DNA from: Acidimicrobiales bacterium
GTDB taxonomy: Bacteria > Actinomycetota > Acidimicrobiia > Acidimicrobiales > SHLQ01
Assembly: GCA_020629375.1 (NCBI GenBank)
Contig: JAHDDK010000005.1
Span: 23,910 to 87,909 of the forward strand
Reading direction: 5' to 3'
DNA length: 64,000 nt
Part shown: positions 1 through 64,000 of the stretch, piece by piece
Position numbering within the stretch: the stretch's first letter is position 1
Layout of the letters: every line of letters starts with the position of its first letter
Translations under genes and position numbers: made by a program
Notes under the pieces: model-generated
Told to the model about the DNA's origin: nothing
Databases searched by the model: none
What the model saw: only the letters and a program-made list of their open reading frames with translations

Positions 1-205
1 CACTGCCGGTCTGCGCGTCAACCTCGATCATCTGCACGGCACTCCGGTCGGGAGCGAGGTCGAGGCGACCGCACGAATCACTCGTATCGAGGGGCGCCGT
101 ATCATCTTCGACGTCGAGGCGACGAGCGACGGTCGACTCGTCGGTCATGGACGAGTCATTCGTGTGCAGATCGACCGAGATTCGTTCCTCGACCGAATCG
201 AATGA
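1..205 (+). CDS. Hotdog-fold thioesterase (FlK/fluoroacetyl-CoA thioesterase-like), 5'-truncated by window edge
   Basis: Frame 2 reads TAGLRVNLDHLHGTPVGSEVEATARITRIEGRRIIFDVEA...GHGRVIRVQIDRDSF, matching the C-terminal half of FlK-type thioesterases; TGA at 203-205. Confidence 0.75.
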   Translation, partial: TAGLRVNLDHLHGTPVGSEVEATARITRIEGRRIIFDVEATSDGRLVGHGRVIRVQIDRDSFLDRIE

Positions 206-220
206 GCCAGACGAGACGCG

Positions 221-985
221 TCAATCGATTGTGAAGAACTGCCGGAGCAGGGCTTCGACCCCGAGTCCGAGCAACGTCCACGATTCGCCATTGCGATCCA
301 CCTCGGTCAGGTGCTTCGAGGCGCCCGACAGGCGGTTTCGAGCAACCAGTCCTTCAGCGAGTGCACCCGCGCCGATCGCCACCAGGTCCCAGGCGCGCTC
401 GCCGTACTCCGGCCGAGGTTCGAATCCGGCGAGCTCGCTGAGCGGCCGGTAGATCGATTCGATACTCGTCGCCCGCAACTCGACTTCGGTCGCAGACAAC
501 CACTCGGCGAGCTCGGCATCATGATTCGACTCGGTCTGCGAGCCAACCAGTGCCTGCAGCGCCATAACCAGCCGCCAGACCTGGGACTCAACTCCGATGG
601 CGAAGTTTGCCTCGCACGCGACGCGCACGACCGCACGGAGATTCTCGACCGGCGTCGCACCAGGGACCAGAGCGTCGAGTACTGCCTCTCCGGTCGATGC
701 CGTCGATTGAACGTCCGAGAGCCGCTCCCGAATGGCCCGCCGCAGGACTTCACGTTGATACTCCTGCTGCGGGGTCCGTCCAACCGTGGATGGCCACGCC
801 GCATAGGCGCTCGATCGCGGAAGATCGGATTCGACGTGCGCCCGTTCGAGGGTGACGGCGTCGAGGCCGATCGACAGTCCGTGATCTCGCAGCGCGGCGA
901 GACCATGCTCGATCAGTACCTCACGGGTTTCCTGCGCCGAACGACGCGGGCGTTTCGACGGCTGGCGTTTCGGTGCGTTGCTCAT
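221..985 (-). CDS. TetR-like transcriptional regulator (divergent)
   Basis: N-terminal RRSAQETREVLIEHGLAAL...VTLERAHVESDLPRSSAYAAW resembles a TetR HTH; helical C-terminal domain. Confidence 0.6.
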   Translation of the reverse strand: MSNAPKRQPSKRPRRSAQETREVLIEHGLAALRDHGLSIGLDAVTLERAHVESDLPRSSAYAAWPSTVGRTPQQEYQREVLRRAIRERLSDVQSTASTGEAVLDALVPGATPVENLRAVVRVACEANFAIGVESQVWRLVMALQALVGSQTESNHDAELAEWLSATEVELRATSIESIYRPLSELAGFEPRPEYGERAWDLVAIGAGALAEGLVARNRLSGASKHLTEVDRNGESWTLLGLGVEALLRQFFTID

Positions 986-1202
986 GGCTCGTCACTCGCA
1001 TTGCTCACGGCTCGTACTCCTCGCCGCCTCTCGATTCGCCAGACGCGAGACTATCGGAGTGTCGATTCCGGCTCATCGTCATCGATCGTCGGCCTGCGAA
1101 ACAGCAGAGTTGAACGTGGGAATCGACCGCAGGAACTGAACACCGTGCAGGCCGCCGTCCGAGCGTACTCATCGGTCACGACGCGGTTACCCTTGAGTCA
1201 GC

Positions 1203-3041
1203 ATGATTCTGTCGTCCATCGAGGGTCCGGCGGATCTGCGACGGCTGAATTACGAAGAGCTCGACGCCCTGGCCGCCGAGATCCGAGAGCTGATCGTCGA
1301 TTCCGTATCGAAGTCCGGTGGCCATCTGGGTTCGAACCTCGGGGCCGTCGAACTCACGGTCGCGCTTCACCGGGTTTTCGAATCCCCCAACGACATCGTC
1401 CTGTGGGACACCGGGCATCAGACCTATGTCCACAAGATGCTCACCGGTCGAGCGACGGGGTTCGAGAACCTACGCAGCTCGGACGGCATCTCCGGCTATC
1501 CGTCGAGAGAAGAGAGCGCCCACGACTGGATCGAGAACAGCCACGCCTCGACCGTGCTCAGCTACGCGCACGGCCTCGCCACCGCCGAAGCATCGTCGGT
1601 GGGATCCGACAGGGCGATCGTCGCGGTGATCGGCGACGGAGCCTTGACGGGCGGCATGGCCTTCGAGGGGCTCAACAACCTCGGTCACTCCAACAGCAAC
1701 GTCACCGTGATTCTCAACGACAACGGCCGGTCGTATGCCCCGACCGTATCGAAGCTCACCGAGTCACTCGTCAAGATCCGCGCCAACCCGGTCTACATGC
1801 GCCGCCAAGCACGCATGGAGAAGCTCGCCGAGACGATTCCGTGGGTCGGCGACCACGTCGAACGAGGCATTCACGCAACCAAGGCCGCGATTCGCCACAT
1901 GTGGGAGCCGCCCGCGTTCTTCGAGAACCTCGGCGTGCACTACCTCGGCCCGTTCGATGGCCATGACATCGAGAGTCTCGAGGAGGCCCTCGAGAACGCA
2001 AAGACGTTCCACGGCCCAGTCGTTGTGCACGTGCTCACCCAGAAGGGTCGCGGGTACGCCCCCGCCGAGAACGACCAGATCAAGAACATGCATGACATGG
2101 GCGGCGTCAAGGCCGGGTCGTATACGCAGGCCTTCACCGAGTCGCTAATCAAACTCGCCGAAGAGCACAAGAACCTCGTGGCGATCACCGCAGCGATGCC
2201 AGACTCGACGGGACTGCTGCCGTTTCGCGAGCGTTTCCCCGAGCGCATGATCGATGTGGGCATCGCCGAGCAACACGCCGTCACCTCGGCAGCCGGCATG
2301 GCAATGGGTGGGCTGCGCCCCGTGATCGCCGTCTACTCGACGTTCATGACACGGGCCTTCGACCAGGTCAACCTCGACGTCGGGCTGCATCGACAACCCG
2401 TCGTGTTCTGCCTGGACCGCGCCGGTGTCACGGGTGACGACGGGGCATCGCATCACGGCCTGCTCGACATGGTGCTCTTCTCGAAGGTGCCCGGAATGAC
2501 CGTTTTCGCCCCATCGAGTTACCAAGAGCTGCAAGTGCAGCTCACGGACGCGATCGAGCTCTGCACCGACGGTCCCGCGATGATCCGCTGGTCGAAGCAG
2601 GCCGCTCCGTCGGTCGGCGAAGCCGAAGTCGGCTCCGGGCTCCGGGCCCGAAAGGCACGCTCCGGGACCGACGTGTGTTTGATCGGTGTCGGCAAGATGT
2701 TCGAAGACGCCGTGGCCGCTGCGGACCTCTTGGCCGACGCTGGCATCCAGGCCACCGTGTGGGACCCCCGAGTCATTACCCCGGCCGACCCCGAGATGAT
2801 CGCCGATGCGGCCGAGCATCGACTCGTCATCACCGTCGAGGACGGGCTGCGCGATGGCGGCGCCGGTGACGGCTTCCGCGATCGGATCGAGGGGCTCGTC
2901 GCCGAGGCGCCACGAATCATTGTGCTCGGTATGCCCCTCGCCTACGTGCCGCACGACAAACCCGCGGTGATCTTGTCGCGCTACGGTCTCGACGCAGCCG
3001 GCATCGCGAAGACGGTCCGCGAGGCCATCGCAGCGGTCTGA
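1203..3041 (+). CDS. dxs: 1-deoxy-D-xylulose-5-phosphate synthase
   Basis: GGHLGSNLGAVELT, WDTGHQTY, TPP motif GDGALTGGMAFEGLNN, DVGIAEQHAV, DRAGVTGDDGASHHG. Confidence 0.97.
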   Translation: MILSSIEGPADLRRLNYEELDALAAEIRELIVDSVSKSGGHLGSNLGAVELTVALHRVFESPNDIVLWDTGHQTYVHKMLTGRATGFENLRSSDGISGYPSREESAHDWIENSHASTVLSYAHGLATAEASSVGSDRAIVAVIGDGALTGGMAFEGLNNLGHSNSNVTVILNDNGRSYAPTVSKLTESLVKIRANPVYMRRQARMEKLAETIPWVGDHVERGIHATKAAIRHMWEPPAFFENLGVHYLGPFDGHDIESLEEALENAKTFHGPVVVHVLTQKGRGYAPAENDQIKNMHDMGGVKAGSYTQAFTESLIKLAEEHKNLVAITAAMPDSTGLLPFRERFPERMIDVGIAEQHAVTSAAGMAMGGLRPVIAVYSTFMTRAFDQVNLDVGLHRQPVVFCLDRAGVTGDDGASHHGLLDMVLFSKVPGMTVFAPSSYQELQVQLTDAIELCTDGPAMIRWSKQAAPSVGEAEVGSGLRARKARSGTDVCLIGVGKMFEDAVAAADLLADAGIQATVWDPRVITPADPEMIADAAEHRLVITVEDGLRDGGAGDGFRDRIEGLVAEAPRIIVLGMPLAYVPHDKPAVILSRYGLDAAGIAKTVREAIAAV

Positions 3042-3048
3042 CGTCAGC

Positions 3049-3723
3049 ATGATCCCCAACGTCGTTCTCACGGGATTCATGGGAACGGGCAAATCCACCG
3101 TCGGACGTCAGCTCGCGCAGGCGCTCGGCACCTCTTTCGTCGACACCGATTCGCTGATCGAGTCTCGCCACGGACCCATTCCCGCAATCTTCGAACGGTC
3201 CGGCGAATCCGAGTTCCGCGAGCTCGAGCGCCAAATCATCGCCGAGATCGTGCACACGGGCCCCGTCGTGCTCGCCACTGGGGGCGGCGTCATGCTCGAC
3301 GAGCGAAACGCCGCAGCGCTCGAAGCATGGGGAACGGTGTACACACTGATCGCTTCGCCCGACGAGATCATCCGGCGAGTGACGGCAGACGGCGTCGCCG
3401 ACCGCCCGTTGCTACAGGGCGACGATCCTGCGGGTGCAGTGACCGAGCTGCTCGCTGAACGGCGAGGGGTGTACGGCCGGTACAGCCCGGTCCGAACCGA
3501 TGGCCGCGATCCCGTGGCGATCGCACAAGAGATCGCAAACGATCTGGAGAACCGGGGGGCATTCGTCAATCCGCACGTCGCGCCCTCGACGTCGAGAAAC
3601 GCTTTGCGGACCGCAGCTCGCGGTGTCGGCGGCTGCCTGCTCGCCGGCGTCGTCGGACTCGTGGCCCTCTTCGTCCTACTCATGGTCGCCCGGGTCTTCC
3701 TCGGTTTCCTCCTCCAGTTCTGA
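3049..3723 (+). CDS. aroK: Shikimate kinase with C-terminal hydrophobic extension
   Basis: LTGFMGTGKSTVG Walker A, FVDTD, GESEFRELE, ATGGG, RPLL; ~50 extra C-terminal residues with a TM-like segment. Confidence 0.85.
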   Translation: MIPNVVLTGFMGTGKSTVGRQLAQALGTSFVDTDSLIESRHGPIPAIFERSGESEFRELERQIIAEIVHTGPVVLATGGGVMLDERNAAALEAWGTVYTLIASPDEIIRRVTADGVADRPLLQGDDPAGAVTELLAERRGVYGRYSPVRTDGRDPVAIAQEIANDLENRGAFVNPHVAPSTSRNALRTAARGVGGCLLAGVVGLVALFVLLMVARVFLGFLLQF

Positions 3724-3727
3724 GCGC

Positions 3728-4657
3728 ATGAACGACGACGTTCGCTGGCAGATGGCATTCGGCGCCATCGCCGGTTCGCTCCTCGCCGACGCCACGGCCG
3801 ACTCGAGCGGTATCCGAACATGGTCGGCGCGAGGCCAAACGTCAGTCGCACTAGCCGAGTCGCTCCTCGCCGGCGAACCGACGCCGATCGACCTCCCGGT
3901 CAACGTGGCGATTCCGACAGCCATCGGGCTCGCCAGCTCGGGGTGCCCGCTTCTCGCCGATCCGGCGACGACCGCGACGATCGACCTCGTCGCTGACGTG
4001 CTCCGCGGAAACCGAGAGGACGTCCGCATCGACCAACTCGCTCCCATCGATCCATCGGTTGAGGCAGGTCTCCAAGGACTCGCCGGCGGCGCAGGCTCGT
4101 TGTCTGCTCGTGCGGTGTCCTCGCTTGTCTGCCCCGAAGGACGACGTCGACGTCGATACCTGAGTGGACTCGCCCATCGTCTGCTCGGGACGACACGGCC
4201 GGACTGGTATGACCCGAAGCGACGTCGTGGCCCGAAGGAGGTGCTCGACGGCCTCTGGTTGTCGAACATTCACGGCATCGCTCGCTTTGTCGACGACCAC
4301 CCGAACGGACTTGTCCTTTCGCTGTGTGACCTCGAGGGCCGTCTCGACGATCATCGGTCCCAGATCACGTTTCACCTCGACGACACACCGAAGCCAGATC
4401 CCAACCCGCACCTGCCTGACGTCGTCGACGAAGTCCTCACGGAGATCCGGACAGCACGGGCGGCCAAGCAGCCGGTTCTCGTGCATTGCCGTCATGGCGC
4501 GTCACGAACCGGGCTCGTGCTGCGGGCACTCCTCATCGAGGATCATGGCTTGGATGCCGAGCAGGCCGTCATGGAAGCACAGTGCATCTGGCCCGCTACG
4601 AGTACGTGGAACACCGCATGGGCTCACGAACTCGACCGTCGCGCGACGCTCGGCTGA
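3728..4657 (+). CDS. Dual-specificity/tyrosine phosphatase-domain protein with degenerate ADP-ribosylglycohydrolase-like N-terminus
   Basis: ATG at 3728 just after the aroK stop; CX5R loop VLVHCRHGASRTG; N-terminal GAIAGSLLADA...WSARGQTSVALAESL. Confidence 0.7.
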   Translation: MNDDVRWQMAFGAIAGSLLADATADSSGIRTWSARGQTSVALAESLLAGEPTPIDLPVNVAIPTAIGLASSGCPLLADPATTATIDLVADVLRGNREDVRIDQLAPIDPSVEAGLQGLAGGAGSLSARAVSSLVCPEGRRRRRYLSGLAHRLLGTTRPDWYDPKRRRGPKEVLDGLWLSNIHGIARFVDDHPNGLVLSLCDLEGRLDDHRSQITFHLDDTPKPDPNPHLPDVVDEVLTEIRTARAAKQPVLVHCRHGASRTGLVLRALLIEDHGLDAEQAVMEAQCIWPATSTWNTAWAHELDRRATLG

Positions 4658-4680
4658 GCCTTCGGGCCGACACTCGCCGA

Positions 4681-5709
4681 TCAGGACCGGACGATGCCGT
4701 CGACGAGACGAACGAGATCGGCGTCTCCGGACACGACGAGCGTCGTCACACAGGTTTCGCTCCATCGCCCGTGGAGCTCGTCAGCGATCTTGGGCGCCGG
4801 ACCCACAAGTGCGACGTCCTCCACCATCTCCGTCGGAACGGCGGCGATGGCGTCGCCTTTGTGACCCCCGAGATAGAGGTCCTGGATGGCGTGGCACTCC
4901 GCTTCCCAGCCCTGCCGCGCAAAGACGTCGAAATGGAAGTTTGCGCCTTTCGCTCCCATGCCACCGATGTAGAGCGCCAGCATCGGTCGGACGAAATCAG
5001 CGGCGACCTCGATGTCGTCGTGCGGAACCACCGGCACGGTCGCTGCGATGTCGAACGTCTCGAAGCTGTGACGGCCACTGGTCTCGAATCCGGCGCTCAG
5101 CGCTGTTCGGTAGAAGTCATCGGCCTTCGGACCGAAGAACAACGGCAGCCAGCCGTCGCAGATCTCCGCAGCGAGTGCGACGTTCTTCGGCCCTTCGGCG
5201 GCGAGGTAGATCGGCAGGTCCGTGCGGAGCGGGTGAATTGTCGGCTTCAGCGCCTTGCCCAATCCGGCACCGCCGTCGTGGGGCAGCTGATAGTGACGGC
5301 CGTCGATCTCGACCGGCGCTTCTCTCGCGAGCACTTGCCGGATGACGTCGACATACTCTCGCGTGCGTTCGAGCGGCCGTGGGTACGGCTGGCCGTACCA
5401 GCCTTCGACCACCTGCGGGCCGGATGCACCGATTCCGAGCCGGAAGCGTCCACCAGAGAGGTGGTCCATCGTCATCGCCGCCATGGCTGCGGCCGTCGGG
5501 GTCCGAGCGGACATCTGCATGATGGCCGTGCCGAGGTGAACGTTCGTGGTCGTCGCACCCCACCACGCCAGCGGCGACAACGCATCCGATCCGTAGGCCT
5601 CTGCTGTCCAGATCGAGTCCCATTCGAGTGCGTCTGCGGCGGCGACCGCGTCGGCCGCTGCCGGTGGAGGGCCGGCGCCCCAATATCCGACGTTCAATCC
5701 GAGTCTCAT
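4681..5709 (-). CDS. LLM-class F420-dependent oxidoreductase
   Basis: WTAEAYGSDA, LGTAIMQMSARTP, DHLSGGRFRLGIGASGPQVVEGWYG, AAEGPKNVALAAEICDGW. Confidence 0.93.
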   Translation of the reverse strand: MRLGLNVGYWGAGPPPAAADAVAAADALEWDSIWTAEAYGSDALSPLAWWGATTTNVHLGTAIMQMSARTPTAAAMAAMTMDHLSGGRFRLGIGASGPQVVEGWYGQPYPRPLERTREYVDVIRQVLAREAPVEIDGRHYQLPHDGGAGLGKALKPTIHPLRTDLPIYLAAEGPKNVALAAEICDGWLPLFFGPKADDFYRTALSAGFETSGRHSFETFDIAATVPVVPHDDIEVAADFVRPMLALYIGGMGAKGANFHFDVFARQGWEAECHAIQDLYLGGHKGDAIAAVPTEMVEDVALVGPAPKIADELHGRWSETCVTTLVVSGDADLVRLVDGIVRS

Positions 5710-5727
5710 AGGTGGCAGCCTGTCAGA

Positions 5728-8097
5728 TCATCCGGTTGGCGCACGGAGTCGAGCGACGATCGGACCCGTGTCGTCGAATCCCCGTACGAGGGCTGCGGTC
5801 TCGTCGACGGCCAATACCTGTTCGACAGTCCAGTCTGCGGTCGGGAAGCGGTGCCACTCGTCGCCGTCGCCGACCCACAGGTCCGTGTCGGTTTCGAACA
5901 CGGCGACGTCTGCGGCCGGTGAGAGGGCGACGAACCGCCCGTTGAGCACTCGCTCGGGTGCGTCGATGTCGGGTCCCCATCGCAGTCGATTGTCGGCCGA
6001 CACGACGACGCCCTCGTCGCCGAGGAACCGGACGGCCGACGGGCTCGACTGGACGCTGCCGCCGCGTGGCGGCGGATCGAGCAACGCCACCGACTGCCAG
6101 CCCTGGTCGACCGACCACCGGGACAGCGCCTTGGCTTGGTCAGCCGTGTGCACGGCAAAGACGGTGCCCTCGATCACGGCCAGGTCCTCGATCTCGCAGC
6201 GGTCGGCTTCGAGCGGTCGCGCAACCCGCGAGAAATCCTCATCGACCTGACGAAGACACGGGTCAACCGGAAACTCGACGACGCCGCCGTCGCGGACGAC
6301 AACGCCGATGGTCTGAAGTCGAGAGGCGGCGATCCACAGTGCTTCGGCCACGACGGCGATGTCGTCCCCGTTGACGTCGTGAAGGCGAATCGCGATCTCG
6401 TCCGGCTCGCCGGGCAGAGCAAGTTCGACTCGGCGCCAGTCCAGGGCGTCGGTGGACACGAACAACGCCGATCCGGTGCCATCGATCGTGCCGAGGACCC
6501 ACCACGTCGAACCTGCGACGCCAAAGGAGCGAGGGAAGAAGGCAAAGGGGAGATTCGTGGGTTGGCGCGCGTCGATATCGAGGCCATCAGCGCTCTGGAT
6601 GCGCTGGGTTACGCCGAGGACGTTGACGAGTCCGACGAATCCCGGGGTGCGGTCCCCTCGCGCCGACCACACCTGTTCGGACCACTCTGCCTCGCCGACG
6701 GCACCGCTCCGGATGATCGGATTGGTTGCGGCGATCGTCGCTTCGGGACGCTGTGTCTCGGCGAGTCGCACCCGTCGAAGGACAGGCACGTCGTCGACGC
6801 GTTCGGCCACGAGGATCGCTTCATCGGCGGTCATCGCGACCAAGCGAACGTCTCGGACGGCCAGGCCCGGGTCCACACGATTCCAGATCGACCCGCCCGT
6901 CGAGATGAGCAGTTCGGTCGCGACTCCGTCGGGTCGGGTCGCGACCTGCAGCCATCCGGTCCCGGCCATCGCCACTTGGAGGTCGATGATCCCGAAGTCG
7001 CCGGGGTCGTCGATTCCGTTACCGGTCGAGAAGAGCCCGATGCCTGCGCCGATCTGCCGGAGCTCCCCGTCGGCCACCCGAAACCCGCGTGCGTCATCGA
7101 CCAACACGGCCTGTCCATCGCCCTGCACAACGACCGCAGTCGCGGGGTCGACCGGAGCGGGGATGAGCAACGAGGCGTCTTCATCGATCTGCGGATTCTC
7201 GACGGTCGTCCACGCGTCTCGTGGCGTCCACTTCGCGATCCGCCGGGTGCCGCTGGAGGCACCTGTCGAACCCGTGATTTCATCACGCTGAATGACGGCG
7301 AGTAGCCCGTCGGGTTCGAGCGCCCATGACACGACGAATTCGGTCGGAGCCACCGAAATCTCGGTGGTAGCCCCGGTTTCGATGTTTCCCGCCAAGAACC
7401 GGGTCCGCATTTGCGTCACGGCAGAGTCGGCCACCTCGATTCGATCGATCAGGGCAACCCACTGATCGCCCATGAAGCCGCCGATGCGAGGAAACCCGGT
7501 CACGACGGTCCGGGTCAACTCCACCCATTCGCCGTCCGCGATCGCCTCGAACGTGATGATCTCGCTGTCCCCACCGGACGGGATGGATCGGCTGGCGATG
7601 GCGACCAGACGGCCGTCGACCCGTCCGACGCCCAGTGGGCGGAGGTTCTCGGGAATGGTCACCGAGCCGGGAGAACTCCATACGCCGGTCGACTGCCCCG
7701 AGATGAACACCGGGTTCGCCCCGACTCGGCCTTCCTCGAGCACCTGCCGTCCGATCCCGATCCACCCATCGTTGACCGCGACGAGCTGTCGAGGAACCAC
7801 CGTCACGTCTGCCCAGAGCGGCGTGGGCTGTGCGGCAGCGTCCGACCCCGGCAGTGGCTGCGGGTCGACAATCGGTGCCCGTTCGAGGTCGCTGGCCGGG
7901 GGAGGTGCAACACGATCGACGTCACGAAGAGCAAACAAGAGTGCGACCCCGACACCGATGAGCGCGATGAACGACAGCACCGACACCGCTCCCCGACGAC
8001 TCGAGGTCGGTACCTCCACCCATTCTTCGACGGGTCGATCCGGATCGTCGAGCTCGATCCGAACCGACGACGGATTCTCGTGGTCGAGTGGATTCAT
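5728..8097 (-). CDS. Membrane-anchored extracellular protein with Asp-box/BNR-like repeats (probable beta-propeller)
   Basis: 789 aa, single N-terminal TM (VLSFIALIGVGVALLFAL), repeats ISTGGSIW, QSADGLD, FVSTDALDW; ATGA overlap with upstream gene. Confidence 0.6.
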   Translation of the reverse strand: MNPLDHENPSSVRIELDDPDRPVEEWVEVPTSSRRGAVSVLSFIALIGVGVALLFALRDVDRVAPPPASDLERAPIVDPQPLPGSDAAAQPTPLWADVTVVPRQLVAVNDGWIGIGRQVLEEGRVGANPVFISGQSTGVWSSPGSVTIPENLRPLGVGRVDGRLVAIASRSIPSGGDSEIITFEAIADGEWVELTRTVVTGFPRIGGFMGDQWVALIDRIEVADSAVTQMRTRFLAGNIETGATTEISVAPTEFVVSWALEPDGLLAVIQRDEITGSTGASSGTRRIAKWTPRDAWTTVENPQIDEDASLLIPAPVDPATAVVVQGDGQAVLVDDARGFRVADGELRQIGAGIGLFSTGNGIDDPGDFGIIDLQVAMAGTGWLQVATRPDGVATELLISTGGSIWNRVDPGLAVRDVRLVAMTADEAILVAERVDDVPVLRRVRLAETQRPEATIAATNPIIRSGAVGEAEWSEQVWSARGDRTPGFVGLVNVLGVTQRIQSADGLDIDARQPTNLPFAFFPRSFGVAGSTWWVLGTIDGTGSALFVSTDALDWRRVELALPGEPDEIAIRLHDVNGDDIAVVAEALWIAASRLQTIGVVVRDGGVVEFPVDPCLRQVDEDFSRVARPLEADRCEIEDLAVIEGTVFAVHTADQAKALSRWSVDQGWQSVALLDPPPRGGSVQSSPSAVRFLGDEGVVVSADNRLRWGPDIDAPERVLNGRFVALSPAADVAVFETDTDLWVGDGDEWHRFPTADWTVEQVLAVDETAALVRGFDDTGPIVARLRAPTG

Positions 8098-9698
8098 GGT
8101 GAGAGATCGAACCGAGTGATCGTCGACTCGAAGTCGTTCTGAATCCAGATGGAGGTCCCCATCGCCATCAACAAGCGGGGGTTGCCAATGGCGTAGTCCG
8201 GATCGACTTCGAGCCAGGGACCGTCATCGATTGCGAGCCACAGGGCCTCGCCAACGCCGGTCAGCCCCGAAACACCGACGGCGTGGGCACGACCGTCGTC
8301 GGAGATCGACCATGTGAGTGCGCGCGACGTGGCGGCAAGAGCCGACGCCGACCACTCGGCGGGTGGTTCGCGGACGATGTCGACAGCGCCGGTGGCGAGG
8401 TCGACCGTCGCAGCGCCTTGCGTGGTCGGCACGAGCACGGCGCGCCCGTCGTCGACGACCACCGGCTCCGGTGTCTGCCCGAACCCGAACGCGAGCTCGA
8501 GAGGGACCAGCTGGTACCCATCATCCCGGGTCCACCACACGAGGCCTTCCTCGTCGAATTCGGGGACCGGGGTCGAGTCGTCGCAATCCGGTGCGGCTGG
8601 ACCGAAACCGAACACCTCGGGCGCAGGGTTCGTCGACGCCCACCCACCGGGGATCGCGGCCAACGAGATCGCTCCTCCGAACGGTGCAGTGCTCTCGAGG
8701 ACCGCATCGCCGATTGGCTGATGGCGGACGGTGAGTTCGGGAACCTCGAACTCCCCATTGAGGAGCTGAAAACAACCGACGAGTTCGTCGACGTCGACGT
8801 TGGCGTCCGGACCGATGTTCAATTCGGCGCCCTCGCCGTCGCACGGGATGAAGGTCACGGAGTCGTCGCTGTCCCCCGGCACAGTCCAACCGCAGTAACG
8901 GACGCCCGGCGGCACCTCGGCGAACCGTGCGAGATAATCCGCAGCGACTTCGGTGCCGACGGATCCGGGGCTCTGGAGCGACAGCGCGATCAGCGTGTCA
9001 TCGCGGACTTGGGATGGATAGGGAAATCCGCGGGCCTCGATCGAGTCGAACTCGTCCGCACGGGTCCACGACACCAGATCGGCGCTTCGCCAAACCGTCA
9101 TGGTGAAGTCGTCGGTGTCCTCGAACGATTGGTTGCTCGCCCACAGGTCCTCGCCGTCGATCACCGCGATCCATCCACTGTCGTCTCGGTCGAGACCAAC
9201 GACAGTTCCGGGGAGATTGCCTCGATCGATGGGACTCCATTCGAGTCCGTCGACCGATCGAAAGAGCTGGTCGTCTTCGGCGAAACCGTGAGCTACCCAG
9301 CCGCCGGTCGAGCTCTCGATGACCTCGAACACGAAGATGTCGCCGATATCGGCGGGTTCGGTGGCCGCCGCGAGGAGGTTGTCATCACTGGACGGCTCGG
9401 CGGCTGATTCGTCGACGACGGGTTCGGACGTCGACGGCGGCGGCTCGGTGGTGGAGGTGATCGGGGCACCCGTGGCGTCGGTGCCCGAGTCGGGCTGGAG
9501 TGCAAGCACCGCGCCGGCCATTGCGACCACCCCGACGGCGATGCCGATCAGCCACAGCCTCGGGGCAAACCTCGGATGGTCGGCCGTCGGCACGACGTCC
9601 GCGGGAGTCGTCGGCGATGCACCAGACGACTCGGAGTCGAACTCGATGCGAACAGCGGATCCCTCGCGGTCTGGTGACGTGGCGGGCACGCTCAACAC
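8094..9698 (-). CDS. Membrane-anchored extracellular protein with Asp-box/BNR-like repeats
   Basis: 534 aa, N-terminal TM (LWLIGIAVGVVAMAGAVLAL), P/T/S-rich linker, FRSVDGLEW and WRSADLVSW repeats; start uncertain. Confidence 0.6.
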   Translation of the reverse strand: MLSVPATSPDREGSAVRIEFDSESSGASPTTPADVVPTADHPRFAPRLWLIGIAVGVVAMAGAVLALQPDSGTDATGAPITSTTEPPPSTSEPVVDESAAEPSSDDNLLAAATEPADIGDIFVFEVIESSTGGWVAHGFAEDDQLFRSVDGLEWSPIDRGNLPGTVVGLDRDDSGWIAVIDGEDLWASNQSFEDTDDFTMTVWRSADLVSWTRADEFDSIEARGFPYPSQVRDDTLIALSLQSPGSVGTEVAADYLARFAEVPPGVRYCGWTVPGDSDDSVTFIPCDGEGAELNIGPDANVDVDELVGCFQLLNGEFEVPELTVRHQPIGDAVLESTAPFGGAISLAAIPGGWASTNPAPEVFGFGPAAPDCDDSTPVPEFDEEGLVWWTRDDGYQLVPLELAFGFGQTPEPVVVDDGRAVLVPTTQGAATVDLATGAVDIVREPPAEWSASALAATSRALTWSISDDGRAHAVGVSGLTGVGEALWLAIDDGPWLEVDPDYAIGNPRLLMAMGTSIWIQNDFESTITRFDLSP

Positions 9699-9750
9699 GG
9701 TACGGGTCCGATGACACCCAACGTGGCCGGGGTGCTGCTTTCATGGTGCG

Positions 9751-11169
9751 ATGCCCTCCCCCCTCCTCCAACCGTCCACGCTGCCTCGCCGAGCCCGATT
9801 GTGGTGGGTCGCAGCACTGATGGTGCTCACCCTCGGCGCGGCTTGTGGTTCGAACGGCGACGACTCCACAGACGACGCGACAATGACCGACGAGGCCGCC
9901 GACACGACCGGTGACGCCACTGGGGACACGGCAGATGCCAGTGACCAACCCGTGATCGACGTCGACGGTCCGGCCAACCCCGAGAACGCCCGCCTGCTCA
10001 TCGGCGATCTCATTGGCGTCGAAGCCGAAGCCGACGCCGTCGCCTGTCTGGTCGAACGAGCAGATGGCGACTCGACGTTGACCGCCGCAATCAATGGAGT
10101 TGGGACCGCCGGCTTCTCGTTCACGCCAGAGTTCTTCACCGCCCTGGCGACGGGTGTCCATGCCTGCAACGACAACCGCCTCCTGGGCGGCTCCCTGCTG
10201 ACCATCTCGGGCGCGGACGACGACGCGGGCCGAGACGCATTCATCGACTGCGCCGAAGCCGAACTCGACGACACCGTCGATGGAGACCTCACCTACACGG
10301 GTCTGGCCGCCGTCCGGGTCGGCTTCCCCGTCCCCGAAGGCGCCCAAGAAGCGACCATCTCGTCACTCACGACCTGCGTACCCGCACCAGACCTCGCCAA
10401 TCGCCTCGCAAACACGGCCGAACAGAGCTCCGGCTTCGCCATCGAGGTCGACCGGGCGTGTGTCGCCGAGAGCATCGACGACTCGTTCACTTCGGAATTC
10501 TGGAGCGCAGTGGTTCTCGCAGACGGGACAACACCCGACATCGGACCGATCGTCGATGACTGCTCCGACGCATTCAGTTCGGGCCTGCCGACGGAGATTC
10601 CTGCGGACTTCACGCCCTTCGACGGGTCGGGTGCGCTCGCCGCGATCGACCCGACGGCACGCAATGGTGTCTACGCATCCGCGCCTCCGTCGGTTCTCGA
10701 CGAGACGGCCTCGTACCAGGCGATCTTGACCACCGCCGACGGGCAGATGGTCATCGACCTGTTCACCGACACCGCTCCCGACACGGTGAACAACTTCGTG
10801 GCGCTGGCCCAAGATGGCTTCTACGACGGAACGGTCTTCCACCGGGTCTTGGACGGCTTCATGGCTCAGGGCGGCGACCCGTCCGGCTTGGGCACGGGCG
10901 GTCCGGGGTACAGCTTCGAAGACGAGGACTCCGGCTTCACGCCCGTCGATCGCCGCGGCCTGCTCGCGATGGCCAACAGCGGACCCGACACGAACGGCAG
11001 CCAGTTCTTCATCACATTCGCTCCCGCCGAACACCTCACCGGGGCCCACGTCGTGTTTGGCGAAGTGGTCGACGGCGATGACGTGCTCGCCGCAATCGAC
11101 CTTCGAGACCCCAACGCACCGACCAGCCGCGGCGAGGTTCTCCAGTCCGTCGAGATCGTGCGCAACTGA
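9751..11169 (+). CDS. Lipoprotein with C-terminal cyclophilin-type peptidyl-prolyl isomerase
   Basis: Lipobox LGAAC; APDTVNNFVALAQDGFYDGTVFHRVLDGFMAQGGDP, LAMANSGPDTNGSQFFIT, HVVFGEV. Confidence 0.9.
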   Translation: MPSPLLQPSTLPRRARLWWVAALMVLTLGAACGSNGDDSTDDATMTDEAADTTGDATGDTADASDQPVIDVDGPANPENARLLIGDLIGVEAEADAVACLVERADGDSTLTAAINGVGTAGFSFTPEFFTALATGVHACNDNRLLGGSLLTISGADDDAGRDAFIDCAEAELDDTVDGDLTYTGLAAVRVGFPVPEGAQEATISSLTTCVPAPDLANRLANTAEQSSGFAIEVDRACVAESIDDSFTSEFWSAVVLADGTTPDIGPIVDDCSDAFSSGLPTEIPADFTPFDGSGALAAIDPTARNGVYASAPPSVLDETASYQAILTTADGQMVIDLFTDTAPDTVNNFVALAQDGFYDGTVFHRVLDGFMAQGGDPSGLGTGGPGYSFEDEDSGFTPVDRRGLLAMANSGPDTNGSQFFITFAPAEHLTGAHVVFGEVVDGDDVLAAIDLRDPNAPTSRGEVLQSVEIVRN

Positions 11170-12542
11170 TGGCCGCATCGGACACCTTGGGCAACGAGAG
11201 CCCGCTGACCAGGGAGTCCGTCGAGCTTCTGCAGACACTCATCCGCAACGAGTGCGTCAACGACGGGACTGACGAGACCGGCCACGAAACCCGGAACGCC
11301 GACGTGCTGCGCCAGGTTCTCGAAGGCGCCGGTCTCGATGTCCAGACCTGGGAGCCGGTTCCCGATCGAGCGTCGATTGTCGCTCGCATCGAAGGCTCCG
11401 ACCCCGATGCACCAAGCATCTGTTTGATGGGCCACACCGACGTCGTTCCGGTGAACCCCGACGGCTGGAGCAACGATCCGTTCGGCGGCGAGCTGATCGA
11501 TGGCGAGATCTGGGGTCGTGGCGCTGTCGACATGTTGAACCTCACCTCGTCCATGGCGGTCGCCGTGCGGCACCTCGCCGACACGAACTTCCGGCCGAAG
11601 GGCGACGTCATCTTCTTCGGCGTGGCCGATGAGGAGGCGGGGTCCACGGTCGGAGCACGCTGGTTCGCCGACAACGAGCCCGACGCGATCCGCAGCGACT
11701 ACGTCCTGACCGAGTCGGGCGGACTGCACTTCGGTGACTCCGAAGCGCCAAACATCGTCATGAACGTTGGCGAGAAGGGCATCGAGTGGCGACGCATCAC
11801 GGTTCGGGGGACACCGGGGCACGGGTCGCGCCCGTTCCGTTCGGACAACGCGCTCGTCCGGGCTGCCGCTGTCGTGCAGCGGCTCGCCGACTATCGACCG
11901 ACGCCTCGCTTCCACGAGCTTTGGCGGCCGCAAGTCGAGTCGCTGGGCCTCGACGAAGAGACAACCCGGCAGCTCCTCGATCCCGACGCGATCAACGACT
12001 TTCTCGATGAGTTCCCGATCGCCTCGGCAGCAGGCCATCTGTGGAGTTGCACCCACGCGACGTTCTCGCCCAACGTCGTCGACGTTCCGCACGTCCAGAA
12101 GACGAACATCATTCCCGACGAAGTCGTTCTGGAGATCGACATTCGGACGCTGCCCGGCGAGGGCCCCGAAAACGTCGACGCGCATCTTCGAGCGGCGCTC
12201 GGCGACGAGCTGTTCGGCGTGGTCGAACACGAGACCGTGATCTCGGAGACGTCCACCATGTCGCCTGTCGACACCCCCTTGTGGGAGTCGATGCAGCGAG
12301 CGACAGCCAAACGCTTTCCGACGTCGTCGCTCGCTCCGCACCTGATCGTCGGATTCACGGACTCGCGGATCACCCGAGAAATGGGGGCGGTCTCGTACGG
12401 GGCCGGGCTATTCAGCCCGTCGCTCGATCCGTTCAGCTACAGCGACCGATTCCATGGTCACGACGAACGGATCGATGTCGAGTCGATGGCGCTCAGCACC
12501 CAGTTCTTCATCGACGTCGTCAAGGACCTGCAAGAACGGTGA
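11169..12542 (+). CDS. M20/M25/M40 family metallo-hydrolase
   Basis: GHTDVVP, WGRGAVDM, ADEEAG, TESGG, GTPGHGS, FHGHDERI. Confidence 0.92.
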   Translation: MAASDTLGNESPLTRESVELLQTLIRNECVNDGTDETGHETRNADVLRQVLEGAGLDVQTWEPVPDRASIVARIEGSDPDAPSICLMGHTDVVPVNPDGWSNDPFGGELIDGEIWGRGAVDMLNLTSSMAVAVRHLADTNFRPKGDVIFFGVADEEAGSTVGARWFADNEPDAIRSDYVLTESGGLHFGDSEAPNIVMNVGEKGIEWRRITVRGTPGHGSRPFRSDNALVRAAAVVQRLADYRPTPRFHELWRPQVESLGLDEETTRQLLDPDAINDFLDEFPIASAAGHLWSCTHATFSPNVVDVPHVQKTNIIPDEVVLEIDIRTLPGEGPENVDAHLRAALGDELFGVVEHETVISETSTMSPVDTPLWESMQRATAKRFPTSSLAPHLIVGFTDSRITREMGAVSYGAGLFSPSLDPFSYSDRFHGHDERIDVESMALSTQFFIDVVKDLQER

Positions 12543-13078
12543 CCGACCCGATCGAGACCCGATGGGCGGTCATCACCGGACCGCCCTCGTCGGGCAAGAC
12601 GACGCTCCTCAGTCTTCTGAGCAAGCGAGATGTGGCGACCTCTGCGGACTCGACACGACAACTCATCGCCGAAGTCGTCGCGAGTGGTCGCGACGCCGAA
12701 GAGTTCCGTTTCGCAGATGACTTCCAGCCCCGAGTCCTCGACGCGATGCTCACTGCCGAGACCGCACTCGATCCCGCCACGGTCACCGCGCTCGAATACG
12801 CCTTGCCCTGCAACATCGCCTTCCACCGGACCGAATGGCTCGATCTGACACCGGGGCTCGCCGAAGCGTCGACCCGTTTTCGCTACGCCCACGTGTTCAT
12901 CTGCGACCCGGTCGGCTGGGCAACCGACGCCGAGCGGGTCGAAGACGAGATCTATCAACAGCGCGTTCACCGAAACATGCTCGACGTGTACAACGAGCTG
13001 GGCTACGAACCGATTCGCGTGCCCGCAGTACCGCCGGAGGAGCGACTCGACATGATTCTTCGGACGCTCGACACCTGA
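12539..13078 (+). CDS. P-loop ATPase/kinase (AAA_28/NadR-like)
   Basis: GTG at 12539 overlapping upstream TGA; VITGPPSSGKTT; D..R.ED and Y.ELGY motifs. Confidence 0.75.
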   Translation: MTDPIETRWAVITGPPSSGKTTLLSLLSKRDVATSADSTRQLIAEVVASGRDAEEFRFADDFQPRVLDAMLTAETALDPATVTALEYALPCNIAFHRTEWLDLTPGLAEASTRFRYAHVFICDPVGWATDAERVEDEIYQQRVHRNMLDVYNELGYEPIRVPAVPPEERLDMILRTLDT

Positions 13079-13109
13079 CTCGAAGGCGCGCGCACAGATC
13101 GCGGCACCG

Positions 13110-14021
13110 TCACTTCCGGCTCGCGAGTAGCGCACCGCCGATCGTCAGAACCGCGCCGATCAAGGCGAGTGCGGTGACCGCATCGTGTCGGATGGACACA
13201 CCGAGGACGAGAGACACGACCGGGATCAGATAGGTGATGAACGACGCTCGGATGGAGCCGACCCGCCCGAGGAGTGTCGCCATGATCCAGTACGCCAGTC
13301 CCGTCCCGATTGCGCCGAGGGCGACGACGGCCACGACTGGGCCCAGCGCCCAATCATTGTCGCCGAGATTCCACAACCCGAACGGCGTGACCCACAGCGT
13401 CGCCAACCCGAGCACACCGCTCATCGTCGGGATCCCCCCGTATCTGGCCTGGAGAGGCGCCGCGAGATTGATCGCAAATCCGTAGCAGAGCGTCGCCGCA
13501 AGGACCATGAGGACACCGCGGAGTTCGGACGATCCACCGCCGGCCGAACCCACCGAGATCAGAACCACACCAACGAAGCCTCCGATCAACCCGAAGACCT
13601 GAATCCGAGTCGGCGCCCGACCGAACAACACCGTCGAGACCACCGCCACGAAGATCGGCGTGGCACCGTTGAGCAAGCCAGCCACAGCGGAGTTGACGTA
13701 CTGCTGCGCCAGCGGAAACAACGTGAATGGCAGCGCAACCCACAGCACGGACAAGAAGACGAGGCGGCCGCGATCACTGCGCTCGATCGTCACCGATGGT
13801 CTCGTCAATCGGATCGCCCAGAGCGCAACGGCGCCAAGCCCGACCCGTCCAAGAGTGACCATGCCGGGCGTCAACCCCTCGAGCGCAAACGCGATCAGCA
13901 AGAACGACGAACCCCAGATGAGCGACACGCCAAGGAAGAGCGCCCAGTCTTGTGCATCGAATCTCTCATCGTTCGACGCGTCGGCCGTCGACAGACCCGG
14001 TCGTGTTGCATTCCCACTCAC
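13110..14021 (-). CDS. DMT/EamA family transporter
   Basis: ~10 TM segments, LIWGSSFLLI, ASFITYLIPVVS; start set at GTG 14021 to avoid overlap with the divergent esterase (uncertain). Confidence 0.88.
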   Translation of the reverse strand: MSGNATRPGLSTADASNDERFDAQDWALFLGVSLIWGSSFLLIAFALEGLTPGMVTLGRVGLGAVALWAIRLTRPSVTIERSDRGRLVFLSVLWVALPFTLFPLAQQYVNSAVAGLLNGATPIFVAVVSTVLFGRAPTRIQVFGLIGGFVGVVLISVGSAGGGSSELRGVLMVLAATLCYGFAINLAAPLQARYGGIPTMSGVLGLATLWVTPFGLWNLGDNDWALGPVVAVVALGAIGTGLAYWIMATLLGRVGSIRASFITYLIPVVSLVLGVSIRHDAVTALALIGAVLTIGGALLASRK

Positions 14022-14057
14022 GAGGACAGCCTGCCAGCGTTCGGCCATCATGAGGCC

Positions 14058-14990
14058 ATGGCTCTTCACCCGCAGGCGCAGATGTTGATCGATCTCTCCG
14101 AACAGGCGGGACTCCCCGCGATACAGGACCTCGAACCTGGCGAGGCCCGAGCGATCTACGACCTACGGACGGCCGCCCTGGACGCGCAACCCCAAATTGC
14201 AGCCGTCGAGGACCGCACCATTCCGGGGCCGGCTGGCGAGCTCTCGATTCGGATCTACTCGCCAATCACCGACGACGTCCTGAGCCCCGGGATCCTGTTC
14301 TTCCACGGAGGTGGTTGGGTGATCGGCACCATAGACACCCACGATGTGGCGTGCCGGGCACTGTGTGCGGCGGCGTGTGCCACGGTCGTGTCCGTCGAGT
14401 ATCGGCTGGCGCCCGAGCATCGCTACCCCGCGGCCAGCGACGACTGCTTCGCCGCAACGAATTGGGTGGCAGCCAACGCCGCCGAAATCGGAATCGACCC
14501 GGCGAAACTCGCCGTGTGCGGAGATTCGGCCGGTGGGCATCTGGCGGCCGTCGTCTGCCAAGACGCCCGCGACGCCGGAGGTCCATCCATCGCTGCCCAA
14601 GCGCTCGTCTACCCCGTCGTGGATGTGGCCAACCCCGGCCGCCCCTCGATGATCGACAACGCCGAGGGCTATCTGCTCACCGCAGACGCAATGCGGTGGT
14701 TCGTCGAGCACTACGTGCCCGACCAAAATCAGCGGGCCAAGCCGCGCTGCTCGCCGCTCCTCGGAGATCTCACCGATCTGCCATCGGCGCTCGTCGTCAC
14801 CGCCGAGTACGACCCGTTGCGGGACGAAGGCCGCGAGTACGCCGAGGCTCTCGTCGCCTCGGGTGTCGTTGCCGAACACATCGACGTCGCCGGCCAGGTG
14901 CACACCTTCTTCACCCAGGTCGGCTTCCAAGACGCGGCCCTCGAAACGGTTCGCACGATCGCGAGGTTCTTCGAGCAACACTGGCGCTGA
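14058..14990 (+). CDS. Alpha/beta hydrolase (HSL-family lipase/esterase)
   Basis: HGGGW oxyanion motif, YRLAPEH, GDSAGG nucleophile, DPLRDEG, HTF. Confidence 0.93.
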   Translation: MALHPQAQMLIDLSEQAGLPAIQDLEPGEARAIYDLRTAALDAQPQIAAVEDRTIPGPAGELSIRIYSPITDDVLSPGILFFHGGGWVIGTIDTHDVACRALCAAACATVVSVEYRLAPEHRYPAASDDCFAATNWVAANAAEIGIDPAKLAVCGDSAGGHLAAVVCQDARDAGGPSIAAQALVYPVVDVANPGRPSMIDNAEGYLLTADAMRWFVEHYVPDQNQRAKPRCSPLLGDLTDLPSALVVTAEYDPLRDEGREYAEALVASGVVAEHIDVAGQVHTFFTQVGFQDAALETVRTIARFFEQHWR

Positions 14991-14992
14991 CG

Positions 14993-16261
14993 TCAGCGTC
15001 GGTCCTCGATCACCCGCTCTCGCGTACCCGAGACCGGCTCTCGGCTGGGATCGAACACCTCCGCAGTTCGGGCCCGCGAACGCTCGAGCTCGGCCAGGTC
15101 GAGGCTGCCGCGTCCGCCTGCGTCGATGGCGTCGCCAACCGGGACGATTACGAAGTCGGTTCGGTCGACGCGCGTCGGCGTGTGCGTCACCCAGGTCTCG
15201 AACCCGGAGCGGTCGGGCAGGTCCTGAAGGTGCACGTGCATGATCACGCCGTCTTGTGCTCCCGCAGCGCAGCAGTTCGCCGACTGGTTGGACAAGAAGT
15301 TCCCAAGTCCGAAGAGGACGAGGGTGTCGCCCACGCGTTCGACCGGCTGCACGACATGAGCGTGATGTCCGACGATCACGTCGATCGTGCCCGCAGCTGC
15401 CAGTGCGAGAGCCACGTCGCGTTGGTCGTCACTGGGCTCGTGCCGGTACTCGACGCCCCAGTGGAGCGACACGACGACGAACTCCGCACCGGAATCTCGC
15501 GCCCGGTCAACGTCGGCGAGGATTCGCTCGGGGTCGATCCCGACGACTGACCACGGTTGGTCGGCGGGCACTCGAAATCCGTTGAGACCGTACGTATACG
15601 ACAGCTGGCCAATCGTGATTCCTGCGGCGTCGAGCAGCAACGGCGTGCTCGCCTCCTCCGCTGTACGCCAGGTGCCGGTGTGTTCGAGGCCCGCTGCTTC
15701 GAGGACGTCGATCGTGTTGACTAGTCCCTCGAAACGTCGATCGAGGCTGTGGTTCGACGCCGTGGTGCAGGCGTCGAAACCGGCCGTCTTCAGTCCCGCG
15801 GCGAGATCTCCGGGGACGTTGAATGTCGGATGACCGCTCAGGTCGGTGTTGTCGGGCGACAACGGCGTCTCGAGATGGCAGACGGCGAGATCCGCTCCCT
15901 GGAGCCGGTCCGCGACCAGATCGAACATCGGGGCGAAGTCGTACTCGCCGGGCGTCGCACTGTTCGCTGCCGCTTGGCGCACGACACCTCGATGGGCCAG
16001 GACGTCGCCCGCGAAGGCCAGTTCGGCGGTCCGAATCGGTGGACGTATCGTCGTCGTACTGGTCGAGACCTCGGTCGGCACGATGACTTGGCGAGGTTGC
16101 GCGAGTTCGGTGGCTGCCTGAACCTCGACGACGGGAACGTCGGAATTGGGCGTGGTCTCGACCACGGGTTGGGCAGCATCATTGAGCGGACCAGTGGCGA
16201 CAAGCGCGAGCAAACCGAGAGCGACGACAGCACCCAGCGACCACGCTCCCGACCGAGTCAT
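14993..16261 (-). CDS. CapA-family metallophosphoesterase-fold protein, N-terminal signal/anchor
   Basis: AGDVL, HLETP, ASNHSLD, SLHWGVEY, IVGHHAHVVQP, GLGNF. Confidence 0.88.
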   Translation of the reverse strand: MTRSGAWSLGAVVALGLLALVATGPLNDAAQPVVETTPNSDVPVVEVQAATELAQPRQVIVPTEVSTSTTTIRPPIRTAELAFAGDVLAHRGVVRQAAANSATPGEYDFAPMFDLVADRLQGADLAVCHLETPLSPDNTDLSGHPTFNVPGDLAAGLKTAGFDACTTASNHSLDRRFEGLVNTIDVLEAAGLEHTGTWRTAEEASTPLLLDAAGITIGQLSYTYGLNGFRVPADQPWSVVGIDPERILADVDRARDSGAEFVVVSLHWGVEYRHEPSDDQRDVALALAAAGTIDVIVGHHAHVVQPVERVGDTLVLFGLGNFLSNQSANCCAAGAQDGVIMHVHLQDLPDRSGFETWVTHTPTRVDRTDFVIVPVGDAIDAGGRGSLDLAELERSRARTAEVFDPSREPVSGTRERVIEDRR

Positions 16262-16415
16262 GTCGATCGACCGCCGTCATCCACCATGTGCAGAACCTAG
16301 TCGGCTCGCCCGAGGCGGGGTCCTCAATCATCCCGCCGTCACCCAAGATCGGTTCATCACGGCGCCCCCTGCACTGTGCCCTCATCACCGCTCGGCAGCG
16401 ACCGACCAGGACCCC

Positions 16416-17195
16416 ATGGACGCAGTTGCGCAGCAGATCGGTGTGATCGGGACAGGCGAGATCGCCGAGGTCATGATCGCCGGTCTTCGTCACGCCGGAA
16501 TCGCGACGCCCATCGTCGTGTCGCCTCGATCGATCGACCGTTCAGCACGCCTGGCCGACGAGCTGCCCGATCTCGTCGTCGGCGAATCGAATCAAGACGT
16601 CGTCGATCGGTCCAGTCTCGTGATCGTGGCGGTTCTGCCGTCTCAGCTCGACGACGTGCTCGTCCAACTCGACTTCGCCGGATGCGATCTCGTCCTCAGC
16701 GTCGTCGCCGGTCGTTCGGCCGCCTCGCTGGCCTCGATGATCGATGTCGACGTCCCGGTCGCCCGGGCCATTCCGATGCCGCCCAATCGAGACGGACGAG
16801 GCCCGATCCCCCTCTTCCCCGATCTCCCGTTGGCGCGCAACCTACTCGAGCCTCTCGGCAGGGTCGTCGCCGTTGAGGACGAGTCGCACTTCGACGTCTT
16901 GACCGGCGGTTCGGCAACGATGGGCGCGTTCTTCGGACTGACGGCGACGATCGCCGGTTGGATGCGCGACCACGGCGTTCCGGCTGGAGCTGCGGCCGCC
17001 TACGTGACCGAACTCTTCGAGAGCCTCGCCTTCGAAGCGAAGGCCCTCGATCCGGATGAGCTCGCGGTTCGGCCGGAGACCTGCCTGACGCCAGGCGGCC
17101 TGAACGAGCAGGTGTTGCGCGGACTCGATGACGCCGAGGTCTTCGATCATGTGCGTGAGCAGCTCGACCGAATCCTCGTGCGGGTGCGGGCCTGA
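16416..17195 (+). CDS. Pyrroline-5-carboxylate reductase family protein
   Basis: IGVIGTGEIA Rossmann motif, RAIPMP, TPGGLNEQ. Confidence 0.8.
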   Translation: MDAVAQQIGVIGTGEIAEVMIAGLRHAGIATPIVVSPRSIDRSARLADELPDLVVGESNQDVVDRSSLVIVAVLPSQLDDVLVQLDFAGCDLVLSVVAGRSAASLASMIDVDVPVARAIPMPPNRDGRGPIPLFPDLPLARNLLEPLGRVVAVEDESHFDVLTGGSATMGAFFGLTATIAGWMRDHGVPAGAAAAYVTELFESLAFEAKALDPDELAVRPETCLTPGGLNEQVLRGLDDAEVFDHVREQLDRILVRVRA

Positions 17196-17319
17196 TTCCG
17201 CTCCGCCAGGGCGCGCGCTTCGATATTCGGCCCTTGGCCGTCACACCATTTCGGATTTGTTGCGAAAAGTCATAAAGGAATCGGAGGAACCATCCGTAAC
17301 CAGTTGACGTACCCACCAC

Positions 17320-17366
17320 CTCCTGGGTCGTCAGAACCACGGTGCATGGTTCGGGCGGCCCAGGAG
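17320..17366 (+). promoter_or_regulatory. Strong RNA hairpin in the leader of the GT2 gene
   Basis: CTCCTGGG-TCGTC-A-GAACCA-(cggtgca)-TGGTTC-G-GGCGG-CCCAGGAG: ~19-bp stem with G-U pairs that form only on the + transcript. Confidence 0.5.
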
Positions 17367-17409
17367 AAGGGGTCGTATCGGTCGTCACGCGGGAAGGTCC
17401 CCTCACGAA

Positions 17410-18732
17410 ATGCTCGTCTTCCTCCTCCAGGTGCGCGACCTGCTGGTCCATCACCGGATTCACCTGTTCCTCGTCTACATGGGACTCGTGTGGGTCATCT
17501 GGGGATGGAAGGCCGGGCTGTCTCGCCGCTATCGCCCGTTCACCGTCGAGTGCGACGCGTCGACGGCGGTCATCATCCCCGTGGTCGACGAACCCGAAGA
17601 TCTGTTCCGCGACGTCCTCGATCGGATCACCCGCCAAGGACCAGACGAAATCGTCGTGGTGATCAACGGTCCGGAGAACCCGACGCTCGAACGCATCTGT
17701 GCCGAGTACCCCGGCGTTCGATCGCTCCATACGAGCACCCCCGGCAAGCGCAACGCGCTACGGATCGGTGTCGAACAGACCTCCGCCGAGATCTGCGTAC
17801 TCGTCGATTCGGACACGATCTGGATGCCCGACACCCTCGACGAACTCGTCAAGCCCTTTGCCAACCCAAACGTCGGTGGGGTCACCACCAAGCAACGCAT
17901 CCTCGAGCCCGAACGGCACATTCTCACCCGCTGGGCGGACTGGATGGAGTCGTTGCGCAACGAGTACGCCATGCCCGCAATGTCGGTCCTCGGCACGGTC
18001 GGATGCCTGCCCGGCCGCACGATCGCCTTCAGGCGATGCGTTCTCGAAGACGGCATGGACAACTTCCTCCACGGCCGCTTTCTCGGCATTTTTCTCGAGG
18101 TGTCCGACGACCGGACGCTCACCAACGAATGCCTCAAGCAGGGCTACAAGACCGTGTTCCAATCGACGAGCCTCGTCTACACCGACGCCCCGCTCACCTG
18201 GAAGAAGATGGCCAAACAGCAGCTCCGTTGGGCACGCGGATCGCAGTACAACACGATGCGCATGTTCCCCTGGATGCTGCGGCGGGCGCGCACCCTCGCC
18301 GTGTTCTATCTCGCCGACATCGTGCTTCCCTTTCTGCTGCTGGGCGCCTACGTCGGCTGGATCATCCGCCAGTTCGTGATCACCGACGTCGACCTGTTCG
18401 AACCGTTCGTGTCGAACTACGGCCGGGTCGGAGGTGGGCTCACCGTGGCGATGCTCGCCATCGTCGCCTCGGTCGCGAGCTCGGCGCTGCGCCAATCACG
18501 GCACCTCCGACAACAACCGAGCGACCTGTGGAGAATCCCGACGTTCCTCATCATCTCGACGCTGATGCTGATGCCTATCCGGATGCTCGGATTCACCCGG
18601 ATGGCCCACAACTCGGGTTGGGGCACACGTTCGGGCGGGTTCGCCGGCGAACGGAACCGCAACCCCCACGCCGTGATCCCCTACCTGCTCGCCGGCCTGA
18701 TGGTCGTCGGCATGTCGCTCTATCAACCCTGA
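17410..18732 (+). CDS. Processive GT2 glycosyltransferase (hyaluronan synthase/NodC-like polysaccharide synthase)
   Basis: VDE, VDSD (DxD), GCLPGR, SDDRTLT, QQLRW (QxxRW); N- and C-terminal TM helices; WGTR. Confidence 0.88.
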   Translation: MLVFLLQVRDLLVHHRIHLFLVYMGLVWVIWGWKAGLSRRYRPFTVECDASTAVIIPVVDEPEDLFRDVLDRITRQGPDEIVVVINGPENPTLERICAEYPGVRSLHTSTPGKRNALRIGVEQTSAEICVLVDSDTIWMPDTLDELVKPFANPNVGGVTTKQRILEPERHILTRWADWMESLRNEYAMPAMSVLGTVGCLPGRTIAFRRCVLEDGMDNFLHGRFLGIFLEVSDDRTLTNECLKQGYKTVFQSTSLVYTDAPLTWKKMAKQQLRWARGSQYNTMRMFPWMLRRARTLAVFYLADIVLPFLLLGAYVGWIIRQFVITDVDLFEPFVSNYGRVGGGLTVAMLAIVASVASSALRQSRHLRQQPSDLWRIPTFLIISTLMLMPIRMLGFTRMAHNSGWGTRSGGFAGERNRNPHAVIPYLLAGLMVVGMSLYQP

Positions 18733-18754
18733 CCGCGTACCTGGAGCCCGAAGC

Positions 18755-20470
18755 ATGACCCCCACCCCTCCCCCGTCGCGCCTCCGATCAGCGTTCGAGA
18801 TCGGCGGACCCGTGTTCAACCTCGGGCTCGTCGCGATCCTCATGACGATCTCGTTCGTGGCCGTCTGGCTCCCGAACGCCGAAGACGACTCGACGAACGT
18901 GGCGGGCAGTCCCCCGTTGAGCCTCGCGTTCGCGACGTCGAGTCCGACGCCTCCGGATGTGGTGTCGGGAATCAGCGTTCCGACGACAGCGGTGCCTGCA
19001 GCGCCCGTCGACGACCAGAACGACATCAACGACCTCGACGACACGTCAGCCATCGGCGAGATGATCTCCGAACTCGTCGACGCTGCGAACGACCCAGAGC
19101 GCCCGACGGTTCCGCCCGCAGTCGCTTCGGAGCCACCTCCACAACCCCAGGTGCGTGAGGTGGTCCAGGTGATCTACCGGACCGAACCCGCGCCCGAGAC
19201 TCCCGCTCGCCCAGAGTGCACCGACTACGACACCCGCGCCGCCGCGCAAGCGGCGTTCGATGCCGACCCCGCCGGTTTGGCGTGGTTCGACGGTGACGGT
19301 GACGGCAAGGCCTGCGAGCACATCCCGGACCCCGATGCTCAGGTCGTTGTCGTGTGCGAGGACTTCGCCGAGCAACCCGCTGCCCAGGCCGTATTCGACG
19401 CCGACCGCGAAACCCACGCGCATCTTGACGGCGACGGGGACGGGCGTGCGTGCGAACAGCTTCCCGGCACGCCACCGGAGCCCGTGTTCGAACCCGAGCC
19501 TCCGCAGGTCCTCTCGGTCAACGCGGTCCGCCAGCAGCAGAGCGTGTTTGGGATGCATACCCGAGAGGCGCCCTGGTGGATGGGCGAGCTCGACTACGTC
19601 ACCCGCCTCATCGGCAAGGCCCCGAACAACCTGCTGTTCTTCTCCAATTGGTCCGCGCCCTTTCCCGCCGAACAGGTCGAGACGGCGTGGTCACGCGGCA
19701 TGACACCCCAGGTGGCTTGGGAACCCGTGATCCCTGGCGCCGACACTCAGCCGCAGCTGCGAGCGATCGTCGACGGCGACTTCGACCCGTACATCGACGA
19801 CTGGGCGGCGGCCGCCGCGGCACATGGCCAGCCGATCGTGTTGCGCTTCGCGTCGGAGATGAACGGCTTCTGGTATCCGTGGTCCGAAGGCGTCAACGGA
19901 AATCAGACCGGCGACTTCGCCCAGGCATGGCGACACATCCACGACCGGTTCACGCTCGCCGGAGCAGACAACGTGGTCTGGCTCTGGAGCGTGAACCGGT
20001 CGAATCACCTGAAGACCAGCATCGACAACTTCTGGCCCGGCGAGAGCTACGTCGACTGGGTCGGAATCTCCGGGTATTGGCGGGGGTATGAGAACGCCCC
20101 CGAGCCCACGTTCGACGCCGTCTTCACCCACACGCTGAACGATTTGCGTGCGCTCACCAACAAGCCGATCCTGCTCGCCGAGATTGGAGCGGGCACCAAC
20201 GTCGACGCCGATCGGGTGAAATGGGTCGAGACGGTATTCGACGGCCTTGCCTCGAGTCCCGATGTCATCGGGTTCGTGTACTTCAACGACAAGAAGTCGG
20301 GCGGCGATTGGCGGATCCAATTCAGCCAGCGAATGGTCGACGCCTTCGCAAACGGCGTCGCTGACGACCGTTGGACGAGCGGACTGCTCCCCGCCGGCAT
20401 GGAGCCCGGCGACCGCCTACTGGTCCCTGCCCACACCCACGACGAAGGCGATCTCGCCCCAGAGGGGTGA
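18755..20470 (+). CDS. Membrane-anchored GH26 glycoside hydrolase with two Excalibur Ca-binding domains
   Basis: N-terminal TM; FDGDGDGKACE and LDGDGDGRACE; LRFASEMNGFWYPW, WPGESYVDWVGISGY, KPILLAEIG. Confidence 0.85.
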   Translation: MTPTPPPSRLRSAFEIGGPVFNLGLVAILMTISFVAVWLPNAEDDSTNVAGSPPLSLAFATSSPTPPDVVSGISVPTTAVPAAPVDDQNDINDLDDTSAIGEMISELVDAANDPERPTVPPAVASEPPPQPQVREVVQVIYRTEPAPETPARPECTDYDTRAAAQAAFDADPAGLAWFDGDGDGKACEHIPDPDAQVVVVCEDFAEQPAAQAVFDADRETHAHLDGDGDGRACEQLPGTPPEPVFEPEPPQVLSVNAVRQQQSVFGMHTREAPWWMGELDYVTRLIGKAPNNLLFFSNWSAPFPAEQVETAWSRGMTPQVAWEPVIPGADTQPQLRAIVDGDFDPYIDDWAAAAAAHGQPIVLRFASEMNGFWYPWSEGVNGNQTGDFAQAWRHIHDRFTLAGADNVVWLWSVNRSNHLKTSIDNFWPGESYVDWVGISGYWRGYENAPEPTFDAVFTHTLNDLRALTNKPILLAEIGAGTNVDADRVKWVETVFDGLASSPDVIGFVYFNDKKSGGDWRIQFSQRMVDAFANGVADDRWTSGLLPAGMEPGDRLLVPAHTHDEGDLAPEG

Positions 20471-20526
20471 GGCGACCGCTAGGGCGATCCCGAGAAATGA
20501 TCAAAGTGCGACAGTGTTCCGCACAC

Positions 20527-20577
20527 GTTTACATCTGCAGATGCAAACCTTTACATTGAGAATGTAAGCGTTTACAT
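20527..20577. promoter_or_regulatory. Tandem palindromic operators upstream of TetR-like gene
   Basis: GTTTACATCTGCAGATGCAAAC (20527-20548, 1 mismatch), TTACATT-gag-AATGTAA (20551-20567); TTTACAT at 20528, 20550, 20571. Confidence 0.6.
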
Positions 20578-20580
20578 GGA

Positions 20581-21684
20581 GTGGGGGCCGTGTTCGAGAC
20601 AAACCACCGGAACAACGACACACCGCAACCGGTCATCGCAAATACCGACACGTCTTCAGCAGACAGCGTCGACGGATTCTCCCCCACAGGATCGTTCCGT
20701 CGGCTGACGATTGTTCATGGTCATCGTTCGATCCGGATGGAAGACATCGCCGAAGAAGGCGCTGCAAGCATCTCCACGATGTACCGGCGCGGCGGCTCAC
20801 GCCACGAAATCGAAGCCGCCACACGCCGGACGCTCGTCAACGAGCTGACCAGCACGACCCTGACCGAAGCCCTCGTCGAGGTGTCACGAGTTTGGGGCTC
20901 AGAACCGAACCTTGCTCGACTCCTGTGCGATCCGCTCATCAACGGGCCCGGTCCGTTTGACCGCGATCTCGGTACGCCACACCCAGACAAAACGTTCCTC
21001 GATCGAGCGTTGCAGTGCTTCTTCTTCGGAACTGACTGGGCGACTGTGCTCCCCGCCTCTGAGGTCGGAAACGAAGCCAAAGCCGTCGCACAAGCGTCCA
21101 CCGAAATCATCGCAGCCAAAGATCCGGAGGGTCGCCCTGCGGTCATGACCGCTGCGCCGACCGTCGTCGACGATCCGGCGACAGGCGCATACCTCGACCT
21201 CACCGCCGAGCACAGACAACCCCCGACCGGAGTGGTGGATGTCGCCGACCGACTCGGGATGGCCCGCGCCACCGCATACCGCCGAATGGATCACGACGAT
21301 CTGCGCAAGCGAAGCGCCGATGCGGTGGCACAAAGTCTTTCGGGCACAAGCCACCCCGACCCGACACGAGCCCTGACCGAGATGACGGATCGCCTCATTG
21401 CCGAGTGCATCCTTCGACCATGGAATGTCTCGTTGATGGCGGACGCATGGTTCGGGGCAAAGGAGCGTCCGGCTCTTCACAAGCGATCGAGCCCGATCCT
21501 GTTTGCGCTCGATCGTCAGCTCGGTGCCCTGCGAGCCGCTGGCGCGCTGTCACCGAACGCTGGTCGGCTCGAACCGCTCCTGGCTGCGCTCCTGGTGTTT
21601 CCGGTGAGCGGACTGGTTGCGAACCTCCAAGTCGACAACGGCATCCGGTGGACGACCGGTTGGCTCCGATTCGTTCTCGGCTAA
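20581..21684 (+). CDS. Transcriptional regulator with two TetR-like HTH motifs
   Basis: IRMEDIAEEGAASISTMYRR and GVVDVADRLGMARATAYRR. Confidence 0.6.
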   Translation: MGAVFETNHRNNDTPQPVIANTDTSSADSVDGFSPTGSFRRLTIVHGHRSIRMEDIAEEGAASISTMYRRGGSRHEIEAATRRTLVNELTSTTLTEALVEVSRVWGSEPNLARLLCDPLINGPGPFDRDLGTPHPDKTFLDRALQCFFFGTDWATVLPASEVGNEAKAVAQASTEIIAAKDPEGRPAVMTAAPTVVDDPATGAYLDLTAEHRQPPTGVVDVADRLGMARATAYRRMDHDDLRKRSADAVAQSLSGTSHPDPTRALTEMTDRLIAECILRPWNVSLMADAWFGAKERPALHKRSSPILFALDRQLGALRAAGALSPNAGRLEPLLAALLVFPVSGLVANLQVDNGIRWTTGWLRFVLG

Positions 21685-21699
21685 CGACGGAGGCGCCGT

Positions 21700-24060
21700 T
21701 CAGGCGGACAACTGAACCTCGGAGTCCCTGTCTCGCAACACCTTTACGGCAAGGTCAGTGCGCCTCGACACACCGTGTGCCTTGTACAGCTTGCCGAGCC
21801 GGTTTCGGACCGTGTTCGGGCTGAGGTGCAACTCCGTTGCGATCTCGACGTTGCTGAGCCCTTCGACGACTCCCTGGATGATCGCATCATCGAGATCACT
21901 GGTTTGTTCTCCGCGACGCCTCGGAATCGGCACGTTCTGACATTCGAGTTTCGCCCGAACCTGCTCGGCGAGTTCGTTCTCACCCTGGTCAAGCAAGTCC
22001 ACATAGGTGCTTCGGCATCGCTCGATGTCGTCGTTCCGGAGCATGAGGGTCACGTCACAGGTTCGATAGGCATGGAGGAGACCAGCACGACGGGCGACAT
22101 CACATGCGAGGACCGCGGAGTTGATGCGCTCTTCACATCGGGGCGCGTTGTCGAAGTTCTGCATGAGAAGCACGACCTTCGCCCACGGCCCGAGGTCGGT
22201 TGCCTCGAAGGTGGCGATCGTTCGAAACACCTCGTCAGCAGCATCAAGCTCGCCTGCGCCGAAGAGCCCTTCAGCGATGACCGCTGCTGCCGGGAGCGAA
22301 CGTGGCAGCTCGGCGGCGATGTCGTGCCACAGCTCACCGAGCCCAGCGACATCAGCCGTCGCCCGGAGTCGGAGGGCCGACGCGTAGTACACGAGTGGAG
22401 CGAGCTGCTGGTGAAAGTTGACTGGTTCAATTCCGCAGAAACTCACACCCAGGCGAGCGGACCGGATGGCGTCTGCGACATAGCGGAGGACGTCTGCAAC
22501 TCCGGTTGGATCGGGTTCGTGGTCGACAACAGCGGGAGACGACAGGTCGCCGCCAAGTACGGCGATGAGCTGATCTCCTGCGGAGGCCCATCGGGTCGTG
22601 AGAGCGGAGAACGTCGCCGACTGCCGCAGTGCTTCGGACAACACTGCGGCCTTCCCGATGTCACCTTGCACGGTCGCCTCGATCAATCCGGAGAGTGCCA
22701 ATACCCCCTCACGATCGCTGGGCGCTGGGGGACGCTGGCCCTCCAGCGTCAACGCCAGCTCGCGTAGACCCGGCGGTGTCTCGCTCTCCACCGGTGCTGG
22801 GTGCCGGTCGAGGCGGCGCAGCCCGGTGAGAGCCAGCACGACGTGTCCGAGGTCCGATTGGACATCGAGGTGCGGTGGTACCCGCAGGTTGGCGAGATTG
22901 ACGAGAGCGCACACGTCGTCGGACACGCCTGGCACTCGAGACATCAGCGTGTCGGCCAAGTCCGGCAACAAAGGGGCGACCTGATGGATTGCTTCGAGCA
23001 GAATCTCGTCATCGATCTGGCCGCCCAGACGGCTGAGGCGAGTTGCCGCGCTCTGGAGCATTGTCGTCTCACGCTGTTCAAGCGCTCGAGTGAGCTGCTC
23101 GCAGACCAGTCCGGTCATCAAGGAGCGCTCGTACTCGGATCCGCGGGCGATCACCACGCTGTGGAGGCTTGTGAGCCGGATCTGAATTCCGACGCGATCA
23201 CAGACGCGTACTTCGTTGAGCGTGCCTTGCTTCAGGTGCTTGCGGACGGCTTGGGTCCAGGAGCGTTCGGTGATGGCGAGCAGTTCACAGAGCGGCCCGA
23301 CATCGCTACTGAACACCGGTTGCAAGGTCGCAACTGCGTGAAGGATCGTTTCATCGAGCTCATCGGCATCGATGAAGTCAACGACAGCAGCTGTGAAAGC
23401 GGGATTGGCGAGCAGATCCTTGCCAGCATCGAATCCAGCGGTTACAAGTCTCGGGTTTCCGTTCGTCAGAGACATCAGCGTGCGAATGACGTCGTCCGCG
23501 AGCACGGGCGCTCGTCGAGCAGCCACTTCGATGACCTCATCGAGGGTGAAGTTCTCGAGGACGTGGGTCGACCGCGGACCAGAGAATCGGGCGAGAAGCT
23601 CGGCCAAAACACCCTTTTGTCGACTCGCTGACCGGGAGGCAACGACCATACGCGACGTGACGAGCGGCTTGTTTCGCAGAGTGGCGAGGAGGAAGTCCGT
23701 CGTCGCCTCGTCGAGAAGCTCGATGTCATCGATGATGATGACTCCGTCGGAGTCGAGTGATTCGAAGAGCGCCTGGAGCCCTGCGGACGTGACGGGCCAC
23801 AGTGCATTCGTTTCGCCACCGCGTCCGAAATGCAGATGGCCGTGACGGGCTGTCAGGCGAAGCACCGATAGCCCCAAGGCCTTCGCACGACCGAACGCCC
23901 AGTCGATGATCGCCGACTTGCCTCGGCCTCGCCGACCAGACACAAGCACGATCCCGCCCGAGTCGGAGACCATGCAGCGATCAATATCGGACAGGATCGG
24001 GGCACGACCGACGAGATTGACGGACCCACGTCCATCAACAGTTGCTGCCGTTGCTTCCAT
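21700..24060 (-). CDS. Large ATP-binding LuxR-family (LAL) regulator
   Basis: LVGR, Walker A SGRRGRGKS, Walker B IIIDDIELLD, C-terminal LuxR HTH EGLSNVEIATELHLSPNTVRNRLGKLYKAHGVSRRTDL; alternative start 24147. Confidence 0.88.
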   Translation of the reverse strand: MEATAATVDGRGSVNLVGRAPILSDIDRCMVSDSGGIVLVSGRRGRGKSAIIDWAFGRAKALGLSVLRLTARHGHLHFGRGGETNALWPVTSAGLQALFESLDSDGVIIIDDIELLDEATTDFLLATLRNKPLVTSRMVVASRSASRQKGVLAELLARFSGPRSTHVLENFTLDEVIEVAARRAPVLADDVIRTLMSLTNGNPRLVTAGFDAGKDLLANPAFTAAVVDFIDADELDETILHAVATLQPVFSSDVGPLCELLAITERSWTQAVRKHLKQGTLNEVRVCDRVGIQIRLTSLHSVVIARGSEYERSLMTGLVCEQLTRALEQRETTMLQSAATRLSRLGGQIDDEILLEAIHQVAPLLPDLADTLMSRVPGVSDDVCALVNLANLRVPPHLDVQSDLGHVVLALTGLRRLDRHPAPVESETPPGLRELALTLEGQRPPAPSDREGVLALSGLIEATVQGDIGKAAVLSEALRQSATFSALTTRWASAGDQLIAVLGGDLSSPAVVDHEPDPTGVADVLRYVADAIRSARLGVSFCGIEPVNFHQQLAPLVYYASALRLRATADVAGLGELWHDIAAELPRSLPAAAVIAEGLFGAGELDAADEVFRTIATFEATDLGPWAKVVLLMQNFDNAPRCEERINSAVLACDVARRAGLLHAYRTCDVTLMLRNDDIERCRSTYVDLLDQGENELAEQVRAKLECQNVPIPRRRGEQTSDLDDAIIQGVVEGLSNVEIATELHLSPNTVRNRLGKLYKAHGVSRRTDLAVKVLRDRDSEVQLSA

Positions 24061-24333
24061 TCTGCGACCCTCCAAATCAAACCTGCGCCGTGTTTCACAC
24101 TTGTAACAGCTGTGACGGTGGACACCCAAAGAGGAATGACCGACCACTCTCAGAGACCTGACTCTACTTTCCGTGATACCTCGGTGCTAGAGTCTCACTC
24201 TTCGCGCGATAAGAAAGGGCCACTCAGCCCATGTCGAACGGACCGACTTCTCCCGATCTCTGGTGAGGGATCGAATGGCCCAAAACGGATCAAACTCCGA
24301 CAGGCCGTTCTCACAACCACTCGGCGCTGGTCG

Positions 24334-24819
24334 TCAAAGAACGGCCAGCGACACCCAGATACTGGCCATGCACGACGGCGGAACGATCAGGGAGGGGCCG
24401 AAGGGAAATCGTCTCGACGTCGAACCGCGCACGCGAGCGACACCGGCCTGGATCACGAAGAGTAGGCAGGAGAAGAGCAACGCCCACAAGACCGCCCAGA
24501 TCGACGTTGCGACACTCGGCTGGGTCAAGCCGACGAGCGTTCCGAGTGTCGGGGCGAGCTTGACATCGCCAAACCCGAGATTGCCTGGCGACATCACGTG
24601 AGCGGCTGCGAGGACGCCGGTGAAGGTCGCTGCGCCGACGAGACCAGCGACGGCCATGTCCACATCCCCTCGCAGAAGCAGGGCAAGAAGCACTAGGCCA
24701 GAAACGAACGCAAGGCTGCGAGTCCACCGGTTGGGCAGACGCATCGTACGCGCATCGATGATGCCGACAGCCACGAGGCCGGCGACGAGAACGATCACCC
24801 CCGCAGCCGGGATGATCAC
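24334..24819 (-). CDS. Prepilin peptidase (A24, TadV/CpaA-like)
   Basis: IIDARTMRLPN, LGFGDVKLA, FPFGP; GTGA overlap with upstream gene. Confidence 0.88.
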   Translation of the reverse strand: MIIPAAGVIVLVAGLVAVGIIDARTMRLPNRWTRSLAFVSGLVLLALLLRGDVDMAVAGLVGAATFTGVLAAAHVMSPGNLGFGDVKLAPTLGTLVGLTQPSVATSIWAVLWALLFSCLLFVIQAGVARVRGSTSRRFPFGPSLIVPPSCMASIWVSLAVL

Positions 24820-25118
24820 GAGAAGATGGACAAAACGATCGGGTGAGCGATCAGGCCGACGGTGCCCACGCACGCGGTCAGCAGTGCCACTCGACTCGTC
24901 GTGGAGATTCGTGACGAAATCGGGAGCAGCTCGGGCTCAGGGATCTCCACCTCTTCAATCGGCTTGATGATGCGATATCCGGGGTGATCCTGGCGACGCA
25001 TCGGAGTGCCCTCGCCTGCCCCGACCTCGGCAGTTGGCCGGCTGGTTGGCTGCGCCGCCTCGGTCGTTCGTGGCACCGAAGGGGTCCATGTCACGACAGG
25101 GCGTTCTGAAACGGTCAT
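24816..25118 (-). CDS. Small hypothetical protein with C-terminal TM helix
   Basis: 100 aa; 4-nt start/stop overlaps with both neighbours; VALLTACVGTVGLIAHPIVLSIF. Confidence 0.6.
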   Translation of the reverse strand: MTVSERPVVTWTPSVPRTTEAAQPTSRPTAEVGAGEGTPMRRQDHPGYRIIKPIEEVEIPEPELLPISSRISTTSRVALLTACVGTVGLIAHPIVLSIFS

Positions 25119-25579
25119 GTCATTTGCTCCTTGGGACGAGAGTGACGGAGGTAGTCGACAACCCGCTCAAGCGACCGAAGCGAGTCGTCATCAAGCACGA
25201 TCGACATTCCAGGCGGCGGAAACGCATTGTCGGGTTCGACCCCGGTCGCACGGGCATCGACCGCTGCCAAGAAACTCATCAGATGCAAAAAGTCAGTTCC
25301 GTTGAGGCGAAGCGATGACTGGTCGGCTTCGACATACGCCGGTGGCGCTGGAACAGATGGTGCGGGTTCGGAGCCTGGAACGGTCATCTCCGAGACCACC
25401 CCAGTCTCGTCTTCGTGCGACGGCAAGGTTGGCGGCGCAGGCTGTTGCGCAACAATCCCTTGTAACGCCAGCTGAAGGACATGCGCGACCCGTCGAAGGT
25501 ACTCATCGACCTCTTGTCGGTCGTATCCTCGGCGGCTCGCTTGAAACGTCTTGTCTCGAATTGAATCAGGAGTGATCAT
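25115..25579 (-). CDS. DivIVA-domain protein
   Basis: MITPDSIRDKTFQASRRGYDRQEVDEYL is the DivIVA N-terminal signature. Confidence 0.85.
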   Translation of the reverse strand: MITPDSIRDKTFQASRRGYDRQEVDEYLRRVAHVLQLALQGIVAQQPAPPTLPSHEDETGVVSEMTVPGSEPAPSVPAPPAYVEADQSSLRLNGTDFLHLMSFLAAVDARATGVEPDNAFPPPGMSIVLDDDSLRSLERVVDYLRHSRPKEQMT

Positions 25580-25590
25580 CGCTGTCTCAA

Positions 25591-26025
25591 CTACTCCTGG
25601 AGCCGTGGGGAGGCCACGGCCTCTGCGGTCAAGTCGAAGGCATCGAATCCAAACAGCGTGACGGTCGTCTCGAGCGTCACCGAGATCTCATCGCCCACAA
25701 CGCTGATGTCCTCGAGAAACACGCCGTCACCTTCAGATTCGTTGAGCCGCAGGTTGTCTAACGCCCATGAGGTCGCCTGCCCCTGGTCGAGCACGAGAGT
25801 TCGGTCGGCGTTGAATTGGTCCAGGTCGATGGCGTTCGCTCCTGCTCGTGCGGCGGCGTCCGCCACCTCATGGATGCGGTGATACTCGGCCTGAATGACC
25901 CACATGTTCACCGCCAACATTCCGAGCGGGACAATCATCAACAACAGGAAGAGTGTCAGCAGTCCAACTGCGCCTCGATCATCAGCGGGGTCAAACGACC
26001 GTGGACGATTCTCTGCCGAACTCAT
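25591..26025 (-). CDS. TadG/TadE-like pseudopilin (Tad domain)
   Basis: DDRGAVG + hydrophobic helix; ADAAARAGA motif. Confidence 0.8.
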   Translation of the reverse strand: MSSAENRPRSFDPADDRGAVGLLTLFLLLMIVPLGMLAVNMWVIQAEYHRIHEVADAAARAGANAIDLDQFNADRTLVLDQGQATSWALDNLRLNESEGDGVFLEDISVVGDEISVTLETTVTLFGFDAFDLTAEAVASPRLQE

Positions 26026-26516
26026 GGGGGATCCTCATCGGTGTCGACCGGGACCGTTCGCACGGCGGGCGTGGCCACACCTCCGTAGTCGGGAATTCGT
26101 TCGTGATAGGTCGCCGTGTAGCTCCGGTTGACGACGGGAAATCCGGGCAGCTCGATGATGGGGAGATCGACCGTCACCCGGACGGTGAAGGGTTCTCCAG
26201 CTGCGGCCTCCGCCCCCTCCGTTTCGACAGTCGAGGTGACCTTGTTGGATCGGCTGTAGCCATCGATTACCCGCTCTGCTTGCTCACGCGCCGCCTCATC
26301 GAGATCGCCGTCTCCTCGGGCAATCGCGTAGCGCGCTGCCTCAGAAGCGGCATTCTCCGCGGCAGCGATTCCCTCGAGCAGCCGGGGCACCTGAAGAAGA
26401 AACCCGATCAGGGGAAGGACAACGATGATCCAGGTGACCATTTCGAGCGTCACAAATCCGCGGTCGTTCTCGGCCGGGCCTCCATCGCAGCTCGGGTTTC
26501 GCCGATGCCGCCTCAC
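26022..26516 (-). CDS. TadE-like pseudopilin
   Basis: NDRGFVTLEMV + TM; AASEAARYA; GTG start overlaps upstream stop, AGGAGG RBS. Confidence 0.8.
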   Translation of the reverse strand: MRRHRRNPSCDGGPAENDRGFVTLEMVTWIIVVLPLIGFLLQVPRLLEGIAAAENAASEAARYAIARGDGDLDEAAREQAERVIDGYSRSNKVTSTVETEGAEAAAGEPFTVRVTVDLPIIELPGFPVVNRSYTATYHERIPDYGGVATPAVRTVPVDTDEDPP

Positions 26517-26956
26517 AGGTCCTCCTTTGTGGCATACACCGTGGTGTCGATTGTCCATTCGAAGAAGCCCCCGTCGAACGGAAGCGCTGAAGCGAGAGAA
26601 CCACTCGCTCGCGCAATCATCAGACCCGATTCCTCATCGAGTTCGCACCGAATCGCAATGGTGGGTCGGTCGCGTTGATCAGGCACCAGGTCATGGAGCC
26701 GAGAGACCGCTGCGGCCTCGCAGTCCCGATCGTCGTTCTCCTCGGCAGCGCCGTGGCGAGCGCCATGGTCAAGGGCATTGCGTAGTGCACCGCTCGTGAA
26801 TTGCATCAAGATGACGTTGACGAGCAACAAGAACGCAAGCAGGACGAAGAAGCCGACCGACACGAACTCCAGTGTCAGGAAGCCTTCGTCGCTGCGCCAC
26901 CGGCGCCGGCTGCGCCAATTGTCTGCAGCCGACGCCGTAGCGAGCCCGCGGTCCAT
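26513..26956 (-). CDS. TadE-like pseudopilin
   Basis: SDEGFLTLEFV + TM; ALDHGARHGA. Confidence 0.8.
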   Translation of the reverse strand: MDRGLATASAADNWRSRRRWRSDEGFLTLEFVSVGFFVLLAFLLLVNVILMQFTSGALRNALDHGARHGAAEENDDRDCEAAAVSRLHDLVPDQRDRPTIAIRCELDEESGLMIARASGSLASALPFDGGFFEWTIDTTVYATKEDL

Positions 26957-26959
26957 CGA

Positions 26960-27130
26960 TCAGGGCAGGTACTGCGTGATCGCGGTCAGGGCGTTGGCAA
27001 TCGAACCGGTCAGTGCGACCGACACGGCGCCGACCAAGCCGATGAGCACGACCGCAAGGCTGGCCCACTCGATGGTGGTGAAGCCTGCGTCACGCTCTTC
27101 GACGGCGCATTCGATGATTTCGTTTTCCAT
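26960..27130 (-). CDS. flp: Flp-type major pilin (56 aa, absent from ORF track)
   Basis: MENEIIECAVEERDAG/FTTIEWASLAVVLIGLVGAVSVALTGSIANALTAITQYLP; GGAGG RBS upstream. Confidence 0.82.
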   Translation of the reverse strand: MENEIIECAVEERDAGFTTIEWASLAVVLIGLVGAVSVALTGSIANALTAITQYLP

Positions 27131-27215
27131 TGGATTTCCTCCGTTGCATTGGGCTTGCGGGCCCGGGTTTGTGGTTGCGGTGTGTCAGTACGACCCATCC
27201 GATATTCGCTGCCAG

Positions 27216-28130
27216 CTATCCACCTCCGAACAAGATGAACGGCATTGGCAAAGCGACATAGAGCAGTAGGACCGGAACGAGGAAGATGATGCTGGGCAAC
27301 AGCAGCGCCGCCTTCCGCTTCTCGGCCGCCTGCTTCAGATACTCACGGCGCTCACGGCGCTGGTCGATCGCGAGGGCTCGGAGTTGCGAGGCGAGATCTC
27401 CGCCTGCGGACGCCGCGTTCGCGATCATCCGAAGGAGGCGTGCGAACGATGGCTCGTTCGTTTCTCTCGCAAGCGTTTCGAATGCGCGTCCCGTTGGGGT
27501 CCCTCGTTCGATCCACCCAAGAACCGTGCGGAGCTCGTCGGAGACAACGCCATGGTGACGTTGGCAGATGTGCCGGCAGGCAGCGACTGGCGGCAAGCCT
27601 GCCTCTGACACGCCGGCGATGACCTGCGCCGTGCTGTAGGTCTCGACCTTGATTCGTTCGGCGCGCTTCTCGGCTCGTTCAGCGAGCTTGCTCTTGTATT
27701 GCATGGCGCCCAGGAGGGCACCAAAGAATCCGACGATGACGAGGACGACGATCGACCGTACGCCCAAGAGACCGATCAACGCCGCCAAGATCACGCCACC
27801 GATCGCGGCCCAGCGTGCCTGATGCTCCCGGTAGTTGGCCGCCGAAGGCGACGGAGCTCCGGCACGGCGCATGCGTAAACGCAACTCGTCGTCGGGTGCC
27901 GGGTCGACGAGATCAAACAACGAACGTGCCCATCCGAAGATGACCGCCGAGCTGCCGCGCCTGTTCAGCTGCCCAACGACGCTGCCCGATGATGCAGCAC
28001 CGCTCCGAGCACGGGCAATGGCGAGCTCCGGGCCGAGACGGGATCGAAGCGGGGTCGGGGGACGAACAACACCGAAGACGACGGCACCGACCGAGACGCC
28101 GACGAGCACTGCAGCGAGGACGACGATCAC
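27216..28130 (-). CDS. tadC: TadC-like inner membrane platform protein (T2SS F family)
   Basis: TM pattern, AGLPPVAA, GGDLASQLRALA, C-terminal TM; directly downstream of tadB. Confidence 0.82.
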   Translation of the reverse strand: MIVVLAAVLVGVSVGAVVFGVVRPPTPLRSRLGPELAIARARSGAASSGSVVGQLNRRGSSAVIFGWARSLFDLVDPAPDDELRLRMRRAGAPSPSAANYREHQARWAAIGGVILAALIGLLGVRSIVVLVIVGFFGALLGAMQYKSKLAERAEKRAERIKVETYSTAQVIAGVSEAGLPPVAACRHICQRHHGVVSDELRTVLGWIERGTPTGRAFETLARETNEPSFARLLRMIANAASAGGDLASQLRALAIDQRRERREYLKQAAEKRKAALLLPSIIFLVPVLLLYVALPMPFILFGGG

Positions 28131-28966
28131 GACATGCCTCCGCTCGCCAGAACACGGGGTTCGGGTTTCATCTGCGACAAAGCGCTCACGATCTGGCTTC
28201 CGATGAGGGTCACGACAGAGCCGAACACCACGAGAGCGACCCCGAAAGTGCCCCGGTAGAAGTCCTGGTACCCGCTCATTACCGTCGTCAGGTAGAGCAG
28301 CATCAGGCTGGGGACGACGGATAGCCCGACAGCCTGAATGCGCCCTTCGAGCGTCATCGATTCAAGTTCGGACAGGATGGTGATCTCTTCGGTCACCGAC
28401 TCAATCATTTCGCCGATCGTCTCGACGACGATCTTGGTGCCGACGCCGAATCCGGTTGCGAGCACCTCGAAGATTCGGTCCGTGAGAGGGTGCTCGAATT
28501 CGTCCGCCAGGACGAACAAGGCCTCTTGCTGGCCGACGGCACCGGCGATCTTCGAGTACCGAACCCACGCTGGCCGCAACGGTTCCGGGCCGGTCTCGGA
28601 CATCCGCTCGAGCGCTTGGTGAAGGCTTTGGCCCGACAGCAAGCCAACTCGGATCGTCCGCAGCGCGTCGGGCCACGGCTCCAGGAAATCCTTCTGCTGG
28701 CTGCGCTTCTTGTTGTCTCTGAGGACGGGAACCACGGAGGCAATCGCAACGGAGAGAGACATTCCGGCAGCGAAGACGCCACCGAGCAGCGTAACCATCG
28801 TGGAAACACCGACGATGATGGCCACGATCTGCAGCAGCAGGACGAAACCTCCGCTCGACGTCTTCGGCGGAGCGACATCCTTCGGACGACGTTCGCGACT
28901 TGCAATGAGTCCGACGACGGCGGCCAGCGCCACCCCAGCGAACGCCGCAGCGAGTACGACAATCAC
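28127..28966 (-). CDS. tadB: TadB-like inner membrane platform protein
   Basis: WPDALRTIRVGLLSGQSLHQAL, GPEPLRP; GTG start overlapping tadA stop. Confidence 0.82.
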   Translation of the reverse strand: MIVVLAAAFAGVALAAVVGLIASRERRPKDVAPPKTSSGGFVLLLQIVAIIVGVSTMVTLLGGVFAAGMSLSVAIASVVPVLRDNKKRSQQKDFLEPWPDALRTIRVGLLSGQSLHQALERMSETGPEPLRPAWVRYSKIAGAVGQQEALFVLADEFEHPLTDRIFEVLATGFGVGTKIVVETIGEMIESVTEEITILSELESMTLEGRIQAVGLSVVPSLMLLYLTTVMSGYQDFYRGTFGVALVVFGSVVTLIGSQIVSALSQMKPEPRVLASGGMS

Positions 28967-30273
28967 TGGGCGTGCTCTCGCTGAGCGTGTGCGGACAGGA
29001 GGCCGTCGACGGTCTGACCTTGACGAGCGAGTGCCATGTTGAGCTTGCGCTCGACGTCGGGCGGGAAGCTCTTCCCCGTCCACTCGAGCGGCGCACCGAA
29101 ACGCTCCCGGACCAGCAATTGATCGACATGGAAACCGTGGTTGTCGCTGAGACCTGCGGGCACGGCGGCAACTTCCATGACCTGTCGACGGAGCGGGCCG
29201 TCGTGATCACGGAGGTGGGCATCTTCACGATCGAGGAAGAACACCAGGTCAAAGATCTGCGACAGCGTGCTCGTGACGTGATCCGCTGGGACGTTCTCAC
29301 CGGCCATGATCGCCGTATCGACGAGGGCTGTGAGCGCCTGGCTGCACGAGTTGCCGTGCACTGTTGCCATGACGCCACAACCGGCGTTGCCGGCACGAAG
29401 TAGCTCGAAGGCCTCAGCGCCGCGGACTTCGCCAATGACCATCAGATCTGGACGCATACCGAGACACATCTTGACGATGTCGCGCAGCGAAACCGTCAAG
29501 TCGGGATCGTCCCCTGGCGCCGATCGGGTCTGGTAGAAGCTGCCGTGATTGATCGGCGCAGAGATCTCACGGACCTCCTCGCAGACGAGCACGCGTGCCG
29601 AAGTCGGGACGGCTCGCAACGAGGCATTGATGAATGTGGTCTTTCCAGCACCCGGGCGGCCACAGACCAACACACCGAGTCCAACGCTCATGGCCGCCCG
29701 GACGATCGCCGCAAGTTCGTCGGTGATGGCGTTGAAGCCAACCAGCATCTCGAGCGCTTCGTTCCGCATCGTGTACTTGCGGAGTGTGACCGACAGATGG
29801 TCGGCGATCGGTCGTCCGACGACACCAAGACGTGCTCGCCCATCCATGACCCGCGCCTGAACGAGCGGTGCCCGTTCATTCAACTCACGCCCAGTTTCTT
29901 GGAGGAGCTTCTTGACCTGGTGAAGGATCTCCTCCTCACTTGCGGGCTCCTCGACGCTCACGAGGTGTCCGAGACGATCTACGTAGTAGACGTCGGAGCC
30001 CTCGACGAAGATTTCCTCGACGTCGTCGTCCTCGAGGACTTCGGTGAGGGGGCCGAATTCCAAGACCGATTGAGCGAGACGGGCACACATCTCCTCGGGA
30101 CGCGCGAGGGCACGATGGGCGCCGACACGGAGATTTGCCTCCGTCTGGAAGCGGTGCACCTCGTCTTGAATCATGGCGGCGATCCGCCGGCGATCAGCGT
30201 TTGGATCGAGGTTCTGGTCACGGATCGCTCCGGTGACGACAGAACGAAGTTCATCAAATGCGGTGACGGTCAT
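28963..30273 (-). CDS. tadA: CpaF/TadA pilus assembly ATPase
   Basis: GRPGAGKTT, CEEVREI, LGMRPDLMVIGEVRGAEA, GVMATVHGNS. Confidence 0.93.
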   Translation of the reverse strand: MTVTAFDELRSVVTGAIRDQNLDPNADRRRIAAMIQDEVHRFQTEANLRVGAHRALARPEEMCARLAQSVLEFGPLTEVLEDDDVEEIFVEGSDVYYVDRLGHLVSVEEPASEEEILHQVKKLLQETGRELNERAPLVQARVMDGRARLGVVGRPIADHLSVTLRKYTMRNEALEMLVGFNAITDELAAIVRAAMSVGLGVLVCGRPGAGKTTFINASLRAVPTSARVLVCEEVREISAPINHGSFYQTRSAPGDDPDLTVSLRDIVKMCLGMRPDLMVIGEVRGAEAFELLRAGNAGCGVMATVHGNSCSQALTALVDTAIMAGENVPADHVTSTLSQIFDLVFFLDREDAHLRDHDGPLRRQVMEVAAVPAGLSDNHGFHVDQLLVRERFGAPLEWTGKSFPPDVERKLNMALARQGQTVDGLLSAHAQREHAQ

Positions 30274-31598
30274 CAGTGACACTCAACTTTCTTGCTGAAG
30301 GGGCCACGCCGCATCGGAAACGGCAAGTCCATCCACTGGTTCAGGAGCGAACGCAACGCCTTGCTCTCTTTGAGTCGCCGCTGGTGATGGAGTCCGTTCC
30401 AGCGCATTCCTGCGAGGGCTTTTTCGGTGCGGGGGATGGTGGCAACGATCTCGATCGTGTCCGGTCCGTGGATGTCTCGGAGATTGGCGACGAGCTCGGA
30501 TCGTTCGAATGAGCCCGACTCGGGGCCGTGGAAGCACACCGCGAGACGTCCGGGAAGCTCCGACTGTTGCCAGCCGTTGGCGAACTCGACCGCATGCATG
30601 AATCCGACTGGATCCGGCTCGGCTACGAAGATGACTCGTTCGGCGAAAGCGACCACCGCTCGCGAAGCCCGAGCCTCTGTCCGAACGGATTCGATCGAGG
30701 TGGCAGCCACCACATGGGGGAACGATTGACAGAGTTGCTCGCAGAGCTGCGAGACCTCGCTGCCCGTGACAGAGTCGAGTCGGAGTTGCGTATCGGCTGG
30801 AATCGCCCAGAATGGATGTTCCGGCCCCGGCGACGATCGATCTGCAGCTGCGTGCATCGGATCGAAGACGTTCTCTCGGAGACGCTCGAAGGCACTCGTG
30901 GTGTCGGGCTTTGGCGCAAGCCCAAGTCGCCAACCGATCGTTGGGTCGACGTCGTCGAAATCGATGAGAACGGTTCCGTCGAGGTCTGCCATGCAGGTGG
31001 CGAGCAAGATGGCGAACTCGGTGGAAAGTTCTGATGACGCAGACAGGACGGCAATGAGACCGTCGTGTGAGGTCGGAATGGTCGTGGCGGTTGTGGGACC
31101 CGCCGGAGTGGTGGGGATCGCGCCCGGCGCAGGTGGAGGTGGAGTCGCGTCGCTTTGCGTCGGGTCTTCGATCGCGATCGGCTTGCGCGAGTCGATGCCG
31201 ACCGACTGGTAGAGCGCTTCGACGAACGTCTCAGACGACTCGTAGGAGATGACTGCAGAGAGTCCGGTGCTGACCATCTCGGCGGTGGGCGATTCTTGTC
31301 CGGCGCTGCTCTCGACCAGACCGACAGCGATGACACCTCGGTGGCGGAGCTGTCGAACGGTTGCCGCGTTGAAGACGAGGGAGCTGTCGTCGACGATGAT
31401 GACGTCGAGGTCGGCACTCAGTGCAAGGTCTGAGTCTCGAAGAACCCGTAGACGAAGCCCCCGCTCGTGGTCGGAGATCCACGACATCAGCTCTGGACGC
31501 CACTCGCGGGGCGTCGCTGCGATGCCCACATCGAGGACCGGCCGTGTACCGGGAGGTAAGTCCGGTACGACGGCCTGGTTTGGCATGGTGACAGTCAC
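30273..31598 (-). CDS. CpaE/TadZ (Ssd/MinD-like) pilus localisation protein, degenerate P-loop
   Basis: Receiver-like N-terminus (DVIIVDD), Pro-rich linker, MinD-like LIAVLS...VLIDFDD...; position between cpaB and tadA. Confidence 0.65.
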   Translation of the reverse strand: MTVTMPNQAVVPDLPPGTRPVLDVGIAATPREWRPELMSWISDHERGLRLRVLRDSDLALSADLDVIIVDDSSLVFNAATVRQLRHRGVIAVGLVESSAGQESPTAEMVSTGLSAVISYESSETFVEALYQSVGIDSRKPIAIEDPTQSDATPPPPAPGAIPTTPAGPTTATTIPTSHDGLIAVLSASSELSTEFAILLATCMADLDGTVLIDFDDVDPTIGWRLGLAPKPDTTSAFERLRENVFDPMHAAADRSSPGPEHPFWAIPADTQLRLDSVTGSEVSQLCEQLCQSFPHVVAATSIESVRTEARASRAVVAFAERVIFVAEPDPVGFMHAVEFANGWQQSELPGRLAVCFHGPESGSFERSELVANLRDIHGPDTIEIVATIPRTEKALAGMRWNGLHHQRRLKESKALRSLLNQWMDLPFPMRRGPFSKKVECH

Positions 31599-32410
31599 GA
31601 GCCGTCCTCGGAGCCAATCGTGACCCAGGTCCAGCCCGGTTGGCGCTCGCTTGAACCGGGGTGCCAAATCTGAATTTGAGACGGTGGTGGAAGCTCACCG
31701 GGGCGGACCAGGGTGATGCGTCCCTGGGATGAGTAACGGACGAGGTCGATCCCCGGGCCGATTGACGAGTTGGGAAGACCGAGCGTGACGGTCACCTCAT
31801 CGTTTCGACCGCCGAAGGCGCCACCGTCGTCGCCGCTGCTGAGCGCCACCACGGGAACGTCGACCGCGAGGTAGAACGAGTTGGACGCGCTGTTCGAGTA
31901 GAGCACCCCAATGACGTGGACGAGCTCGCCGGCCCGCAGATCGTCGGGGATACCGTCGGGAACGACGGGGTGCTCGATTGGATCGGGAACGAGACGGTCG
32001 CCAACTGCGAGCTGCCGAACCGCACTCGTTCGTAGCGGCTCCCCGGCGGCGACTGGAGCCAGAAGCTCGATCTGCACGAGATCTGATTGGGCCCCGACAA
32101 CAATGCCGTGGTCAGCGCTGGGCGATCCGACTTCGACGTCGACTTCGACCCACGAGGTGCTGTCGAGGATCTGACCTGCCGCAGCATCGTCGGCCGCTGC
32201 GTAGACCGTGACCGTGTCCGCAGAGCTCGCAAGCAGTGCGAGCGTGACGACGAAACCGATGACACCCGCAATGAGTGCCAGCAGGAACGGCCGAGACATG
32301 GACGTGGACTTGCGTCGGGCGGTCGGCGAAGGAGGAACATGAAGTCCGTCCATCGCCGACAGGTCGTCTGGTGCGAAGAACTCGCCCGTCGGGTCCATCT
32401 GCGTCGTCAT
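31595..32410 (-). CDS. CpaB/RcpC-like SAF-domain protein
   Basis: N-terminal TM, VYAAADDAAAGQIL, PVAAGEPL, LRAGELVHVI; first gene of tad operon. Confidence 0.72.
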   Translation of the reverse strand: MTTQMDPTGEFFAPDDLSAMDGLHVPPSPTARRKSTSMSRPFLLALIAGVIGFVVTLALLASSADTVTVYAAADDAAAGQILDSTSWVEVDVEVGSPSADHGIVVGAQSDLVQIELLAPVAAGEPLRTSAVRQLAVGDRLVPDPIEHPVVPDGIPDDLRAGELVHVIGVLYSNSASNSFYLAVDVPVVALSSGDDGGAFGGRNDEVTVTLGLPNSSIGPGIDLVRYSSQGRITLVRPGELPPPSQIQIWHPGSSERQPGWTWVTIGSEDGS

Positions 32411-32434
32411 ATGTTGAGCTTGGGATCTGGACAG

Positions 32435-32450
32435 AGGTACATGTGGACCT
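32435..32450. promoter_or_regulatory. 16-bp palindromic operator, 24 nt upstream of cpaB ATG
   Basis: AGGTAC-atgt-GGACCT. Confidence 0.75.
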
Positions 32451-32535
32451 CATCCATGCAGAGAAGGACGCCGCTTCGGTGCCGTAGAGGTACAGAACGC
32501 ACGGAACCGCGGTGACGCTCTGCATGCGCGATCAG

Positions 32536-32578
32536 CGCAAGAGACGTCCGCACTATGCGCGTGCAGACGTCTCTTGCG
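32536..32578 (-). terminator. Intrinsic terminator-like hairpin downstream of giant gene A
   Basis: CGCAAGAGACGTC-T-GCAC/GTGC-G-GACGTCTCTTGCG on minus strand: 18-bp stem with one U-G pair, 7-nt loop; no U-tract. Confidence 0.65.
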
Positions 32579-32647
32579 ACTCACGACCGAGGATCATTGC
32601 AACGGTCGATGCATCTCATCAGCACGAATTCCGACGTGCCCTCGCCA

Positions 32648-35600
32648 TCACTTCGGGAGCGTGTTGACGATCGAGTACGTGAGTTGTGAGTCACTACCGA
32701 GCGTTTCCCACCCAACCTCGCTCAGCTGGGTGGATGCGTCGATGACGTAGTCAGTCAGCCCGCCGAGCAGATCTGACATCTGGCTCACCTGCACGTAGTC
32801 GCGATACGACGTGTTCAGCTGTGCCTCGTAGCGATCCAACGATCCGAAGATCTGGCCGAGCGAACTGTCTCGGGGCACATCGTCGATCGAGGAGTACCCC
32901 CCGAACCCTTCGGCCTCCCATTGGTTGAGCAATTCGGTCCGCAGGGCATCCACGTAGACCGTACCGAGCTGATCACCGTCGATTGTGGTGGCCATGTTGA
33001 GCGCTTGGTAGAAGTCGCCCTGCTGGCCGAGGGTGTACAACTGATCGACGCTGTTCTGGACAGCAGCGTCGATGTCGGGCGAGAACGCCTGGCCGGTGAC
33101 TGATCCGAGCGCTGCGTCGATGAGCGGTGCGGTGTACTTCAAGTCGGGGATGTCGGCGACTTCGCCGGTCAACACCGGGGCAGTTGGTGGCGTGAACGTC
33201 GGCGGCTGCGGCTGCAGGGCCGGGTCGGCGAAGATCACCCGTCCATCGACTACCACGGCCTGGGCCCCAGCATCGATCGACGGAACGTACTTGACGCCAC
33301 CGTTGTACGAAACCGGCCGAAGGTATGTCAGGTCTTTCAACTTGTCTTGTTGGCCCATGTCAACGAGCGTCTGGGCAATCAGGTCACCGTCGGCGATCAA
33401 CGTGTTGATCTCGGCGAGGTTGCCGACCGACTGCTGATCGACCGCACTGGTGAGCCGCTGACGACTCCCAGCAACGGTCGCATCGAAGTTCGCCCGATCT
33501 TGAGACTGCTGATAGTTGAAGATCCGAACAGCCTGCTCGTGTTGCGCGGTGGCCTGGCTCAGCTGAACGTTGTAGTTCTCGAGCGCATTTTTCTGGTCGA
33601 GGTTGTTCTGCAGTACCGGCTGATGCTCGACGACCGCCTGGTTCCATGTTTCGTTCCACTGATTCTCGTGGTACTGCCGGAACAGACTCGCTGCGTAGTT
33701 CGCCGCCTCGAGCTCGAGCTGCGACACCTGGTTCTGCTTTGCCTCAGGGTTCAGGTTGGCTTCGATCAACGCTCCCTGGAAGCCGGCCGTGCCCTCGGCA
33801 GACCGAGCGTTCAGTTGGAGCGACGACATTGCAAGGTTGTTTGCGATCGTCGACATCGTGAGCCACTGCTGAGTCACCCCGGTCTGGCCGAGCTGACGAA
33901 TCGTCCCGCCGAGACCGCCGATGATTGCTGCTGCTCCGCTCTTGTCGGCGCTGGCGATCGCACTACCGCCTCCTTCGATCACCGCACCGGCTTGGGCAAT
34001 CGCGGTGTAGAAGAGAGAAGTCGCCTGCTCGATCTCATTCGGCGACGCCGAGTCATCGCTGAACGTCCGGACAGCCTGAAGCATGTCTCCGATCGGCTTC
34101 GTCGCTGGGCGACTCTGAAGCTGGTTGATCTCCGCAAGCTCGAAATCGAGGATTCCATCGATGTCGGACCCGAACGCTGGACGCTGAAGCTCGCCTTCCG
34201 ACGTCCGGAGATCAACCATCGTGTTGAGTCCTGCAACGTCGTGATTGAGGCCGAACGGGAGCACGGAGACGTTGTCATGACCATTCGTGCCGTTCGGGAG
34301 CGCCCCGACGTCGAACTGATCGAGAAATACGCCGGCAGTCTCTCGGAGGACCTCGTCGAGCTGATGCTGATCGATTTCCTTGATCTTCGTCCTATCTCCG
34401 AACGTCCCGTACACGTGAGATAGTGCGTTCTCAATCACGGCATCGAATGTCGTCGCCTTGGCCTTCTGGATCTCGTTCTCCAACTCGATGATTCGTTTGT
34501 CGAGCGCCGACAGACCGGATGCGGTGAAGGCGTGATCCACACCAAGATTCAGTGAGGGGATCACGAAGTTCGGTCGTGAGTCGATCAGCTGCTCGAGCTC
34601 GGCTTCGAGGGCGTCGAGGTCGTAGTCGGTGTCGGAAGGCGAGAGCGTGTCCCGCCGTGTGTTGTTCGAGCCGACGGGTCCTGGGAGCCGCGTGTCGATA
34701 TCCAGCTGATTCAGCGAGTACACCGTCGATGTGTACTGATAGAGCGTCCCCCCGTTCGCGTTTTTGATGTCATTTAGAGTCCCACTGGCCGCGCCATCTG
34801 CGAGCTTCTCGTAGCGCGTGAAGTGAAGGTAGTAATTCCACTCCCCGTCAACTTCGTGCGGAATCACCGCAACCTTCGTGATCTCGTTCTGAAGTTCGAA
34901 GTCGGTGTGGCCGACGATCTGGTTCCCATAGACGTTTGGATCCACCCAACCGCCTATGCCGTTGCCGCTTTCAATGAGCGCGTTTCTGGACGCGATGTCG
35001 ATTGGCATCACGATGCCCTCGGCGTGATACGTCGCCGGAAATCCGTAGAGATGGTGATCGGCGGCCGTGTTCCCGAGAAGATCACCGGATTGCAGCTCGA
35101 CGACCGTCTCGACAACGAGCGGTGACGCCATACCAAACGATCCTCCGGGCGAGAACATCAGTTGGCCGGGAGGCGGTAGGCCGATCGACACGTAGTCGCT
35201 CCCGTCGGGCTGCTTGAGTGTGTCCAACGTGAAAAGACCGAGTGGTCCTCCGTCGGAGATTGTCGTTGCGGTAAGGACTTCTTGACCGTCGAGCATGAAA
35301 GTGCCCAGGCCAACTGGGTGGAACTGAGCCTCCGTGCCGAACTCCCAGGCCTCGCCGGACTCCAGGCTGATGTCTTCGGTCTCACCGTTCCAGTACTCGG
35401 CGGTGAACTCCATCGTGTCGGGGCCGAGATTGCGGAGGATCGCACCCTCGAGGCCCTGGCCCGTCAGTGCGGTCAGCGGTGTCTCGAGATCGCTGACCCC
35501 AACGAGTGTCGTCTGGCCGGGAACGTCGAAGCTCGTGAGCATGCCCTGGAAGCCATCCGCCGAGATCGTGGTGGTCCGGGCATAAAAGTCGAACAGCTCC

Positions 35601-38600
35601 GTTGCCGATGGTTGACGACCGAGGTCGGCAGCAAGTTCGGCGGGCGTCGATGGCGGCGGTGGCGGCGGGTCGTTGTCGTCGTCATCGTCTCCCGGATTGC
35701 CTGAGCCTCCGCTACCGATGCTGTCGGGGTCTGGCCGTAGGAGGTCGAGGGGGTCCCACCACACTCCTGGTCGACTGTCGGTGGGTCGCGTTGCGTCGAG
35801 CACGTAGTTGTTGTCTTCGTCCAAGACGACGTGCGGGATCAAGGTGTCGGCAGGCCCATCGGCGTCCCGCGGCCATTCGGGGTCGCCTTGCTCGTGGTTG
35901 TAGAGCATGTCCTCGATGTTCGAGCTGTACACCTGGAACGACAGGGCCGGGTTGCCTTCGTTGAGCTCGGGATTCGGGTCACGGAACCCGAGCTTGTCGC
36001 TCGACAGCCAGATCTTCACATGGTTGTAGGGCGAACCGTTCGCATTCAGGCGGATCTCGCCTCGCGGGATGAACTCTCCGTCTTCGTTGAATTCGCCGTA
36101 CTCGATGAGATCGCCGACTCGTTCGCTCGACCCAGGATCGACCTGAAGCGTGATCTCGTACTCGTAGCGGAGTCCCTGAGCACCCGCGCTCAGGATCGAC
36201 GGGATGGAACCCCGATCGCCAGGTGGCAAATCGTCATCGGAGTCCGTGTCGGGGAGATACTCGCCAACGAACTCGCCGAACTCGAATCCGTCGAGACCAG
36301 CTGGAATATGCGCTTCGCCGAGTCGACCTTGCGCTTTGTGGGGCATCGGGGTGAGGACGTTCAAGATGACCCGGTCACTCCCCTCCCCGCCGTCGATCAG
36401 CGTGCCGTCAGGGGCGACGAAGATCATGTAGTCGAGTGGATCCAGGTCGGCTTCGTTGACCAAGTAGTTGAACCTCTCCGGATCGAGGTTGGTCGCATTT
36501 CCCCAGCTCAGTGCGCCCATCTCGTCGACGTAGTCGTCGGTGAACCGCTCGACGTCGATCACATAAGTCACGTCGACCGAGGCGATGTCATCGCCATCTC
36601 CGAGCTCGACCGTTATCGATCGCTCATCACCGAACCGAGGATTGAGGATCCGAGGGGTCACCGTGATGTCGTTGTCTTGCGCTTCCCGTCCATCGGCGGA
36701 TTGAACCTCGAAGTAGTCGCCGCCATCGCCGGTGCGGACGATGATGTCGTCCTCGTCAAGGTCATGACGAACCTCGTAGACGACCATGTCTCGGCCGTCT
36801 CCGGTCTCCCAGATGTCGGGGTTGTCGCTGCCGTAGTCGTCGGTGTCGAAGATCGTGCCATCGCCGTTTCGGGCGATGCTGCGGTCAGCGTCGCCATCAG
36901 CGCCGAGGACGACCTCGACGTCGTAGTCACCGTCGGGGCGGAGGCGGGGGCCAGATGGGTCGATGGGACCGATCCCGTCGGGAACATCGATCCGGAGAAT
37001 CTGTTCGTCGTAGCCGTCAGCGAAGCCCGCCGTGTCGTGGCCGTCCCCGATCTCGACAATCCCGTCCGAGCCGAGCGTGCTCCGGTCGTCGCCGGCGCCG
37101 CCGTCCAAGAAGACGTCTTCGCCAGAACCTCGAAGTCGATCGTCGCCGTCGTTTCCGTAGAGCGCAACGCTCCCGTCCCCCGCGACATCGAGGTCGTCCT
37201 CGCCTGCTCCACCGTCGAAGACGACTTCTCGCACATCGTCGAACTCGACGTCGTCGTCGCCGCCGCCGAGCTGTCCGCCGGCTGCGTGTTCGCTGTCTCG
37301 GCCATCGATGTTGAGGTTTTCGTCGTTGGGTGCGTAGAGCACGAAGCCGTCGTCGGTGTCGACGTTGATGTTGTTGACTCCGTCCTCGATCGTGACCACA
37401 CCGTCGATGGTGAGCGTGTGGGTGTGGTCGGCCTTCGGGTCGTCGATGACCCGGAAGATGACGTCGTTGTCGAGCGAGCCCAGGAAGTCGATCTCGGCCT
37501 CGGTGAGGCGGCCAGGGAACCAACCGTCGCGGGTGGGATGGAGTGTGTCGCCGAAGATGATGACGATCGTGTCGTTCGGGAACAACTCCGGGAGGTAGTT
37601 CTCGAAGCGGTTGTGCCCGGACCAGTCGCCGTCTCGGAATCCGTAGTCCGTTGCGATGAGGATCTCGAAGACTCGGCCGCCATCGATCGTGGCCGTATCG
37701 CTGTTCGGTAGCTCGTCATCACCGGTGAGCGGGGGCAGGTCGGGGTCGTAGTCGAGGTCGTCTTCGTCTCGCGGTCGCGGAATGACGGTGACGCCGGGCA
37801 GCGTGAACGGCGGAAGTCCGTTGGTTCCTGGCTGCGTTGTGCCGGGCACGACAAAGCCTGCCGGGCACGGCAGGAGCGGCCCAACCCAGTTGTCCGGCGG
37901 GCCGTAGTAGTCCCCGTTCGGCAGCACGCACCATTCGCTTGCGGGGACGCCAGTCGACTCGCCAACGCCACAGTTCAATTCGACGCAGACAAGCGCGTTG
38001 ACAACAGGTGTCACCACGTTGCCAACAGCCGGTAGGGCGAAGGAGTCGGGAGCCGGCGCCACGTTCAACGGAACGAAGCCCGAAGTGTTGGCATCAACCG
38101 GCGTCGCGTCAGAGGCCTGCGCCGTCGGAGAAATCCGGAGCACCGAATGCGAACGCGAGCCAAATTCGAGCTCAGACCCATCGGCGCCGGAGACAAGCAG
38201 CGTTGCCGTCACCGAGGAAACGTCGATATCGGCACTCAGCACGACAGTCGGCGGAGCGAGGAGGCTGCCAGTGACCGAGTCGATGACTCCGCCTGCGCCG
38301 TCGGTCAAGCGCAACACCAGCTGCGCATTGCGGCCAACAACATCAAGCGCTGGAACACCGGTCACCGTGAACGTGGCTTCGCCCACAATCCCCCCGTCGC
38401 CACAGGAGCACTCGACCGCGAGACCCGAGGCCTGGGCAGCCGCAAGCACTTCGTCGTCAGTCAGCGGATCTGCGCACTCGCCGAAAAGCACCGATCCGTC
38501 TGGCTGACCACGCATACATCCCGTTGCAGCCCATTCGGCTGGCACTTGCGTACCCCCGGGGAAGTCCGAACACAGCTCGGCGATCTCCCACTGACCGGCC

Positions 38601-38836
38601 GATCCGGCGAGCGGCGTGTACCCCACGCACTCGGCCGTCGCCGGGATCGGTAGCGGACCGACCGGTTCGGCTCCAGCATCGGTGACTTCTTCCGGAACCG
38701 CCTCCTCTTCGACTGCACCGACCGGTCCAGCCGCGGCGACCACGAGCACAGCAACCGTGATCACGGCGACAACTGGCCGATGGTGTAGGGACGTAGACCA
38801 TCGTGACGAAACAGGAAAACGCTGAAGGAGTGCCAT
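32648..38836 (-). CDS. Giant secreted protein A (2062 aa) with RTX-like Ca-binding repeats and helical C-terminus
   Basis: Signal peptide ending ...AAAGPVGA; GGGDDDV, DGGAGEDDL, YGNDGDDRL, DGGAGDDRS; paralog of the next two genes. Confidence 0.85.
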   Translation of the reverse strand: MALLQRFPVSSRWSTSLHHRPVVAVITVAVLVVAAAGPVGAVEEEAVPEEVTDAGAEPVGPLPIPATAECVGYTPLAGSAGQWEIAELCSDFPGGTQVPAEWAATGCMRGQPDGSVLFGECADPLTDDEVLAAAQASGLAVECSCGDGGIVGEATFTVTGVPALDVVGRNAQLVLRLTDGAGGVIDSVTGSLLAPPTVVLSADIDVSSVTATLLVSGADGSELEFGSRSHSVLRISPTAQASDATPVDANTSGFVPLNVAPAPDSFALPAVGNVVTPVVNALVCVELNCGVGESTGVPASEWCVLPNGDYYGPPDNWVGPLLPCPAGFVVPGTTQPGTNGLPPFTLPGVTVIPRPRDEDDLDYDPDLPPLTGDDELPNSDTATIDGGRVFEILIATDYGFRDGDWSGHNRFENYLPELFPNDTIVIIFGDTLHPTRDGWFPGRLTEAEIDFLGSLDNDVIFRVIDDPKADHTHTLTIDGVVTIEDGVNNINVDTDDGFVLYAPNDENLNIDGRDSEHAAGGQLGGGDDDVEFDDVREVVFDGGAGEDDLDVAGDGSVALYGNDGDDRLRGSGEDVFLDGGAGDDRSTLGSDGIVEIGDGHDTAGFADGYDEQILRIDVPDGIGPIDPSGPRLRPDGDYDVEVVLGADGDADRSIARNGDGTIFDTDDYGSDNPDIWETGDGRDMVVYEVRHDLDEDDIIVRTGDGGDYFEVQSADGREAQDNDITVTPRILNPRFGDERSITVELGDGDDIASVDVTYVIDVERFTDDYVDEMGALSWGNATNLDPERFNYLVNEADLDPLDYMIFVAPDGTLIDGGEGSDRVILNVLTPMPHKAQGRLGEAHIPAGLDGFEFGEFVGEYLPDTDSDDDLPPGDRGSIPSILSAGAQGLRYEYEITLQVDPGSSERVGDLIEYGEFNEDGEFIPRGEIRLNANGSPYNHVKIWLSSDKLGFRDPNPELNEGNPALSFQVYSSNIEDMLYNHEQGDPEWPRDADGPADTLIPHVVLDEDNNYVLDATRPTDSRPGVWWDPLDLLRPDPDSIGSGGSGNPGDDDDDNDPPPPPPSTPAELAADLGRQPSATELFDFYARTTTISADGFQGMLTSFDVPGQTTLVGVSDLETPLTALTGQGLEGAILRNLGPDTMEFTAEYWNGETEDISLESGEAWEFGTEAQFHPVGLGTFMLDGQEVLTATTISDGGPLGLFTLDTLKQPDGSDYVSIGLPPPGQLMFSPGGSFGMASPLVVETVVELQSGDLLGNTAADHHLYGFPATYHAEGIVMPIDIASRNALIESGNGIGGWVDPNVYGNQIVGHTDFELQNEITKVAVIPHEVDGEWNYYLHFTRYEKLADGAASGTLNDIKNANGGTLYQYTSTVYSLNQLDIDTRLPGPVGSNNTRRDTLSPSDTDYDLDALEAELEQLIDSRPNFVIPSLNLGVDHAFTASGLSALDKRIIELENEIQKAKATTFDAVIENALSHVYGTFGDRTKIKEIDQHQLDEVLRETAGVFLDQFDVGALPNGTNGHDNVSVLPFGLNHDVAGLNTMVDLRTSEGELQRPAFGSDIDGILDFELAEINQLQSRPATKPIGDMLQAVRTFSDDSASPNEIEQATSLFYTAIAQAGAVIEGGGSAIASADKSGAAAIIGGLGGTIRQLGQTGVTQQWLTMSTIANNLAMSSLQLNARSAEGTAGFQGALIEANLNPEAKQNQVSQLELEAANYAASLFRQYHENQWNETWNQAVVEHQPVLQNNLDQKNALENYNVQLSQATAQHEQAVRIFNYQQSQDRANFDATVAGSRQRLTSAVDQQSVGNLAEINTLIADGDLIAQTLVDMGQQDKLKDLTYLRPVSYNGGVKYVPSIDAGAQAVVVDGRVIFADPALQPQPPTFTPPTAPVLTGEVADIPDLKYTAPLIDAALGSVTGQAFSPDIDAAVQNSVDQLYTLGQQGDFYQALNMATTIDGDQLGTVYVDALRTELLNQWEAEGFGGYSSIDDVPRDSSLGQIFGSLDRYEAQLNTSYRDYVQVSQMSDLLGGLTDYVIDASTQLSEVGWETLGSDSQLTYSIVNTLPK

Positions 38837-38860
38837 GAGTCGATCGTCTCATCGGCCTAA

Positions 38861-38876
38861 CGGTTCATACGTACCG
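38861..38876. promoter_or_regulatory. 16-bp palindromic operator, 24 nt upstream of giant gene A ATG
   Basis: CGGTTC-atac-GTACCG, flanked by GGCCTAA/TTAGGCC. Confidence 0.72.
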
Positions 38877-39007
38877 ATTTAGGCCAGCTTGACGTAGACG
38901 TAGGCAGTCACGACGTTGTACAACCCGGGAGCCGCGCTTCAGGCGGACACGTGATCTGGTTCACGACAGCGGTTCCATGGACGACCCCGCATCCGACGAC
39001 TGGGTCC

Positions 39008-42000
39008 TCAGTTCTTGGGCACGGTGTCCACCAGACGGAAGTTCGATGCTGCACCGTTTGCCCCGATCATCTCGTTCCAGGCGTCATTGAGGAATGCGTC
39101 GTTCGTGGCGAACATGTACGCCTCCAGGTCTCCGTATGCCGCCGAGAGCTGGTGCAGCTGGGCGTAGTCGCGGAACGCCGTGTTCAGGTCGGATTCCACC
39201 CGATCCAACGTTTCGAGCACGAAGCCGAACCACTCGGTGTCCGCGTAGCCATCGGCCGTTGCCTGTGCACGCAGCTCTGCTTCGATCTGCGACGCAAATC
39301 GTGTACCCAGTGGCTCGCCATCGAGCTGAGCTTCAAGACTCGCAAGACCGTCCCAGTCCGAGTCGGCCACGTACTGGTGCATTTGGTCCACGGTCCGAGA
39401 CACCGCCGCGTCGACAGCTGGCGAATCGATCGCGCTGTCGATTGCATTCAGTCGAGTCGAGATCTGCGATTCGACGTACGCGATCTCGGGAGCCAGGGCA
39501 GCCTCGATCGAGAAGTCTGGGAAGGCGACCGTCGGCCGGACCGGCCGAGGCGCTCCGAGCATGTCGTCGTGGAACTGCACGGAGTAGATCGAATACTCAC
39601 CCGTCTGCGCATCCGGAGTTGCGCCGTCGGGAAGTGCCGCCACCGCCGCAATCGTCGGGTTGGGGATGAGCACCTCCTCGCCGGTGAACGGGTTCGTGAT
39701 CGGCGTCAGCACCGAGTGGTCCTCCAGCCTCAAGCCAATCGCTCGGGCGACCGCCGGGTCGGCCTCGGTGTTCATTCGATGCTCGACCGCGCCGGCGATC
39801 GCATTGCCCCGTCGAATGAGGTCGTTCATGATCGCCTCGTCTTCGAGGGCTCGGGCCAAGCGGAACTGCATCGACCCCGCCGAAGACGTGTCCGATCGAC
39901 TCGTTTCGACGATGGTCCGGGCGAGGTCGCGGCGGCTCTCCCACTGGCTGAGCGTGTCTCCATACGTTTCGTCGATGCGAGCCACCTGGGCCTGATACGC
40001 AGCGATGTCGGCCTCCCGTTGCTCACGCACGTTCGAGAGTTGGGCATTGTCGGCGAGGATCTGATTCGTCAATTGCGCATGCTCGCTCCGATGGCCCCGC
40101 TCGTACATCTCACCGACCCAATCAGTGAGCTCACGCTCGAGTGCCGTGATTTCCAACTTCTTTGCATGTGCGTTGGTATTCGCAGCGACGATGGCTGCTC
40201 TGAAGCTCGCGGAGTTCGCCTCAGCGTTTCTCGCAATGGTCTGGTTCTGAGCAGCGATCCGATTCGCCTCCGCCGTTAGCCCAACCCATTGGCGAAGGTT
40301 GCCGAGTTCGCTGACCTTCGACATCCGTTGTGTGGCGTCGAACAGGTTCTTGGCAATCTGACCACCTCGCGAAACGCCTGGGTCCACTTGGCCCAGTGCC
40401 CCTACTGCGCCCATTGCCTCGAAGAGCTGGCCAGAAACAGTCCAGAACGCTGACCGTGCTGCCAGTCGTTCGGTCTGCGGGAGTGAGTTGTCCTGCATCC
40501 TCCGGTTGTTATACGCAAGCTCGCCTCGAAGTTGGGTGATGAGGTCGTTTGATTCCCGCATTTCTTCGATCTCCCATCTCGGACGATTGAAGATTGCGCG
40601 AGCGTCCGAATCCCATCCGGGCGCCGACGTGTCAGCTCCCTCAGCGAGCGAGATCATGTCTCCGCGACCGGCGTTGTTGCTCATGGTCGCGGGCCAGGAG
40701 AATGGCAAGGCATTGACACCATCCACGCCCACGGAACCCGAGGGCATCAGGCCAGCGCCGTAGCGTTGAAATCTCGTCGTGGCGCCGTAGAGGAGACTCT
40801 GCAGCCCGTTTTGCGTCAGATCGGTGACGATACGTCCTCCTCGTTCATCGAGATTCGCACCGAAGGCATCAACAAGCTCCGACTCTTCATAGCTGTCCAA
40901 GCCATGAATTCCGGCCACGACGCCCGTCACGAGCTCGTCGTAGAACGGCTTCTCGAGGCGCAGGTACTCCGCCATCAGGTCATTGCGCTCGCGCCGGAGG
41001 CGCAGCCAGTCGCTTCGGTCCAGTCGCCCGCCCGGTTGCCCAAATGGACCTTCGAGCGATTCCATTGACGCAGTGATCTCGTCAATCTCGGCTTCCAGCT
41101 GAAGACGACGCTGTCGGAGTTCCAGTTCGGTCAGGTCACTGCCGAGGGCGTGATAGTCCCAGATCTCACGATTGAGCGTCTCGCCTGTGGGGTCAGCGAG
41201 ATCGATGTAGTCGTGATGGAACTCGTTCAGACTGTATGTGGTCTTGGTGTACCGGTACAGATCGCCCCCAGCGGTGCGAAGCTGGGATTGTTGATAGGCC
41301 GCGTCGTCGTCCTCGAGCCGGTCGAAGCGCGCGATCTCGATCTCATGGATCATTCGCCCTTCGGCGTCTCGTCGAGTGAAGAGGCGCGCAACGGACTCTC
41401 GCGGGAGCGGGTTGTAGTCGGCATGCGGAACCGCGGCCGCAGAAATCTCGTCATAGTCATACGGGGCAAATGGGTCCCTTCCTGCGTTCACGAGCGAATT
41501 GAAACTGCCCGGTCCAATCGGCAGGAGGACGGCCTCGACGTGCCGAACGGCGGGAAAGCCGAACAGATGGTGTGCCGTCTCCGTCGAATCGTGGATGTCT
41601 TGGCTCCGAAGGTCATCGATGAAGAGATTCGACGTCGTCTCGACAACGAGCGACGTTTCCTCGATCCCGAGAATCCCGCCTGGCGGAGTGAACGTCACCT
41701 GACCTTCGTCCGGGAGGCGGACCATGCCCGTCCGGTTGCCGTAGTAGGTGTCACCAAATTCCTCGTCGGAGTAGTTCGGATTGCTGTAGAGATGTATCGG
41801 GCTCAGGTCTGAGATGCTGGTCGCGACGAGCATCCCGTCTCCATGGCGCTGTGTGACGCCGAGCTCCACCGGGACATATTGATGCCCGGGCCCGAACTGC
41901 CAACCCTGACCTGGCAGGACCGTGACCTCGCGTTCTTCACCATTCCAAAATGTTGCGGTGAATCGAACCGCGTCCGGGGAGGTGTTGCGGAGGAGGGCTC

Positions 42001-45000
42001 CGCCGATGCCGTGTCCGGCCAAGACGCCAAGATCTGTCTCGAGATCCGTGATCGAAATCCCTCGGGCTCCTTCACCGGTGTCGTAGGTCACGAGCTCGCC
42101 AGCAAAGCCGCCGTCGGTCGAACGAACGGTGGTCGTACGAGCATAGAAATCGAACAGCTCGGTGTTGGTCGGCGGGCGGCCAAGCGCAGCCTCGAGCTCC
42201 TCTGGGGTCGATGGCGGCCCATCCGACGGATCTCCCGACGGGTCCGGCAGGCCAGCCCCCGTACCACCCGAGAAGTTGCCGCCACCTCGGAGAGCGTGGT
42301 CGATCGGATCCCACCACACACCGGGGTCATATCCCCGTGCGATCGTGGCGTCGAGCATGTGATTGTTGGATGCATCGAGGACAACACTCGGGATGAGATC
42401 GGTTGCGGGACCATTCGGCGTGTCCGGCCATCCCAGATCACCGGGAGACAACGTCGCCTCCGTTGAGGCGAATGGCCCTCCGAATACTTGGAATCCGAGT
42501 GCACCGCCAGGACCGTTTGCGTCGGGGTTGGGGTCCCGGAATGCGAGATTGGGTGTGGAGAGAAAGATCTCTTCATCTGTCGGCGCATCGAGACCGAGTC
42601 GAATCGACCCGCGTCGTACAAACGCTCCATCGATGATCTCGCCGTAGTCGATGAGATCGCCCGCACGGTGCCGACTTCCGACATGTGCCTTGATGCTGAT
42701 GTTGAACTCGAAGCGCGTCCCTGCCGGATGATCGTCAAGTTGACCGAGCCGACCGCCCGAGCCGGGCTCGTTCGGCGGCGGAGCATCGTCGCTCTCGATG
42801 TCGAGGTAGGTGCCGACGAACTCCACGTGCTCGTGGCCGGTCACGCCTCCGATGACGTGATCCATCCCCAAACGGCCCTCGACACTGCGCGGCATCGGCA
42901 TCAACACGTTCAAGATCACCCGGTCATTGCCCGCTCCGAGGTCAATGGTGACCCCTTCCGGTCCGATGAAGGTCATGTAGTTGAGCGGGTCGAGATCTGC
43001 GCGGTTGGCGAAGTACGTGAAGTTCTCTGCGTTGAGGTCTCGCCCGACCAGCCGGATTCCTCCGGGTCCCACTTCACGCACGTAGTCTGCAATGAATCGG
43101 TCCATGTCAATGATGTACGTGACATCGACTTCGACGACGTCATCCCCTTCACCTGCGTCGATGTGTGTCTCGGTCGGGGAAGACGGATTGATCGTCTGCT
43201 GGTCAACCGTCTCCCCCTCAGCCTGGACCTCGCGGCCGTTGATCGAAATCACGGAAATGTGGTCGTTCCCACCCTCGGCTTCGATGACGATGTCAGGCAC
43301 CTCGCTCTCTTCGGACCGTTGCGCCGAGTACCCATGGTCGACCTCATACCGAATCGAGTCAGCACCGTCACCGGTCTGGATGATGTCGAAGTTCGCAAGA
43401 TCTTCTTGGTTCACGACATCCCCAGCTCCCGTCGCGATCCGGAACACCTGATCTTTGAGACCGTCGTCGTCGAGTCCGATGTCGACGCCGACGACATAGA
43501 TCCCGTTCGGGTCGTCGTTGCGTCGGAAGCCCGGAGTGCCTTCGGGTACACGGACGCGAATGATCTGATCATCGACGGTGACACGATCACCGTCTTCGTT
43601 CTCATATGTCCTCGATGCACCGATCTCGTCGAGACCGTCGCCGACGTACACGACGCCCGAGCCTTCTGCAGAGATGGAGTCGTTCCCCGCGCCACCGTCG
43701 ATGATGTACTCACCTGAGTCATCAGTGACCGCAACTCTTAGTTCGTCGTCACCCGCGCCGCCGTAGACCGCTGCGTTGTCGATGTCGACCAGACGAACAG
43801 AGTCCGACCCGTCGCCGCCGTCGATGGACACGGTGTCGGCGTTGTCTCCCCTGACGCTGTCGTCCTGACCACCAAGTCGAGCAATGAGCGTGTGTTCCGT
43901 ATCGGCAACATCGATGGACACACCGCCAGGATTCTGGTTCTCTCGCGCATCGAGAACAAAGTCGTCTTCAGTGCCCACGTCGAATCCGTCAACACCGCCG
44001 CGCAAATCGATAACTCCGCTGGCGCCGTCCATCGTGTCGTAGTCCCAGTCGTGCTCGGGTGACTGGTTCTCGAACACGACCTCGCCGTCAATCCGCCCGA
44101 AGAAGTCTGGGCTGTTCGGAGCGAACTCCGACCATGACTCGCGAAAGGCACCGCCGTCGTACCAACTGCGATAGGTGAACCCGAAAGTGACGGTGTCCGA
44201 GGCACGAACCACGGTCGGCCCGGTCGGCCCGAGAGGTGAGTCCTGGTCGACTCCCCAGCCGTCTTCTGGCGGATGGCCAACGACGCCACCGTCAATGTGG
44301 TTGCCACCCTCAATCGGTCGCACGTTGGTGTAGGGCAAACCATCCGGGCCAGTCAGGTCCGGAAGATCTGGGTCGAAGTCTTCATCCTCTTCGTCCCGAG
44401 GACGCACGACAGACGGCAGAACGAAAGGTGGGAGGGTCCCTGAGTTGCCGCCACCACTTGACGATGTCGAACAGGTGACTCCATCACTCGTCACGATCGC
44501 CGGAGTTCGCTCACCACCGTCTACGCAGAAGTACGTCGTGCCATTCGATCCATCCGTTGTCGTGATGATCAACACGTTTGGGTCGCTCGCCGACACGAAC
44601 GGGGTGCATGCGTCATCGATTGGCCCGGTGTAGCCGGCAGGCGCATCGGGACTGCCGTCGGCGTTTGTGCAGTACGAGTAGGGTGCGTTCGACACCGATT
44701 CGCACGTCGGTAGAGGACCCACGCCAAATCCGGGCGTCGTATGTCCACCGGAGTCGATGCACGCCTGAGGCGTCGTCGGCGTGTTCCAGGTGAACGCCTG
44801 TGGCGAGCCGTTCGCGCCCACGCGGGCAAGAGGTGCGACCGCCGTCGGGAGCGCAGCATCGACTCCGACCGACGCCGAGGCGACGGGCGTTTCGATCTCT
44901 GCCAAACCGTTCACCGAAAGCGTGAGCACATCGACGGTCGTCGACGCCGGGAAGGTTGGGCCGTCGACCGCAATCTCGTCCACGACGTCATCGCATGTTC

Positions 45001-45658
45001 CGACGAGCGATTCGAAGGTCGCCTGTTGCTCGACAGTCAGCGGCGAGTCACCGTCCTCGTTCAGCGCAGCCTCGTACGCTGCGCACGCAGCTGGCGCTGG
45101 CGTGGTCTGCGTCAAGGTCGAGCTCCCAAAGGTCGCGACGGCAGAGACTTCGGTGGCGCCACCCTCGCCGAAGATGATCTCGACACGCTCTCCGAAGGAC
45201 CGCTCGGTTCCGCCTCCGTCAGCGAAGTAGGCGCCTGCCGGCAACTGCCACACGACGGAATCGACGGTTGCCGATCCGGCAATCGCAACACCGCTGACTT
45301 CGTCGTCGATGGCGATGGTGCCAGAACCGTCGAGCCAGAACGACACCGCAGAGCCGACCAATACCCCTTCACCGCTGGAGTCAGAGTTGAGCGAGAACTG
45401 CGCTGCGCCAAACATGGCCGCTTCGCCGTCCTCAAGGGTCTCCGTGCTCGCCACACCGGGCGATTCGAAGTCGTCTGCGCTGTCGAGCGCCAACAGCTCG
45501 ACGAGTTCGGCAATGTCATCGTCGGTCACGTCGACGTCGCCCTCCGTCTCCTGCGCAATGGCGACCGAAGAGTTCAACCCGAAGAGGACGATGAGCAATG
45601 ACGCCATCGCACATGAGGCGGCCATCGGTCGGATGAGGGGCGAGTACCTGCTATTCAT
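39008..45658 (-). CDS. Giant secreted protein B (2216 aa) with RTX-like Ca-binding repeats and helical C-terminus
   Basis: Signal peptide ending ...SSVAIA-Q; DGGDGSDSV, YGGAGDDEL, DGGAGNDSI, AGEGDDVV, LGAGNDRV. Confidence 0.85.
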   Translation of the reverse strand: MNSRYSPLIRPMAASCAMASLLIVLFGLNSSVAIAQETEGDVDVTDDDIAELVELLALDSADDFESPGVASTETLEDGEAAMFGAAQFSLNSDSSGEGVLVGSAVSFWLDGSGTIAIDDEVSGVAIAGSATVDSVVWQLPAGAYFADGGGTERSFGERVEIIFGEGGATEVSAVATFGSSTLTQTTPAPAACAAYEAALNEDGDSPLTVEQQATFESLVGTCDDVVDEIAVDGPTFPASTTVDVLTLSVNGLAEIETPVASASVGVDAALPTAVAPLARVGANGSPQAFTWNTPTTPQACIDSGGHTTPGFGVGPLPTCESVSNAPYSYCTNADGSPDAPAGYTGPIDDACTPFVSASDPNVLIITTTDGSNGTTYFCVDGGERTPAIVTSDGVTCSTSSSGGGNSGTLPPFVLPSVVRPRDEEDEDFDPDLPDLTGPDGLPYTNVRPIEGGNHIDGGVVGHPPEDGWGVDQDSPLGPTGPTVVRASDTVTFGFTYRSWYDGGAFRESWSEFAPNSPDFFGRIDGEVVFENQSPEHDWDYDTMDGASGVIDLRGGVDGFDVGTEDDFVLDARENQNPGGVSIDVADTEHTLIARLGGQDDSVRGDNADTVSIDGGDGSDSVRLVDIDNAAVYGGAGDDELRVAVTDDSGEYIIDGGAGNDSISAEGSGVVYVGDGLDEIGASRTYENEDGDRVTVDDQIIRVRVPEGTPGFRRNDDPNGIYVVGVDIGLDDDGLKDQVFRIATGAGDVVNQEDLANFDIIQTGDGADSIRYEVDHGYSAQRSEESEVPDIVIEAEGGNDHISVISINGREVQAEGETVDQQTINPSSPTETHIDAGEGDDVVEVDVTYIIDMDRFIADYVREVGPGGIRLVGRDLNAENFTYFANRADLDPLNYMTFIGPEGVTIDLGAGNDRVILNVLMPMPRSVEGRLGMDHVIGGVTGHEHVEFVGTYLDIESDDAPPPNEPGSGGRLGQLDDHPAGTRFEFNISIKAHVGSRHRAGDLIDYGEIIDGAFVRRGSIRLGLDAPTDEEIFLSTPNLAFRDPNPDANGPGGALGFQVFGGPFASTEATLSPGDLGWPDTPNGPATDLIPSVVLDASNNHMLDATIARGYDPGVWWDPIDHALRGGGNFSGGTGAGLPDPSGDPSDGPPSTPEELEAALGRPPTNTELFDFYARTTTVRSTDGGFAGELVTYDTGEGARGISITDLETDLGVLAGHGIGGALLRNTSPDAVRFTATFWNGEEREVTVLPGQGWQFGPGHQYVPVELGVTQRHGDGMLVATSISDLSPIHLYSNPNYSDEEFGDTYYGNRTGMVRLPDEGQVTFTPPGGILGIEETSLVVETTSNLFIDDLRSQDIHDSTETAHHLFGFPAVRHVEAVLLPIGPGSFNSLVNAGRDPFAPYDYDEISAAAVPHADYNPLPRESVARLFTRRDAEGRMIHEIEIARFDRLEDDDAAYQQSQLRTAGGDLYRYTKTTYSLNEFHHDYIDLADPTGETLNREIWDYHALGSDLTELELRQRRLQLEAEIDEITASMESLEGPFGQPGGRLDRSDWLRLRRERNDLMAEYLRLEKPFYDELVTGVVAGIHGLDSYEESELVDAFGANLDERGGRIVTDLTQNGLQSLLYGATTRFQRYGAGLMPSGSVGVDGVNALPFSWPATMSNNAGRGDMISLAEGADTSAPGWDSDARAIFNRPRWEIEEMRESNDLITQLRGELAYNNRRMQDNSLPQTERLAARSAFWTVSGQLFEAMGAVGALGQVDPGVSRGGQIAKNLFDATQRMSKVSELGNLRQWVGLTAEANRIAAQNQTIARNAEANSASFRAAIVAANTNAHAKKLEITALERELTDWVGEMYERGHRSEHAQLTNQILADNAQLSNVREQREADIAAYQAQVARIDETYGDTLSQWESRRDLARTIVETSRSDTSSAGSMQFRLARALEDEAIMNDLIRRGNAIAGAVEHRMNTEADPAVARAIGLRLEDHSVLTPITNPFTGEEVLIPNPTIAAVAALPDGATPDAQTGEYSIYSVQFHDDMLGAPRPVRPTVAFPDFSIEAALAPEIAYVESQISTRLNAIDSAIDSPAVDAAVSRTVDQMHQYVADSDWDGLASLEAQLDGEPLGTRFASQIEAELRAQATADGYADTEWFGFVLETLDRVESDLNTAFRDYAQLHQLSAAYGDLEAYMFATNDAFLNDAWNEMIGANGAASNFRLVDTVPKN

Positions 45659-45683
45659 GACGCAGGCCCCATCACGTCCGTAG

Positions 45684-45745
45684 CGGTACGTTCGGACCGA
45701 AATGACAGGTATCTAGGTGCCGACGCAATAGGTACATGTACGCAT
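45684..45745. promoter_or_regulatory. Operator array (three sites, 23-bp period); proximal site 25 nt upstream of giant gene B ATG
   Basis: CGGTAC-gttc-GGACCG (45684), AGGTAT-ctag-GTGCCG (45707), AGGTAC-atgt-acgcat half-site (45730). Confidence 0.72.
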
Positions 45746-45903
45746 GTCGGCCTTCGGGCGATCGATCAGCCCCCCTGTCTCGGGGATGTTCCCGAACTCG
45801 ATGATGCTGTCCGAGACGAATCTGTCCGTCCGAGGTGAACGGCCAGGCGACTGGCCGATCGAGATGGATGCTTGCTCAGGTGGGCCGACGGAAACGTGAC
45901 TCG

Positions 45904-48900
45904 CTACGAGCTCGGCGGTCTCGCAGCGTCGGGCGAGTCCGGAATGAACCTCAGACCCTCATCCCAGACGAAGTCTGCCTGTCCAATCCGGATTCGGAAC
46001 TCGTCTTCTGCGGAATAGGTTTCCGTATAGAGGTTGGGATGCCCCCAGCCGTACGCGACATCGAAGTTGCCGTGTAAGAGAATGTTGGCAGCGAAGGCTG
46101 ATAGTCCGCCGGCAGTCAGAAGCGAAAGGTCGGGGGCAGGGCCGTTGGCGAAGTCTCCGAGAATCACCGGTCCTGCGAGTGCGGATCCGACGGTACCCAC
46201 ACCATGCAGGGCGAGACCCGTGCCAATTCGCCGGGCAATCGGGTTCGAAACGATGTTTGTGTTGAATCCAGAGATTCCGCCGAGATACGGGTTGTCCTCG
46301 AGTTCTTCTTGAGTGTGGTTGACGTCGTTCGCTGGGCCGTTGAGCGAGAACGCTCCTGCGTAGTAGCCACCCCTGTGCAGAAAGGGCGAGGCGAAGTTGA
46401 CTGCCGTGACCAGCTTGGCCATCGCAGTCACCTGCCCATTCCCCGTGTTGAGGATGACGGAGAGTTCGGTGCCCGTCTGCACCGGACCAATCGCCGGAAA
46501 GCTGAACCGCGCAGATGACCGCAACGGGGAGTCCTGGTTCACGCTGGCGACGATGAGCGGCGGCTTTCCAGAGGGCAGCAGTCGACGGAACGGGTCGGTG
46601 GCGTTCTTGTCGAGGGGCAACGCGACCGTGATGCTGACACCCTGATACGCACCAGTGATCGCGAGCACGTCGGGGTGGGTGATGTCGACCAGCGCTGTTT
46701 CGAACTGTCGCTCAACATTGCTCACGAGCTCATCTCGGTTCGACCAGGTAAGGTCCATGACCGTGTCGACGGTCTCGTCGAGATCATCGCCGATCCAGTC
46801 CCTCACGGGGCTGTCGAACATCGCCGTCGCTACATGAAGTTCATTGAGCATGTTGTCCAACGGTGGGCGGTGTTCGACTTGACCAACAACCTGGTTTCGG
46901 GTCGGCAGGCTCCCCTGGATCGCAAGCTGGTCAACTCCGGGACCGGGCGGGTTCTCACGAACGAACTCGATGTTTCCTCGATGGGCGGCCTCGTGTTGCC
47001 GCGCCGCGAAGAGATCCATGTTCTCAGGATCTCCGAGCAGCGAGATCCCCGCTCCGATGTCAAGTCGATCGATGGAGTCAATTTCTTCGGTCGTGAACCA
47101 CGACGAACCTCCTACTGCCTGCTGCAAAAGGCCTTCGGCGTCCGTCCGGCCGTATGCACGCGTCCGGGCAGCGTTCTGCAAATCTGGGTCGTCGAGCAAA
47201 GAGATGTCCGCAACGAAGCTCCGGAAGTCATCAAAGTCGCTCTGCTCACGCCACAGGACGTCGACCGGGTCGAATATCTCGCCGAGATCTCCCGTCCACG
47301 ATCCGATATCGGTTGTGACATGCAGCGGCCGAGCGTCGAGAACGTCACCTGGCTCGTAGTCGTCGGGGAGGACGTCGGTGATCACGTACTCGAAGTTCGT
47401 GCCGTTGAGTTCGGCACGGAGGAGTTTCGTGCCACCGAAACCGTCAACTGCCGTCGTCAGAGCCTTGAAGCCTCCGCTTTCGTCCAGGGCAACAGAAACC
47501 TTCTGATCCTTGTGCGGCGCGAAGGTGAACGCTCCCGAGCCGTAGTCCTGTGGAAGCCCGGTCTCGGGCGTCTGCCACTCAATAACCCGCGATCCGCCCT
47601 CGATTGAGACGACGTTCTCCGTCCGATCTCCAAGATCGATCGGCCCGACCACGCGGACATCCGCATCGGGGGACATCAACCGTGGCGCAAAGTCGGTCCC
47701 TGGCAGATCGGCGAGAATCATGGTGTCGCCCGCAAGCAGTGTCTCACCTCCGACGACCGCGGCGTGGCGTTCTGCCGGGTAGGCCATCTCCCAACCTTCA
47801 CCGGGCTGAAGCGTGACGACTTCCTTCGTGTCGTTCCAGTGGGTCACCCGGAAAGTCAGCGGCTCGTCATGTTGATTTCGCAGCGTTGCGCCCGTCAGTC
47901 CTCGGTCGGCGAGATTCTCGAAGTTTCGTGGGGTGAGGAGCAGTGGATGATTGGCCGATTCACGCCACGTCGGCTCATGGGCGGCTCTCTGTTCGTTGCT
48001 CTCGAGATACAGCGCCTCGCCGTCGAACAGCACGCGATCTCGTGTATCGCCCCACGCCTCGATGCCCGTGTGGCGAACAAGCCAGTCGAAGCGATCGCTC
48101 GGCGTGATATCCGCGCCTCCGCTGACGTCCTCGAGGCGCTGGTTGAACTCGGTCCAAGACGTCCCGCCTGAGCCCGACCCAGTACCTCGACTTGCGCCAT
48201 TCCATAGCGGTAGGTCGGTGATCGACGGGGACCCTCCACCGGTTGGCGGCGAAGACGACGCCGGTGGAGTTGGTTCGTTCATGCCAGGCCCAAGATCGGG
48301 TGCGCTGCCAAGCCGTACCTCCCCAGGATCGAGACCCCACGTCGAGGTGACCTCGTGGGTCACCCCAGTTTGTGGGTCGACAGTCGTCATATCGGTGAAG
48401 AACAACTCGAACGCAATGTTCTGATCTGACGGATTGCGAAAGGCGATTCGATCCGGGTTCTCGACAACGATCGACGTTCGAGTATCCGCCCACTGAAAGA
48501 TCCGCCGACGGCCACGAAAGATGAACTCGCCATCGTCGTTCAGCTCGCCAACATCGACGAACGCTTCGTTTCGGGCCGTTGGGTCATTGGCGTACTCGAC
48601 TGCAGTGGGGCCTGCGGCCTTGACGCGGAATCGGTACGTCCAGCCGTCGTTGAGGTCCGGCGCATTCGAGTTGTAGCCCGTGTAGTGAGCACCTGAACCA
48701 CCGTGATCCTCACCACTGACGCCGGGAGACGTCGGCGACGCTGGAGGGTCGTCGGGTACGGGAATCCATTCGGCGACAATCTCCAGGTTCTCGAACCCGA
48801 GCACCGTTCCGACATCCACAGTGTCTTCGAGATCGCCCACCCCCAGAACCGTGTTCTCCGGTAGTGGGTTGAGGACGTTGAGTACGATCGTGTCGCCATC

Positions 48901-51285
48901 ACCGGCTCCACCATCGATGGCTCCGGTGCTGGGCAACACCCACTTGAGGTACTCCGCTGGCTGAAGCTCGGCTTCAGCCCCCCAGTACGCGAATTCGTAC
49001 ACGTCGAACTCATCGGGTAGTTGATGAGACGTGATGTCTCGGACATCTCGGACGAACCGGTCCCACTCGACCTCGTACACCGCATCGACAGTGACACGGT
49101 CGTTGTCCAACCCGGCTTGCAGTTCGAACGGGCGCTCTTCGACCAGGTCATCTCGCTCGACCCAGTCCCCCGACTGGTCGACTTGTCGACCACGGCTGGA
49201 GATGAACGCTATTGCATCAGCCCCTAGGCCCGAGTCGATCTCCATACCCCCATTGGTCTCCGTGCCAAAGCGCGCATCCACGACCACTGAATCATCCGCG
49301 ACACCGCCAAGAATCAGCTCAGTGATGTCGTCTGACCCGTTCGGGTTGAGGAGCCGGTCGCCATCGGACGTGATGATCGTGGACCATCCCTCGGTGTCTT
49401 CGTCGAAGCCGACAGAGACGTCGATTGGCATGCCACTCTCGACATGAACTTCGATGACCTCGCCATCGGCATCGACGGTGTCTTCTCCCGCGCCGATGAT
49501 CGCCCGGTGGACGCCATCATTGTTCGCGCCGTGTCCTTGGAACCGAACCGTGTCATCTCCCCGGCCACCAATGAATGTCCCGAAGTCAAGTTCGGCGGTA
49601 TCGTCGCCATCTCCGCCGAGCACGACGGCATTTCGGTCCTCGGTAAACTCCGCCCGGCCCCAGTACTGGCCGTGGCCACCGCGCGCGGTGATGGAGTCGT
49701 TGCCGTCGCCTGCGGCGATTGTTGATGACGTGAGATGTCCAAGCGACGCTGTGTCGTCACCGCCTCCGAGATCGACGATCCCGTGGCTCACATTGCCTTG
49801 CCAGTCGAGATCGACGTTCGTGTCGTCGAACCGCAGGACTCCGTCGTCGAGATAGTCGTAGGTACTGAGGATGACGGCGGTGCCTGACACGTCCAGCCAC
49901 AGCGAGTCAGGATCCAAGGCGCCAAAGTCGACCGGGGTCTCTGAGACAAATCGAATGCGGCCTGCGAATGTGTAGAGGAAGGCCTGTTCCTCAACTGAGA
50001 GCGCGTCGCCCAGGGTCGTTCCGTTGTCCAGACGGAGGTCGAGCGTCAGCGTGTCGGTCGGCCAGCTCGCACCGAGATGGAGGAATCGGTTCTCCCGGTG
50101 TTCGGCTTCACGGTCGATGATGACTTCGAAGTCCACACCACTCGTCGGCGGGACAACTCGAGTCGTCAGGACACCATCGCCATTGAGGAACGTGTCACCG
50201 CCCCCTCCGTTTGATCCCTCGCCGCTGTCTCCATCGCCGCCACCACCGTTGCCGCTGTCACCGTCGTCGCCGTCACCGTCGCCAGATCCATCATCGATGA
50301 TGACGACGAGCTCGTCATCATCATCCTCGTTGAGCACAACGGTCGGCAGGTCGGGAACCGGAACCGTCGAACCACTTGGCGAACCCCCGGACCCACCTGG
50401 TGTTCCACTGACGAGCGGAAATGCAGCCGCACCGGGGATGATCAGGCCCTCGGGGGCAGCCGGTCCCATGACGCCTGCGGGCAACACCTCTCCACCGCGA
50501 GGAATAACGGTCGAGGGAACGAACACACCGGTCACGGGTCGTTGTGCTGGCGTCTGTGACTCGGGCTGGCCTGTGGGCGCCACTGCCACGACGGTGAAAC
50601 TCAAACGTCCGACCTCGTAGCCGTCTGCTCGATCGGAGCCAGCGAGTAAGACCGCAGTGACGCTCTGACCCGCCAACGCGTCAACGATCAGGGCACCATT
50701 TCCAACACGGGTGCCAAGCTCCGTATCGTCGCTCGTCCGGACCTCCAACCAAACGTCGACTCCCGGACCGGTTACGTCGGGACCAGGGACGCCGCTGACG
50801 ACGAGCTCGATCTGACCAGCAAGCACGGTCCCGCTGCACCCGCAGGACGTGGCAACACCTGCGTCGAGCAACGCCGTGACCAGGTCTGCGCCGCCAAGCG
50901 GGACAACATCACACCCGCCAGCAACCAACACGCCTTCATCCATCCAGACACATTCGGCACCGACCGGTGGTGTGGCGATCGTGACGCCGGCAGGCGGTAC
51001 CAGCTCACATGTCGCAGGATCTTGGGGAATGGAGACCGAGTCAGCACCAACCATGACGCACGGGCTGTCTGCGATGGCCGTGGACACTGCCCTCGGCGAG
51101 GGACCAACGGCTGTTCGGATCTCCAACGCGATGTCGTCTTCGTGATCAGCGGAAGGATCGGCCTCCACGAGCGCACCTGCGGCGGAGACACCCGCGATCA
51201 AACCAGCGGCGCACAACGAAATGCCAATCCCGCCAAAGCGTCGCACGACTGTCCACTGCGTCGACCGAACCTGCATGTAGCCCAT
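45904..51285 (-). CDS. Giant secreted protein C (1793 aa) with RTX-like Ca-binding repeats and distinct C-terminus
   Basis: Signal peptide ending ...GVSAAGA; LGGGDDTA, AGDGNDSI, GGDGDDTA, GGRGDDTV, DGGAGDGDTIVLNVL. Confidence 0.85.
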   Translation of the reverse strand: MGYMQVRSTQWTVVRRFGGIGISLCAAGLIAGVSAAGALVEADPSADHEDDIALEIRTAVGPSPRAVSTAIADSPCVMVGADSVSIPQDPATCELVPPAGVTIATPPVGAECVWMDEGVLVAGGCDVVPLGGADLVTALLDAGVATSCGCSGTVLAGQIELVVSGVPGPDVTGPGVDVWLEVRTSDDTELGTRVGNGALIVDALAGQSVTAVLLAGSDRADGYEVGRLSFTVVAVAPTGQPESQTPAQRPVTGVFVPSTVIPRGGEVLPAGVMGPAAPEGLIIPGAAAFPLVSGTPGGSGGSPSGSTVPVPDLPTVVLNEDDDDELVVIIDDGSGDGDGDDGDSGNGGGGDGDSGEGSNGGGGDTFLNGDGVLTTRVVPPTSGVDFEVIIDREAEHRENRFLHLGASWPTDTLTLDLRLDNGTTLGDALSVEEQAFLYTFAGRIRFVSETPVDFGALDPDSLWLDVSGTAVILSTYDYLDDGVLRFDDTNVDLDWQGNVSHGIVDLGGGDDTASLGHLTSSTIAAGDGNDSITARGGHGQYWGRAEFTEDRNAVVLGGDGDDTAELDFGTFIGGRGDDTVRFQGHGANNDGVHRAIIGAGEDTVDADGEVIEVHVESGMPIDVSVGFDEDTEGWSTIITSDGDRLLNPNGSDDITELILGGVADDSVVVDARFGTETNGGMEIDSGLGADAIAFISSRGRQVDQSGDWVERDDLVEERPFELQAGLDNDRVTVDAVYEVEWDRFVRDVRDITSHQLPDEFDVYEFAYWGAEAELQPAEYLKWVLPSTGAIDGGAGDGDTIVLNVLNPLPENTVLGVGDLEDTVDVGTVLGFENLEIVAEWIPVPDDPPASPTSPGVSGEDHGGSGAHYTGYNSNAPDLNDGWTYRFRVKAAGPTAVEYANDPTARNEAFVDVGELNDDGEFIFRGRRRIFQWADTRTSIVVENPDRIAFRNPSDQNIAFELFFTDMTTVDPQTGVTHEVTSTWGLDPGEVRLGSAPDLGPGMNEPTPPASSSPPTGGGSPSITDLPLWNGASRGTGSGSGGTSWTEFNQRLEDVSGGADITPSDRFDWLVRHTGIEAWGDTRDRVLFDGEALYLESNEQRAAHEPTWRESANHPLLLTPRNFENLADRGLTGATLRNQHDEPLTFRVTHWNDTKEVVTLQPGEGWEMAYPAERHAAVVGGETLLAGDTMILADLPGTDFAPRLMSPDADVRVVGPIDLGDRTENVVSIEGGSRVIEWQTPETGLPQDYGSGAFTFAPHKDQKVSVALDESGGFKALTTAVDGFGGTKLLRAELNGTNFEYVITDVLPDDYEPGDVLDARPLHVTTDIGSWTGDLGEIFDPVDVLWREQSDFDDFRSFVADISLLDDPDLQNAARTRAYGRTDAEGLLQQAVGGSSWFTTEEIDSIDRLDIGAGISLLGDPENMDLFAARQHEAAHRGNIEFVRENPPGPGVDQLAIQGSLPTRNQVVGQVEHRPPLDNMLNELHVATAMFDSPVRDWIGDDLDETVDTVMDLTWSNRDELVSNVERQFETALVDITHPDVLAITGAYQGVSITVALPLDKNATDPFRRLLPSGKPPLIVASVNQDSPLRSSARFSFPAIGPVQTGTELSVILNTGNGQVTAMAKLVTAVNFASPFLHRGGYYAGAFSLNGPANDVNHTQEELEDNPYLGGISGFNTNIVSNPIARRIGTGLALHGVGTVGSALAGPVILGDFANGPAPDLSLLTAGGLSAFAANILLHGNFDVAYGWGHPNLYTETYSAEDEFRIRIGQADFVWDEGLRFIPDSPDAARPPSS

Positions 51286-51309
51286 GTCACATCTTTAGGG
51301 CAGGCCGAA

Positions 51310-51325
51310 AGGTACGAATGTACCT
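51310..51325. promoter_or_regulatory. 16-bp palindromic operator, 24 nt upstream of giant gene C ATG
   Basis: AGGTAC-gaat-GTACCT (perfect arms). Confidence 0.78.
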
Positions 51326-51373
51326 AGTTAGGGCTCGGCGATGGCTTTGCCGAAAACCGGCACTCGCTGAAGG

Positions 51374-52633
51374 TCACGGCTTCAGGATCGTGACTTTCCG
51401 CTGCAACTGTGTCTCGCTCAACGGGTCGTGCATCGATCCCCACTGGCCGTGCACCGAACGTTCGAGACGGGTGCCGTCGACGAGATCGATCTCGACGCCA
51501 CCACCCATCTTCCAGGCGTAGGTGGCGTCGTACTCAGGCCGCGCCTCGACGGACACGACCTTCGCTTGGAGCTCCCGAACCGGCTCCGTGTTGATCCGGT
51601 TGGTGTCATACGTCGCCGGATCGGTTGGGTCGGCCAGGATCGAAGCCGCGATGTTCCATTGGGCCGAGTACTGGGCCGCCATCACCGAGGCGGTCCCATC
51701 CAAGCTGTTCTGCGTCGCCGCCTTGGTCGGACCGAAGGCCCGGATCTCCACGACGTCGCCCGCGCCGAAACCGTGGTCGGCGACGAGCTCGATCGTCGCC
51801 TGCATCATCGGGTGAATGTCGCTGCACGCCGCATACGGCTTGATCGTGATCTCGTCGAGCATCCAGCGTTCGCCGAGACCCTCGGTCAGGAGATGCACCC
51901 GTGTCTCGTCGGTGAAGACCCGGCAGAAGCCGTAGGTGCCGGCAAGGCCGTCGGTTGCGCCTTCGAGCCCGGCGTCAACCAACAACGCCGCAGCCACTCC
52001 CCCTTCGGCGGCACGAGCGGCATGGATTCGCTTGGCCATCCCACCAGAGGCAGCAAACTCCATCGTGCCAGACGCCAGCGATGCTGCGATCCCGAACGCA
52101 TGGTTGAACTTCGGCGCATCGAAGCCAAGCAACACCGCGGCGGCCGCGGCTGAGCCAAACACCCCCGACATCGACGTCGGGTGAAACCCGCCGAGCATGT
52201 GACTCGACGGGCCGACCGCGATTCCTGCGCGGCCCATCGCTTCGTAGCCGACTGCGATCGCGTCGAGCAGCTGCGATCGTGACGCGCCGACGTAGTCGGC
52301 GACCGCCTTCGCTGCGGGCACGACCACTGCGCCGGGATGGCTGATCGCCTCCTCGTGGACGTCGTCGAGTTCGAACGCGTGTCCCGCAGCGCCGTTTGCG
52401 AACGCGGCCATAGCGGGCGAGGTTCGGGCTTCGTGACCAATCACCTCACACGAGCCGGTGCCACCTTGGGCCAACGCGTACCGAGCGGCCGACTGCGACC
52501 ACGGAAGCTGTGCCCCGAACTCGATACAGGCCGACGTATCGAGCAGATACCTCTCGGTCAGCACGATCAGCCGGTCGTCGAGCTGGCCCGGGAGCCCCGC
52601 ACAGAATTCGGCGAGTTCGGCCGAGGCGGTCAT
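51374..52633 (-). CDS. MmgE/PrpD family protein, possibly C-terminally shortened
   Basis: AAFANGAAGHAFELDDVH, HPGAVV, GFHPT, KPYAAC; ends DPLSETQLQRKVTILKP. Confidence 0.85.
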   Translation of the reverse strand: MTASAELAEFCAGLPGQLDDRLIVLTERYLLDTSACIEFGAQLPWSQSAARYALAQGGTGSCEVIGHEARTSPAMAAFANGAAGHAFELDDVHEEAISHPGAVVVPAAKAVADYVGASRSQLLDAIAVGYEAMGRAGIAVGPSSHMLGGFHPTSMSGVFGSAAAAAVLLGFDAPKFNHAFGIAASLASGTMEFAASGGMAKRIHAARAAEGGVAAALLVDAGLEGATDGLAGTYGFCRVFTDETRVHLLTEGLGERWMLDEITIKPYAACSDIHPMMQATIELVADHGFGAGDVVEIRAFGPTKAATQNSLDGTASVMAAQYSAQWNIAASILADPTDPATYDTNRINTEPVRELQAKVVSVEARPEYDATYAWKMGGGVEIDLVDGTRLERSVHGQWGSMHDPLSETQLQRKVTILKP

Positions 52634-53685
52634 GCGTCGAGGGCAGCTCGGAGCAGTCCGTGCAGGTGCGGCACGGTGTTCTCCGAGTGCACGTCGGCCA
52701 CCCCGGAGGGGTTCACGATCAGCGGGCCGGGCGTGTAGCCACGGCTGTTCATGCCGCGCTGGACCGAGTCCATGATGTCGAAATCCTCAGCGACCGTCGT
52801 CGACCAGTCGAGGTCGATCACTTCTTGCTGTTCAGCCGTCGGCTCGGTCGTGTCGAACCACCACTGCCGGATGAGCAGCGTGCGGTCGACGGCGAGTGGA
52901 ATCCACCGGAAGGTGTTGAGCACCTGCCCCGGGTAGCACTGGATCGACGAGACCGGCCACGTGAAGAACGAGCCATACGCATCGGACTCCTCGGCGCTAC
53001 GGGTGTAGCCAGCCTCGTCGGAGCCTTCTGCAGTGTGATGAATGCAGTTTCCTCGCGGCGTGATCCGGTAACTGGCTGGCGACACGACTCCCGCCGTGAA
53101 CGCCTTGTGCACGTTCGGGCAGTGGTAACACTCGTTGTAGTTCTCGACCGCGATCTTCCAGTTGGCGTCGATCTCGTGGGTCAGTGTCGCCGTGAGCTGA
53201 CGGTTGGGAGCGTCGGGAGCGATCGCCGCGAGTTCGTCGCCGATGCCCGGGATGGTGTCGGCGAGCGCCGGAGCGTCGGGGTCGAGATTGACGTACAGAA
53301 ACCCGGACATCTCCTCGATCCGCACCTTCGGGATGCACAGGGCACCGACGTCGTTGCCTCGCGCACCTCGCAGCTCGCCGCCGAGGTCGTAACTCCAGGC
53401 GTGATATGGGCACACGATCACGCCACGCACCTGCGTGGTCTCTTCGAGGACGAGCTCGTGGCCGCGGTGCTGGCAGATGTTGTAGAAGGCGTTGATCGTG
53501 CCGCCGTCGTTCACGATCAGCACCGGTTCATCGCCAACTGTGGTGGTGAGGATCATCCCGGGTTCGGCCACCTGGGAGCGATGCCCGACCATGATCCAGG
53601 TCTTCGCGAAGATCTTGTCGAGTTCGGCGGCGAAGATGTCCGGATCGGTGTAGTAGTGCTTCGGGAGTCCGAGTGGGCGGTCCAT
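52630..53685 (-). CDS. Rieske non-heme iron oxygenase alpha subunit (choline/carnitine/betaine monooxygenase-like)
   Basis: CQHRG...CPYHAW Rieske ligands; NWKIAVENYNECYHCPNVH; EDFDIMDSVQRG. Confidence 0.9.
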   Translation of the reverse strand: MDRPLGLPKHYYTDPDIFAAELDKIFAKTWIMVGHRSQVAEPGMILTTTVGDEPVLIVNDGGTINAFYNICQHRGHELVLEETTQVRGVIVCPYHAWSYDLGGELRGARGNDVGALCIPKVRIEEMSGFLYVNLDPDAPALADTIPGIGDELAAIAPDAPNRQLTATLTHEIDANWKIAVENYNECYHCPNVHKAFTAGVVSPASYRITPRGNCIHHTAEGSDEAGYTRSAEESDAYGSFFTWPVSSIQCYPGQVLNTFRWIPLAVDRTLLIRQWWFDTTEPTAEQQEVIDLDWSTTVAEDFDIMDSVQRGMNSRGYTPGPLIVNPSGVADVHSENTVPHLHGLLRAALDA

Positions 53686-53719
53686 GGCAGTCCTCGGTTC
53701 GGGCGATCAGCGCGGGGTT

Positions 53720-54838
53720 CTACGGGAGGTCGGCGAGTGCGGCGACGAGTTGGTCCATCTTCTCGCGGAAGTTGACATCGGACCGCATGAAGCGCTTCTC
53801 GAGTCCGCGGAACGAGATCGATCCGTCCTTCACGATGACGCCCCGTTCGAGCAGGCCGTCGAACACCTGGTTGGAGTCGATGTCGGGGTCCATGATCTCG
53901 ATGAGGAAGAAGTTCGACATCGAGCCGGGCACGAAGCGGAATCGGTCGAGCGTCTCCGCGAACAGGCCTTCGACGTAGGTACGCGAGTCGATGATCGTGT
54001 CGATCGTCTTCTGCACGAACGCGGTGTCGTCGAGGGCGGCGACACCGCCGATGATCTGGAGCTGGCCGATGTTCCAGGTCGGCTTGACGGCGAGCAGGGC
54101 CTTGATGATGTCGGGGTGCGCCACGCCAAAGCCGAGGCGTAGACCGGCGAGGCCGTAGACCTTGGAGAACGTGCGGAGCACGGCGAGGTTGTCGTAGTCG
54201 TGGGCGAGATGGATGTAGCCGGGTCCGCCCGAGTAGTGGACGTAGGCCTCGTCGAGCACGACGAGCGCGTGTGGTGCCGCCTCGATGACCCGTCGCACCT
54301 CGGCTTCCGTCATCCAGGTTCCCGACGGCGAGTGAGGGTTGGTCAAGAAGACGATGCGGTGTTCGGGCTTGATGGCGTCGATGTAGACATCGACGTCGAG
54401 GGCCATCGTCGTGCGGTCGGTCGCCTCGTGCGCCATGTCGGGGATGCGCCCCTCGGCCTCGGCGAACAGGTGGTACATCGGAAAGCACGGACCGGGCATC
54501 AAGATGCGCTCGCCCATCGCGGCGAAAGCCCGAAGGATCATGGCGATGATCTCGGTTTCGCCCGCGCCACACACGAAGTTGTCGGGTTCGTATCCGTAGG
54601 TGTCCGCGAGCTTCTCTCGGAGTGGCTCCGCGGTCCACGACGCGTAGGTGTACATCTTGTCGAGCGCGTCGCCGACCGCCGCCTTCGCCATCGGGGAGGT
54701 GCCATAGGGGTTCTCGGCCGAGCCGAGCTTGGCGATGTCGTCCGGGGAGATCCTGTACCGCTGCGCGACGTAGTCGATTGGCAGGCCGGGTACGTAGTAC
54801 TCGGGGTCTTTGAGGCCGGGGTGGGCATAGGTGTACAT
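53720..54838 (-). CDS. PLP-dependent aminotransferase, HisC-like
   Basis: KLGSAENPYG, TNPHSPSG, VLDEAY, RTFSKVYGLAGLRLG. Confidence 0.85.
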   Translation of the reverse strand: MYTYAHPGLKDPEYYVPGLPIDYVAQRYRISPDDIAKLGSAENPYGTSPMAKAAVGDALDKMYTYASWTAEPLREKLADTYGYEPDNFVCGAGETEIIAMILRAFAAMGERILMPGPCFPMYHLFAEAEGRIPDMAHEATDRTTMALDVDVYIDAIKPEHRIVFLTNPHSPSGTWMTEAEVRRVIEAAPHALVVLDEAYVHYSGGPGYIHLAHDYDNLAVLRTFSKVYGLAGLRLGFGVAHPDIIKALLAVKPTWNIGQLQIIGGVAALDDTAFVQKTIDTIIDSRTYVEGLFAETLDRFRFVPGSMSNFFLIEIMDPDIDSNQVFDGLLERGVIVKDGSISFRGLEKRFMRSDVNFREKMDQLVAALADLP

Positions 54839-54847
54839 GTCGGTCTC

Positions 54848-55753
54848 CTACTCGGCGTAGATGCCGGCTCGGGATCGGTTGCGGTGAAATTCGTCGATGG
54901 CTGCGGCGACGTCGGTCGCCGAGTCGGCGACGGCAAAGGCGAGCAGTGTTTCGAGCAGTGCGGTGGCGGCCACGCTCGACGAGAACGGAAACGGCGACTC
55001 GGTCGGCACGGAGAAGCCGTAGGTGGATCGCAGCACGATCGGTGACGTGCGCGAGTCGGACACGGCCACGACGGGCACGCCGAGATCGACCGCCATGTTG
55101 ACGGCCTCGACGATCTCCACGCGGTAAGGACTGAAGGTGAGCGCAACCAGCACGTCGTCTGGCGTCATGCGGGCGACGTCGTCGATGGCGATGCCGATCG
55201 TCGGGATTGCGGTGAAGTTGTCGAGCGCCATTGAGGCGACGTAGGTGAAGTTGTCGGCGAGAGGCTTGGCTGTTCCGACGCCGAGCACGTTGGCCCGTCG
55301 GGCACCAGCGATGAGGTCGGCTGCGCCCTTGAGGTCGTCGACGTCGAGCTCGGCGAAGAGCGTCTCGATGTTGTTGAGGTGCGCCTCGGCCATCGAGGCG
55401 AAGAGCGCTCCGTGGCGGCCGCCTTCGTTGATCGACTGCAGCCAACGTGCCCGATCCGGAAACGAGGGCGCCGTCTCAGAGGCCTCCCGACGGAAGGGAT
55501 CCCGGAACTCGTCATACCCGCCGAACCCGACGGCACGCGCCATACGCACCAGGGTGTTGGGCTTGACCCCCGCAGCCTCGGCAAGGGATCGCATCGACGA
55601 GACGGCGACGTCGCCGGGGTTGTCGAGCACGTGTTGTGCGGCGCGTTGCACCTGTGGGGTCATCGTGTCGAAGGCGACGGTGAGCGCGTCGAGAACAGCC
55701 ACGGCCGTATCGGCGGTGTCCGAGGAAGTCGTCGTCGCAGGCACTTGGTACAT
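54848..55753 (-). CDS. MurR/RpiR family transcriptional regulator
   Basis: SMRSLAEAAGVKPNTLVRMARAVGFGGYDEF HTH; SIS domain (TFSPY, VAVSDSRTSP); start uncertain (55753 or 55744). Confidence 0.9.
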   Translation of the reverse strand: MYQVPATTTSSDTADTAVAVLDALTVAFDTMTPQVQRAAQHVLDNPGDVAVSSMRSLAEAAGVKPNTLVRMARAVGFGGYDEFRDPFRREASETAPSFPDRARWLQSINEGGRHGALFASMAEAHLNNIETLFAELDVDDLKGAADLIAGARRANVLGVGTAKPLADNFTYVASMALDNFTAIPTIGIAIDDVARMTPDDVLVALTFSPYRVEIVEAVNMAVDLGVPVVAVSDSRTSPIVLRSTYGFSVPTESPFPFSSSVAATALLETLLAFAVADSATDVAAAIDEFHRNRSRAGIYAE

Positions 55754-55772
55754 CTGTACCAGAGGCTACACT
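55746..55772. promoter_or_regulatory. Palindrome TGGTAC-atct-GTACCA plus TACACT -10 in divergent rpiR/gcvT-like region
   Basis: Perfect arms at 55746-55761; TANNNT hexamer at 55767-55772 on + strand. Confidence 0.6.
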
Positions 55773-55826
55773 CAATCGAACGCTCGTCCCATCACGGCGA
55801 GATCAACTCCTGCGAGAGGACACCCC

Positions 55827-58277
55827 GTGGCCCTTCCCGAATCTGCCCGAGTCGTCATCGTTGGCGGCGGCATCAACGGCGCCAGCCTGCTCTACCACCT
55901 CGCGCACGAGGGCTGGACCGACACCGTCCTGATCGAAAAGGCTGAGCTGACGTCGGGCTCCACGTGGCACGCCGCCGGGCAGGTCACCCACTCGGTGTCG
56001 AGCTACACCCTTGCCTCGATCCGCAAATACAGCTGCGAGTTGTATGCGAGCCTCGAAGCCGAATCGGGCGTGGCGACAACGTGGCACAAGAGCGGCAGCT
56101 ACCGGGTCGCCTACAACGCAACCGAGGTCGACTGGCTCCGCAGCCAGGTCGGCGTGGCCGAGTACGTCGGCAACGAAATGGAGTGGGTCGACAACACCCA
56201 CATCGCGGCGCGCCACCCGTTCTACGAAGTCGACGAGATCATCGGGGCGATCTGGACCCCCAACGATGGTCACGTCGACCCGACCGGCGCCACCAATGCC
56301 ATGGTCGCCGTCGCCCGCGCAAAGGGCGCACAGATCAGTCGCCGCAACCGCGTGCTCGACATCAACCGGCGCACCGACGGGAGCTTCGACGTCGTCACCG
56401 AGCACGGCACGGTGCATGCCGAGCACGTCGTCAACGCCGCCGGCTGTTACGCCCACCAGGTGGCGGCCATGGTCGGACTGTCGGTCCCGATGGCGAACGC
56501 CCTGCACAGCTACTTGGTCACCGACACCGTCCCCGAGTTCGCTGACCTCACCGAAGAACTTCCCGTCGTCCGCGACGACTACCTGTCCGGCTACGTGCGT
56601 CAAGAACAACAGTCCGGCCTGATCGGCATCTACGAGCAGTCCAACGCCGAAGCAGCCTGGCACGACGGGCCGAGCTGGGATCTCGAGAATCCCCTCTTCC
56701 CCGCCGACTACGACCGGATCGGCTTCTGGCTCGAACGGGCATTCGAACGGGTCCCCCTGCTCGCCGATCACGGCATCAAGTCCGTGATCCGAGGCGCGAT
56801 CGCCCACACCCCCGACGGCGAGCCCCTGCTCGGACCGTCCGGGCTCCGCAACTTCTGGCAGATGGCCGGCATCCAGGTCGGCATCGCCGATGGACCCGGC
56901 CTCGGCCGCGAACTCGCCCGCTGGATGGTGCACGGCGAAACCGCTCTCTCCATGCGCGGCTACGACGCCCGTCGCTTCGGCTTCGTCCCCCCCGACGACG
57001 CCATGCGGTACGGCCGGATCAAAGGCACCGAGGACTACGAGTACCGTCACCAGACCCCGGTGCCTGGCCTCGAACACCACGAGCTGCGGCCCTACAAGAG
57101 CACGCCGCTCTATGAGCGGTTCAAAGACAAGGGCGCCGTGTTCACCCAGGTATACGGCTGGGAACGCCCCAAGTGGTACCCGACCGTCGAGGGGCTCCCC
57201 CAAGAAGACGTCGTCGCGTTCCGCCACACCGACTGGTTCCCGGTTGCGGCCGAAGAGTCGAAGGCCTTGCGCTCGGGAGTCGGCCTGCTCGACTCGACCG
57301 CCTTCGCCAAGTTCGAAATCGTCGGACCCGATGCGGCAGCGGCGCTCGATGCCATGAGCACCAACACGATCCCCGCCGTCGGCCGGATCAACCTCACCTA
57401 CCTTCTCACCCCCACCGGACGGATCGAAGGCGAGCTCACCGTGACCCGGGTGGCTGAGGATCGGCTCTACCTGGTCGGCGCGGCCGTCGCCGAGCAGCTC
57501 TTCCGCGAGTACTTCGAGACGCATTGGCCGGCCGACCTCGACGCAGAGCTGCACGTCGTCTCCGACGACTGGGGGGTGCTGGCCGTTGCTGGCCCCAACT
57601 CGCGTGCTCTGCTCCAGAAAATCACCGACGCCGATCTCTCCAACGACGCCTTCCGCTGGCTTCGGGTGCACGACATCGAGATCGCCGGCGTCACGGTGCG
57701 TGCGATGCGCGTCGGCTTCGTCGGCGAGCTCGGCTGGGAACTGCATTGCCCGATCGACCAGATCGGCGAGGTGTACGACGCCGTCTGGGAGGCCGGCCAG
57801 GACCTTGGCGTCCGAAACGTTGGCAACCACGCCCTCGACGGACTCCGAATGGAGAAGGGCTACCGGATCAGTCGTGACCTCACCCACGACGTCAACCCGG
57901 ACGAAGCAGGTCTTCTGCCGTTCATCAAGATCGACAAGGGCGACTTCGTCGGCCGCGACGCCCTCCTCGCGCGTCGAGCCCGAGCCGAGTCCGGCGAAGA
58001 GCCCTACCGGTGGAAGCTCGCCTACCTCGCCGTCGACACTGACGTGTCCGAGGTCCACGGCTCCGACGCCGTGTACCGCGACGGACAGATCTGTGGGCTC
58101 ATCACAACCGGCGACTACGGACACACCGTCGAGCAGGGCCTCGCGTTCGCCTACCTGTCCCCTGCCGATGCCGAGCCTGGGACCGAGCTCGAAGTCCGGG
58201 TCGTCGGCGATCTCAAGCCCGCGCGAGTGCTGGCTGAGGCGATCTACGACCCGAGTAACACGCGTCTGAAGAGCTGA
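55827..58277 (+). CDS. FAD-dependent oxidoreductase with GcvT domain (dimethylglycine/sarcosine dehydrogenase-like)
   Basis: GTG after GAGAGG RBS; VVIVGGGING, LTSGSTWHAAG, DGHVDP, GWERPKW, GELGWELH, LRMEKGY. Confidence 0.92.
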   Translation: MALPESARVVIVGGGINGASLLYHLAHEGWTDTVLIEKAELTSGSTWHAAGQVTHSVSSYTLASIRKYSCELYASLEAESGVATTWHKSGSYRVAYNATEVDWLRSQVGVAEYVGNEMEWVDNTHIAARHPFYEVDEIIGAIWTPNDGHVDPTGATNAMVAVARAKGAQISRRNRVLDINRRTDGSFDVVTEHGTVHAEHVVNAAGCYAHQVAAMVGLSVPMANALHSYLVTDTVPEFADLTEELPVVRDDYLSGYVRQEQQSGLIGIYEQSNAEAAWHDGPSWDLENPLFPADYDRIGFWLERAFERVPLLADHGIKSVIRGAIAHTPDGEPLLGPSGLRNFWQMAGIQVGIADGPGLGRELARWMVHGETALSMRGYDARRFGFVPPDDAMRYGRIKGTEDYEYRHQTPVPGLEHHELRPYKSTPLYERFKDKGAVFTQVYGWERPKWYPTVEGLPQEDVVAFRHTDWFPVAAEESKALRSGVGLLDSTAFAKFEIVGPDAAAALDAMSTNTIPAVGRINLTYLLTPTGRIEGELTVTRVAEDRLYLVGAAVAEQLFREYFETHWPADLDAELHVVSDDWGVLAVAGPNSRALLQKITDADLSNDAFRWLRVHDIEIAGVTVRAMRVGFVGELGWELHCPIDQIGEVYDAVWEAGQDLGVRNVGNHALDGLRMEKGYRISRDLTHDVNPDEAGLLPFIKIDKGDFVGRDALLARRARAESGEEPYRWKLAYLAVDTDVSEVHGSDAVYRDGQICGLITTGDYGHTVEQGLAFAYLSPADAEPGTELEVRVVGDLKPARVLAEAIYDPSNTRLKS

Positions 58278-58295
58278 TTGATTCGACGTTCGGCT

Positions 58296-59873
58296 TCAGG
58301 TCGTACCCGAGTCCACCGGGACCGCGAGTACATCCACCAGCCGAAAGGGACGAACGCCCGATTGGGTGGCGCTGCGATCGGTTTCGTGCTCGTGGCGCCG
58401 CGCACGGGCAATCGCGCGGGCAACGACGTCGGCATCGTGGGCACGAATCCCGATCGGGCTGATCCGCTGGGGCGCCTGATCACCGATGCGCAGATCGGCA
58501 TGACCGAGCGGGTCGATGAGCACGTGGAGCTCGCCCTCGGGCACGACGCCTCGGGCGCTCGTGGACAACGATTCGTCGATGATGATCAGGCGCCGCGTGA
58601 TTGACAGTTCATCGGGCGGGGGCACCAGCCCATCAGCAATGGCGAATCGAATGGGGCCACGCCCGGATGGGCTCTCACGGACGAGCCACTTCGCCCAGTC
58701 CCAGTAGTCGTGGCGATCGTCAGCAATACCAAAGACGGCGCCTGCGTCCGGATCGTCCCAGAGCGCCCGAAGAACCACGGCAGAGACCCATTGGCGAGCG
58801 AGACCCTTCGATCCACCTACCCGAATCATCCCCGGATGCTCGATCGAGATCGGGACGTCGTGCAGCCGGCCGACCTCGTCGACCACCTCGAGAACCCGTG
58901 GCTCCGGTGCCTTCTCGTAGCTCAGTGCCGGTTGCCAAGGCTCCTCTCCGTACCCGACGAAGAGTCGCCGGGCGGACATCTCGCCAAGTCCGTGGCGGCG
59001 TCTCGGCAGCGACCCTGACTGGGCGAGACGCACCATGCCCGGCACGGAGAGTTCGCCACCACGTAGCCGGGTGGCCTCTCGCTCCGCTTGGGCCGAGAGC
59101 TCGGCGCGGAATCGGTCGAGCCGACGGCTCTTCTCGACCTCTTGACGCAGGAGTCGCATGCGTCGGGCATCTCGTTCGTCGAGGTAGGTGACGATCGCGG
59201 CAAAGAACGCGATGACCGCTGCTGCAAGCAGGATGGGTTTCCACGCCAGCCCAACCGCAATCATCGCAAGGCCAAGAACGACGAAGACGACCGAGGTCCA
59301 TTTCCGGTCGGGAGGGCCGAGGTCGAGGCTCGGGATCCGAATCTTCGGCGACGCCGTCGCAGGGAGCGGACGTCCGGCGTCACGAATCGTGTACCGGTCG
59401 CTCGCCGTCGCGATCGCCGACGAGCCGAGCGTGACCCGATCATCCACCATCGTCGGGCCGACCCGAAGGGCATCGTGGCGCTTGACCACCTCGACGGCGC
59501 CATCGGCACGCACGTCGACGCCGAACGTCTTTCGGTTCGTGGTCGATCGCGGCGACACATTGTCCGTACGCCCGACGCGGAGGTCGATCGATTCGGTGGC
59601 CGGCAGACCACCGATGTGATCCAACCACGCAACGGCATCGCCTGATGACTCCTTCTCCTCGAGCTCGATTGTGACGCCGTCGATCAGGTGCAGGTCGGTC
59701 AGTAGCGTCTCCGCTCCCACCGCCCGCTCGCTCAACACGCCCAGGCGGAGCAACGCCGGGAGATCGACGTCGAGAAGATCGGCCAAATCAGCAACGGTCG
59801 CCTCCGGCGCGATGACGAGCTCGAGCGACTCCGGGTCGTCCTCGAATTCGACGTGTAGGCGGATGACGTGCAT
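58296..59873 (-). CDS. EccC/EssC (FtsK-SpoIIIE)-like N-terminal region protein lacking ATPase domains
   Basis: Ubiquitin-like start (ATVADLADLL), beta-rich FHA-like part, 2 TM, DVPISI...VGG...ARQWV...WDWAKWL; no Walker A. Confidence 0.5.
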   Translation of the reverse strand: MHVIRLHVEFEDDPESLELVIAPEATVADLADLLDVDLPALLRLGVLSERAVGAETLLTDLHLIDGVTIELEEKESSGDAVAWLDHIGGLPATESIDLRVGRTDNVSPRSTTNRKTFGVDVRADGAVEVVKRHDALRVGPTMVDDRVTLGSSAIATASDRYTIRDAGRPLPATASPKIRIPSLDLGPPDRKWTSVVFVVLGLAMIAVGLAWKPILLAAAVIAFFAAIVTYLDERDARRMRLLRQEVEKSRRLDRFRAELSAQAEREATRLRGGELSVPGMVRLAQSGSLPRRRHGLGEMSARRLFVGYGEEPWQPALSYEKAPEPRVLEVVDEVGRLHDVPISIEHPGMIRVGGSKGLARQWVSAVVLRALWDDPDAGAVFGIADDRHDYWDWAKWLVRESPSGRGPIRFAIADGLVPPPDELSITRRLIIIDESLSTSARGVVPEGELHVLIDPLGHADLRIGDQAPQRISPIGIRAHDADVVARAIARARRHEHETDRSATQSGVRPFRLVDVLAVPVDSGTT

Positions 59874-61123
59874 CACAACACGCCCTGCTCTCGGAGCCGA
59901 GCGATCTCGTTCGGGTCGAGATCGAGGACGCCCGTCAGTACGTCGTCGGTGTCCTCGCCGAGAGTCGGCGGGGCATTTCGGTATCGGATCGGGCTCGCCG
60001 AGAGATGCAACGGGTTGGCGATTCCGGGTGCCGACCCCGCCGTCTCGTGGGGGAGGTCGATCCGTCCGCCCCGGTGCTTGATCTGCGGCTCGTCGAACGC
60101 CTGCGCGAGATCATTCACCGTGGCCGCCGGGACGCCCAGGCGCGGAAGAGCCGTGAGGAGGTCGGCCGTGGAGTGGACCGACAGTGCGGAGGTGAGCAGC
60201 GCTGCCAGCTCCTCCCGATTGGTGTTGCGATCGGGGTTGGTGGTGAACCGAGGGTCCGACGCGAGCTCGCCAAGGCCAACGAACTCGACGAGCGCGGCGA
60301 ATTGGCGATCGTTTCCGACCGCGATGATGACCCGGCCGTCGGCAACGTCGAACGGCTGATACGGCGCCAGATTGGGGTGCCATTCGCCGCTGCGTGTCGG
60401 AGGCGTCCCGCCGACGAGATAGTTGAGCCCTTGATTGACCATGAACGCGAGTTGGCTGTCGAGCAGTGCCACGTCGACGTGCTGGCCCTCGCCGGTCCGA
60501 TCTCGGTGCCGCAACGCCGCCAGGATGCCGACCGTCGCATACATGCCGGTTGCTTGATCGGCGATGGCGACTCCCGCCCGGAGCGGGCCGGCGCCCGGCT
60601 CGCCATCGGCGCGTCCGGTGACGCTCATCATGCCGCCCATCGCCTGCGCGAGGTAGTCATAGCCGGGTTGCTCCGCCATCGGACCGTCCTGCCCGAAGCC
60701 GGTGATCGATGCGTAGATCACGTCTGGGCGCACCGCTCGGATGTCGTCGTACCCGAGCCACTTCTTCGAGAGCGCGCCAACCTTGAAGTTCTCGACGAAC
60801 ACGTCGCACTCGACGGCGAGGCGTCGGACGAGGTCGATCCCCGCGCGTTGGGAGAGGTCGACGGTGACCGATCGCTTCCCGCGGTTCGCGCTCAGGTAGT
60901 ACGAGGACTCAGAGGTCTCGTTGCCATCTTCGTCTCGTAGCCATGGAGGACCCCACTGGCGGGTCTCATCACCCGCGCCCGGGCGTTCGATCTTGATGAC
61001 GTCGGCGCCCAGATCGGCAAGCAGTTGTGTGCAGACCGGGCCGGCCAGCACGCGCGACAGGTCGAGCACTCGAATGCCGTCGAGCGCGCCAGCTCTCGGC
61101 TCCGACCGCCCGTCGTTGGCCAC
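59873..61123 (-). CDS. CaiB/BaiF family III CoA-transferase
   Basis: LDGIRVLDLSRVLAGP, ADVIKIERPG, NRGKRSV, ENFKVG, SITGFGQDGP, GYD. Confidence 0.93.
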   Translation of the reverse strand: MANDGRSEPRAGALDGIRVLDLSRVLAGPVCTQLLADLGADVIKIERPGAGDETRQWGPPWLRDEDGNETSESSYYLSANRGKRSVTVDLSQRAGIDLVRRLAVECDVFVENFKVGALSKKWLGYDDIRAVRPDVIYASITGFGQDGPMAEQPGYDYLAQAMGGMMSVTGRADGEPGAGPLRAGVAIADQATGMYATVGILAALRHRDRTGEGQHVDVALLDSQLAFMVNQGLNYLVGGTPPTRSGEWHPNLAPYQPFDVADGRVIIAVGNDRQFAALVEFVGLGELASDPRFTTNPDRNTNREELAALLTSALSVHSTADLLTALPRLGVPAATVNDLAQAFDEPQIKHRGGRIDLPHETAGSAPGIANPLHLSASPIRYRNAPPTLGEDTDDVLTGVLDLDPNEIARLREQGVL

Positions 61124-61213
61124 GAGTCGCAGGGTACATCGCAGCCGTCGCCCCGTCGTGGGCAATCCGCCACCTGCGAAAGATGCCGAGTGATCGCGCC
61201 GTAGGTTGTCGGA

Positions 61214-62689
61214 ATGAGGTTTCGATCCGCCGTTCTCGCGCTCGGGCTCGCCGTCCTATCGGCATGCGGCTCCGGGAGCACCGACCCCGCAGCCACGTCC
61301 GCCGAATCACCCGAGAGCTCCGACCCGACTGCCGCCACGACATCGACTCTCGAGTCGGCGACGATCTCTTTCGGCGACGACGTGATCCCGGTGATCTCCG
61401 ACAACTGCGCCTCGTGCCACACCGGCGACGGCCCCGGAACCACGCACCTCGACATGGCGACGGCTGAGTCGTTCGACGGGATCGCCGAGTTCATTGGCTT
61501 CAAGGTGTCCGAAGGAGAAATGCCACCCTGGCCGGCGACGAACGGCAGCGAGATCGACTTCTTGTGGGACCTGTCGCTGAGCGATGACGAACGCGACACC
61601 ATCCTCGGCTGGGTGTCCGAAGGCGGGCTGATCGACGTCGACCCGTCGACGCCGATCCCGGCGACAGAGCCGAGCTTTCCGCCGGTCGAAGCCGACTTGG
61701 TGGTCGCTGCCGACGAGCCCTACGCGGGCGAGCCCGGCCTGATCGACGACTACCGGTGTCGCATTCTCGAGCTCGGCACGACCGAGACAGAGTGGATTCG
61801 GGCGCTCGATGTCCGACCCGATGTGCGAGAGGTTTTGCACCACGGCGTGTTCTTCCTTGCCGATGCCGACACGATCGAGGACGCTCGGGCCCAAGCCGCC
61901 GAGGACGGTCGGCCCGGTTGGCAGTGCCAGACGGTGCCGCGCATCGGCCGGTCGAGCGCGTTCCAAATCACCGCGTGGGCGCCGGGCACGGGTCCGATGG
62001 TGCTGCCCGAGGGCGCGGGCATACGTGTCGAGCCTGGCGACTACCTGATCGCCCAGTGGCACTACCACTACGACGGCGAGATCCCAGCCGACAACTCTGC
62101 GGTCGCCGTCGAGTTCTGGGACGCCGCGGCGGTCGAGACATCTGGTGGGCAGCTCGACCAGGTGTGGAATCAGGTTCTCCTCGGACCGGTCGAGATCCCG
62201 TGTGCCGAGTGGGAAGAGGGTCCGCTTTGCAGCCGAACAGCAGCCGTGGCGCGGATCCAAGAGGAGTTCGGTTTCGAATCGACGTTGATCCCCCAGTTCG
62301 TCAATGCCGGTTGCGGAGTGGAACCGGACGACTTCGCGGCCTTCACTCAGGGCACCGCATCGTCGACGTGCGATATCACCGTCGATGGCGGCGAGGTCGT
62401 GTCGCTCTGGCCGCACATGCATGAGCTCGGCACGACGTACCGCATGACGCTCAATCCCGACACTCCGGACGAGCGGATCCTGCTCGAGATCGACCGGTGG
62501 GACTTCGACTGGCAGATGGGCTATTACCCCACCGAGCCGTTGATACTCGCCGACGGCGACGTCGTTCGGGTCGAATGCGGCTGGGATCGATCCCTCTGGC
62601 CAGCCGGTCTCGAACCCCGGTATGTGGTGTGGGCCGAGGGCACGCAGGACGAAATGTGCTACTCGATCATCACGACCCGAGCGTCCTGA
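61214..62689 (+). CDS. Lipoprotein: cytochrome c domain fused to copper type II ascorbate-dependent monooxygenase domains
   Basis: Lipobox VLSAC; CASCH...MPPW; VLHHGV, QWHYHY, PHMHELG, WDFDWQ, DEMC. Confidence 0.82.
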   Translation: MRFRSAVLALGLAVLSACGSGSTDPAATSAESPESSDPTAATTSTLESATISFGDDVIPVISDNCASCHTGDGPGTTHLDMATAESFDGIAEFIGFKVSEGEMPPWPATNGSEIDFLWDLSLSDDERDTILGWVSEGGLIDVDPSTPIPATEPSFPPVEADLVVAADEPYAGEPGLIDDYRCRILELGTTETEWIRALDVRPDVREVLHHGVFFLADADTIEDARAQAAEDGRPGWQCQTVPRIGRSSAFQITAWAPGTGPMVLPEGAGIRVEPGDYLIAQWHYHYDGEIPADNSAVAVEFWDAAAVETSGGQLDQVWNQVLLGPVEIPCAEWEEGPLCSRTAAVARIQEEFGFESTLIPQFVNAGCGVEPDDFAAFTQGTASSTCDITVDGGEVVSLWPHMHELGTTYRMTLNPDTPDERILLEIDRWDFDWQMGYYPTEPLILADGDVVRVECGWDRSLWPAGLEPRYVVWAEGTQDEMCYSIITTRAS

Positions 62690-62693
62690 GGAA

Positions 62694-64000
62694 TCAACTC
62701 GAGCAGGAGAGCATCGAACAGCCCACTCGAGTGCGCGCCCAATCCGGCCGCTTCGATGCGTAGTGCTCGAGTCCGGGCCGTTCGGTGTAGGGGTCCCGCA
62801 TCACATCGAGGAGTTCGGCGACCTTGGAGTGGTCGCCAGCCGTCGAGGCGTCGATCGCCTCCTGCGCAAGCCAGTTGCGCATCACGTAGATCGGATTGGC
62901 GGCGTTCATCGTCTCGGCTCGCAGACCGTCCCCCGTCCCTTCGCTGCGGGTCCGAGCTGCGTAGTTGTCGAGCCATCGATGCCAGCGGTTCCGCACGTCG
63001 TCGCCGACCGTATCCGGGTCGTAGAACGCATCGACTAGCGGCGCGAATCGGGCCTCGGTCTCTGCGGTGTCGTCGAGACGGACGTCGGCGAGTCGGCGGA
63101 ACAGGATCGTCATGTCCGTTTCGACCATCCGGAGCAGATCGAATAGCTCAATCGCAAGAGATTCATCGTCGTCGACGTCCCACGTCTGGAGCCCGAGCTT
63201 CGCTCGCACCATGTCTCCGTAGCCGTTGCGGAATCGGTCGACGTAGGCATCGATCGCTTCCTGAAGCGGATCGGCCTCGCCGACGAGCGGATGGAGTGCG
63301 TTGCCGAGCTGAGCAAGGTTCCATTGGCCGATGCCGGGCTGGTTGCCGAACCGGTAGCGACGGCCGTGGCGATCGGTCGTGTTGGGTGTCCAGTCCGGGT
63401 CGTAGTCCTCGAGCCACCCATATGGCCCGTAGTCGATCGTGAGTCCGAGGATGGAGAGGTTGTCGGTGTTCATCACGCCATGAACGAACCCCACCCGTTG
63501 CCAGTGCACGATCAGGTCGGCGGTCGACTCGACGACTCGCCGGTAGAAGGCCACGACTGTGTCCGCATCGATCTCGCCGCTCTCCGGTACGAGGTCGGCG
63601 AAATACTCCCGGATGGTGAACTCGGTGATTGCACGGAGCCCGTCGAGTTCGCCAAGCGATGCCGGCAACTCGAAGTTGCCGAATCGAATGAAGGTGGGTG
63701 CCACACGACAGACCACGGCGCCAGGTTCGAGCGCAGGGTGTCCGTCGTAGAGCAGGTCGCGCATGACCTGATCGCCGGTCAGTGCCAGGCTCAAGGCGCG
63801 GGTCGTCGGCACGCCGAGGTGATGCATGGCCTCGCTGCACAGGAACTCCCGAATCGACGACCGCAGCACCGCCAAACCGTCGGCCGACCGCGAGTACGGG
63901 GTGCGGCCGGCGCCCTTGAGTTGAAGCGTCTGTCGCGAGCCGTCTGGTGTGACCATTTCGCCGAGGTTGATCGCTCGACCGTCGCCGAGCTGGCCCGCCC
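62694..64000 (-). CDS. selO: Protein adenylyltransferase SelO/YdiU, 5'-truncated by window edge
   Basis: GQLGDGRA, QLKGAGRTPYSRSADGLAVLRSSIRE, GFVHGVMNTDN, TIDYGPY, C-terminal LSCSS. Confidence 0.95.
   Translation of the reverse strand, partial: AGQLGDGRAINLGEMVTPDGSRQTLQLKGAGRTPYSRSADGLAVLRSSIREFLCSEAMHHLGVPTTRALSLALTGDQVMRDLLYDGHPALEPGAVVCRVAPTFIRFGNFELPASLGELDGLRAITEFTIREYFADLVPESGEIDADTVVAFYRRVVESTADLIVHWQRVGFVHGVMNTDNLSILGLTIDYGPYGWLEDYDPDWTPNTTDRHGRRYRFGNQPGIGQWNLAQLGNALHPLVGEADPLQEAIDAYVDRFRNGYGDMVRAKLGLQTWDVDDDESLAIELFDLLRMVETDMTILFRRLADVRLDDTAETEARFAPLVDAFYDPDTVGDDVRNRWHRWLDNYAARTRSEGTGDGLRAETMNAANPIYVMRNWLAQEAIDASTAGDHSKVAELLDVMRDPYTERPGLEHYASKRPDWARTRVGCSMLSCSS

Follow-up and report, generated by a model that had tools for sequence, protein, structure and literature searches.

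A shared palindrome marks a divergent Tad/Flp pilus operon and giant secreted proteins as a candidate regulon in an Acidimicrobiales bacterium

The window, i.e., the whole 64,000-nucleotide stretch of DNA that was analyzed, comes from one metagenome-assembled genome (4.41 Mb, 87.6% complete), and all results rest on this genome. Its minus strand holds giant C, giant B, giant A and then 13 genes spanning 32410 to 21700. The order and strand of these genes agree with an earlier note on this DNA, which had described co-oriented genes leading from the giants through a set of tad genes to a LAL-LuxR gene; the ORF coordinates place every one of them on the minus strand. The gaps downstream of giants A, B and C are 171-245 nt long and contain no gene. 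A hairpin with a perfect 18-bp stem (32536..32578, minus strand) lies 70 nt past the stop codon of giant A; this terminator-like structure would split giant A from the tad operon. The left flank of the locus carries exopolysaccharide genes (PGA_cap, GT2, and GH26 with Excalibur). The assignment of the host to the actinobacteria holds, because the genome encodes 10 WhiB proteins and, as had also been claimed, no secretin: a search for PF00263 in the 87.6%-complete genome returned none. Likewise, no ABC/HlyD-type (ABC/MFP) export gene was found among the 22 flanking window proteins scanned, in keeping with the proposed lack of a type I secretion system in the window. The sequencing runs that contain this DNA are all labelled algae metagenome; their sample may be where the DNA originated, a weak hint that the organism may live in an algal habitat.

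The claim of a Tad/Flp pilus locus is upheld by a T2SSE ATPase, two platform proteins, pseudopilins and a prepilin peptidase, all encoded on the minus strand. The first gene of the operon (31595..32410) encodes a CpaB/RcpC-like protein of 271 residues with one N-terminal transmembrane helix, and the second (30273..31667) a protein of up to 464 residues in the TadZ/CpaE position, with a degenerate ParA/MinD-like P-loop region recognized by eye. Neither protein has a Pfam or NCBIfam match at E<=0.1. Their earlier labels, cpaB and cpaE-like, thus agree with position and topology but not with any significant family match, the best being a sub-threshold one of the CpaB/RcpC-like protein to SAF (E 0.17). 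The TadA/CpaF-type ATPase that follows (28963..30282, 439 aa) matches T2SSE with E 1.2e-22 and 80.6 bits, against a cut-off of 24.9. Its best relatives are 55% and 43% identical; among 40 related genomes, 24 from the same genus and 16 from the same order, no match exceeds 43%, and identity to the four other TadA-like genes of its own genome and to those of the genus is about 33%. Of the two platform proteins, the TadC-like one (27216..28130) matches T2SSF with E 2.4e-16, and the TadB-like one (28127..29083) falls below the cut-off for that family (E 0.0049, 17.3 bits) and is 32-36% identical to the tadB neighbors of related tadA genes.

The remainder of the operon encodes small and accessory components. 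A putative Flp-type pilin of 56 residues (26960..27130), preceded by a GGAGG Shine-Dalgarno sequence, carries the processing motif AG/FTTIEW by eye and reaches DUF4244 only below the cut-off (E 0.027). Two TadE/TadF-like minor pilins follow, with G/FLTLEF (26513..26956) and G/FVTLEM (26022..26558) by eye; both have sub-threshold matches only, to TadF/TadE. The TadG-like minor pilin (25591..26025, 144 aa) matches PF13400 above its cut-off (E 1.1e-5, 26.1 bits vs 22.3). It is followed by a DivIVA-domain protein (25115..25579, 154 aa; E 3.2e-7 over the N-terminal 35 residues), a protein of 100 residues with a C-terminal transmembrane helix and no family match (24816..25118), and a prepilin peptidase of the TadV/CpaA type (24334..24873; Peptidase_A24, E 1e-10).

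The last gene (21700..24147, minus strand) encodes the LAL-type regulator, with a P-loop NTPase region and a C-terminal LuxR/GerE helix-turn-helix (HTH). Translation probably begins at the ATG at 24060, which follows GGAGGG and gives 786 aa. The naming of this protein as LAL-LuxR is sustained by a GerE match above the cut-off (E 1.4e-6, 28.3 bits vs 23.5) and by a Walker A motif, GRRGRGKS, seen by eye; the AAA_16 match (E 1.7e-4, 22.6 bits) lies under its cut-off of 32.6. This genome has three paralogs of the family, and no match to the protein was obtained at E<=1e-10 in the 40 relatives (24 same-genus, 16 same-order).

Upstream of the operon lie giant C (45904..51285, 1793 aa), giant B (39008..45658, 2216 aa) and giant A (32648..38836, 2062 aa), all on the minus strand. 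Giants A and C each combine a signal peptide, an N-terminal module, RTX-like repeats and a common core; in giant C the N-terminal module bears Cys residues, the repeats are weak and the C-terminal 600 residues are unique. Giants A and B are 33% identical across 1873 aa, and giants A and C are 26% identical across 631 aa plus two shorter blocks, so that the three are paralogs as proposed. The core motifs attributed to all three (VDVTY.ID, LDPL.Y and RVILNVL.P) are intact in A and B but degenerate in C. Sec-type signal peptides, also proposed earlier, were judged by eye and with a hydrophobicity scan, and both support them; the upstream ATGs yield proper signal peptides, which are truncated in the automatically predicted proteins of 2038 and 2205 aa. 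Net charge ranges from -189 to -271, and Cys residues are confined to the N-terminal part.

The giants belong to no characterized family, as the earlier note had supposed: no Pfam family was matched in A, B or C at E<=0.1, and a profile of their core, searched against 1.84 billion representatives, matched only the three proteins themselves. Neither an enzymatic or toxin domain, nor a sortase-type LPXTG end or other wall anchor at the C-termini, nor a prepilin G/xxxxE motif was found in them. The description of the giants as RTX-like is weak. That is, HemolysinCabind is unmatched at E<=0.1, each giant has 2-5 loose GGxGxD-like motifs, and the matches to RTX blocks are weak, with E 0.02 for the best PDB sequence and E 0.095 for NCBIfam. 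Two AlphaFold2 models, both of low confidence (pLDDT 49 and 41), were obtained. In the low-confidence core model the best structural match is to an RTX block (Z 6.6), and sandwich folds of CBM, lectin and pilin-like type follow at Z 4-5. The C-terminal third of giant A, about 760 residues, is mainly helical in a low-confidence model, and long helical stretches, in part from such a model, and Gly-rich hydrophobic stretches occur in the giants. Outside the cell, the giants may adopt a calcium-dependent state.

The consensus palindrome GGTAC-N4-GTACC precedes the ATGs of giants C, B and A and of the first tad gene, always on the minus strand. Giant C has a perfect copy, GGTACattcGTACC (51311..51324), 25 nt upstream of its ATG. 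The copies of giant B (GGTCCgaacGTACC, 45685..45698, 26 nt upstream), giant A (GGTACgtatGAACC, 38862..38875, 25 nt) and the first tad gene (GGTCCacatGTACC, 32436..32449, 25 nt) have one mismatch each. Thus, the same palindrome is indeed present before all four units, and the equal distance reported for it is exact to within 1 nt. Farther upstream of giant B lie two extra palindrome-like sites, one with two mismatches (45708-45721) and another, GTACATGTAC, at about 45732-45741. At giant A, the flanks CCTAA...TTAGG lengthen the inverted repeat to about 28 bp.

To place these sites in context, they were counted in the window and in the genome. The window contains seven sites with at most one mismatch, whereas 100 shuffles averaged 0.45 and none of them reached seven; the 4.41-Mb genome contains 55, against 159 for a reversed-pattern control. 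Perfect palindromes number five in the whole genome, and three of these sit exactly 25 nt upstream of giant genes, namely giant C and two further ones, D (2602 aa) and E (2030 aa), which are located on other contigs and are newly described here. Eight of the 55 sites have, 25-26 nt downstream, an ATG that starts an ORF of 80 aa or more: six belong to giants A to E and the tad operon, one lies inside giant A and one before an unrelated 287-aa ORF. Mechanical ORF calling gave 34 frames of 1500 aa or more genome-wide, and the five giants are the only ones with a site at 25-26 nt. A further perfect site in the window (55747-55760) overlaps the start of an RpiR-type regulator gene, with a spacing different from that of the regulon units, and the palindrome thus also occurs outside the giants and the pilus.

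The earlier proposal of one regulon is strongly favored by these counts, as the element marks all four units and two more giant genes, and little else genome-wide. Giants A, B, C, D and E and the tad operon are well supported, on sequence grounds, as a co-regulated module; since the six units share the palindrome at equal distance, they are probably switched on together. A Shine-Dalgarno sequence is missing from all six starts, whereas GGAGG or AGGAG precedes flp, tadC and the small gene within the operon. The units therefore probably give rise to leaderless mRNAs, in which case the regulator site would lie across the -35 region.

There is very little to recommend the view that the element acts in RNA, where a 5' leader would fold into a 5-bp hairpin 25 nt ahead of the AUG and so control translation or stability. 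The fixed distance to the start codon and the variable, loop-like 4-nt center are what such a hairpin would have, but one stem pair is broken on one side only in three of the six sites, with no compensating change in any, the flanks are symmetrically similar (CTAA...TTAG) in three to four of the six, as for a DNA operator, and no Shine-Dalgarno sequence lies downstream. The three imperfect sites are altered at one and the same base pair, each time on one side and uncompensated, which suggests that the palindrome acts as a DNA operator rather than as an RNA hairpin.

Giants D and E bear on the relation between giants and pilus. No tad genes were found near either of them. The earlier note had called for a search for homologues of the core and for their linkage to tad genes; the A/B/C family was seen nowhere else, and D and E sit away from tad despite having the same promoter element and N-terminal module. 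Because of this distance, any coupling between giants and pilus is regulatory at most. The N-terminal module, about 140 aa, opens four of the five giants (A, C, D and E) and is not detectable at the N-terminus of B. Between A/C and D/E the similarity is limited to this module (hhalign probability 91.5%, E 8.6e-7, 139 columns); HMMs built from A and C missed D and E, and those from D and E missed A and C. None of the five giants has a Pfam domain at E<=0.01 or internal repeats by self-BLAST at E<=0.01. A Ser-Asp-His pattern was seen by eye at the C-termini of D and E; neither PDB nor Pfam backs it. Downstream of the giants no immunity-like gene was seen, and the genes after D and E encode housekeeping-type domains. 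Searches of the 40 related genomes (24 same-genus, 16 same-order) with giants A and E returned nothing.

Homologs found nowhere searched, together with low Atlas recognition scores, are also what one would expect if the giant frames had arisen by chance in GC-rich DNA or through faulty assembly. We regard this as close to negligible. The frames are 5.4-7.8 kb long and their codon-position GC follows the coding pattern (GC1 > GC2 < GC3), protein-level paralogy amounts to 24-33% identity across more than 1000 aa, canonical signal peptides and a common promoter element are present, and the whole stretch is intact in contigs of three runs from one sample.

Two candidates for the regulator are encoded side by side. 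The LAL-type protein may control the palindrome units; the palindrome was not found in the 273-nt upstream region of its own gene. The other candidate is a 367-aa HTH protein (20581..21684, plus strand), convergent with the LAL gene, which by position is an equal candidate for binding the palindrome. It has weak TetR/IclR-type HTH matches at residues 209-235; a further HTH closer to the N-terminus was noted by eye. On contig C46, where giant D is also located, paralogs of the LAL and of the 367-aa protein adjoin each other, and the latter paralog matches TetR_N with E 5.8e-5.

It is possible, if on balance doubtful, that some regulator besides the LAL uses the palindrome as its operator, for instance the 367-aa protein repressing over the -35, and that the LAL would control something else or act upstream. 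A site at about -32 from the putative start fits a repressor, the HTH matches of the 367-aa protein and its paralog and the pairing of paralogs on contig C46 point the same way, and the perfect site at 55747-55760 covers the start of an RpiR-type regulator gene. Against this, the LAL alone among the regulators reads in line with the tad genes, and inverted repeats are commonly bound by dimers of LuxR/GerE-type HTH proteins. A site centered at about -32 is equally typical of a repressor and of a LuxR-type activator.

Our preferred reading, with LAL-type control, takes the palindrome regulon, the leaderless units, and the pilus and giants as one contact programme; as a whole, we give it a probability of about 40%. 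In this reading, the locus would form the heart of a regulon that the searches of related genomes did not recover. A dimeric HTH regulator, with the LAL/LuxR protein, whose gene closes the tad operon, as the best candidate, would recognize the 14-bp palindrome (about 28 bp with flanks), centered 32-33 bp before the start codon. All six units (the five giant genes and the tad operon) would probably be leaderless, which would place the site over the -35 region as their joint switch. The products would be a divergent Tad/Flp pilus, probably directed to the pole because a DivIVA-domain protein is encoded in the operon, and five giants that are very acidic, non-repetitive, 190-270 kDa in size, Sec-exported, probably calcium-binding and extracellular. 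The pilus would attach the cell to a target surface, possibly that of an algal or bacterial cell, because the DNA is from an algae-associated sample, and the giants would then work on the contacted surface, be it as adhesins or as effectors. This role, like any other function given to the giants, is our inference.

A tenable but less probable alternative is that the giants are structural proteins of the surface or matrix, such as calcium-stabilized adhesins or a coat, made together with the pilus and neither toxic nor lytic, in a setting of attachment and biofilm formation on an algal surface. Their very acidic, Gly/Asp-rich composition with GGxGxD-like motifs, the weak beta-roll and beta-sandwich likeness of the low-confidence core model (best Z 6.6), the exopolysaccharide genes on the left flank and, as a weak hint, the algae-metagenome label of the runs are in line with it. 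Yet no giant has tandem domain repeats, whereas a conventional adhesin of the same genome (4719 aa) has 11 SdrD_B and 7 DUF11 stretches; no LPXTG-type end or wall anchor is visible; and stalk-type adhesins seldom contain long helical and Gly-rich hydrophobic stretches like those seen here.

Rather improbable, in our estimate, is an extension in which the Tad machine, beyond serving as an adhesive pilus, exports or displays the Sec-exported giants in a monoderm, with the N-terminal module of A, C, D and E as docking signal. The pilus or pseudopilus would then carry or push the 190-270 kDa giants through the wall to the contacted cell, and the device, if real, would be a functional counterpart of type II secretion in a Gram-positive; its cargo would be a set of orphan effectors, all driven by one type of LAL-controlled leaderless promoter.

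Several known systems share single traits with this locus. Like RTX proteins, the giants are acidic and Gly/Asp-rich with few GGxGxD-like motifs; unlike them, they carry a Sec signal at the N-terminus in place of a type I signal at the C-terminus, and the host is a monoderm. We did not assign them to the RTX family, given the unmatched HemolysinCabind (E<=0.1) and only 2-5 loose motifs each, nor to the type I substrates, given N-terminal signals and no ABC/MFP exporter among the 22 flanking proteins. Polymorphic toxin systems combine a trafficking domain, a C-terminal toxin domain and an adjacent immunity gene. The giants resemble them in a common N-terminal module followed by differing bodies and C-termini; toxin and trafficking domains, an adjacent immunity gene and detectable cassette exchange are lacking, and this assignment was rejected. 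So was that to fibrillar stalk-type adhesins, with no internal repeats (self-BLAST, E<=0.01) and no LPXTG-type end. The regulator resembles LALs of the MalT type in its N-terminal P-loop NTPase and C-terminal GerE/LuxR HTH and differs in size, as many LALs are longer than its approximately 786 aa.

The earlier statement that no equivalent has been described is too strong, since there are partial precedents in Omnitrophota giant genes and in the Kil system of Myxococcus. According to the accessible text of the Omnitrophota study, giant genes adjoin type II secretion/rcpC-type loci, and its authors propose attachment to and attack on other cells (bioRxiv 10.1101/2023.11.21.568195). As far as that text goes, the likeness consists of giant secreted proteins encoded next to a multi-gene apparatus from the type IV filament superfamily and close to small genes with class III signal peptides; the differences are another phylum, a diderm envelope with a gspD secretin, far larger giants with recognizable domains, and no common palindrome or LAL regulator reported in it. 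The A/B/C core profile search revealed no sequence relation to those giants. The available part of a report on Myxococcus xanthus describes Kil as a Tad-like pilus for contact-dependent killing, with tip genes restricted to Myxococcota (PMC12075869). Judged from that part, both systems would pair a Tad-type pilus for cell contact with specificity from variable large proteins, but the variable parts of Kil are the minor pilin tips KilL/M/N with prepilin signals, whereas the giants have Sec signals, and Kil works with a T3SS-like complex in a diderm. The giants were rejected as Kil-type tips, having Sec-type signals and no prepilin motif.

Tad/Flp loci of actinobacteria reportedly include those of the Rv3654c-Rv3660c type and those of Micrococcus luteus and Bifidobacterium. 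The present locus shares with them the gene set and order, from the TadZ-position gene through tadA, tadB, tadC, the putative flp and the TadE/F/G-like pseudopilins to the prepilin peptidase, and the lack of a secretin. It differs in being very divergent, with several components under Pfam thresholds, and in the addition of a DivIVA-domain gene and a LAL gene to the operon, which is preceded here by three giant genes with the same promoter element.

All genes of the locus lie on the minus strand of the window. The most upstream encodes giant C (45904-51285, 1793 aa), and it is followed by the genes for giant B (39008-45658, 2216 aa) and giant A (32648-38836, 2062 aa), by a tightly packed tad operon 3' of giant A (32410 down to 24334) and, after a 273-nt gap, by the gene for a LAL-type LuxR regulator (21700-24147), the likely start of which is the ATG at 24060, behind a GGAGGG. 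This gene map of the window confirms the order and strand reported in the earlier note. A hairpin with a perfect 18-bp stem is found after giant A, before the tad promoter. A coding-type codon-position GC pattern is seen in every gene of the locus, giants included. GC3 ranges from 0.59 to 0.81 in these genes, mostly below the 0.78-0.90 of the housekeeping flanks, which consist of ordinary metabolism genes and in which a Pfam scan of the window proteins found no ABC/HlyD-type exporter. The search for signs of mobile elements revealed neither tRNA genes in the window nor flanking repeats; beyond the lower GC3, therefore, the boundary of an island cannot be defined. Directly to the left of the locus are surface-polysaccharide genes (14993-20470), which include PGA_cap, a family-2 glycosyltransferase and a GH26 with an Excalibur calcium-binding domain.

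Each of the four transcription units of the locus is preceded by a palindrome, GGTAC-N4-GTACC. The copy before giant C is perfect, and those before giants B and A and before the first tad gene each carry one mismatch. The distance from the palindrome to the ATG is 25, 26, 25 and 25 nt, respectively; that is, the claim that the same palindrome sits at the same distance before all four units holds to within 1 nt. The window contains seven sites with at most one mismatch, where 0.45 would be expected, and none of 100 shuffles reached that number. Across the whole 4.41-Mb genome there are 55 such sites, compared with 159 for a reversed-pattern control; thus, words of this type are avoided in the genome, being about threefold rarer. 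Perfect sites number only five genome-wide. Examination of all 55 sites revealed a perfect one exactly 25 nt before the ATG of two more giant genes on other contigs, encoding giant D (C46:6114-13961, i.e., L021:6114-13961; 2602 aa) and giant E (C66:112900-119031, i.e., L022:7900-14031; 2030 aa). When all 34 mechanically called ORFs of at least 1500 aa in the genome were considered, a site at 25-26 nt was present before five, and these are exactly giants A to E. With a matrix derived from the six sites, the six score 27-36 bits and everything else at most 18.5 bits, a gap that is inflated in that the six are also the training set. Six transcription units share one promoter layout. The observation of the earlier note is confirmed and proves stronger than first described, in that the regulon also takes in two giant genes on other contigs.

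Several features bear on how the palindrome might act. A Shine-Dalgarno sequence is absent from all six starts; GGAGG or AGGAG occurs at flp, at tadC and at a small gene inside the operon. Signal peptides are canonical when translation begins at the ATGs at the palindrome spacing; in the automatic gene calls (2038 and 2205 aa) they are truncated. In the three imperfect sites the same base pair is altered, on one side only and with no compensating change, and similarity extends outward as CTAA...TTAG in three to four of the six sites. A palindrome could also fold as an RNA hairpin, a reading that we rejected because compensating changes are missing. A reading of the motif as a promoter for an ECF sigma factor was likewise rejected, since its half-sites are only 4 nt apart. 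A promoter scan of 32300-51500 returned no sigma-70-like promoters, and a terminator scan returned no more terminator-like sites than are found in shuffled sequence. Taken together, the missing Shine-Dalgarno sequences, the signal peptides, the uncompensated changes with their flanking similarity, and the hairpin after giant A argue for a DNA operator recognized by a dimeric regulator; the operator is predicted to be centred 32-33 bp before a leaderless transcript start. Leaderless mRNAs are common in actinobacteria.

The palindrome also occurs in other settings. In the window, a perfect copy, GGTACAGATGTACC (55747-55760), overlaps the initial ATG of a gene for an RpiR-family regulator (54848-55753, minus). 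It is situated in the gap between this gene and a divergent gene for a DAO/GCV_T dehydrogenase, and does not follow the spacing rule of the giants. A copy with one mismatch lies inside giant A (38541-38554), 25 nt before an in-frame ATG at residue 108, and may reflect either chance or an internal start that would produce a form of giant A without signal peptide. Before giant B, two additional palindrome-like sites, GGTATCTAGGTGCC (two mismatches) and GTACATGTAC, are found at 45708-45741, so several binding sites may exist at this promoter. On contig C89, a copy with one mismatch (13454-13467) lies 45 nt before an ORF (start 13513) for a 429-aa secreted protein, which has an HExxH motif and a normal Shine-Dalgarno sequence; this protein may be an extra member of the regulon. 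Contig C46 carries a conventional SdrD/DUF11 adhesin of 4719 aa with a one-mismatch site 43 nt upstream, whose membership is possible and is not claimed here.

All five giants carry Sec signals, and they share an N-terminal module in part. Giants A and B are clear paralogs, with 33% identity over 1873 aa; giant C aligns with the core, the region common to A, B and C, at 26% over 631 aa, along with two shorter blocks. Giants D and E make up a second family, with 24% identity over 1136 aa. We rejected a common origin for the bodies of the two families, A/B/C and D/E (hhalign probability 0.8%). The N-terminal module, about 140 residues that follow the signal peptide, does align between A/C and D/E (hhalign 91.5%, E 8.6e-7, 139 columns), and this kinship is backed by a common Cys pattern and a P(T/V)GQP end; plain HMMs of the A/C and D/E pairs did not retrieve one another, and no such module was detected in giant B. 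The five proteins are very acidic, with net charges of -189 to -271, and have Cys in the N-terminal part only or not at all. None has a wall-anchor end, internal repeats or a Pfam domain at E<=0.01. Loose GGxGxD motifs number 0-5 per giant (2-5 in A to C), and matches to RTX families are otherwise marginal. By eye, the C-termini of D and E display a GxSxG...DDP...H pattern, for which Pfam and PDB provide no support. Divergent from giant D on contig C46 is a gene (C46:599-5914, i.e., L021:599-5914, minus) for a 1771-aa protein in which we discern, again by eye, a SARP-type DNA-binding domain, a Ser/Thr kinase, an NTPase and a beta-propeller; its neighbour is a gene for an ECF-type sigma factor.

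Searches for relatives of the giants returned little beyond the giants themselves. In a word-based search of 5.8 billion proteins, which detects proteins of similar length with exact shared words, the A core (700-1300), E 313-1296 and C 1195-1793 each retrieved only themselves, and a profile of the A/B/C core had three matches, all self, among 1.84 billion representatives. Giants A and E had no match in 24 same-genus and 16 same-order genomes. Among 400 other genomes of the phylum, a profile of the A/B C-terminus matched nothing, and the N-terminal module profile gave one marginal match (E 6e-4), which we take as chance. No core match was found in the genome with the closest TadA (L005), and sequence searches of Pfam, NCBIfam and the PDB with the giants gave nothing significant. 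The top Atlas score, 0.77 for giant C against HemolysinCabind clusters, is at noise level, and for the C-terminus of giant A the Atlas gave no usable match. AlphaFold2 models of the core and of the A/B C-terminus reached pLDDT values of 49 and 40.7 on shallow alignments and are not reliable, so no claim about the fold of the giants is possible; a fold search with the low-confidence core model yielded only Z<8. Complex prediction of the N-terminal module with the three minor pilins scored 0.01, which gives no answer for or against contact. We judge the giants to include new protein families.

The tad operon comprises a Tad-type pilus gene set that includes a DivIVA-domain gene (E 3.2e-7). Pfam recognizes tadA (T2SSE, E 1.2e-22), tadC (T2SSF, E 2.4e-16), a TadG-like pseudopilin (PF13400, E 1.1e-5) and the prepilin peptidase (Peptidase_A24, E 1e-10). 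Scores of tadB, flp and two TadE/F-like genes in family searches are all below threshold, and this set shows either the expected G/xxxxE processing motifs or resemblance to the tadB neighbours of related tadA genes. The genes called cpaB and cpaE-like had no significant family match, the top one being SAF at E 0.17, and their names therefore rest on position and topology. TadA of the locus is encoded by one of five TadA-like genes in this genome, and its identity to the copies common to the genus is only about 33%. Its best relative (55% identity) is on a 3.5-kb contig of an unclassified Actinomycetota genome; the next (43%) belongs to a same-order genome, in a locus with tadB, tadC and a weak cpaE-like match, near which no giant ORFs were found. 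A TadA scan of metagenome contigs found no close TadA. The earlier note had taken the missing secretin as consistent with a monoderm; no secretin was found in the 87.6%-complete genome, which has 10 WhiB genes, so the organism is an actinobacterium with a monoderm-type Tad system. We classify the operon as a strongly divergent member of the Tad/Flp group, of the type known from monoderm actinobacteria.

The LAL protein has a GerE LuxR-type HTH (E 1.4e-6) and a weak AAA_16 match in Pfam. It has two paralogs in the genome. One, on contig C6, is interrupted by an internal stop (TGA). The other, at C46:46489-49999 (L024:6489-9999), is 26-29% identical over nearly the full length and directly adjoins a paralog of the 367-aa HTH protein, the neighbour convergent with LAL, on the contig that also carries giant D. 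LAL is our best guess for the protein that would bind the palindromes, with the 367-aa HTH neighbour as the alternative. In the 40 relatives, LAL had no match at E<=1e-10. Because the regulator family and the giants are absent from the relatives searched, and the tad ATPase has only distant counterparts there, the data fit a module that was acquired or expanded in this lineage.

The likeliest mode of operation can be outlined. A regulator, LAL or the HTH neighbour, would bind the palindromes and switch the six leaderless units together; the pilus would assemble, possibly at the pole, and establish contact; and the giants, exported by Sec, would fold with calcium outside the cell and serve as effectors or adhesins on the contacted surface. 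We estimate the probability of a co-regulated module at roughly 80%. The complete statement, module plus function, is more tentative, and in our estimate falls somewhat short of an even chance. The earlier interpretation, a co-regulated polar attachment or contact-dependent effector apparatus, is partly supported: co-regulation is well founded, and a contact function and a physical coupling of the giants to the pilus are possible. The stretch was found in three DNA runs of one sample from one study, labelled algae metagenome, and in no RNA run among the runs listed. That sample may be the source of the DNA, and is the sole hint of a habitat.

Tad pili tend to be regarded as simple adhesive fibres, and their working partners are known in few bacteria. 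In this genome, a Tad operon and five giant secreted proteins are linked through a common promoter element. The five giants account for about 32 kb of coding sequence and had no relatives in any of the searches described above, in a case built wholly on one uncultured genome known from sequence alone. If the link is functional, it would provide a defined, testable gene set for an actinobacterium engaging another cell or an algal surface. A pairing of giant proteins with machines of the type IV filament superfamily is beginning to emerge, and the locus would then be a monoderm instance of it. Moreover, with promoter layouts that are nearly identical, the six units offer a clean natural system in which to study regulator-dependent leaderless transcription.

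The giants differ from the known systems that they call to mind. The label 'RTX-like' goes back to loose GGxGxD motifs and marginal matches, and the giants fail the tests that define RTX proteins. They differ from stalk-type adhesins in having no repeats, and from polymorphic toxin systems in that neither a toxin domain nor an immunity gene was found here. The variable pilus tips of Myxococcus are reported to be minor pilins (PMC12075869), whereas the giants described here are not pilins. In the literature searched, we found no account of an actinobacterium whose Tad operon is joined to giants by a common LAL-linked promoter element. The earlier note's statement that no equivalent is described is nevertheless too strong: type II secretion/rcpC-type loci are reported to precede giant genes in Omnitrophota (bioRxiv 10.1101/2023.11.21.568195), and this arrangement is the nearest precedent for the layout reported here.

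Follow-up and report, generated by a model that had tools for sequence, protein, structure and literature searches.

The 16-bp dyads found in the 64-kb window (the whole stretch of DNA analysed, 64,000 nucleotides) are best explained, with a probability that we put at about 0.6, as predicted operators of an RpiR/MurR-family regulator that lie over the -35 position of leaderless promoters and would join a Tad pilus and a set of giant secreted proteins to a putative catabolic operon for an N-methyl compound. The dyads are inverted repeats of the form nGGTAC-N4-GTACCn (6-4-6), with the core GGTAC-N4-GTACC in the target sites. Four of them, all on the minus strand, precede start codons: AGGTCCACATGTACCT (32450-32435), 24 nt 5' of the ATG at 32410 of the CpaB-like first tad gene; CGGTACGTATGAACCG (38876-38861), 24 nt 5' of the ATG at 38836 of giant protein 3 (2062 aa, 32648..38836, minus strand); CGGTCCGAACGTACCG (45699-45684), 25 nt 5' of the ATG at 45658 of giant protein 2 (2216 aa, 39008..45658, minus strand, 32% identical to giant protein 3); and AGGTACATTCGTACCT (51325-51310), with a perfect core, 24 nt 5' of the ATG at 51285 of giant protein 1 (1793 aa, 45904..51285, minus strand), which carries RTX-like GGxGxD repeats and, at its N terminus, a signal-like segment. 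The last of these dyads lies 2 nt past a TAA taken as the putative stop of a PrpD-like gene. The original prediction had placed these four 16-mers correctly, with the spacings of 24, 24, 25 and 24 nt found here, and the covariation of the outer bases that it described holds, these being complementary in all four sites.

A fifth dyad in the window, overlooked previously, is the perfect TGGTACAGATGTACCA (55761-55746, no strand assigned) in the stretch that separates the RpiR gene from the divergently transcribed gene for a dimethylglycine/sarcosine dehydrogenase-like (DMGDH-like) protein. It covers positions -8 to +8 of the RpiR ATG at 55753 and lies 65 nt before the GTG of the DMGDH-like gene at 55827. 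Two further dyads are found on contigs C46 and C66, where the same order of dyad, 24 nt and ATG introduces one secreted protein of 2602 aa and one of 2030 aa, so that the layout recurs in six genes of three unrelated protein groups with spacings of 24, 24, 25, 24, 24 and 24 nt. The outer bases are also complementary in the RpiR site (T..A) and the C46 site (G..C), and non-complementary in the C66 site (A..C). A degenerate second core with two mismatches, GGCACCTAGATACC (45708..45721, minus strand), is located upstream of the giant protein 2 dyad, at 23 bp centre to centre; its significance is uncertain.

The degenerate pattern GGTWC-N4-GKACC has seven matches in the window, corresponding to five distinct sites that span at most 23 kb, against a mean of 0.48 matches in shuffled windows, and none of 100 shuffles reaches seven. 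Across the whole genome (4.41 Mb) there are 28 distinct sites of the degenerate pattern, which amounts to no enrichment, the counts being close to the estimate from composition, and only five perfect GGTAC-N4-GTACC cores. The non-random part is the clustering, with 5 of the 28 sites inside 64 kb, and the placement of the dyads.

The target promoters look leaderless, and we infer from sequence features that transcription starts at the ATG. In this genome, an nAnnnT hexamer occurs at -12 from the first start codon in 122 of 868 putative starts, as opposed to 15-53 of 868 (about 3%) at other offsets, and the more stringent TAnnnT shows a sharp peak exactly at -12 (71 of 868); typical leaderless promoters of this genome carry no -35 information. 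Among the six dyad-bearing promoters, four have nAnnnT at -12..-7, namely CAAGCT before the CpaB-like gene (32417..32422, minus strand), GACGAT before giant protein 3 (38843..38848, minus strand), and TACCCT and TACCGT at -12 on contigs C46 and C66. For giant protein 1, the candidate -10 hexamer at the same position is TAAAGA, followed by T (51292..51297, minus strand), and in the spacer of the giant protein 2 promoter an nAnnnT hexamer was not found; several target promoters have -10 hexamers that are weak or absent. The hexamers CAAGCT, GACGAT and AAAGAT had already been noticed, as had the missing Shine-Dalgarno motif: no AGGAGG-like sequence is present before the starts of the target genes, either in the four window promoters or in those of C46 and C66. 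In contrast, the divergent DMGDH-like gene has a Shine-Dalgarno-like GAGAGGA before its GTG. The genomic peak at -12 and the four hexamers point to leaderless promoters with the dyad at -35, as originally proposed, and the layout recurs on two other contigs. With the -10 hexamer at -12..-7 from the start codon, the dyad covers -40..-25.

The proposed binder is a 301-aa protein (54848..55753, minus strand) that consists of an HTH_6 domain (31.8 bits, cut-off 28.3) and a SIS domain (52 bits, cut-off 25), matches NCBIfam MurR/RpiR models, in all cases below the equivalog cut-offs, and has the MurR/RpiR-family structures 8ju9 and 8k3b as its nearest solved neighbours (E about 1e-10). No other HTH_6 protein was found in the genome, whose completeness is 87.6%, and an alignment of 25 orthologues shows little or no variation in its HTH region (V-K-P-N-T-L-V-R). 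Downstream, on the same minus strand, are the genes for a HisC-like aminotransferase (53720-54838), a GbcA-like Rieske oxygenase (52630-53685) and a MmgE/PrpD-family protein (51374-52633), all three conserved catabolic genes; the DMGDH-like protein, with DAO and GcvT domains, is encoded divergently (55827..58277, plus strand). The orthologous operons have this same layout, and together with the DMGDH-like gene the RpiR operon resembles a route for the removal of methyl groups from an N-methylated (betaine-like) compound.

The association of the dyad with this regulator extends far beyond the window. A position weight matrix built solely from the four reported sites, with a threshold of at least 12 bits, matches 29 of the 79 windows taken from upstream of RpiR orthologues and 24 of 6025 control windows. 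A site is present in 52 of 80 RpiR-orthologue loci, from Acidimicrobiia, Chloroflexia, Nitriliruptorales and Proteobacteria, with the consensus TGGTACAWWTGTACCA; the remaining 28 loci have no site of at least 10 bits. Positions 2-15 of the target sites agree with this consensus, and TGGTACAGATGTACCA fits it including the T..A outer bases that orthologue sites favour. The targets have A..T, C..G or G..C instead, and two of their half-sites read GGTCC, a variant seldom found among orthologue sites. The orthologue dyads lie 0-3 nt from start codons, occur in pairs 31 bp apart and overlap TACAnT hexamers, a repressor-like geometry.

These observations suggest the following scenario, in which we infer the binding by RpiR, the sign of regulation and the effector. 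The RpiR/MurR-family regulator would bind the dyads as operators, its ancestral and conserved targets being its own operon (RpiR-aminotransferase-Rieske oxygenase-PrpD-like) and the divergent DMGDH-like gene, and in this genome the same operator would have come to lie over the -35 (-40..-25) of five giant genes and an accessory Tad operon. A dimer on the dyad would occupy the normal place of sigma region 4, and repression might be lifted when a pathway metabolite binds the SIS domain, such that the substrate would turn on catabolism, giant surface proteins and pili jointly. We lean modestly towards repression over activation at the target promoters: repression is favoured by the repressor-like geometry of the orthologue sites, activation by the strictly fixed spacing, which suggests a stereospecific role, counts against a repressor and is more typical of activators.

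The activator version, in which RpiR would replace the missing -35 contact, is possible, if doubtful. The spacing is identical in three unrelated gene groups in spite of diverged spacer sequences, the typical leaderless promoters of this genome carry no -35 information to begin with, and the weak or missing -10 hexamers would fit as well; however, the operators of the orthologues overlap -10-like hexamers and start codons, as in repression, and promoters within paralogue pairs appear to have short blocks in common, so that the fixed spacing may be partly inherited. RpiR-family activators are known, as exemplified by SpNanR of Streptococcus pneumoniae, which is described in the available part of the report (bioRxiv 10.64898/2025.12.10.693482) as a dimer or tetramer that recognizes a near-palindromic site. 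As far as that description goes, SpNanR resembles the system proposed here in having several sites over one gene cluster and possibly in using an extra half-site, an additional GTACC being present at -14..-10 in the C46 and C66 promoters, but its sites, 18 bp in length, are some 55 bp further upstream than the -35 box, whereas the dyad described here is over the -35 itself.

The original prediction had named a different binder, a LAL-type LuxR-family protein with a weak AAA_16 match and a GerE/LuxR HTH (21700..24147, minus strand) that would activate the promoters. Its gene closes the tad cluster, and a 5-4-5 dyad would suit a regulator of the LuxR/NarL type; in Actinobacteria, 16-bp dyads overlapping the -35 are familiar from PimM-type PAS-LuxR regulators and DosR boxes, PimM being a PAS-LuxR protein rather than a LAL. 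For the dyads described here, no link to the LuxR family was found, and the motif travels with the RpiR-family gene across phyla. The conservation of the dyad at the promoters of RpiR orthologues argues against the LAL protein, all the more as no LAL, tad or giant gene is found in the fetched flanks of any of the 80 orthologue loci, including the 52 that bear a dyad. Furthermore, the region upstream of the LAL gene contains no dyad with at most one mismatch, the sole nearby match being inside its coding sequence; the two sites of this layout on contigs C46 and C66 are remote from the LAL gene; and the fifth dyad sits on the RpiR start codon. We consider this candidate highly improbable. Another dimeric regulator of overlapping specificity, for example of the TetR family, could bind the target dyads and leave to RpiR only its own T..A-flanked site, which is unlikely, albeit less so. 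The exact 16-mer TGGTACAGATGTACCA adjoins a TetR-family gene in two other genomes, between that gene and a hydrolase gene, with RpiR and DMGDH homologues absent within about 8 kb around it, which indicates that the motif is not exclusive to RpiR. In the present genome, contig C89 has a TetR-family gene whose ATG is preceded, at 22 nt, by the site CGGTACCGACGGACCA, and the targets depart from the RpiR consensus in their outer bases. Nevertheless, the TetR protein from those two genomes has no close orthologue here (at most 44% identity over 48 residues), the dyad is kept upstream of none of six homologues of the C89 protein, one of them 71% identical, the inner positions of the targets follow the RpiR consensus, and five of the seven clear sites gather around the RpiR gene. 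A strict pattern, TGGTACANNTGNACCA, searched in a sample of 300 genomes of the order, occurs in 0 of 5 RpiR-positive and 18 of 295 RpiR-negative genomes, the reversed-pattern control occurring in about 36, so that motif and regulator are not correlated in this sample.

The dyads might also act as RNA or DNA hairpins (a processing site, stabiliser or attenuator) rather than as protein sites, which we regard as the least probable of these readings. The outer pair is complementary in six of the seven sites, with four different pairs, and for four of the seven dyad 20-mers, few or none of 200 shuffles fold as well (0, 1, 0 and 13). However, stem position 5 is mismatched without compensation in three of the seven sites, the energies predicted are modest (-3.1 to -10.5 kcal/mol), and 59 and 78 of 200 shuffles fold as well as the hairpins of giant protein 3 and giant protein 2, respectively. 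At the RpiR promoters, it is the dyad sequence itself, beyond mere pairing, that is conserved across phyla, and the mRNA of a leaderless promoter would not contain the dyad. No T-tract terminators are present in the four intergenic regions examined.

Binding by RpiR, the preferred reading, invites comparison with RccR and HexR of Pseudomonas, also RpiR-family proteins. In the accessible part of the RccR study (PMC11014249), the operator is TGTAGT-N3-ACTACA, with 6-bp arms, located in promoters of metabolic genes, and non-metabolic targets are reached as well. To the extent covered there, RccR and HexR are, like the RpiR protein of the window, autoregulated one-component regulators with HTH_6 and SIS domains that use short inverted repeats, but the half-site here is GGTAC in place of TGTAGT, with a 4-nt spacer instead of one of 3 or 16 nt. 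KDPG is an unlikely effector in the present case, given the apparent role of the conserved operon in N-methyl-amine catabolism. The predicted targets differ too, comprising giant secreted proteins and a pilus operon, with the operator at a fixed position in leaderless promoters.

The analysis yields TGGTACAWWTGTACCA as a testable predicted operator consensus for a widespread but so far uncharacterised RpiR subfamily tied to the DMGDH-like/Rieske/PrpD-like gene set in Acidimicrobiia, Chloroflexia and marine Proteobacteria, and it outlines the conserved core of the regulon. In one uncultured actinobacterium, the regulon has apparently expanded to giants without detectable relatives and a Tad pilus, through one fixed operator position. 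If true, this would couple the use of a particular osmolyte-like nutrient to surface attachment, offer a first way into the function of the orphan giants, and represent a clean natural case of a regulator at the -35 of promoters that lack both a -35 element and a leader. More speculatively, and with rather long odds against it, the metabolite-sensing RpiR might have been recruited as a promoter-architecture factor that, at exactly -40..-25 of leaderless promoters devoid of a -35 element, replaces the sigma region 4 contact and switches on five giants and the Tad pilus as one regulon during catabolism of a specific N-methylated compound. One lineage of Acidimicrobiia would then have acquired this nutrient-to-adhesion switch as a package. 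The RpiR gene, all five giants and this tad cluster were each found in none of the same 40 relatives.

The Tad-type pilus cluster (24334..32410) is encoded entirely on the minus strand and includes genes for the CpaB-like protein (31595-32410), a 464-aa ORF (30273-31667), the CpaF ATPase (28963-30282), TadB and TadC (27216-29083), a TadE-like protein (25591-26025) and a prepilin peptidase (24334-24873). The orphan giant secreted proteins preceded by a dyad are five in number, three in the window and two on other contigs, with 1800-2600 residues. Giant proteins 1, 2 and 3 match no Pfam family, and a homologue of giant protein 3 outside this genome was not found. The public gene calls for giant proteins 3 and 2 start 24 and 11 codons downstream of the ATGs used here, giving proteins of 2038 and 2205 aa, respectively.

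The four 16-bp dyads of the original prediction are present on the minus strand at 32435–32450, 38861–38876, 45684–45699 and 51310–51325, that is, 24, 24, 25 and 24 nt before the ATG codons at 32410 (CpaB-like gene), 38836, 45658 and 51285 (giant genes 3, 2 and 1, respectively). A fifth dyad, the perfect TGGTACAGATGTACCA at 55746–55761, which the prediction lacked, lies in the divergent region between an RpiR/MurR-family regulator (RpiR hereafter; HTH_6 and SIS domains, 54848–55753, minus strand) and a dimethylglycine/sarcosine dehydrogenase-like (DMGDH-like) gene with DAO and GcvT domains (55827–58277), covering positions -8 to +8 of the RpiR ATG. The window thus contains five distinct matches to the degenerate pattern GGTWC-N4-GKACC against 0.48 expected, a count reached in none of 100 shuffles, so that chance is excluded as the source of the cluster. 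Genome-wide, the same pattern yields 28 distinct sites (4.41 Mb, 164 contigs, 64.5% GC), close to the composition estimate; hence, the motif is not enriched as a word and most of these matches are probably noise, but the placement of the sites is non-random. In a ranking of the genome with a position weight matrix (PWM), the five window sites took ranks 1–5, which is circular given that the same sites built that matrix; the PWM for all later tests was derived from the four originally reported sites alone (14 core positions).

The perfect core, GGTAC-N4-GTACC, occurs only five times in the entire genome, and three of these occurrences lie exactly 24 nt upstream of the ATG that opens a giant ORF: giant 1 in the window, a 2602-aa ORF, g46 (contig C46, 6113–13958, locus L116; dyad GGGTACGGATGTACCC), and a 2030-aa ORF, g66 (contig C66, 112899–119028, locus L117; dyad AGGTACACGTGTACCC). 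The original observation is confirmed, and the number of clear sites rises to seven, namely the dyads of six target promoters and the site at the RpiR start codon. The fifth perfect core, the 16-bp palindrome GGGTACGCGCGTACCC (contig C51, 49181–49196, L118:2682–2697), follows an in-frame ATG by 18 nt near a contig end, in an ORF that by eye resembles bacterial sugar transferases, and could be a downstream operator or a chance occurrence. Within the giant 3 coding region, a one-mismatch core at 38541–38554, roughly 320 bp past the promoter dyad and 24 nt ahead of an in-frame ATG, is possibly an auxiliary operator or, again, a chance match.

The genes that share the dyad-24/25 nt-ATG layout encode three unrelated groups of proteins. 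The window giants (1793, 2216 and 2062 aa, minus strand), which have signal-like N-terminal segments and RTX-like GGxGxD repeats, group together in BLASTP searches, as do g46 and g66, also with signal-like N-termini (24% identity over 1136 residues), with no BLASTP match between the two groups; none of the five belongs to a Pfam family. The third group is the CpaB-like protein (Atlas score 0.94, with a Pfam SAF match at only E = 0.11), whose gene precedes a Tad pilus set (CpaF, TadB/C, TadE-like protein and prepilin peptidase), all on the minus strand. On the same strand, RpiR is followed in turn by genes for a HisC-like aminotransferase, a Rieske oxygenase of the GbcA-like type and an MmgE/PrpD-family protein, then by the three window giants, the CpaB-like gene and the Tad set, and the LAL-type protein (21700–24147) comes last.

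The promoters were proposed to be leaderless, with the dyad at the -35 position. Among 868 long, high-GC3 ORFs of this genome, taken from the first ATG or GTG of each, an nAnnnT hexamer starting at -12 is found in 122 (14.1%) compared to 15–53 at all other offsets, and TAnnnT in 71 compared to 21–26 at -13 to -15 and 0–6 at most offsets; a Shine-Dalgarno-like word precedes only 225 of the 868. This peak is, as far as sequence statistics can tell, the signature of leaderless transcription with a -10 hexamer at -12 to -7, accompanied by a preference for C at -1. The 246 promoters of this type contain no -35 information (at most 0.16 bits per position). At the targets, nAnnnT starts exactly at -12 in four of the six (CAAGCT, GACGAT, TACCCT and TACCGT); the corresponding hexamer of giant 1 is TAAAGA, with T as the next base, and giant 2, the gene with the 25-nt spacing, lacks the hexamer. 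No Shine-Dalgarno sequence is seen at any of the six, in contrast to the GAGAGGA of the divergent DMGDH-like gene. Together, the -12 peak and the target hexamers support the leaderless interpretation, under which the dyad would cover -40 to -25. Against it, public gene calls begin giant 3 and giant 2 at 24 and 11 codons further downstream, respectively; those for giant 1, g66 and RpiR (301 aa) match the ATGs used here. A scan with the sigma-70 consensus, which is uninformative for Actinobacteria, returned no promoters, and on inspection by eye neither a GGAAC-like -35 element of the ECF-sigma type nor an additional dyad farther downstream was consistent across the sites. In g46 and g66, an extra GTACC half-site overlaps the -10 hexamer (TACCCT or TACCGT).

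Which protein binds the dyads? We consider the neighboring RpiR-family protein to be the putative binder, with a probability of about 0.6, in place of the LAL-type protein proposed originally. RpiR has many relatives with 50–75% identity, and from the 535 found, 80 loci were collected from Acidimicrobiia, Chloroflexia, Nitriliruptorales, Alphaproteobacteria and Gammaproteobacteria. In these loci, the DMGDH-like gene is divergent from the RpiR gene, which is followed by the aminotransferase-Rieske-PrpD genes in Actinobacteria or by the Rieske gene in Proteobacteria. Around the orthologue starts, 29 of 79 windows contain a site scoring at least 12 bits, compared to 24 of 6025 control windows from the same loci; with the threshold at 10 bits, 52 of the 80 loci have a site between -1500 and +60 and the other 28 do not. 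The 44 distinct best sites have the consensus TGGTACAWWTGTACCA. VKPNTLVR, the stretch presumed to form the recognition helix, varies little or not at all among 25 aligned orthologues, and no HTH_6 protein other than RpiR was found in this genome (87.6% complete). Furthermore, the 6-4-6 architecture of the dyad resembles that of the RccR operator, TGTAGT-N3-ACTACA, as given in PMC11014249. Taken together, these observations make RpiR the likely binder. By contrast, LAL has no match in any of the 80 loci, 52 of which carry a dyad-like site, and the same is true of the giants, CpaB and CpaF. The literature searched, as far as accessible, does not describe a TGGTAC-N4-GTACCA operator for RpiR proteins or this RpiR subfamily. 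An RpiR-family operator with its regulon is the candidate known class, and the unusual features are the fixed promoter geometry and the targets.

Other binders and other modes of action have to be weighed against RpiR. An RpiR orthologue is present in only 5 of 300 genomes of the order, and the strict pattern TGGTACANNTGNACCA occurs in none of these five and in 18 others, at about the frequency of the reversed control; the resulting lack of correlation between this pattern and the regulator across the 300 genomes is at most mildly against RpiR. Two of these 18 genomes contain exactly TGGTACAGATGTACCA, flanked by genes for a TetR-family and an alpha/beta-hydrolase-like protein (G274, L119, position 4030; G064, L120, position 4015), and the surrounding 8 kb or so includes no homologue of RpiR or DMGDH, so that another family can use the same word. 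A TetR-family binder is also hinted at by the one-mismatch dyad CGGTACCGACGGACCA (contig C89, 113588–113603, L123), which precedes by 22 nt the start codon of a gene for a 193-aa TetR-family protein, a weak match to the TetR protein of those two genomes, next to a short-chain dehydrogenase gene. We nevertheless downgrade this possibility because the genome under study has no close relative of the former TetR protein (no match better than 44% identity, over 48 residues), and none of six homologues of the C89 protein, one of them 71% identical, has a dyad of the C89 type.

The outer bases of the dyads do not fit simple protein contacts: the outer pair is complementary in six of the seven sites, with four different pairs (A..T, C..G, T..A and G..C). 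The RpiR orthologues do not show this pattern: T..A is preferred there, and the pair is complementary in 19 of 44 sites, every one T..A. The outer bases of the targets (A..T, C..G, G..C and A..C) depart from that preference. The dyads might alternatively act as RNA hairpins, and the seven 20-mers indeed fold as RNA at -3.1 to -10.5 kcal/mol; this reading is also downgraded, given that 59 (giant 3) and 78 (giant 2) of 200 shuffled sequences fold as well as the dyad and that three stems contain an uncompensated mismatch. A scan for terminator-like sites, uninformative for Actinobacteria, found none in four intergenic regions.

If RpiR is the binder, repression is somewhat favored over activation. 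The orthologue dyads abut the start codons (0–3 nt) of RpiR, an intervening gene or the DMGDH-like gene, and are often paired 31 bp apart and contain TACAnT hexamers, which suggests occlusion of the -10 element and transcription start, i.e., repression. Where a promoter lacks a -35 element, a dimer covering -40 to -25 would likewise be expected to block RNA polymerase. Activation gains some weight from the spacing, which is identical in the six promoters despite diverged spacers, a trait of stereospecific activators, and from the weak or absent -10 hexamers of several targets. Repression is the mode of most RpiR-family members according to PMC11014249, and SpNanR, an RpiR-family activator, has its site about 55 bp ahead of the -35 box rather than over it, as described in the NanR preprint (bioRxiv 10.64898/2025.12.10.693482).

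The expanded regulon appears to be an accessory trait of this lineage. Neither RpiR nor any of the five giants nor this tad cluster was found in the same 40 relatives searched (24 of them congeners), and the protein collections searched contain no detectable relatives of the giants: the search with g66 returned only itself, and for giant 3, with 5.8 billion proteins searched, the scored candidates included nothing but giant 3. Against 1.84 billion representatives, the central 1200 residues of giant 3 retrieved giants 3, 2 and 1, plus six weak matches that run through one short stretch (query residues ~130–250). The window CpaF is only about 33% identical to those of congeners, and the genome carries three other CpaF-like genes. 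GC content is 0.60–0.64 at ~20–52 kb of the window compared to 0.64–0.67 in the flanks, and the region 20000–52000 looks like an acquired island. The dyad-24 nt-ATG layout is absent from the five other RpiR-positive genomes, which contain 0–3 perfect cores each compared to 4–7 for the control; the regulon expansion was thus not found in the genomes searched.

Several other elements deserve mention. The dyad-like TGGTACATGTTGACCA recurs ~3.5–4 kb downstream of the PrpD-like gene, in the same relative place, in four orthologue loci without a strong site near RpiR (L007, L018, L019 and L021; three titled Aldehydirespiratoraceae, one Acidimicrobiales), and may mark another conserved target. A 526-aa ORF at 58296–59876 (minus strand) resembles the type VII secretion ATPase EccC only weakly, through an NCBIfam match that falls far under the cut-off. 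Divergently upstream of g46 (C46, 4916–5914; L116:417–1415, minus strand), a Trans_reg_C and BTAD (SARP-like) regulator is fused to a Ser/Thr protein-kinase domain.

Follow-up and report, generated by a model that had tools for sequence, protein, structure and literature searches.

RTX proteins are defined by tandem nonapeptide repeats of the form GGxGxDxUx, which fold into a Ca2+-binding parallel β-roll, as stated in an excerpt of PMC3034196. The same excerpt describes RTX-motif proteins in six Actinobacteria genomes without type I systems (Linhartova et al. 2010, PMC3034196). In Pseudomonas aeruginosa, PprB directly activates the tad locus, a large adhesin (BapA) and the CupE fimbriae, according to an excerpt of PMC6821963. 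Here, we describe three giant genes that lie next to a Tad/Flp pilus operon in an Acidimicrobiales bacterium. The window (the whole stretch of DNA analysed, 64,000 nucleotides) comes from one metagenome-assembled genome and one sample, to which all results refer. A narrow full-text literature search found no Tad locus with giant-gene neighbours, and we know of no described locus of this kind.

Three giant open reading frames

The giant genes are arranged as follows.

45904..51285, minus strand: giant gene 3, encoding P0003 (1793 aa, 189 kDa, pI 4.1); a signal-like segment at the N-terminus, an N-terminal region with Cys, the shared core and ~600 C-terminal aa
39008..45658, minus strand: giant gene 2, encoding P0002 (2216 aa, 237 kDa); N-terminus signal-like and ending AIA/QE, followed by the shared core and, in common with P0001, a long C-terminal region
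32648..38836, minus strand: giant gene 1, encoding P0001 (2062 aa, 220 kDa)

A preliminary description, made from the DNA letters, had reported three giant paralogs at 32648–51285 and placed them in a family of exoproteins of ~200 kDa. Its coordinates are exact, the open reading frames lie in tandem on the minus strand, and the computed masses (189–237 kDa) agree with its estimate. The intergenic gaps at the giant genes are 171–245 nt long. The computed pI of the giants is about 4.1, and P0001 contains 343 Asp and Glu vs 98 Lys and Arg residues. Each giant carries one hydrophobic signal-like segment, which is N-terminal, and no other such segment is found in P0001–P0003. Cysteines are confined to the first 400 residues (composition in 200-aa windows). 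Self-BLASTP of each giant gave no off-diagonal match at E ≤ 0.01, i.e. no internal tandem repeat. The C-termini (...NTLPK, ...DTVPKN and ...ARPPSS) have no hydrophobic tail, and no cell-wall anchor, either an LPXTG sorting signal or an SLH or other wall-binding domain, was recognised in the giants by inspection of the C-termini and with Pfam. The class III prepilin signal G/xxxxE[YF] is absent from the N-termini, as read by eye, and the giants are therefore not pilins.

The signal-like segment of each giant points to export by Sec rather than by a type I secretion system, as had been proposed. No ABC or membrane-fusion (MFP) genes are present among the window ORFs scanned. The closest relatives of the flanking genes belong to Acidimicrobiales metagenome-assembled genomes; since the Acidimicrobiales are monoderm, a type I system is not expected for the giants. 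The giants are very large, very acidic and probably calcium-binding secreted proteins.

A core shared by three paralogs

The alignment of P0001 with P0002 starts near residue 340, extends to the C-terminus and has 613 of 1873 positions identical (33%, E = 0). P0003 aligns with P0001 in a main block (161/631 identical, 26%, E 8e-16), a second block (20/55, E 3e-7) and an N-terminal block (45/153, E 5e-10), and with P0002 in a main block (155/628, 25%, E 1e-19) and a second block (26/68, E 1e-8; all BLASTP). What P0003 has in common with the others is thus the core and a short N-terminal block with P0001, with nothing significant past about residue 1200. The core common to all three proteins is ~700 residues long.

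47686..49848, minus strand: P0003 core (residues 480–1200)
41789..43936, minus strand: P0002 core (residues 575–1290)
35237..37324, minus strand: P0001 core (residues 505–1200); a Ca-type β-roll/solenoid (~505–860), a β-rich segment (GE..DG.F..RG..R, FRDP), a G/P/D linker and a module with FDF..R.T and GA.LRN...WN...W

The pairwise BLASTP alignments and the ordered motifs bear out the earlier view that the giants are paralogs with a common core. When the nine ordered motifs of the preliminary description were run as regular expressions, seven were found exactly in all three proteins and in the same order, but two missed by a single conservative change each: P0003 has F for I/V in (I/V)xSxxGR, and P0002 has V for L in the WN...L motif. 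In a residue-shuffle control, a motif recurred in all three proteins in 0 of 300 shuffles. The GGxGxD repeats, which had also been listed, do occur as turns in all three proteins, but canonical ones are few. A loose pattern finds five such turns in P0001, four in P0002 and two in P0003, of which three, three and two, respectively, are inside the repeat region; one further turn of P0001 is inside the IDGGEGSD motif.

The identities of the P0001 and P0002 cores at codon positions 1, 2 and 3 are 0.61, 0.63 and 0.39, whereas 0.32, 0.25 and 0.33 are expected from composition. Positions 1 and 2 are well above this expectation, and position 3 is near saturation. This pattern indicates that the giants are not chance ORFs but old paralogs on which selection acts at the protein level. 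Beyond P0001–P0003, the genome itself has no paralog of the N-terminal part, the core or the C-terminal part.

Past the core, P0001 and P0002 have a further region in common.

32651..35236, minus strand: P0001 C-terminal region (862 aa, 28% identical to the P0002 C-terminus)

This region consists of a mixed part and, after it, long helices predicted over ~650 aa (low-confidence model), and no relative of it was found besides the P0002 C-terminus. The predicted helical region, which is confined to P0001 and P0002, had been missed previously, as had the lack of any significant match between the C-terminal ~600 aa of P0003 and the other two giants. The C-termini of P0001 and P0002 contain a Gly-rich hydrophobic stretch.

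Searches for relatives

The proposal that the giants form a new family holds: there is no family match, and a profile search returned only P0001–P0003. Neither Pfam (E ≤ 1) nor PHROGs (E ≤ 0.1) has a match for the three giants, and the sole NCBIfam row at E ≤ 1 is RTX_toxin (E 0.095, 10.8 bits vs a cut-off of 1000). The profile search was made with the core only and with no length limit, and among 1.84 billion (1.84e9) representative proteins it found only the giants themselves. The core is absent from the 25 same-genus and 400 same-class genomes searched; two weak cross-genome rows, G432 (E 0.0047, 16 bits) and G451 (E 0.0095, 13.6 bits), were taken as noise. A word-indexed homologue search, limited to candidates of 1134–3609 aa and so insensitive that it missed even P0003 and the P0002 C-terminus, matched the core to two of 7999 scored candidates, both from the window itself, and the C-terminus to one, the window's own protein. 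Sequence searches of the PDB gave nothing at E ≤ 1 for P0002 and nothing at E ≤ 10 for P0003, and a PDB profile search with the C-terminal profile returned noise only. In the ESM Atlas, the best score of the core was 0.84, a weak lead to HemolysinCabind clusters, and the C-terminus had no usable match. Judged by sequence in the databases searched, the giants are a lineage-restricted family without detectable relatives elsewhere.

A predicted calcium-type β-solenoid

All six PDB profile matches of the core are to β-roll proteins, although they are marginal (best CyaA, E 0.013). The predicted core model (mean pLDDT 53) matches the folds of MpAFP (PDB id: 3p4g; Z 13.6, rmsd 4.5, 228 residues aligned, 22% identity), the CyaA RTX domain (7rah; Z 10.8), 9cse (Z 9.5) and RsaA (5n8p; Z 9.8, 234 residues aligned, 7% identity), the last among many solenoids that score a similar Z. 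These marginal profile matches and predicted fold matches to calcium-type β-roll proteins are consistent with the β-roll previously suggested. Foldseek found nothing in the PDB at E ≤ 0.001 (best 0.045).

The solenoid match covers model residues 1–356, which correspond to P0001 505–860 and include the GR, VDxxY and IDxGxGxD..LNVL motifs; model residues 91–193 have a pLDDT below 50. The core after the repeats had been described as a series of unrecognised domains. Much of it, up to about P0001 residue 860, appears instead to continue the calcium-type β-solenoid, in a model that is partly below pLDDT 50. A β-sandwich stalk, also postulated, was weakly modelled: the first model has low-confidence strands only (pLDDT 47–79), and a second AlphaFold model, of P0001 885–2062, has a mean pLDDT of 32.9 and was excluded from the fold search.

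An adjacent Tad/Flp pilus operon

Directly downstream of the giants is a complete accessory Tad/Flp pilus operon, which the preliminary description had missed.

31595..32410, minus strand: 271-aa membrane protein with one TM, in a CpaB/RcpC-like position (weak SAF-domain match, E 0.11)
30273..31667, minus strand: 464-aa protein in the TadZ/CpaE position (no Pfam match)
28963..30282, minus strand: TadA/CpaF-type secretion ATPase (T2SSE, 1.2e-22)
27216..29083, minus strand: two TadB/TadC-type platform genes (T2SSF, E 0.0049 and 2.4e-16)
26960..27130, minus strand: 56-aa Flp-type pilin candidate, G/FTTIEW followed by a hydrophobic helix (weak DUF4244 match, E 0.027)
25591..26956, minus strand: three pseudopilin-like genes (weak TadE, E 0.58, and TadF, E 0.28; PF13400, the Tad TadE/G-like N-terminus, 1.1e-5)
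24334..24873, minus strand: prepilin peptidase (Peptidase_A24, 1e-10)
21700..24147, minus strand: 815-aa regulator with a C-terminal LuxR/GerE HTH and a sub-cutoff AAA_16 match, at the end of the operon

The class III motif G/xxxxE[YF] is present in the small genes at 25591–27130. The TadZ-position protein brought up no relative in a search for related loci. The only related Tad locus found is in genome G263 (TadA 43% identical); no giant gene or ORF is present within ~10 kb upstream of it, so the giants are not required by this type of pilus.

A strain-specific island

The giants are part of a strain-specific island, which had likewise escaped notice.

20470..58320: ~38 kb island, which the closest genomes of the genus lack

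Its flanks abut in genome G414 and are 167 nt apart in G408. GC3 is 0.69–0.76 in the giant, Tad and LuxR genes and 0.80–0.90 in prpD and the Rieske and aminotransferase genes, which lie on the right-hand side of the island; the GC1/2/3 pattern of the giants resembles that of neighbouring genes. The island encodes three HTH proteins, namely an RpiR type (54848–55753), the LuxR type at the end of the pilus operon (21700–24147) and one more at 20581–21684. There is no tRNA gene in the window.

The sequencing runs with this DNA are all labelled algae metagenome and come from one sample only, and no RNA runs are among those listed for the stretch. In three runs of this sample, single contigs span the whole 19.1 kb with 0 differences; these contigs are possibly the source of the DNA and are not independent. 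The word depth of the organism in the runs is about 155–170.

A palindrome upstream of four units

A 16-bp palindrome of the type GGTAC-N4-GTACC, missed earlier, is located 24–25 nt before the ATG of the giants and of the first pilus gene.

51310..51325: perfect palindrome, AGGTAC-N4-GTACCT, 24 nt upstream of the P0003 ATG
45684..45699: variant, CGGTAC-N4-GGACCG (plus strand), 25 nt upstream of the P0002 ATG
38861..38876: variant, CGGTTC-N4-GTACCG (plus strand), 24 nt upstream of the P0001 ATG
32435..32450: variant, AGGTAC-N4-GGACCT, 24 nt before the ATG that opens the pilus operon

A degenerate pattern, derived from the same four sites whose spacing is reported here, has 33 strand matches in the 4.4 Mb genome vs 44 for the reversed control. 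A fifth, near-perfect copy (55746–55761) lies in the divergent RpiR/oxidase region at a different spacing. A hairpin would be in keeping with the covariation of the outermost pair (A–T in two sites, C–G in two), but three of the four sites have a mismatch at the fifth pair, and we therefore tentatively favour a protein-binding site. The copies at the giant genes could partly stem from common descent of duplicated upstream regions. In the intergenic gaps, a simple scan detected neither promoter-like sites nor terminators. Since the palindrome is common to all four transcription units at a fixed distance from the ATG, we read them as one regulon.

Possible role of the giants

Our preferred account, held tentatively and at slightly less than even chances, is that the giants are lineage-restricted, acidic, Ca2+-binding exoproteins with a role in adhesion or matrix formation that are exported by Sec and co-regulated with the Tad pilus. 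Each giant would be exported via its N-terminal signal sequence. Binding of Ca2+ outside the cell would then fold the degenerate RTX-like β-roll, which is predicted to run on as a longer β-solenoid. The resulting rigid acidic shaft would bear the β-rich modules and the Cys-containing N-terminal region and, in two of the three giants, the ~650-residue predicted helical C-terminal region. The giants and the complete Tad/Flp operon would have arrived together on the ~38 kb island, and the common palindrome would make the three giant genes and the operon one regulon. The most likely role of such proteins would be adhesion or matrix formation beside the pilus in surface colonisation. Against this account, the giants have neither a wall anchor nor a C-terminal hydrophobic tail to explain surface retention, they lack the internal tandem repeats of typical giant adhesins, and the G263 Tad locus does without them. 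Furthermore, the palindrome pattern was defined from its own four sites, the three giant-gene copies could partly share descent, model confidence is low (mean pLDDT 53 and 33), and the data come from a single metagenome-assembled genome and a single sample.

It is conceivable, if rather doubtful, that the giants are island passengers with no tie to the pilus, i.e. Ca-binding secreted proteins that serve, for example, in nutrient capture or as a protective coat, and that the palindrome is a promoter or leader element that the donor genome uses generally. The gaps of 171–245 nt between neighbouring genes, each with its own copy of the element, the differently spaced fifth copy at the RpiR/oxidase region and the G263 locus without giants are compatible with this, but the spacing to the ATG is the same in four successive units of one orientation, among them a gene that is no paralog of the giants, and the giants and pilus genes share both a codon composition and an island. 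We consider it quite unlikely that the giants act as effectors in contact-dependent antagonism or killing, together with a Tad-like machine in the manner of Myxococcus Kil and through variable, active C-termini. Their core is conserved while the C-terminus diverges, the ~600 C-terminal aa of P0003 are unmatched, and the P0001 and P0002 C-termini are predicted to be helical and carry the Gly-rich hydrophobic stretch; there is also the precedent that prey killing by M. xanthus needs a Tad-like apparatus, as given in an excerpt of PMC8460266. However, the giants have no toxin-domain match in Pfam, NCBIfam or the PDB, which leaves room for distant or novel toxin folds, the gaps after the giant genes are too short for an immunity ORF, and the Kil analogy is with a diderm predator. 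To our knowledge, the Kil effectors are unknown.

A structural envelope function, in which the giants form a Ca2+-dependent S-layer or sheath-like lattice comparable to that of RsaA of Caulobacter, strikes us as improbable. Very acidic proteins with a Ca-type β-roll, the RsaA fold match (Z 9.8) and the high word depth of the organism would suit such a lattice; on the other hand, RsaA is one of many solenoids at similar Z, Pfam shows neither SLH nor other wall-binding domains in the giants, and these come as three divergent paralogs instead of one dominant gene; they are also absent from 25 of 25 same-genus genomes searched, which would be odd for an envelope layer. It is scarcely credible that the giant ORFs are non-coding or an assembly artefact. 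The search of 1.84e9 representatives that found no homologues and the low language-model recognition scores (1879 and 1794) could be taken that way, but the frames are open over 5.4–6.7 kb, the codon-position conservation speaks for protein-level selection, the GC1/2/3 values are like those of the neighbours, and the 19.1 kb stretch is identical in single contigs from three runs of the same sample.

An extension of the adhesion account, which we regard as unlikely, is that the island forms an adhesion module of an undescribed kind, mobile and self-contained, with one palindromic operator for the pilus and three giants that work together physically. The giants might then be displayed on the pilus, delivered by it or used to cement it to a surface, and most of their ~6000 residues would be in domains without a known relative. 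For such a module, three paralogs at 25–45% identity would imply a long history in a lineage outside the 15 billion catalogued proteins.

If the adhesion account is true, a pilus and giant exoproteins were acquired together under one control element in a monoderm, which would be a compact natural example, and an RTX-like calcium β-roll is paired with Sec export and not with type I secretion. About two thirds of each giant has no detectable relative, which makes these proteins good targets for new folds, and the palindrome is a testable handle on the regulator of the island and on the colonisation signal.

Comparison with known systems

Unlike the proteins of polymorphic toxin systems, which have a variable C-terminal toxin domain and a cognate immunity gene behind it, the giants have no toxin family match in Pfam, NCBIfam or the PDB, and the gaps after their genes are too short for an immunity ORF. 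With the S-layer protein RsaA (5n8p) they share a match to a Ca-dependent β-solenoid fold (Z 9.8), but the match is no better than to many unrelated solenoids, and the giant genes are strain-specific. The pilus operon resembles actinobacterial Tad/Flp loci in its ATPase, two platform proteins, Flp-like pilin, pseudopilins and prepilin peptidase; the giants are added neighbours that lack the class III prepilin signal.

The RTX exoproteins (CyaA, 7rah and 6sus; the region IV β-helix of MpAFP/MpIBP, 3p4g) share with the giants GGxGxD-type turns, a 9-residue spacing, an acidic composition and a predicted parallel β-roll or solenoid (Z 13.6 and 10.8, 19–22% identity). However, each giant has only two to three canonical turns in the repeat region, Pfam HemolysinCabind is unmatched even at E ≤ 1, and the remaining ~1300 aa of a giant have no detectable relative. 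RTX exoproteins leave the cell by type I secretion through an uncleaved C-terminal signal, usually with ABC and MFP genes close by; the giants have a signal-like segment at the N-terminus instead, their host is monoderm, and the window ORFs scanned include no ABC or membrane-fusion genes.

By analogy, a functional parallel may be that of giant adhesins (LapA, MpIBP, BapA) and the PprB regulon, as far as the excerpt cited above describes it: a large, acidic, Ca-binding protein apparently under common control with a Tad/Flp pilus. The Acidimicrobiales giants differ from these adhesins in having no sequence homology to them, no tandem Ig-like extender repeats (no Pfam Ig-like domain) and no type I secretion operon, and in being three tandem paralogs that adjoin the pilus operon.

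Three giant paralogs

Three consecutive open reading frames on the minus strand, with gaps of 245, 171 and 237 nt between and after them, encode very large and strongly acidic proteins (calculated pI 4.05–4.16; in P0001, 343 Asp and Glu vs 98 Lys and Arg), referred to here as the giants.

45904–51285, minus: P0003, 1793 aa, 189 kDa
39008–45658, minus: P0002, 2216 aa, 237 kDa
32648–38836, minus: P0001, 2062 aa, 220 kDa

Each giant has one strongly hydrophobic segment, which is N-terminal, follows a basic stretch and, judged by sequence, looks like a Sec signal. All cysteines lie within the first 400 residues (composition in 200-residue windows). Public protein catalogue entries for two giants start further in, by 24 codons in P0001 (2038 aa; region 38765–38836) and by 11 codons in P0002 (2205 aa; region 45626–45658). 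With the catalogue starts, P0001 would lose the basic stretch before its signal sequence and P0002 would keep a shorter one. The longer forms, which begin at the ATGs used here, are favoured because the distance from an upstream palindrome to these ATGs is fixed.

The alignment of P0001 with P0002 starts at about residue 340 and reaches the C-terminus (613/1873 identical). P0003 has about 630 residues in common with each of them (26% identity, E 8e-16 with P0001; 25% identity, E 1e-19 with P0002), a second short block common to both that includes GAxLRN...WN...W and, with P0001, a matching N-terminal Cys-containing block. The motifs listed in the preliminary description are seen in the order given there in the three-way alignment; written as regular expressions, seven of the nine match all three giants and two fail in one protein each, both times through a single conservative substitution. 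No motif recurred in all three proteins in any of 300 shuffles. In the aligned core (the shared region of about 700 residues) of P0001 and P0002, nucleotide identity at codon positions 1, 2 and 3 is 0.61, 0.63 and 0.39, against 0.32, 0.25 and 0.33 predicted by composition alone, and the remaining pairs have the same pattern. The three-paralog family with a common core, proposed earlier from the sequence, is thus confirmed by pairwise alignments, motif order and codon-position conservation: the giants are old duplicates held under protein-level constraint.

This selected family has no detectable relatives. None of the giants has a match in Pfam at E≤1 or in PHROGs, P0002 and P0003 have none among PDB sequences, and the sole NCBIfam row is RTX_toxin, far below threshold. 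Searched against 1,835,955,588 representative proteins, a HMMER profile built on the core after the repeats (alignment A1, 505 positions) returned three at E≤0.001, namely P0001, P0002 and P0003 themselves. In six-frame searches the same profile matched three times in the giants' own genome, always at this locus, and had no match in 400 other genomes sampled from the class, 25 same-genus genomes or, at E≤0.001, 11 other same-family genomes; a 16-bit row at E 0.0047 was taken as noise. When the aligned C-termini of P0001 and P0002 were searched against a sample of 400 genomes of the phylum, no match reached E≤0.001 (a row in one genome, G451, with 13.6 bits and E 0.0095, was taken as noise). 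The N- and C-terminal parts of the giants revealed no additional paralogs in their own genome, and word-indexed homologue searches and ESM Atlas yielded no further relatives. As far as searched, the family therefore appears restricted to one genome, and the lack of a relative among some 15 billion catalogued proteins is in itself notable.

The evidence base for the giants is a single metagenome-assembled genome. The giant stretch was present in three runs of one sample only, labelled algae metagenome, and no RNA run was listed for it. In each of the three a single contig spans all 19.1 kb with no differences. The assembly may itself derive from these runs, which reproduce it and are not independent of it.

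Predicted structure

An AlphaFold2 model of P0001 residues 505–1200, built from the three-sequence alignment, has a mean pLDDT of 53.4, with usable stretches at model residues 1–80 (pLDDT 60–77), 200–350 (52–83) and 560–660 (40–79). Foldseek found nothing at E≤0.001 with this model. With an exhaustive structural aligner, model residues 1–356 fall on calcium-dependent β-solenoids: MpAFP region IV (3p4g; Z 13.6, rmsd 4.5, 228 residues aligned, 22% identity), CyaA RTX (7rah; Z 10.8, 19% identity), RsaA (5n8p; Z 9.8) and an RTX-like domain (9cse; Z 9.5), followed by many unrelated right-handed β-helices at Z 8–10. Searching PDB sequences with a profile of these residues gave six matches at E≤10, each a β-roll protein, with CyaA at the top (E 0.013). 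Together, the structural and profile matches identify the repeat region as a predicted degenerate RTX-like roll, a β-solenoid of the calcium type. The solenoid appears to continue, with a helical insertion, through (I/V/F)xSxxGR, VDxxY....RF and IDxGxGxD..LNVL as far as about residue 860 of P0001, although this continuity is not secure because model residues 91–193 are below pLDDT 50.

The later core (GE..DG.F..RG..R, FRDP, FDF..R.T and GA.LRN...W) is modelled as β strands with pLDDT 47–79, and Foldseek gives weak β-sandwich rows only (e.g. VHL β-domain, probability 0.4–0.7). Hence, of the fold proposed in the preliminary description, the calcium-roll region is upheld by predicted fold and profile matches, whereas the β-sandwich stalk is not borne out by such rows at this pLDDT. 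A second model (P0001 885–2062, mean pLDDT 32.9), read for secondary-structure outline only, tentatively suggests β structure to about residue 1200, mixed structure to about 1400 and then some 650 residues of mostly long helices. For about two thirds of each giant the models assign no fold, which does not equal a new fold.

An accessory Tad/Flp operon on a strain-specific island

A Tad/Flp pilus operon adjoins the giants directly downstream on the same strand.

31595–32410, minus: first pilus-operon gene, TM and weak-SAF protein
30273–31667, minus: protein in the TadZ/CpaE position of the operon
Tad operon: TadA/CpaF ATPase (T2SSE, 1.2e-22)
Tad operon: two platform genes (T2SSF)
Tad operon: 56-aa Flp-like pilin (G/FTTIEW)
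Tad operon: three pseudopilin-like genes (one PF13400, 1.1e-5; two weak TadE and TadF rows)
25115–25579, minus: 154-aa DivIVA N-terminal domain protein (E 3.2e-7)
Tad operon: prepilin peptidase (1e-10)
After the Tad operon genes: large LuxR-type regulator

For the protein in the TadZ/CpaE position, Pfam gives no match at E≤1; by eye it lacks a normal P-loop motif, and a pattern scan of 185,579 species genomes found no close relative. The DivIVA-domain gene, flanked by the pseudopilin genes on one side and the prepilin peptidase gene on the other, is an unusual pilus-locus companion. The island TadA ATPase is not orthologous to the genus Tad ATPases; its best same-genus match is 33–34% identical in each of 24/24 genomes. 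A 43% identical copy occurs in one genome from another family of the order, with no giant ORF upstream of that locus. Most same-genus genomes carry 2–4 TadA-type copies. Three more TadA-type genes, 32–33% identical to the island copy, are found in the giants' own genome (contigs C29, C110 and C91), so that the island system is a fourth, accessory one.

DNA synteny with same-genus genomes ends, among the matches listed, at about 20470 of the window and picks up again at about 58325. The two flanks abut in one same-genus genome (G414, contig C12, 128007 and 127988) and are 167 nt apart in another (G408, contig C1, 331523 and 331691). The interval 20470–58320 is otherwise absent from the five genomes checked, the exceptions being short or paralogous matches in right-hand metabolic genes and one 53-nt match inside P0003. 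This interval of about 38 kb is thus an island. Apart from the giants and the Tad operon, it encodes two regulators on the left and, on the right, MmgE/PrpD, a Rieske oxygenase, an aminotransferase, an RpiR regulator and a DAO-GCV_T oxidase. GC3 is 0.69–0.76 in the giants, Tad genes and LuxR gene and 0.80–0.90 in the prpD, Rieske and aminotransferase genes. The window contains no tRNA gene, and a scan of window ORFs revealed no integrase. The closest relatives of the flanking genes are in MAGs labelled Acidimicrobiales or Acidimicrobiia (76–88% amino-acid identity). Surface-polymer functions are encoded in the conserved left flank (13110–20470), which contains genes for a PGA_cap protein, a family-2 glycosyltransferase and a GH26 hydrolase that carries an Excalibur calcium-binding domain; the insertion site of the island is therefore next to envelope and exopolysaccharide genes.

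A palindrome common to giants and pilus

The sole conserved block in the four aligned upstream regions (three giants and the first pilus gene) is a 16-bp palindrome, (A/C)GGTAC-N4-GTACC(T/G), at a fixed spacing.

51310–51325: P0003, perfect, ends 24 nt before ATG
45684–45699: P0002, three mismatches, ends 25 nt before ATG
38861–38876: P0001, three mismatches, ends 24 nt before ATG
32435–32450: first pilus gene, one mismatch, ends 24 nt before ATG
55746–55761: fifth, near-perfect copy, TGGTAC-N4-GTACCA, between divergent RpiR-type regulator and DAO/GCV_T oxidase genes

At ≤3 mismatches the window contains 21 matches vs 7.75 ± 2.9 in shuffles (0/100 reach 21). Genome-wide, a degenerate 14-mer, defined from the same four sites whose clustering and spacing are reported, gives 33 strand matches vs 44 for the reversed control; since it is not enriched, the unusual part is the clustering and fixed spacing at this locus. 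The copies before the three giant genes may have a common origin in a single ancestral upstream region. Descent alone is opposed by the near saturation of synonymous positions between the paralogs, as unselected flanks should have randomised, and by the fourth copy, which precedes a gene not paralogous to the giants. The palindrome is thus a notable control-like element shared by giants and pilus. The fifth copy, which overlaps the called RpiR start codon, raises the idea that the island RpiR protein is a candidate binder of all five.

Possible function and comparison with known systems

The most likely reading is that the giants are located outside the cell and are linked to the pilus encoded next to them. 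They would be exported via Sec, as was proposed earlier, fold outside the cell upon binding calcium, be co-regulated with the pilus and serve in attachment or matrix formation. The absence of internal repeats and of a recognisable wall anchor counts against a typical adhesin. The giants could instead be unrelated passengers that merely reside on the same island; we consider this unlikely, if the most serious of the alternatives. A role as antagonism effectors used with a Tad-like machine (PMC8460266) is less probable still. An S-layer-like coat is improbable. That the ORFs are not genes at all is scarcely credible beside their codon-position conservation.

In one region the giants appear to work like RTX-type calcium β-roll exoproteins, but they lack the defining export feature of that family and reach none of the curated RTX model thresholds. 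RTX-motif proteins were noted in 2010 in Actinobacteria without type I systems (PMC3034196), so a roll protein with Sec-type export has no novelty of its own in this phylum. The novelty lies in the giant family, its non-repetitive giant architecture and its triplication, and in its being tied, physically and apparently also by regulation, to an accessory Tad operon carried by a strain-specific island; a narrow full-text literature search found no published description of such a link. The closest functional analogy in print is the PprB regulon of P. aeruginosa, where the tad locus, the large adhesin BapA and the CupE fimbriae are all direct targets of one activator (PMC6821963).
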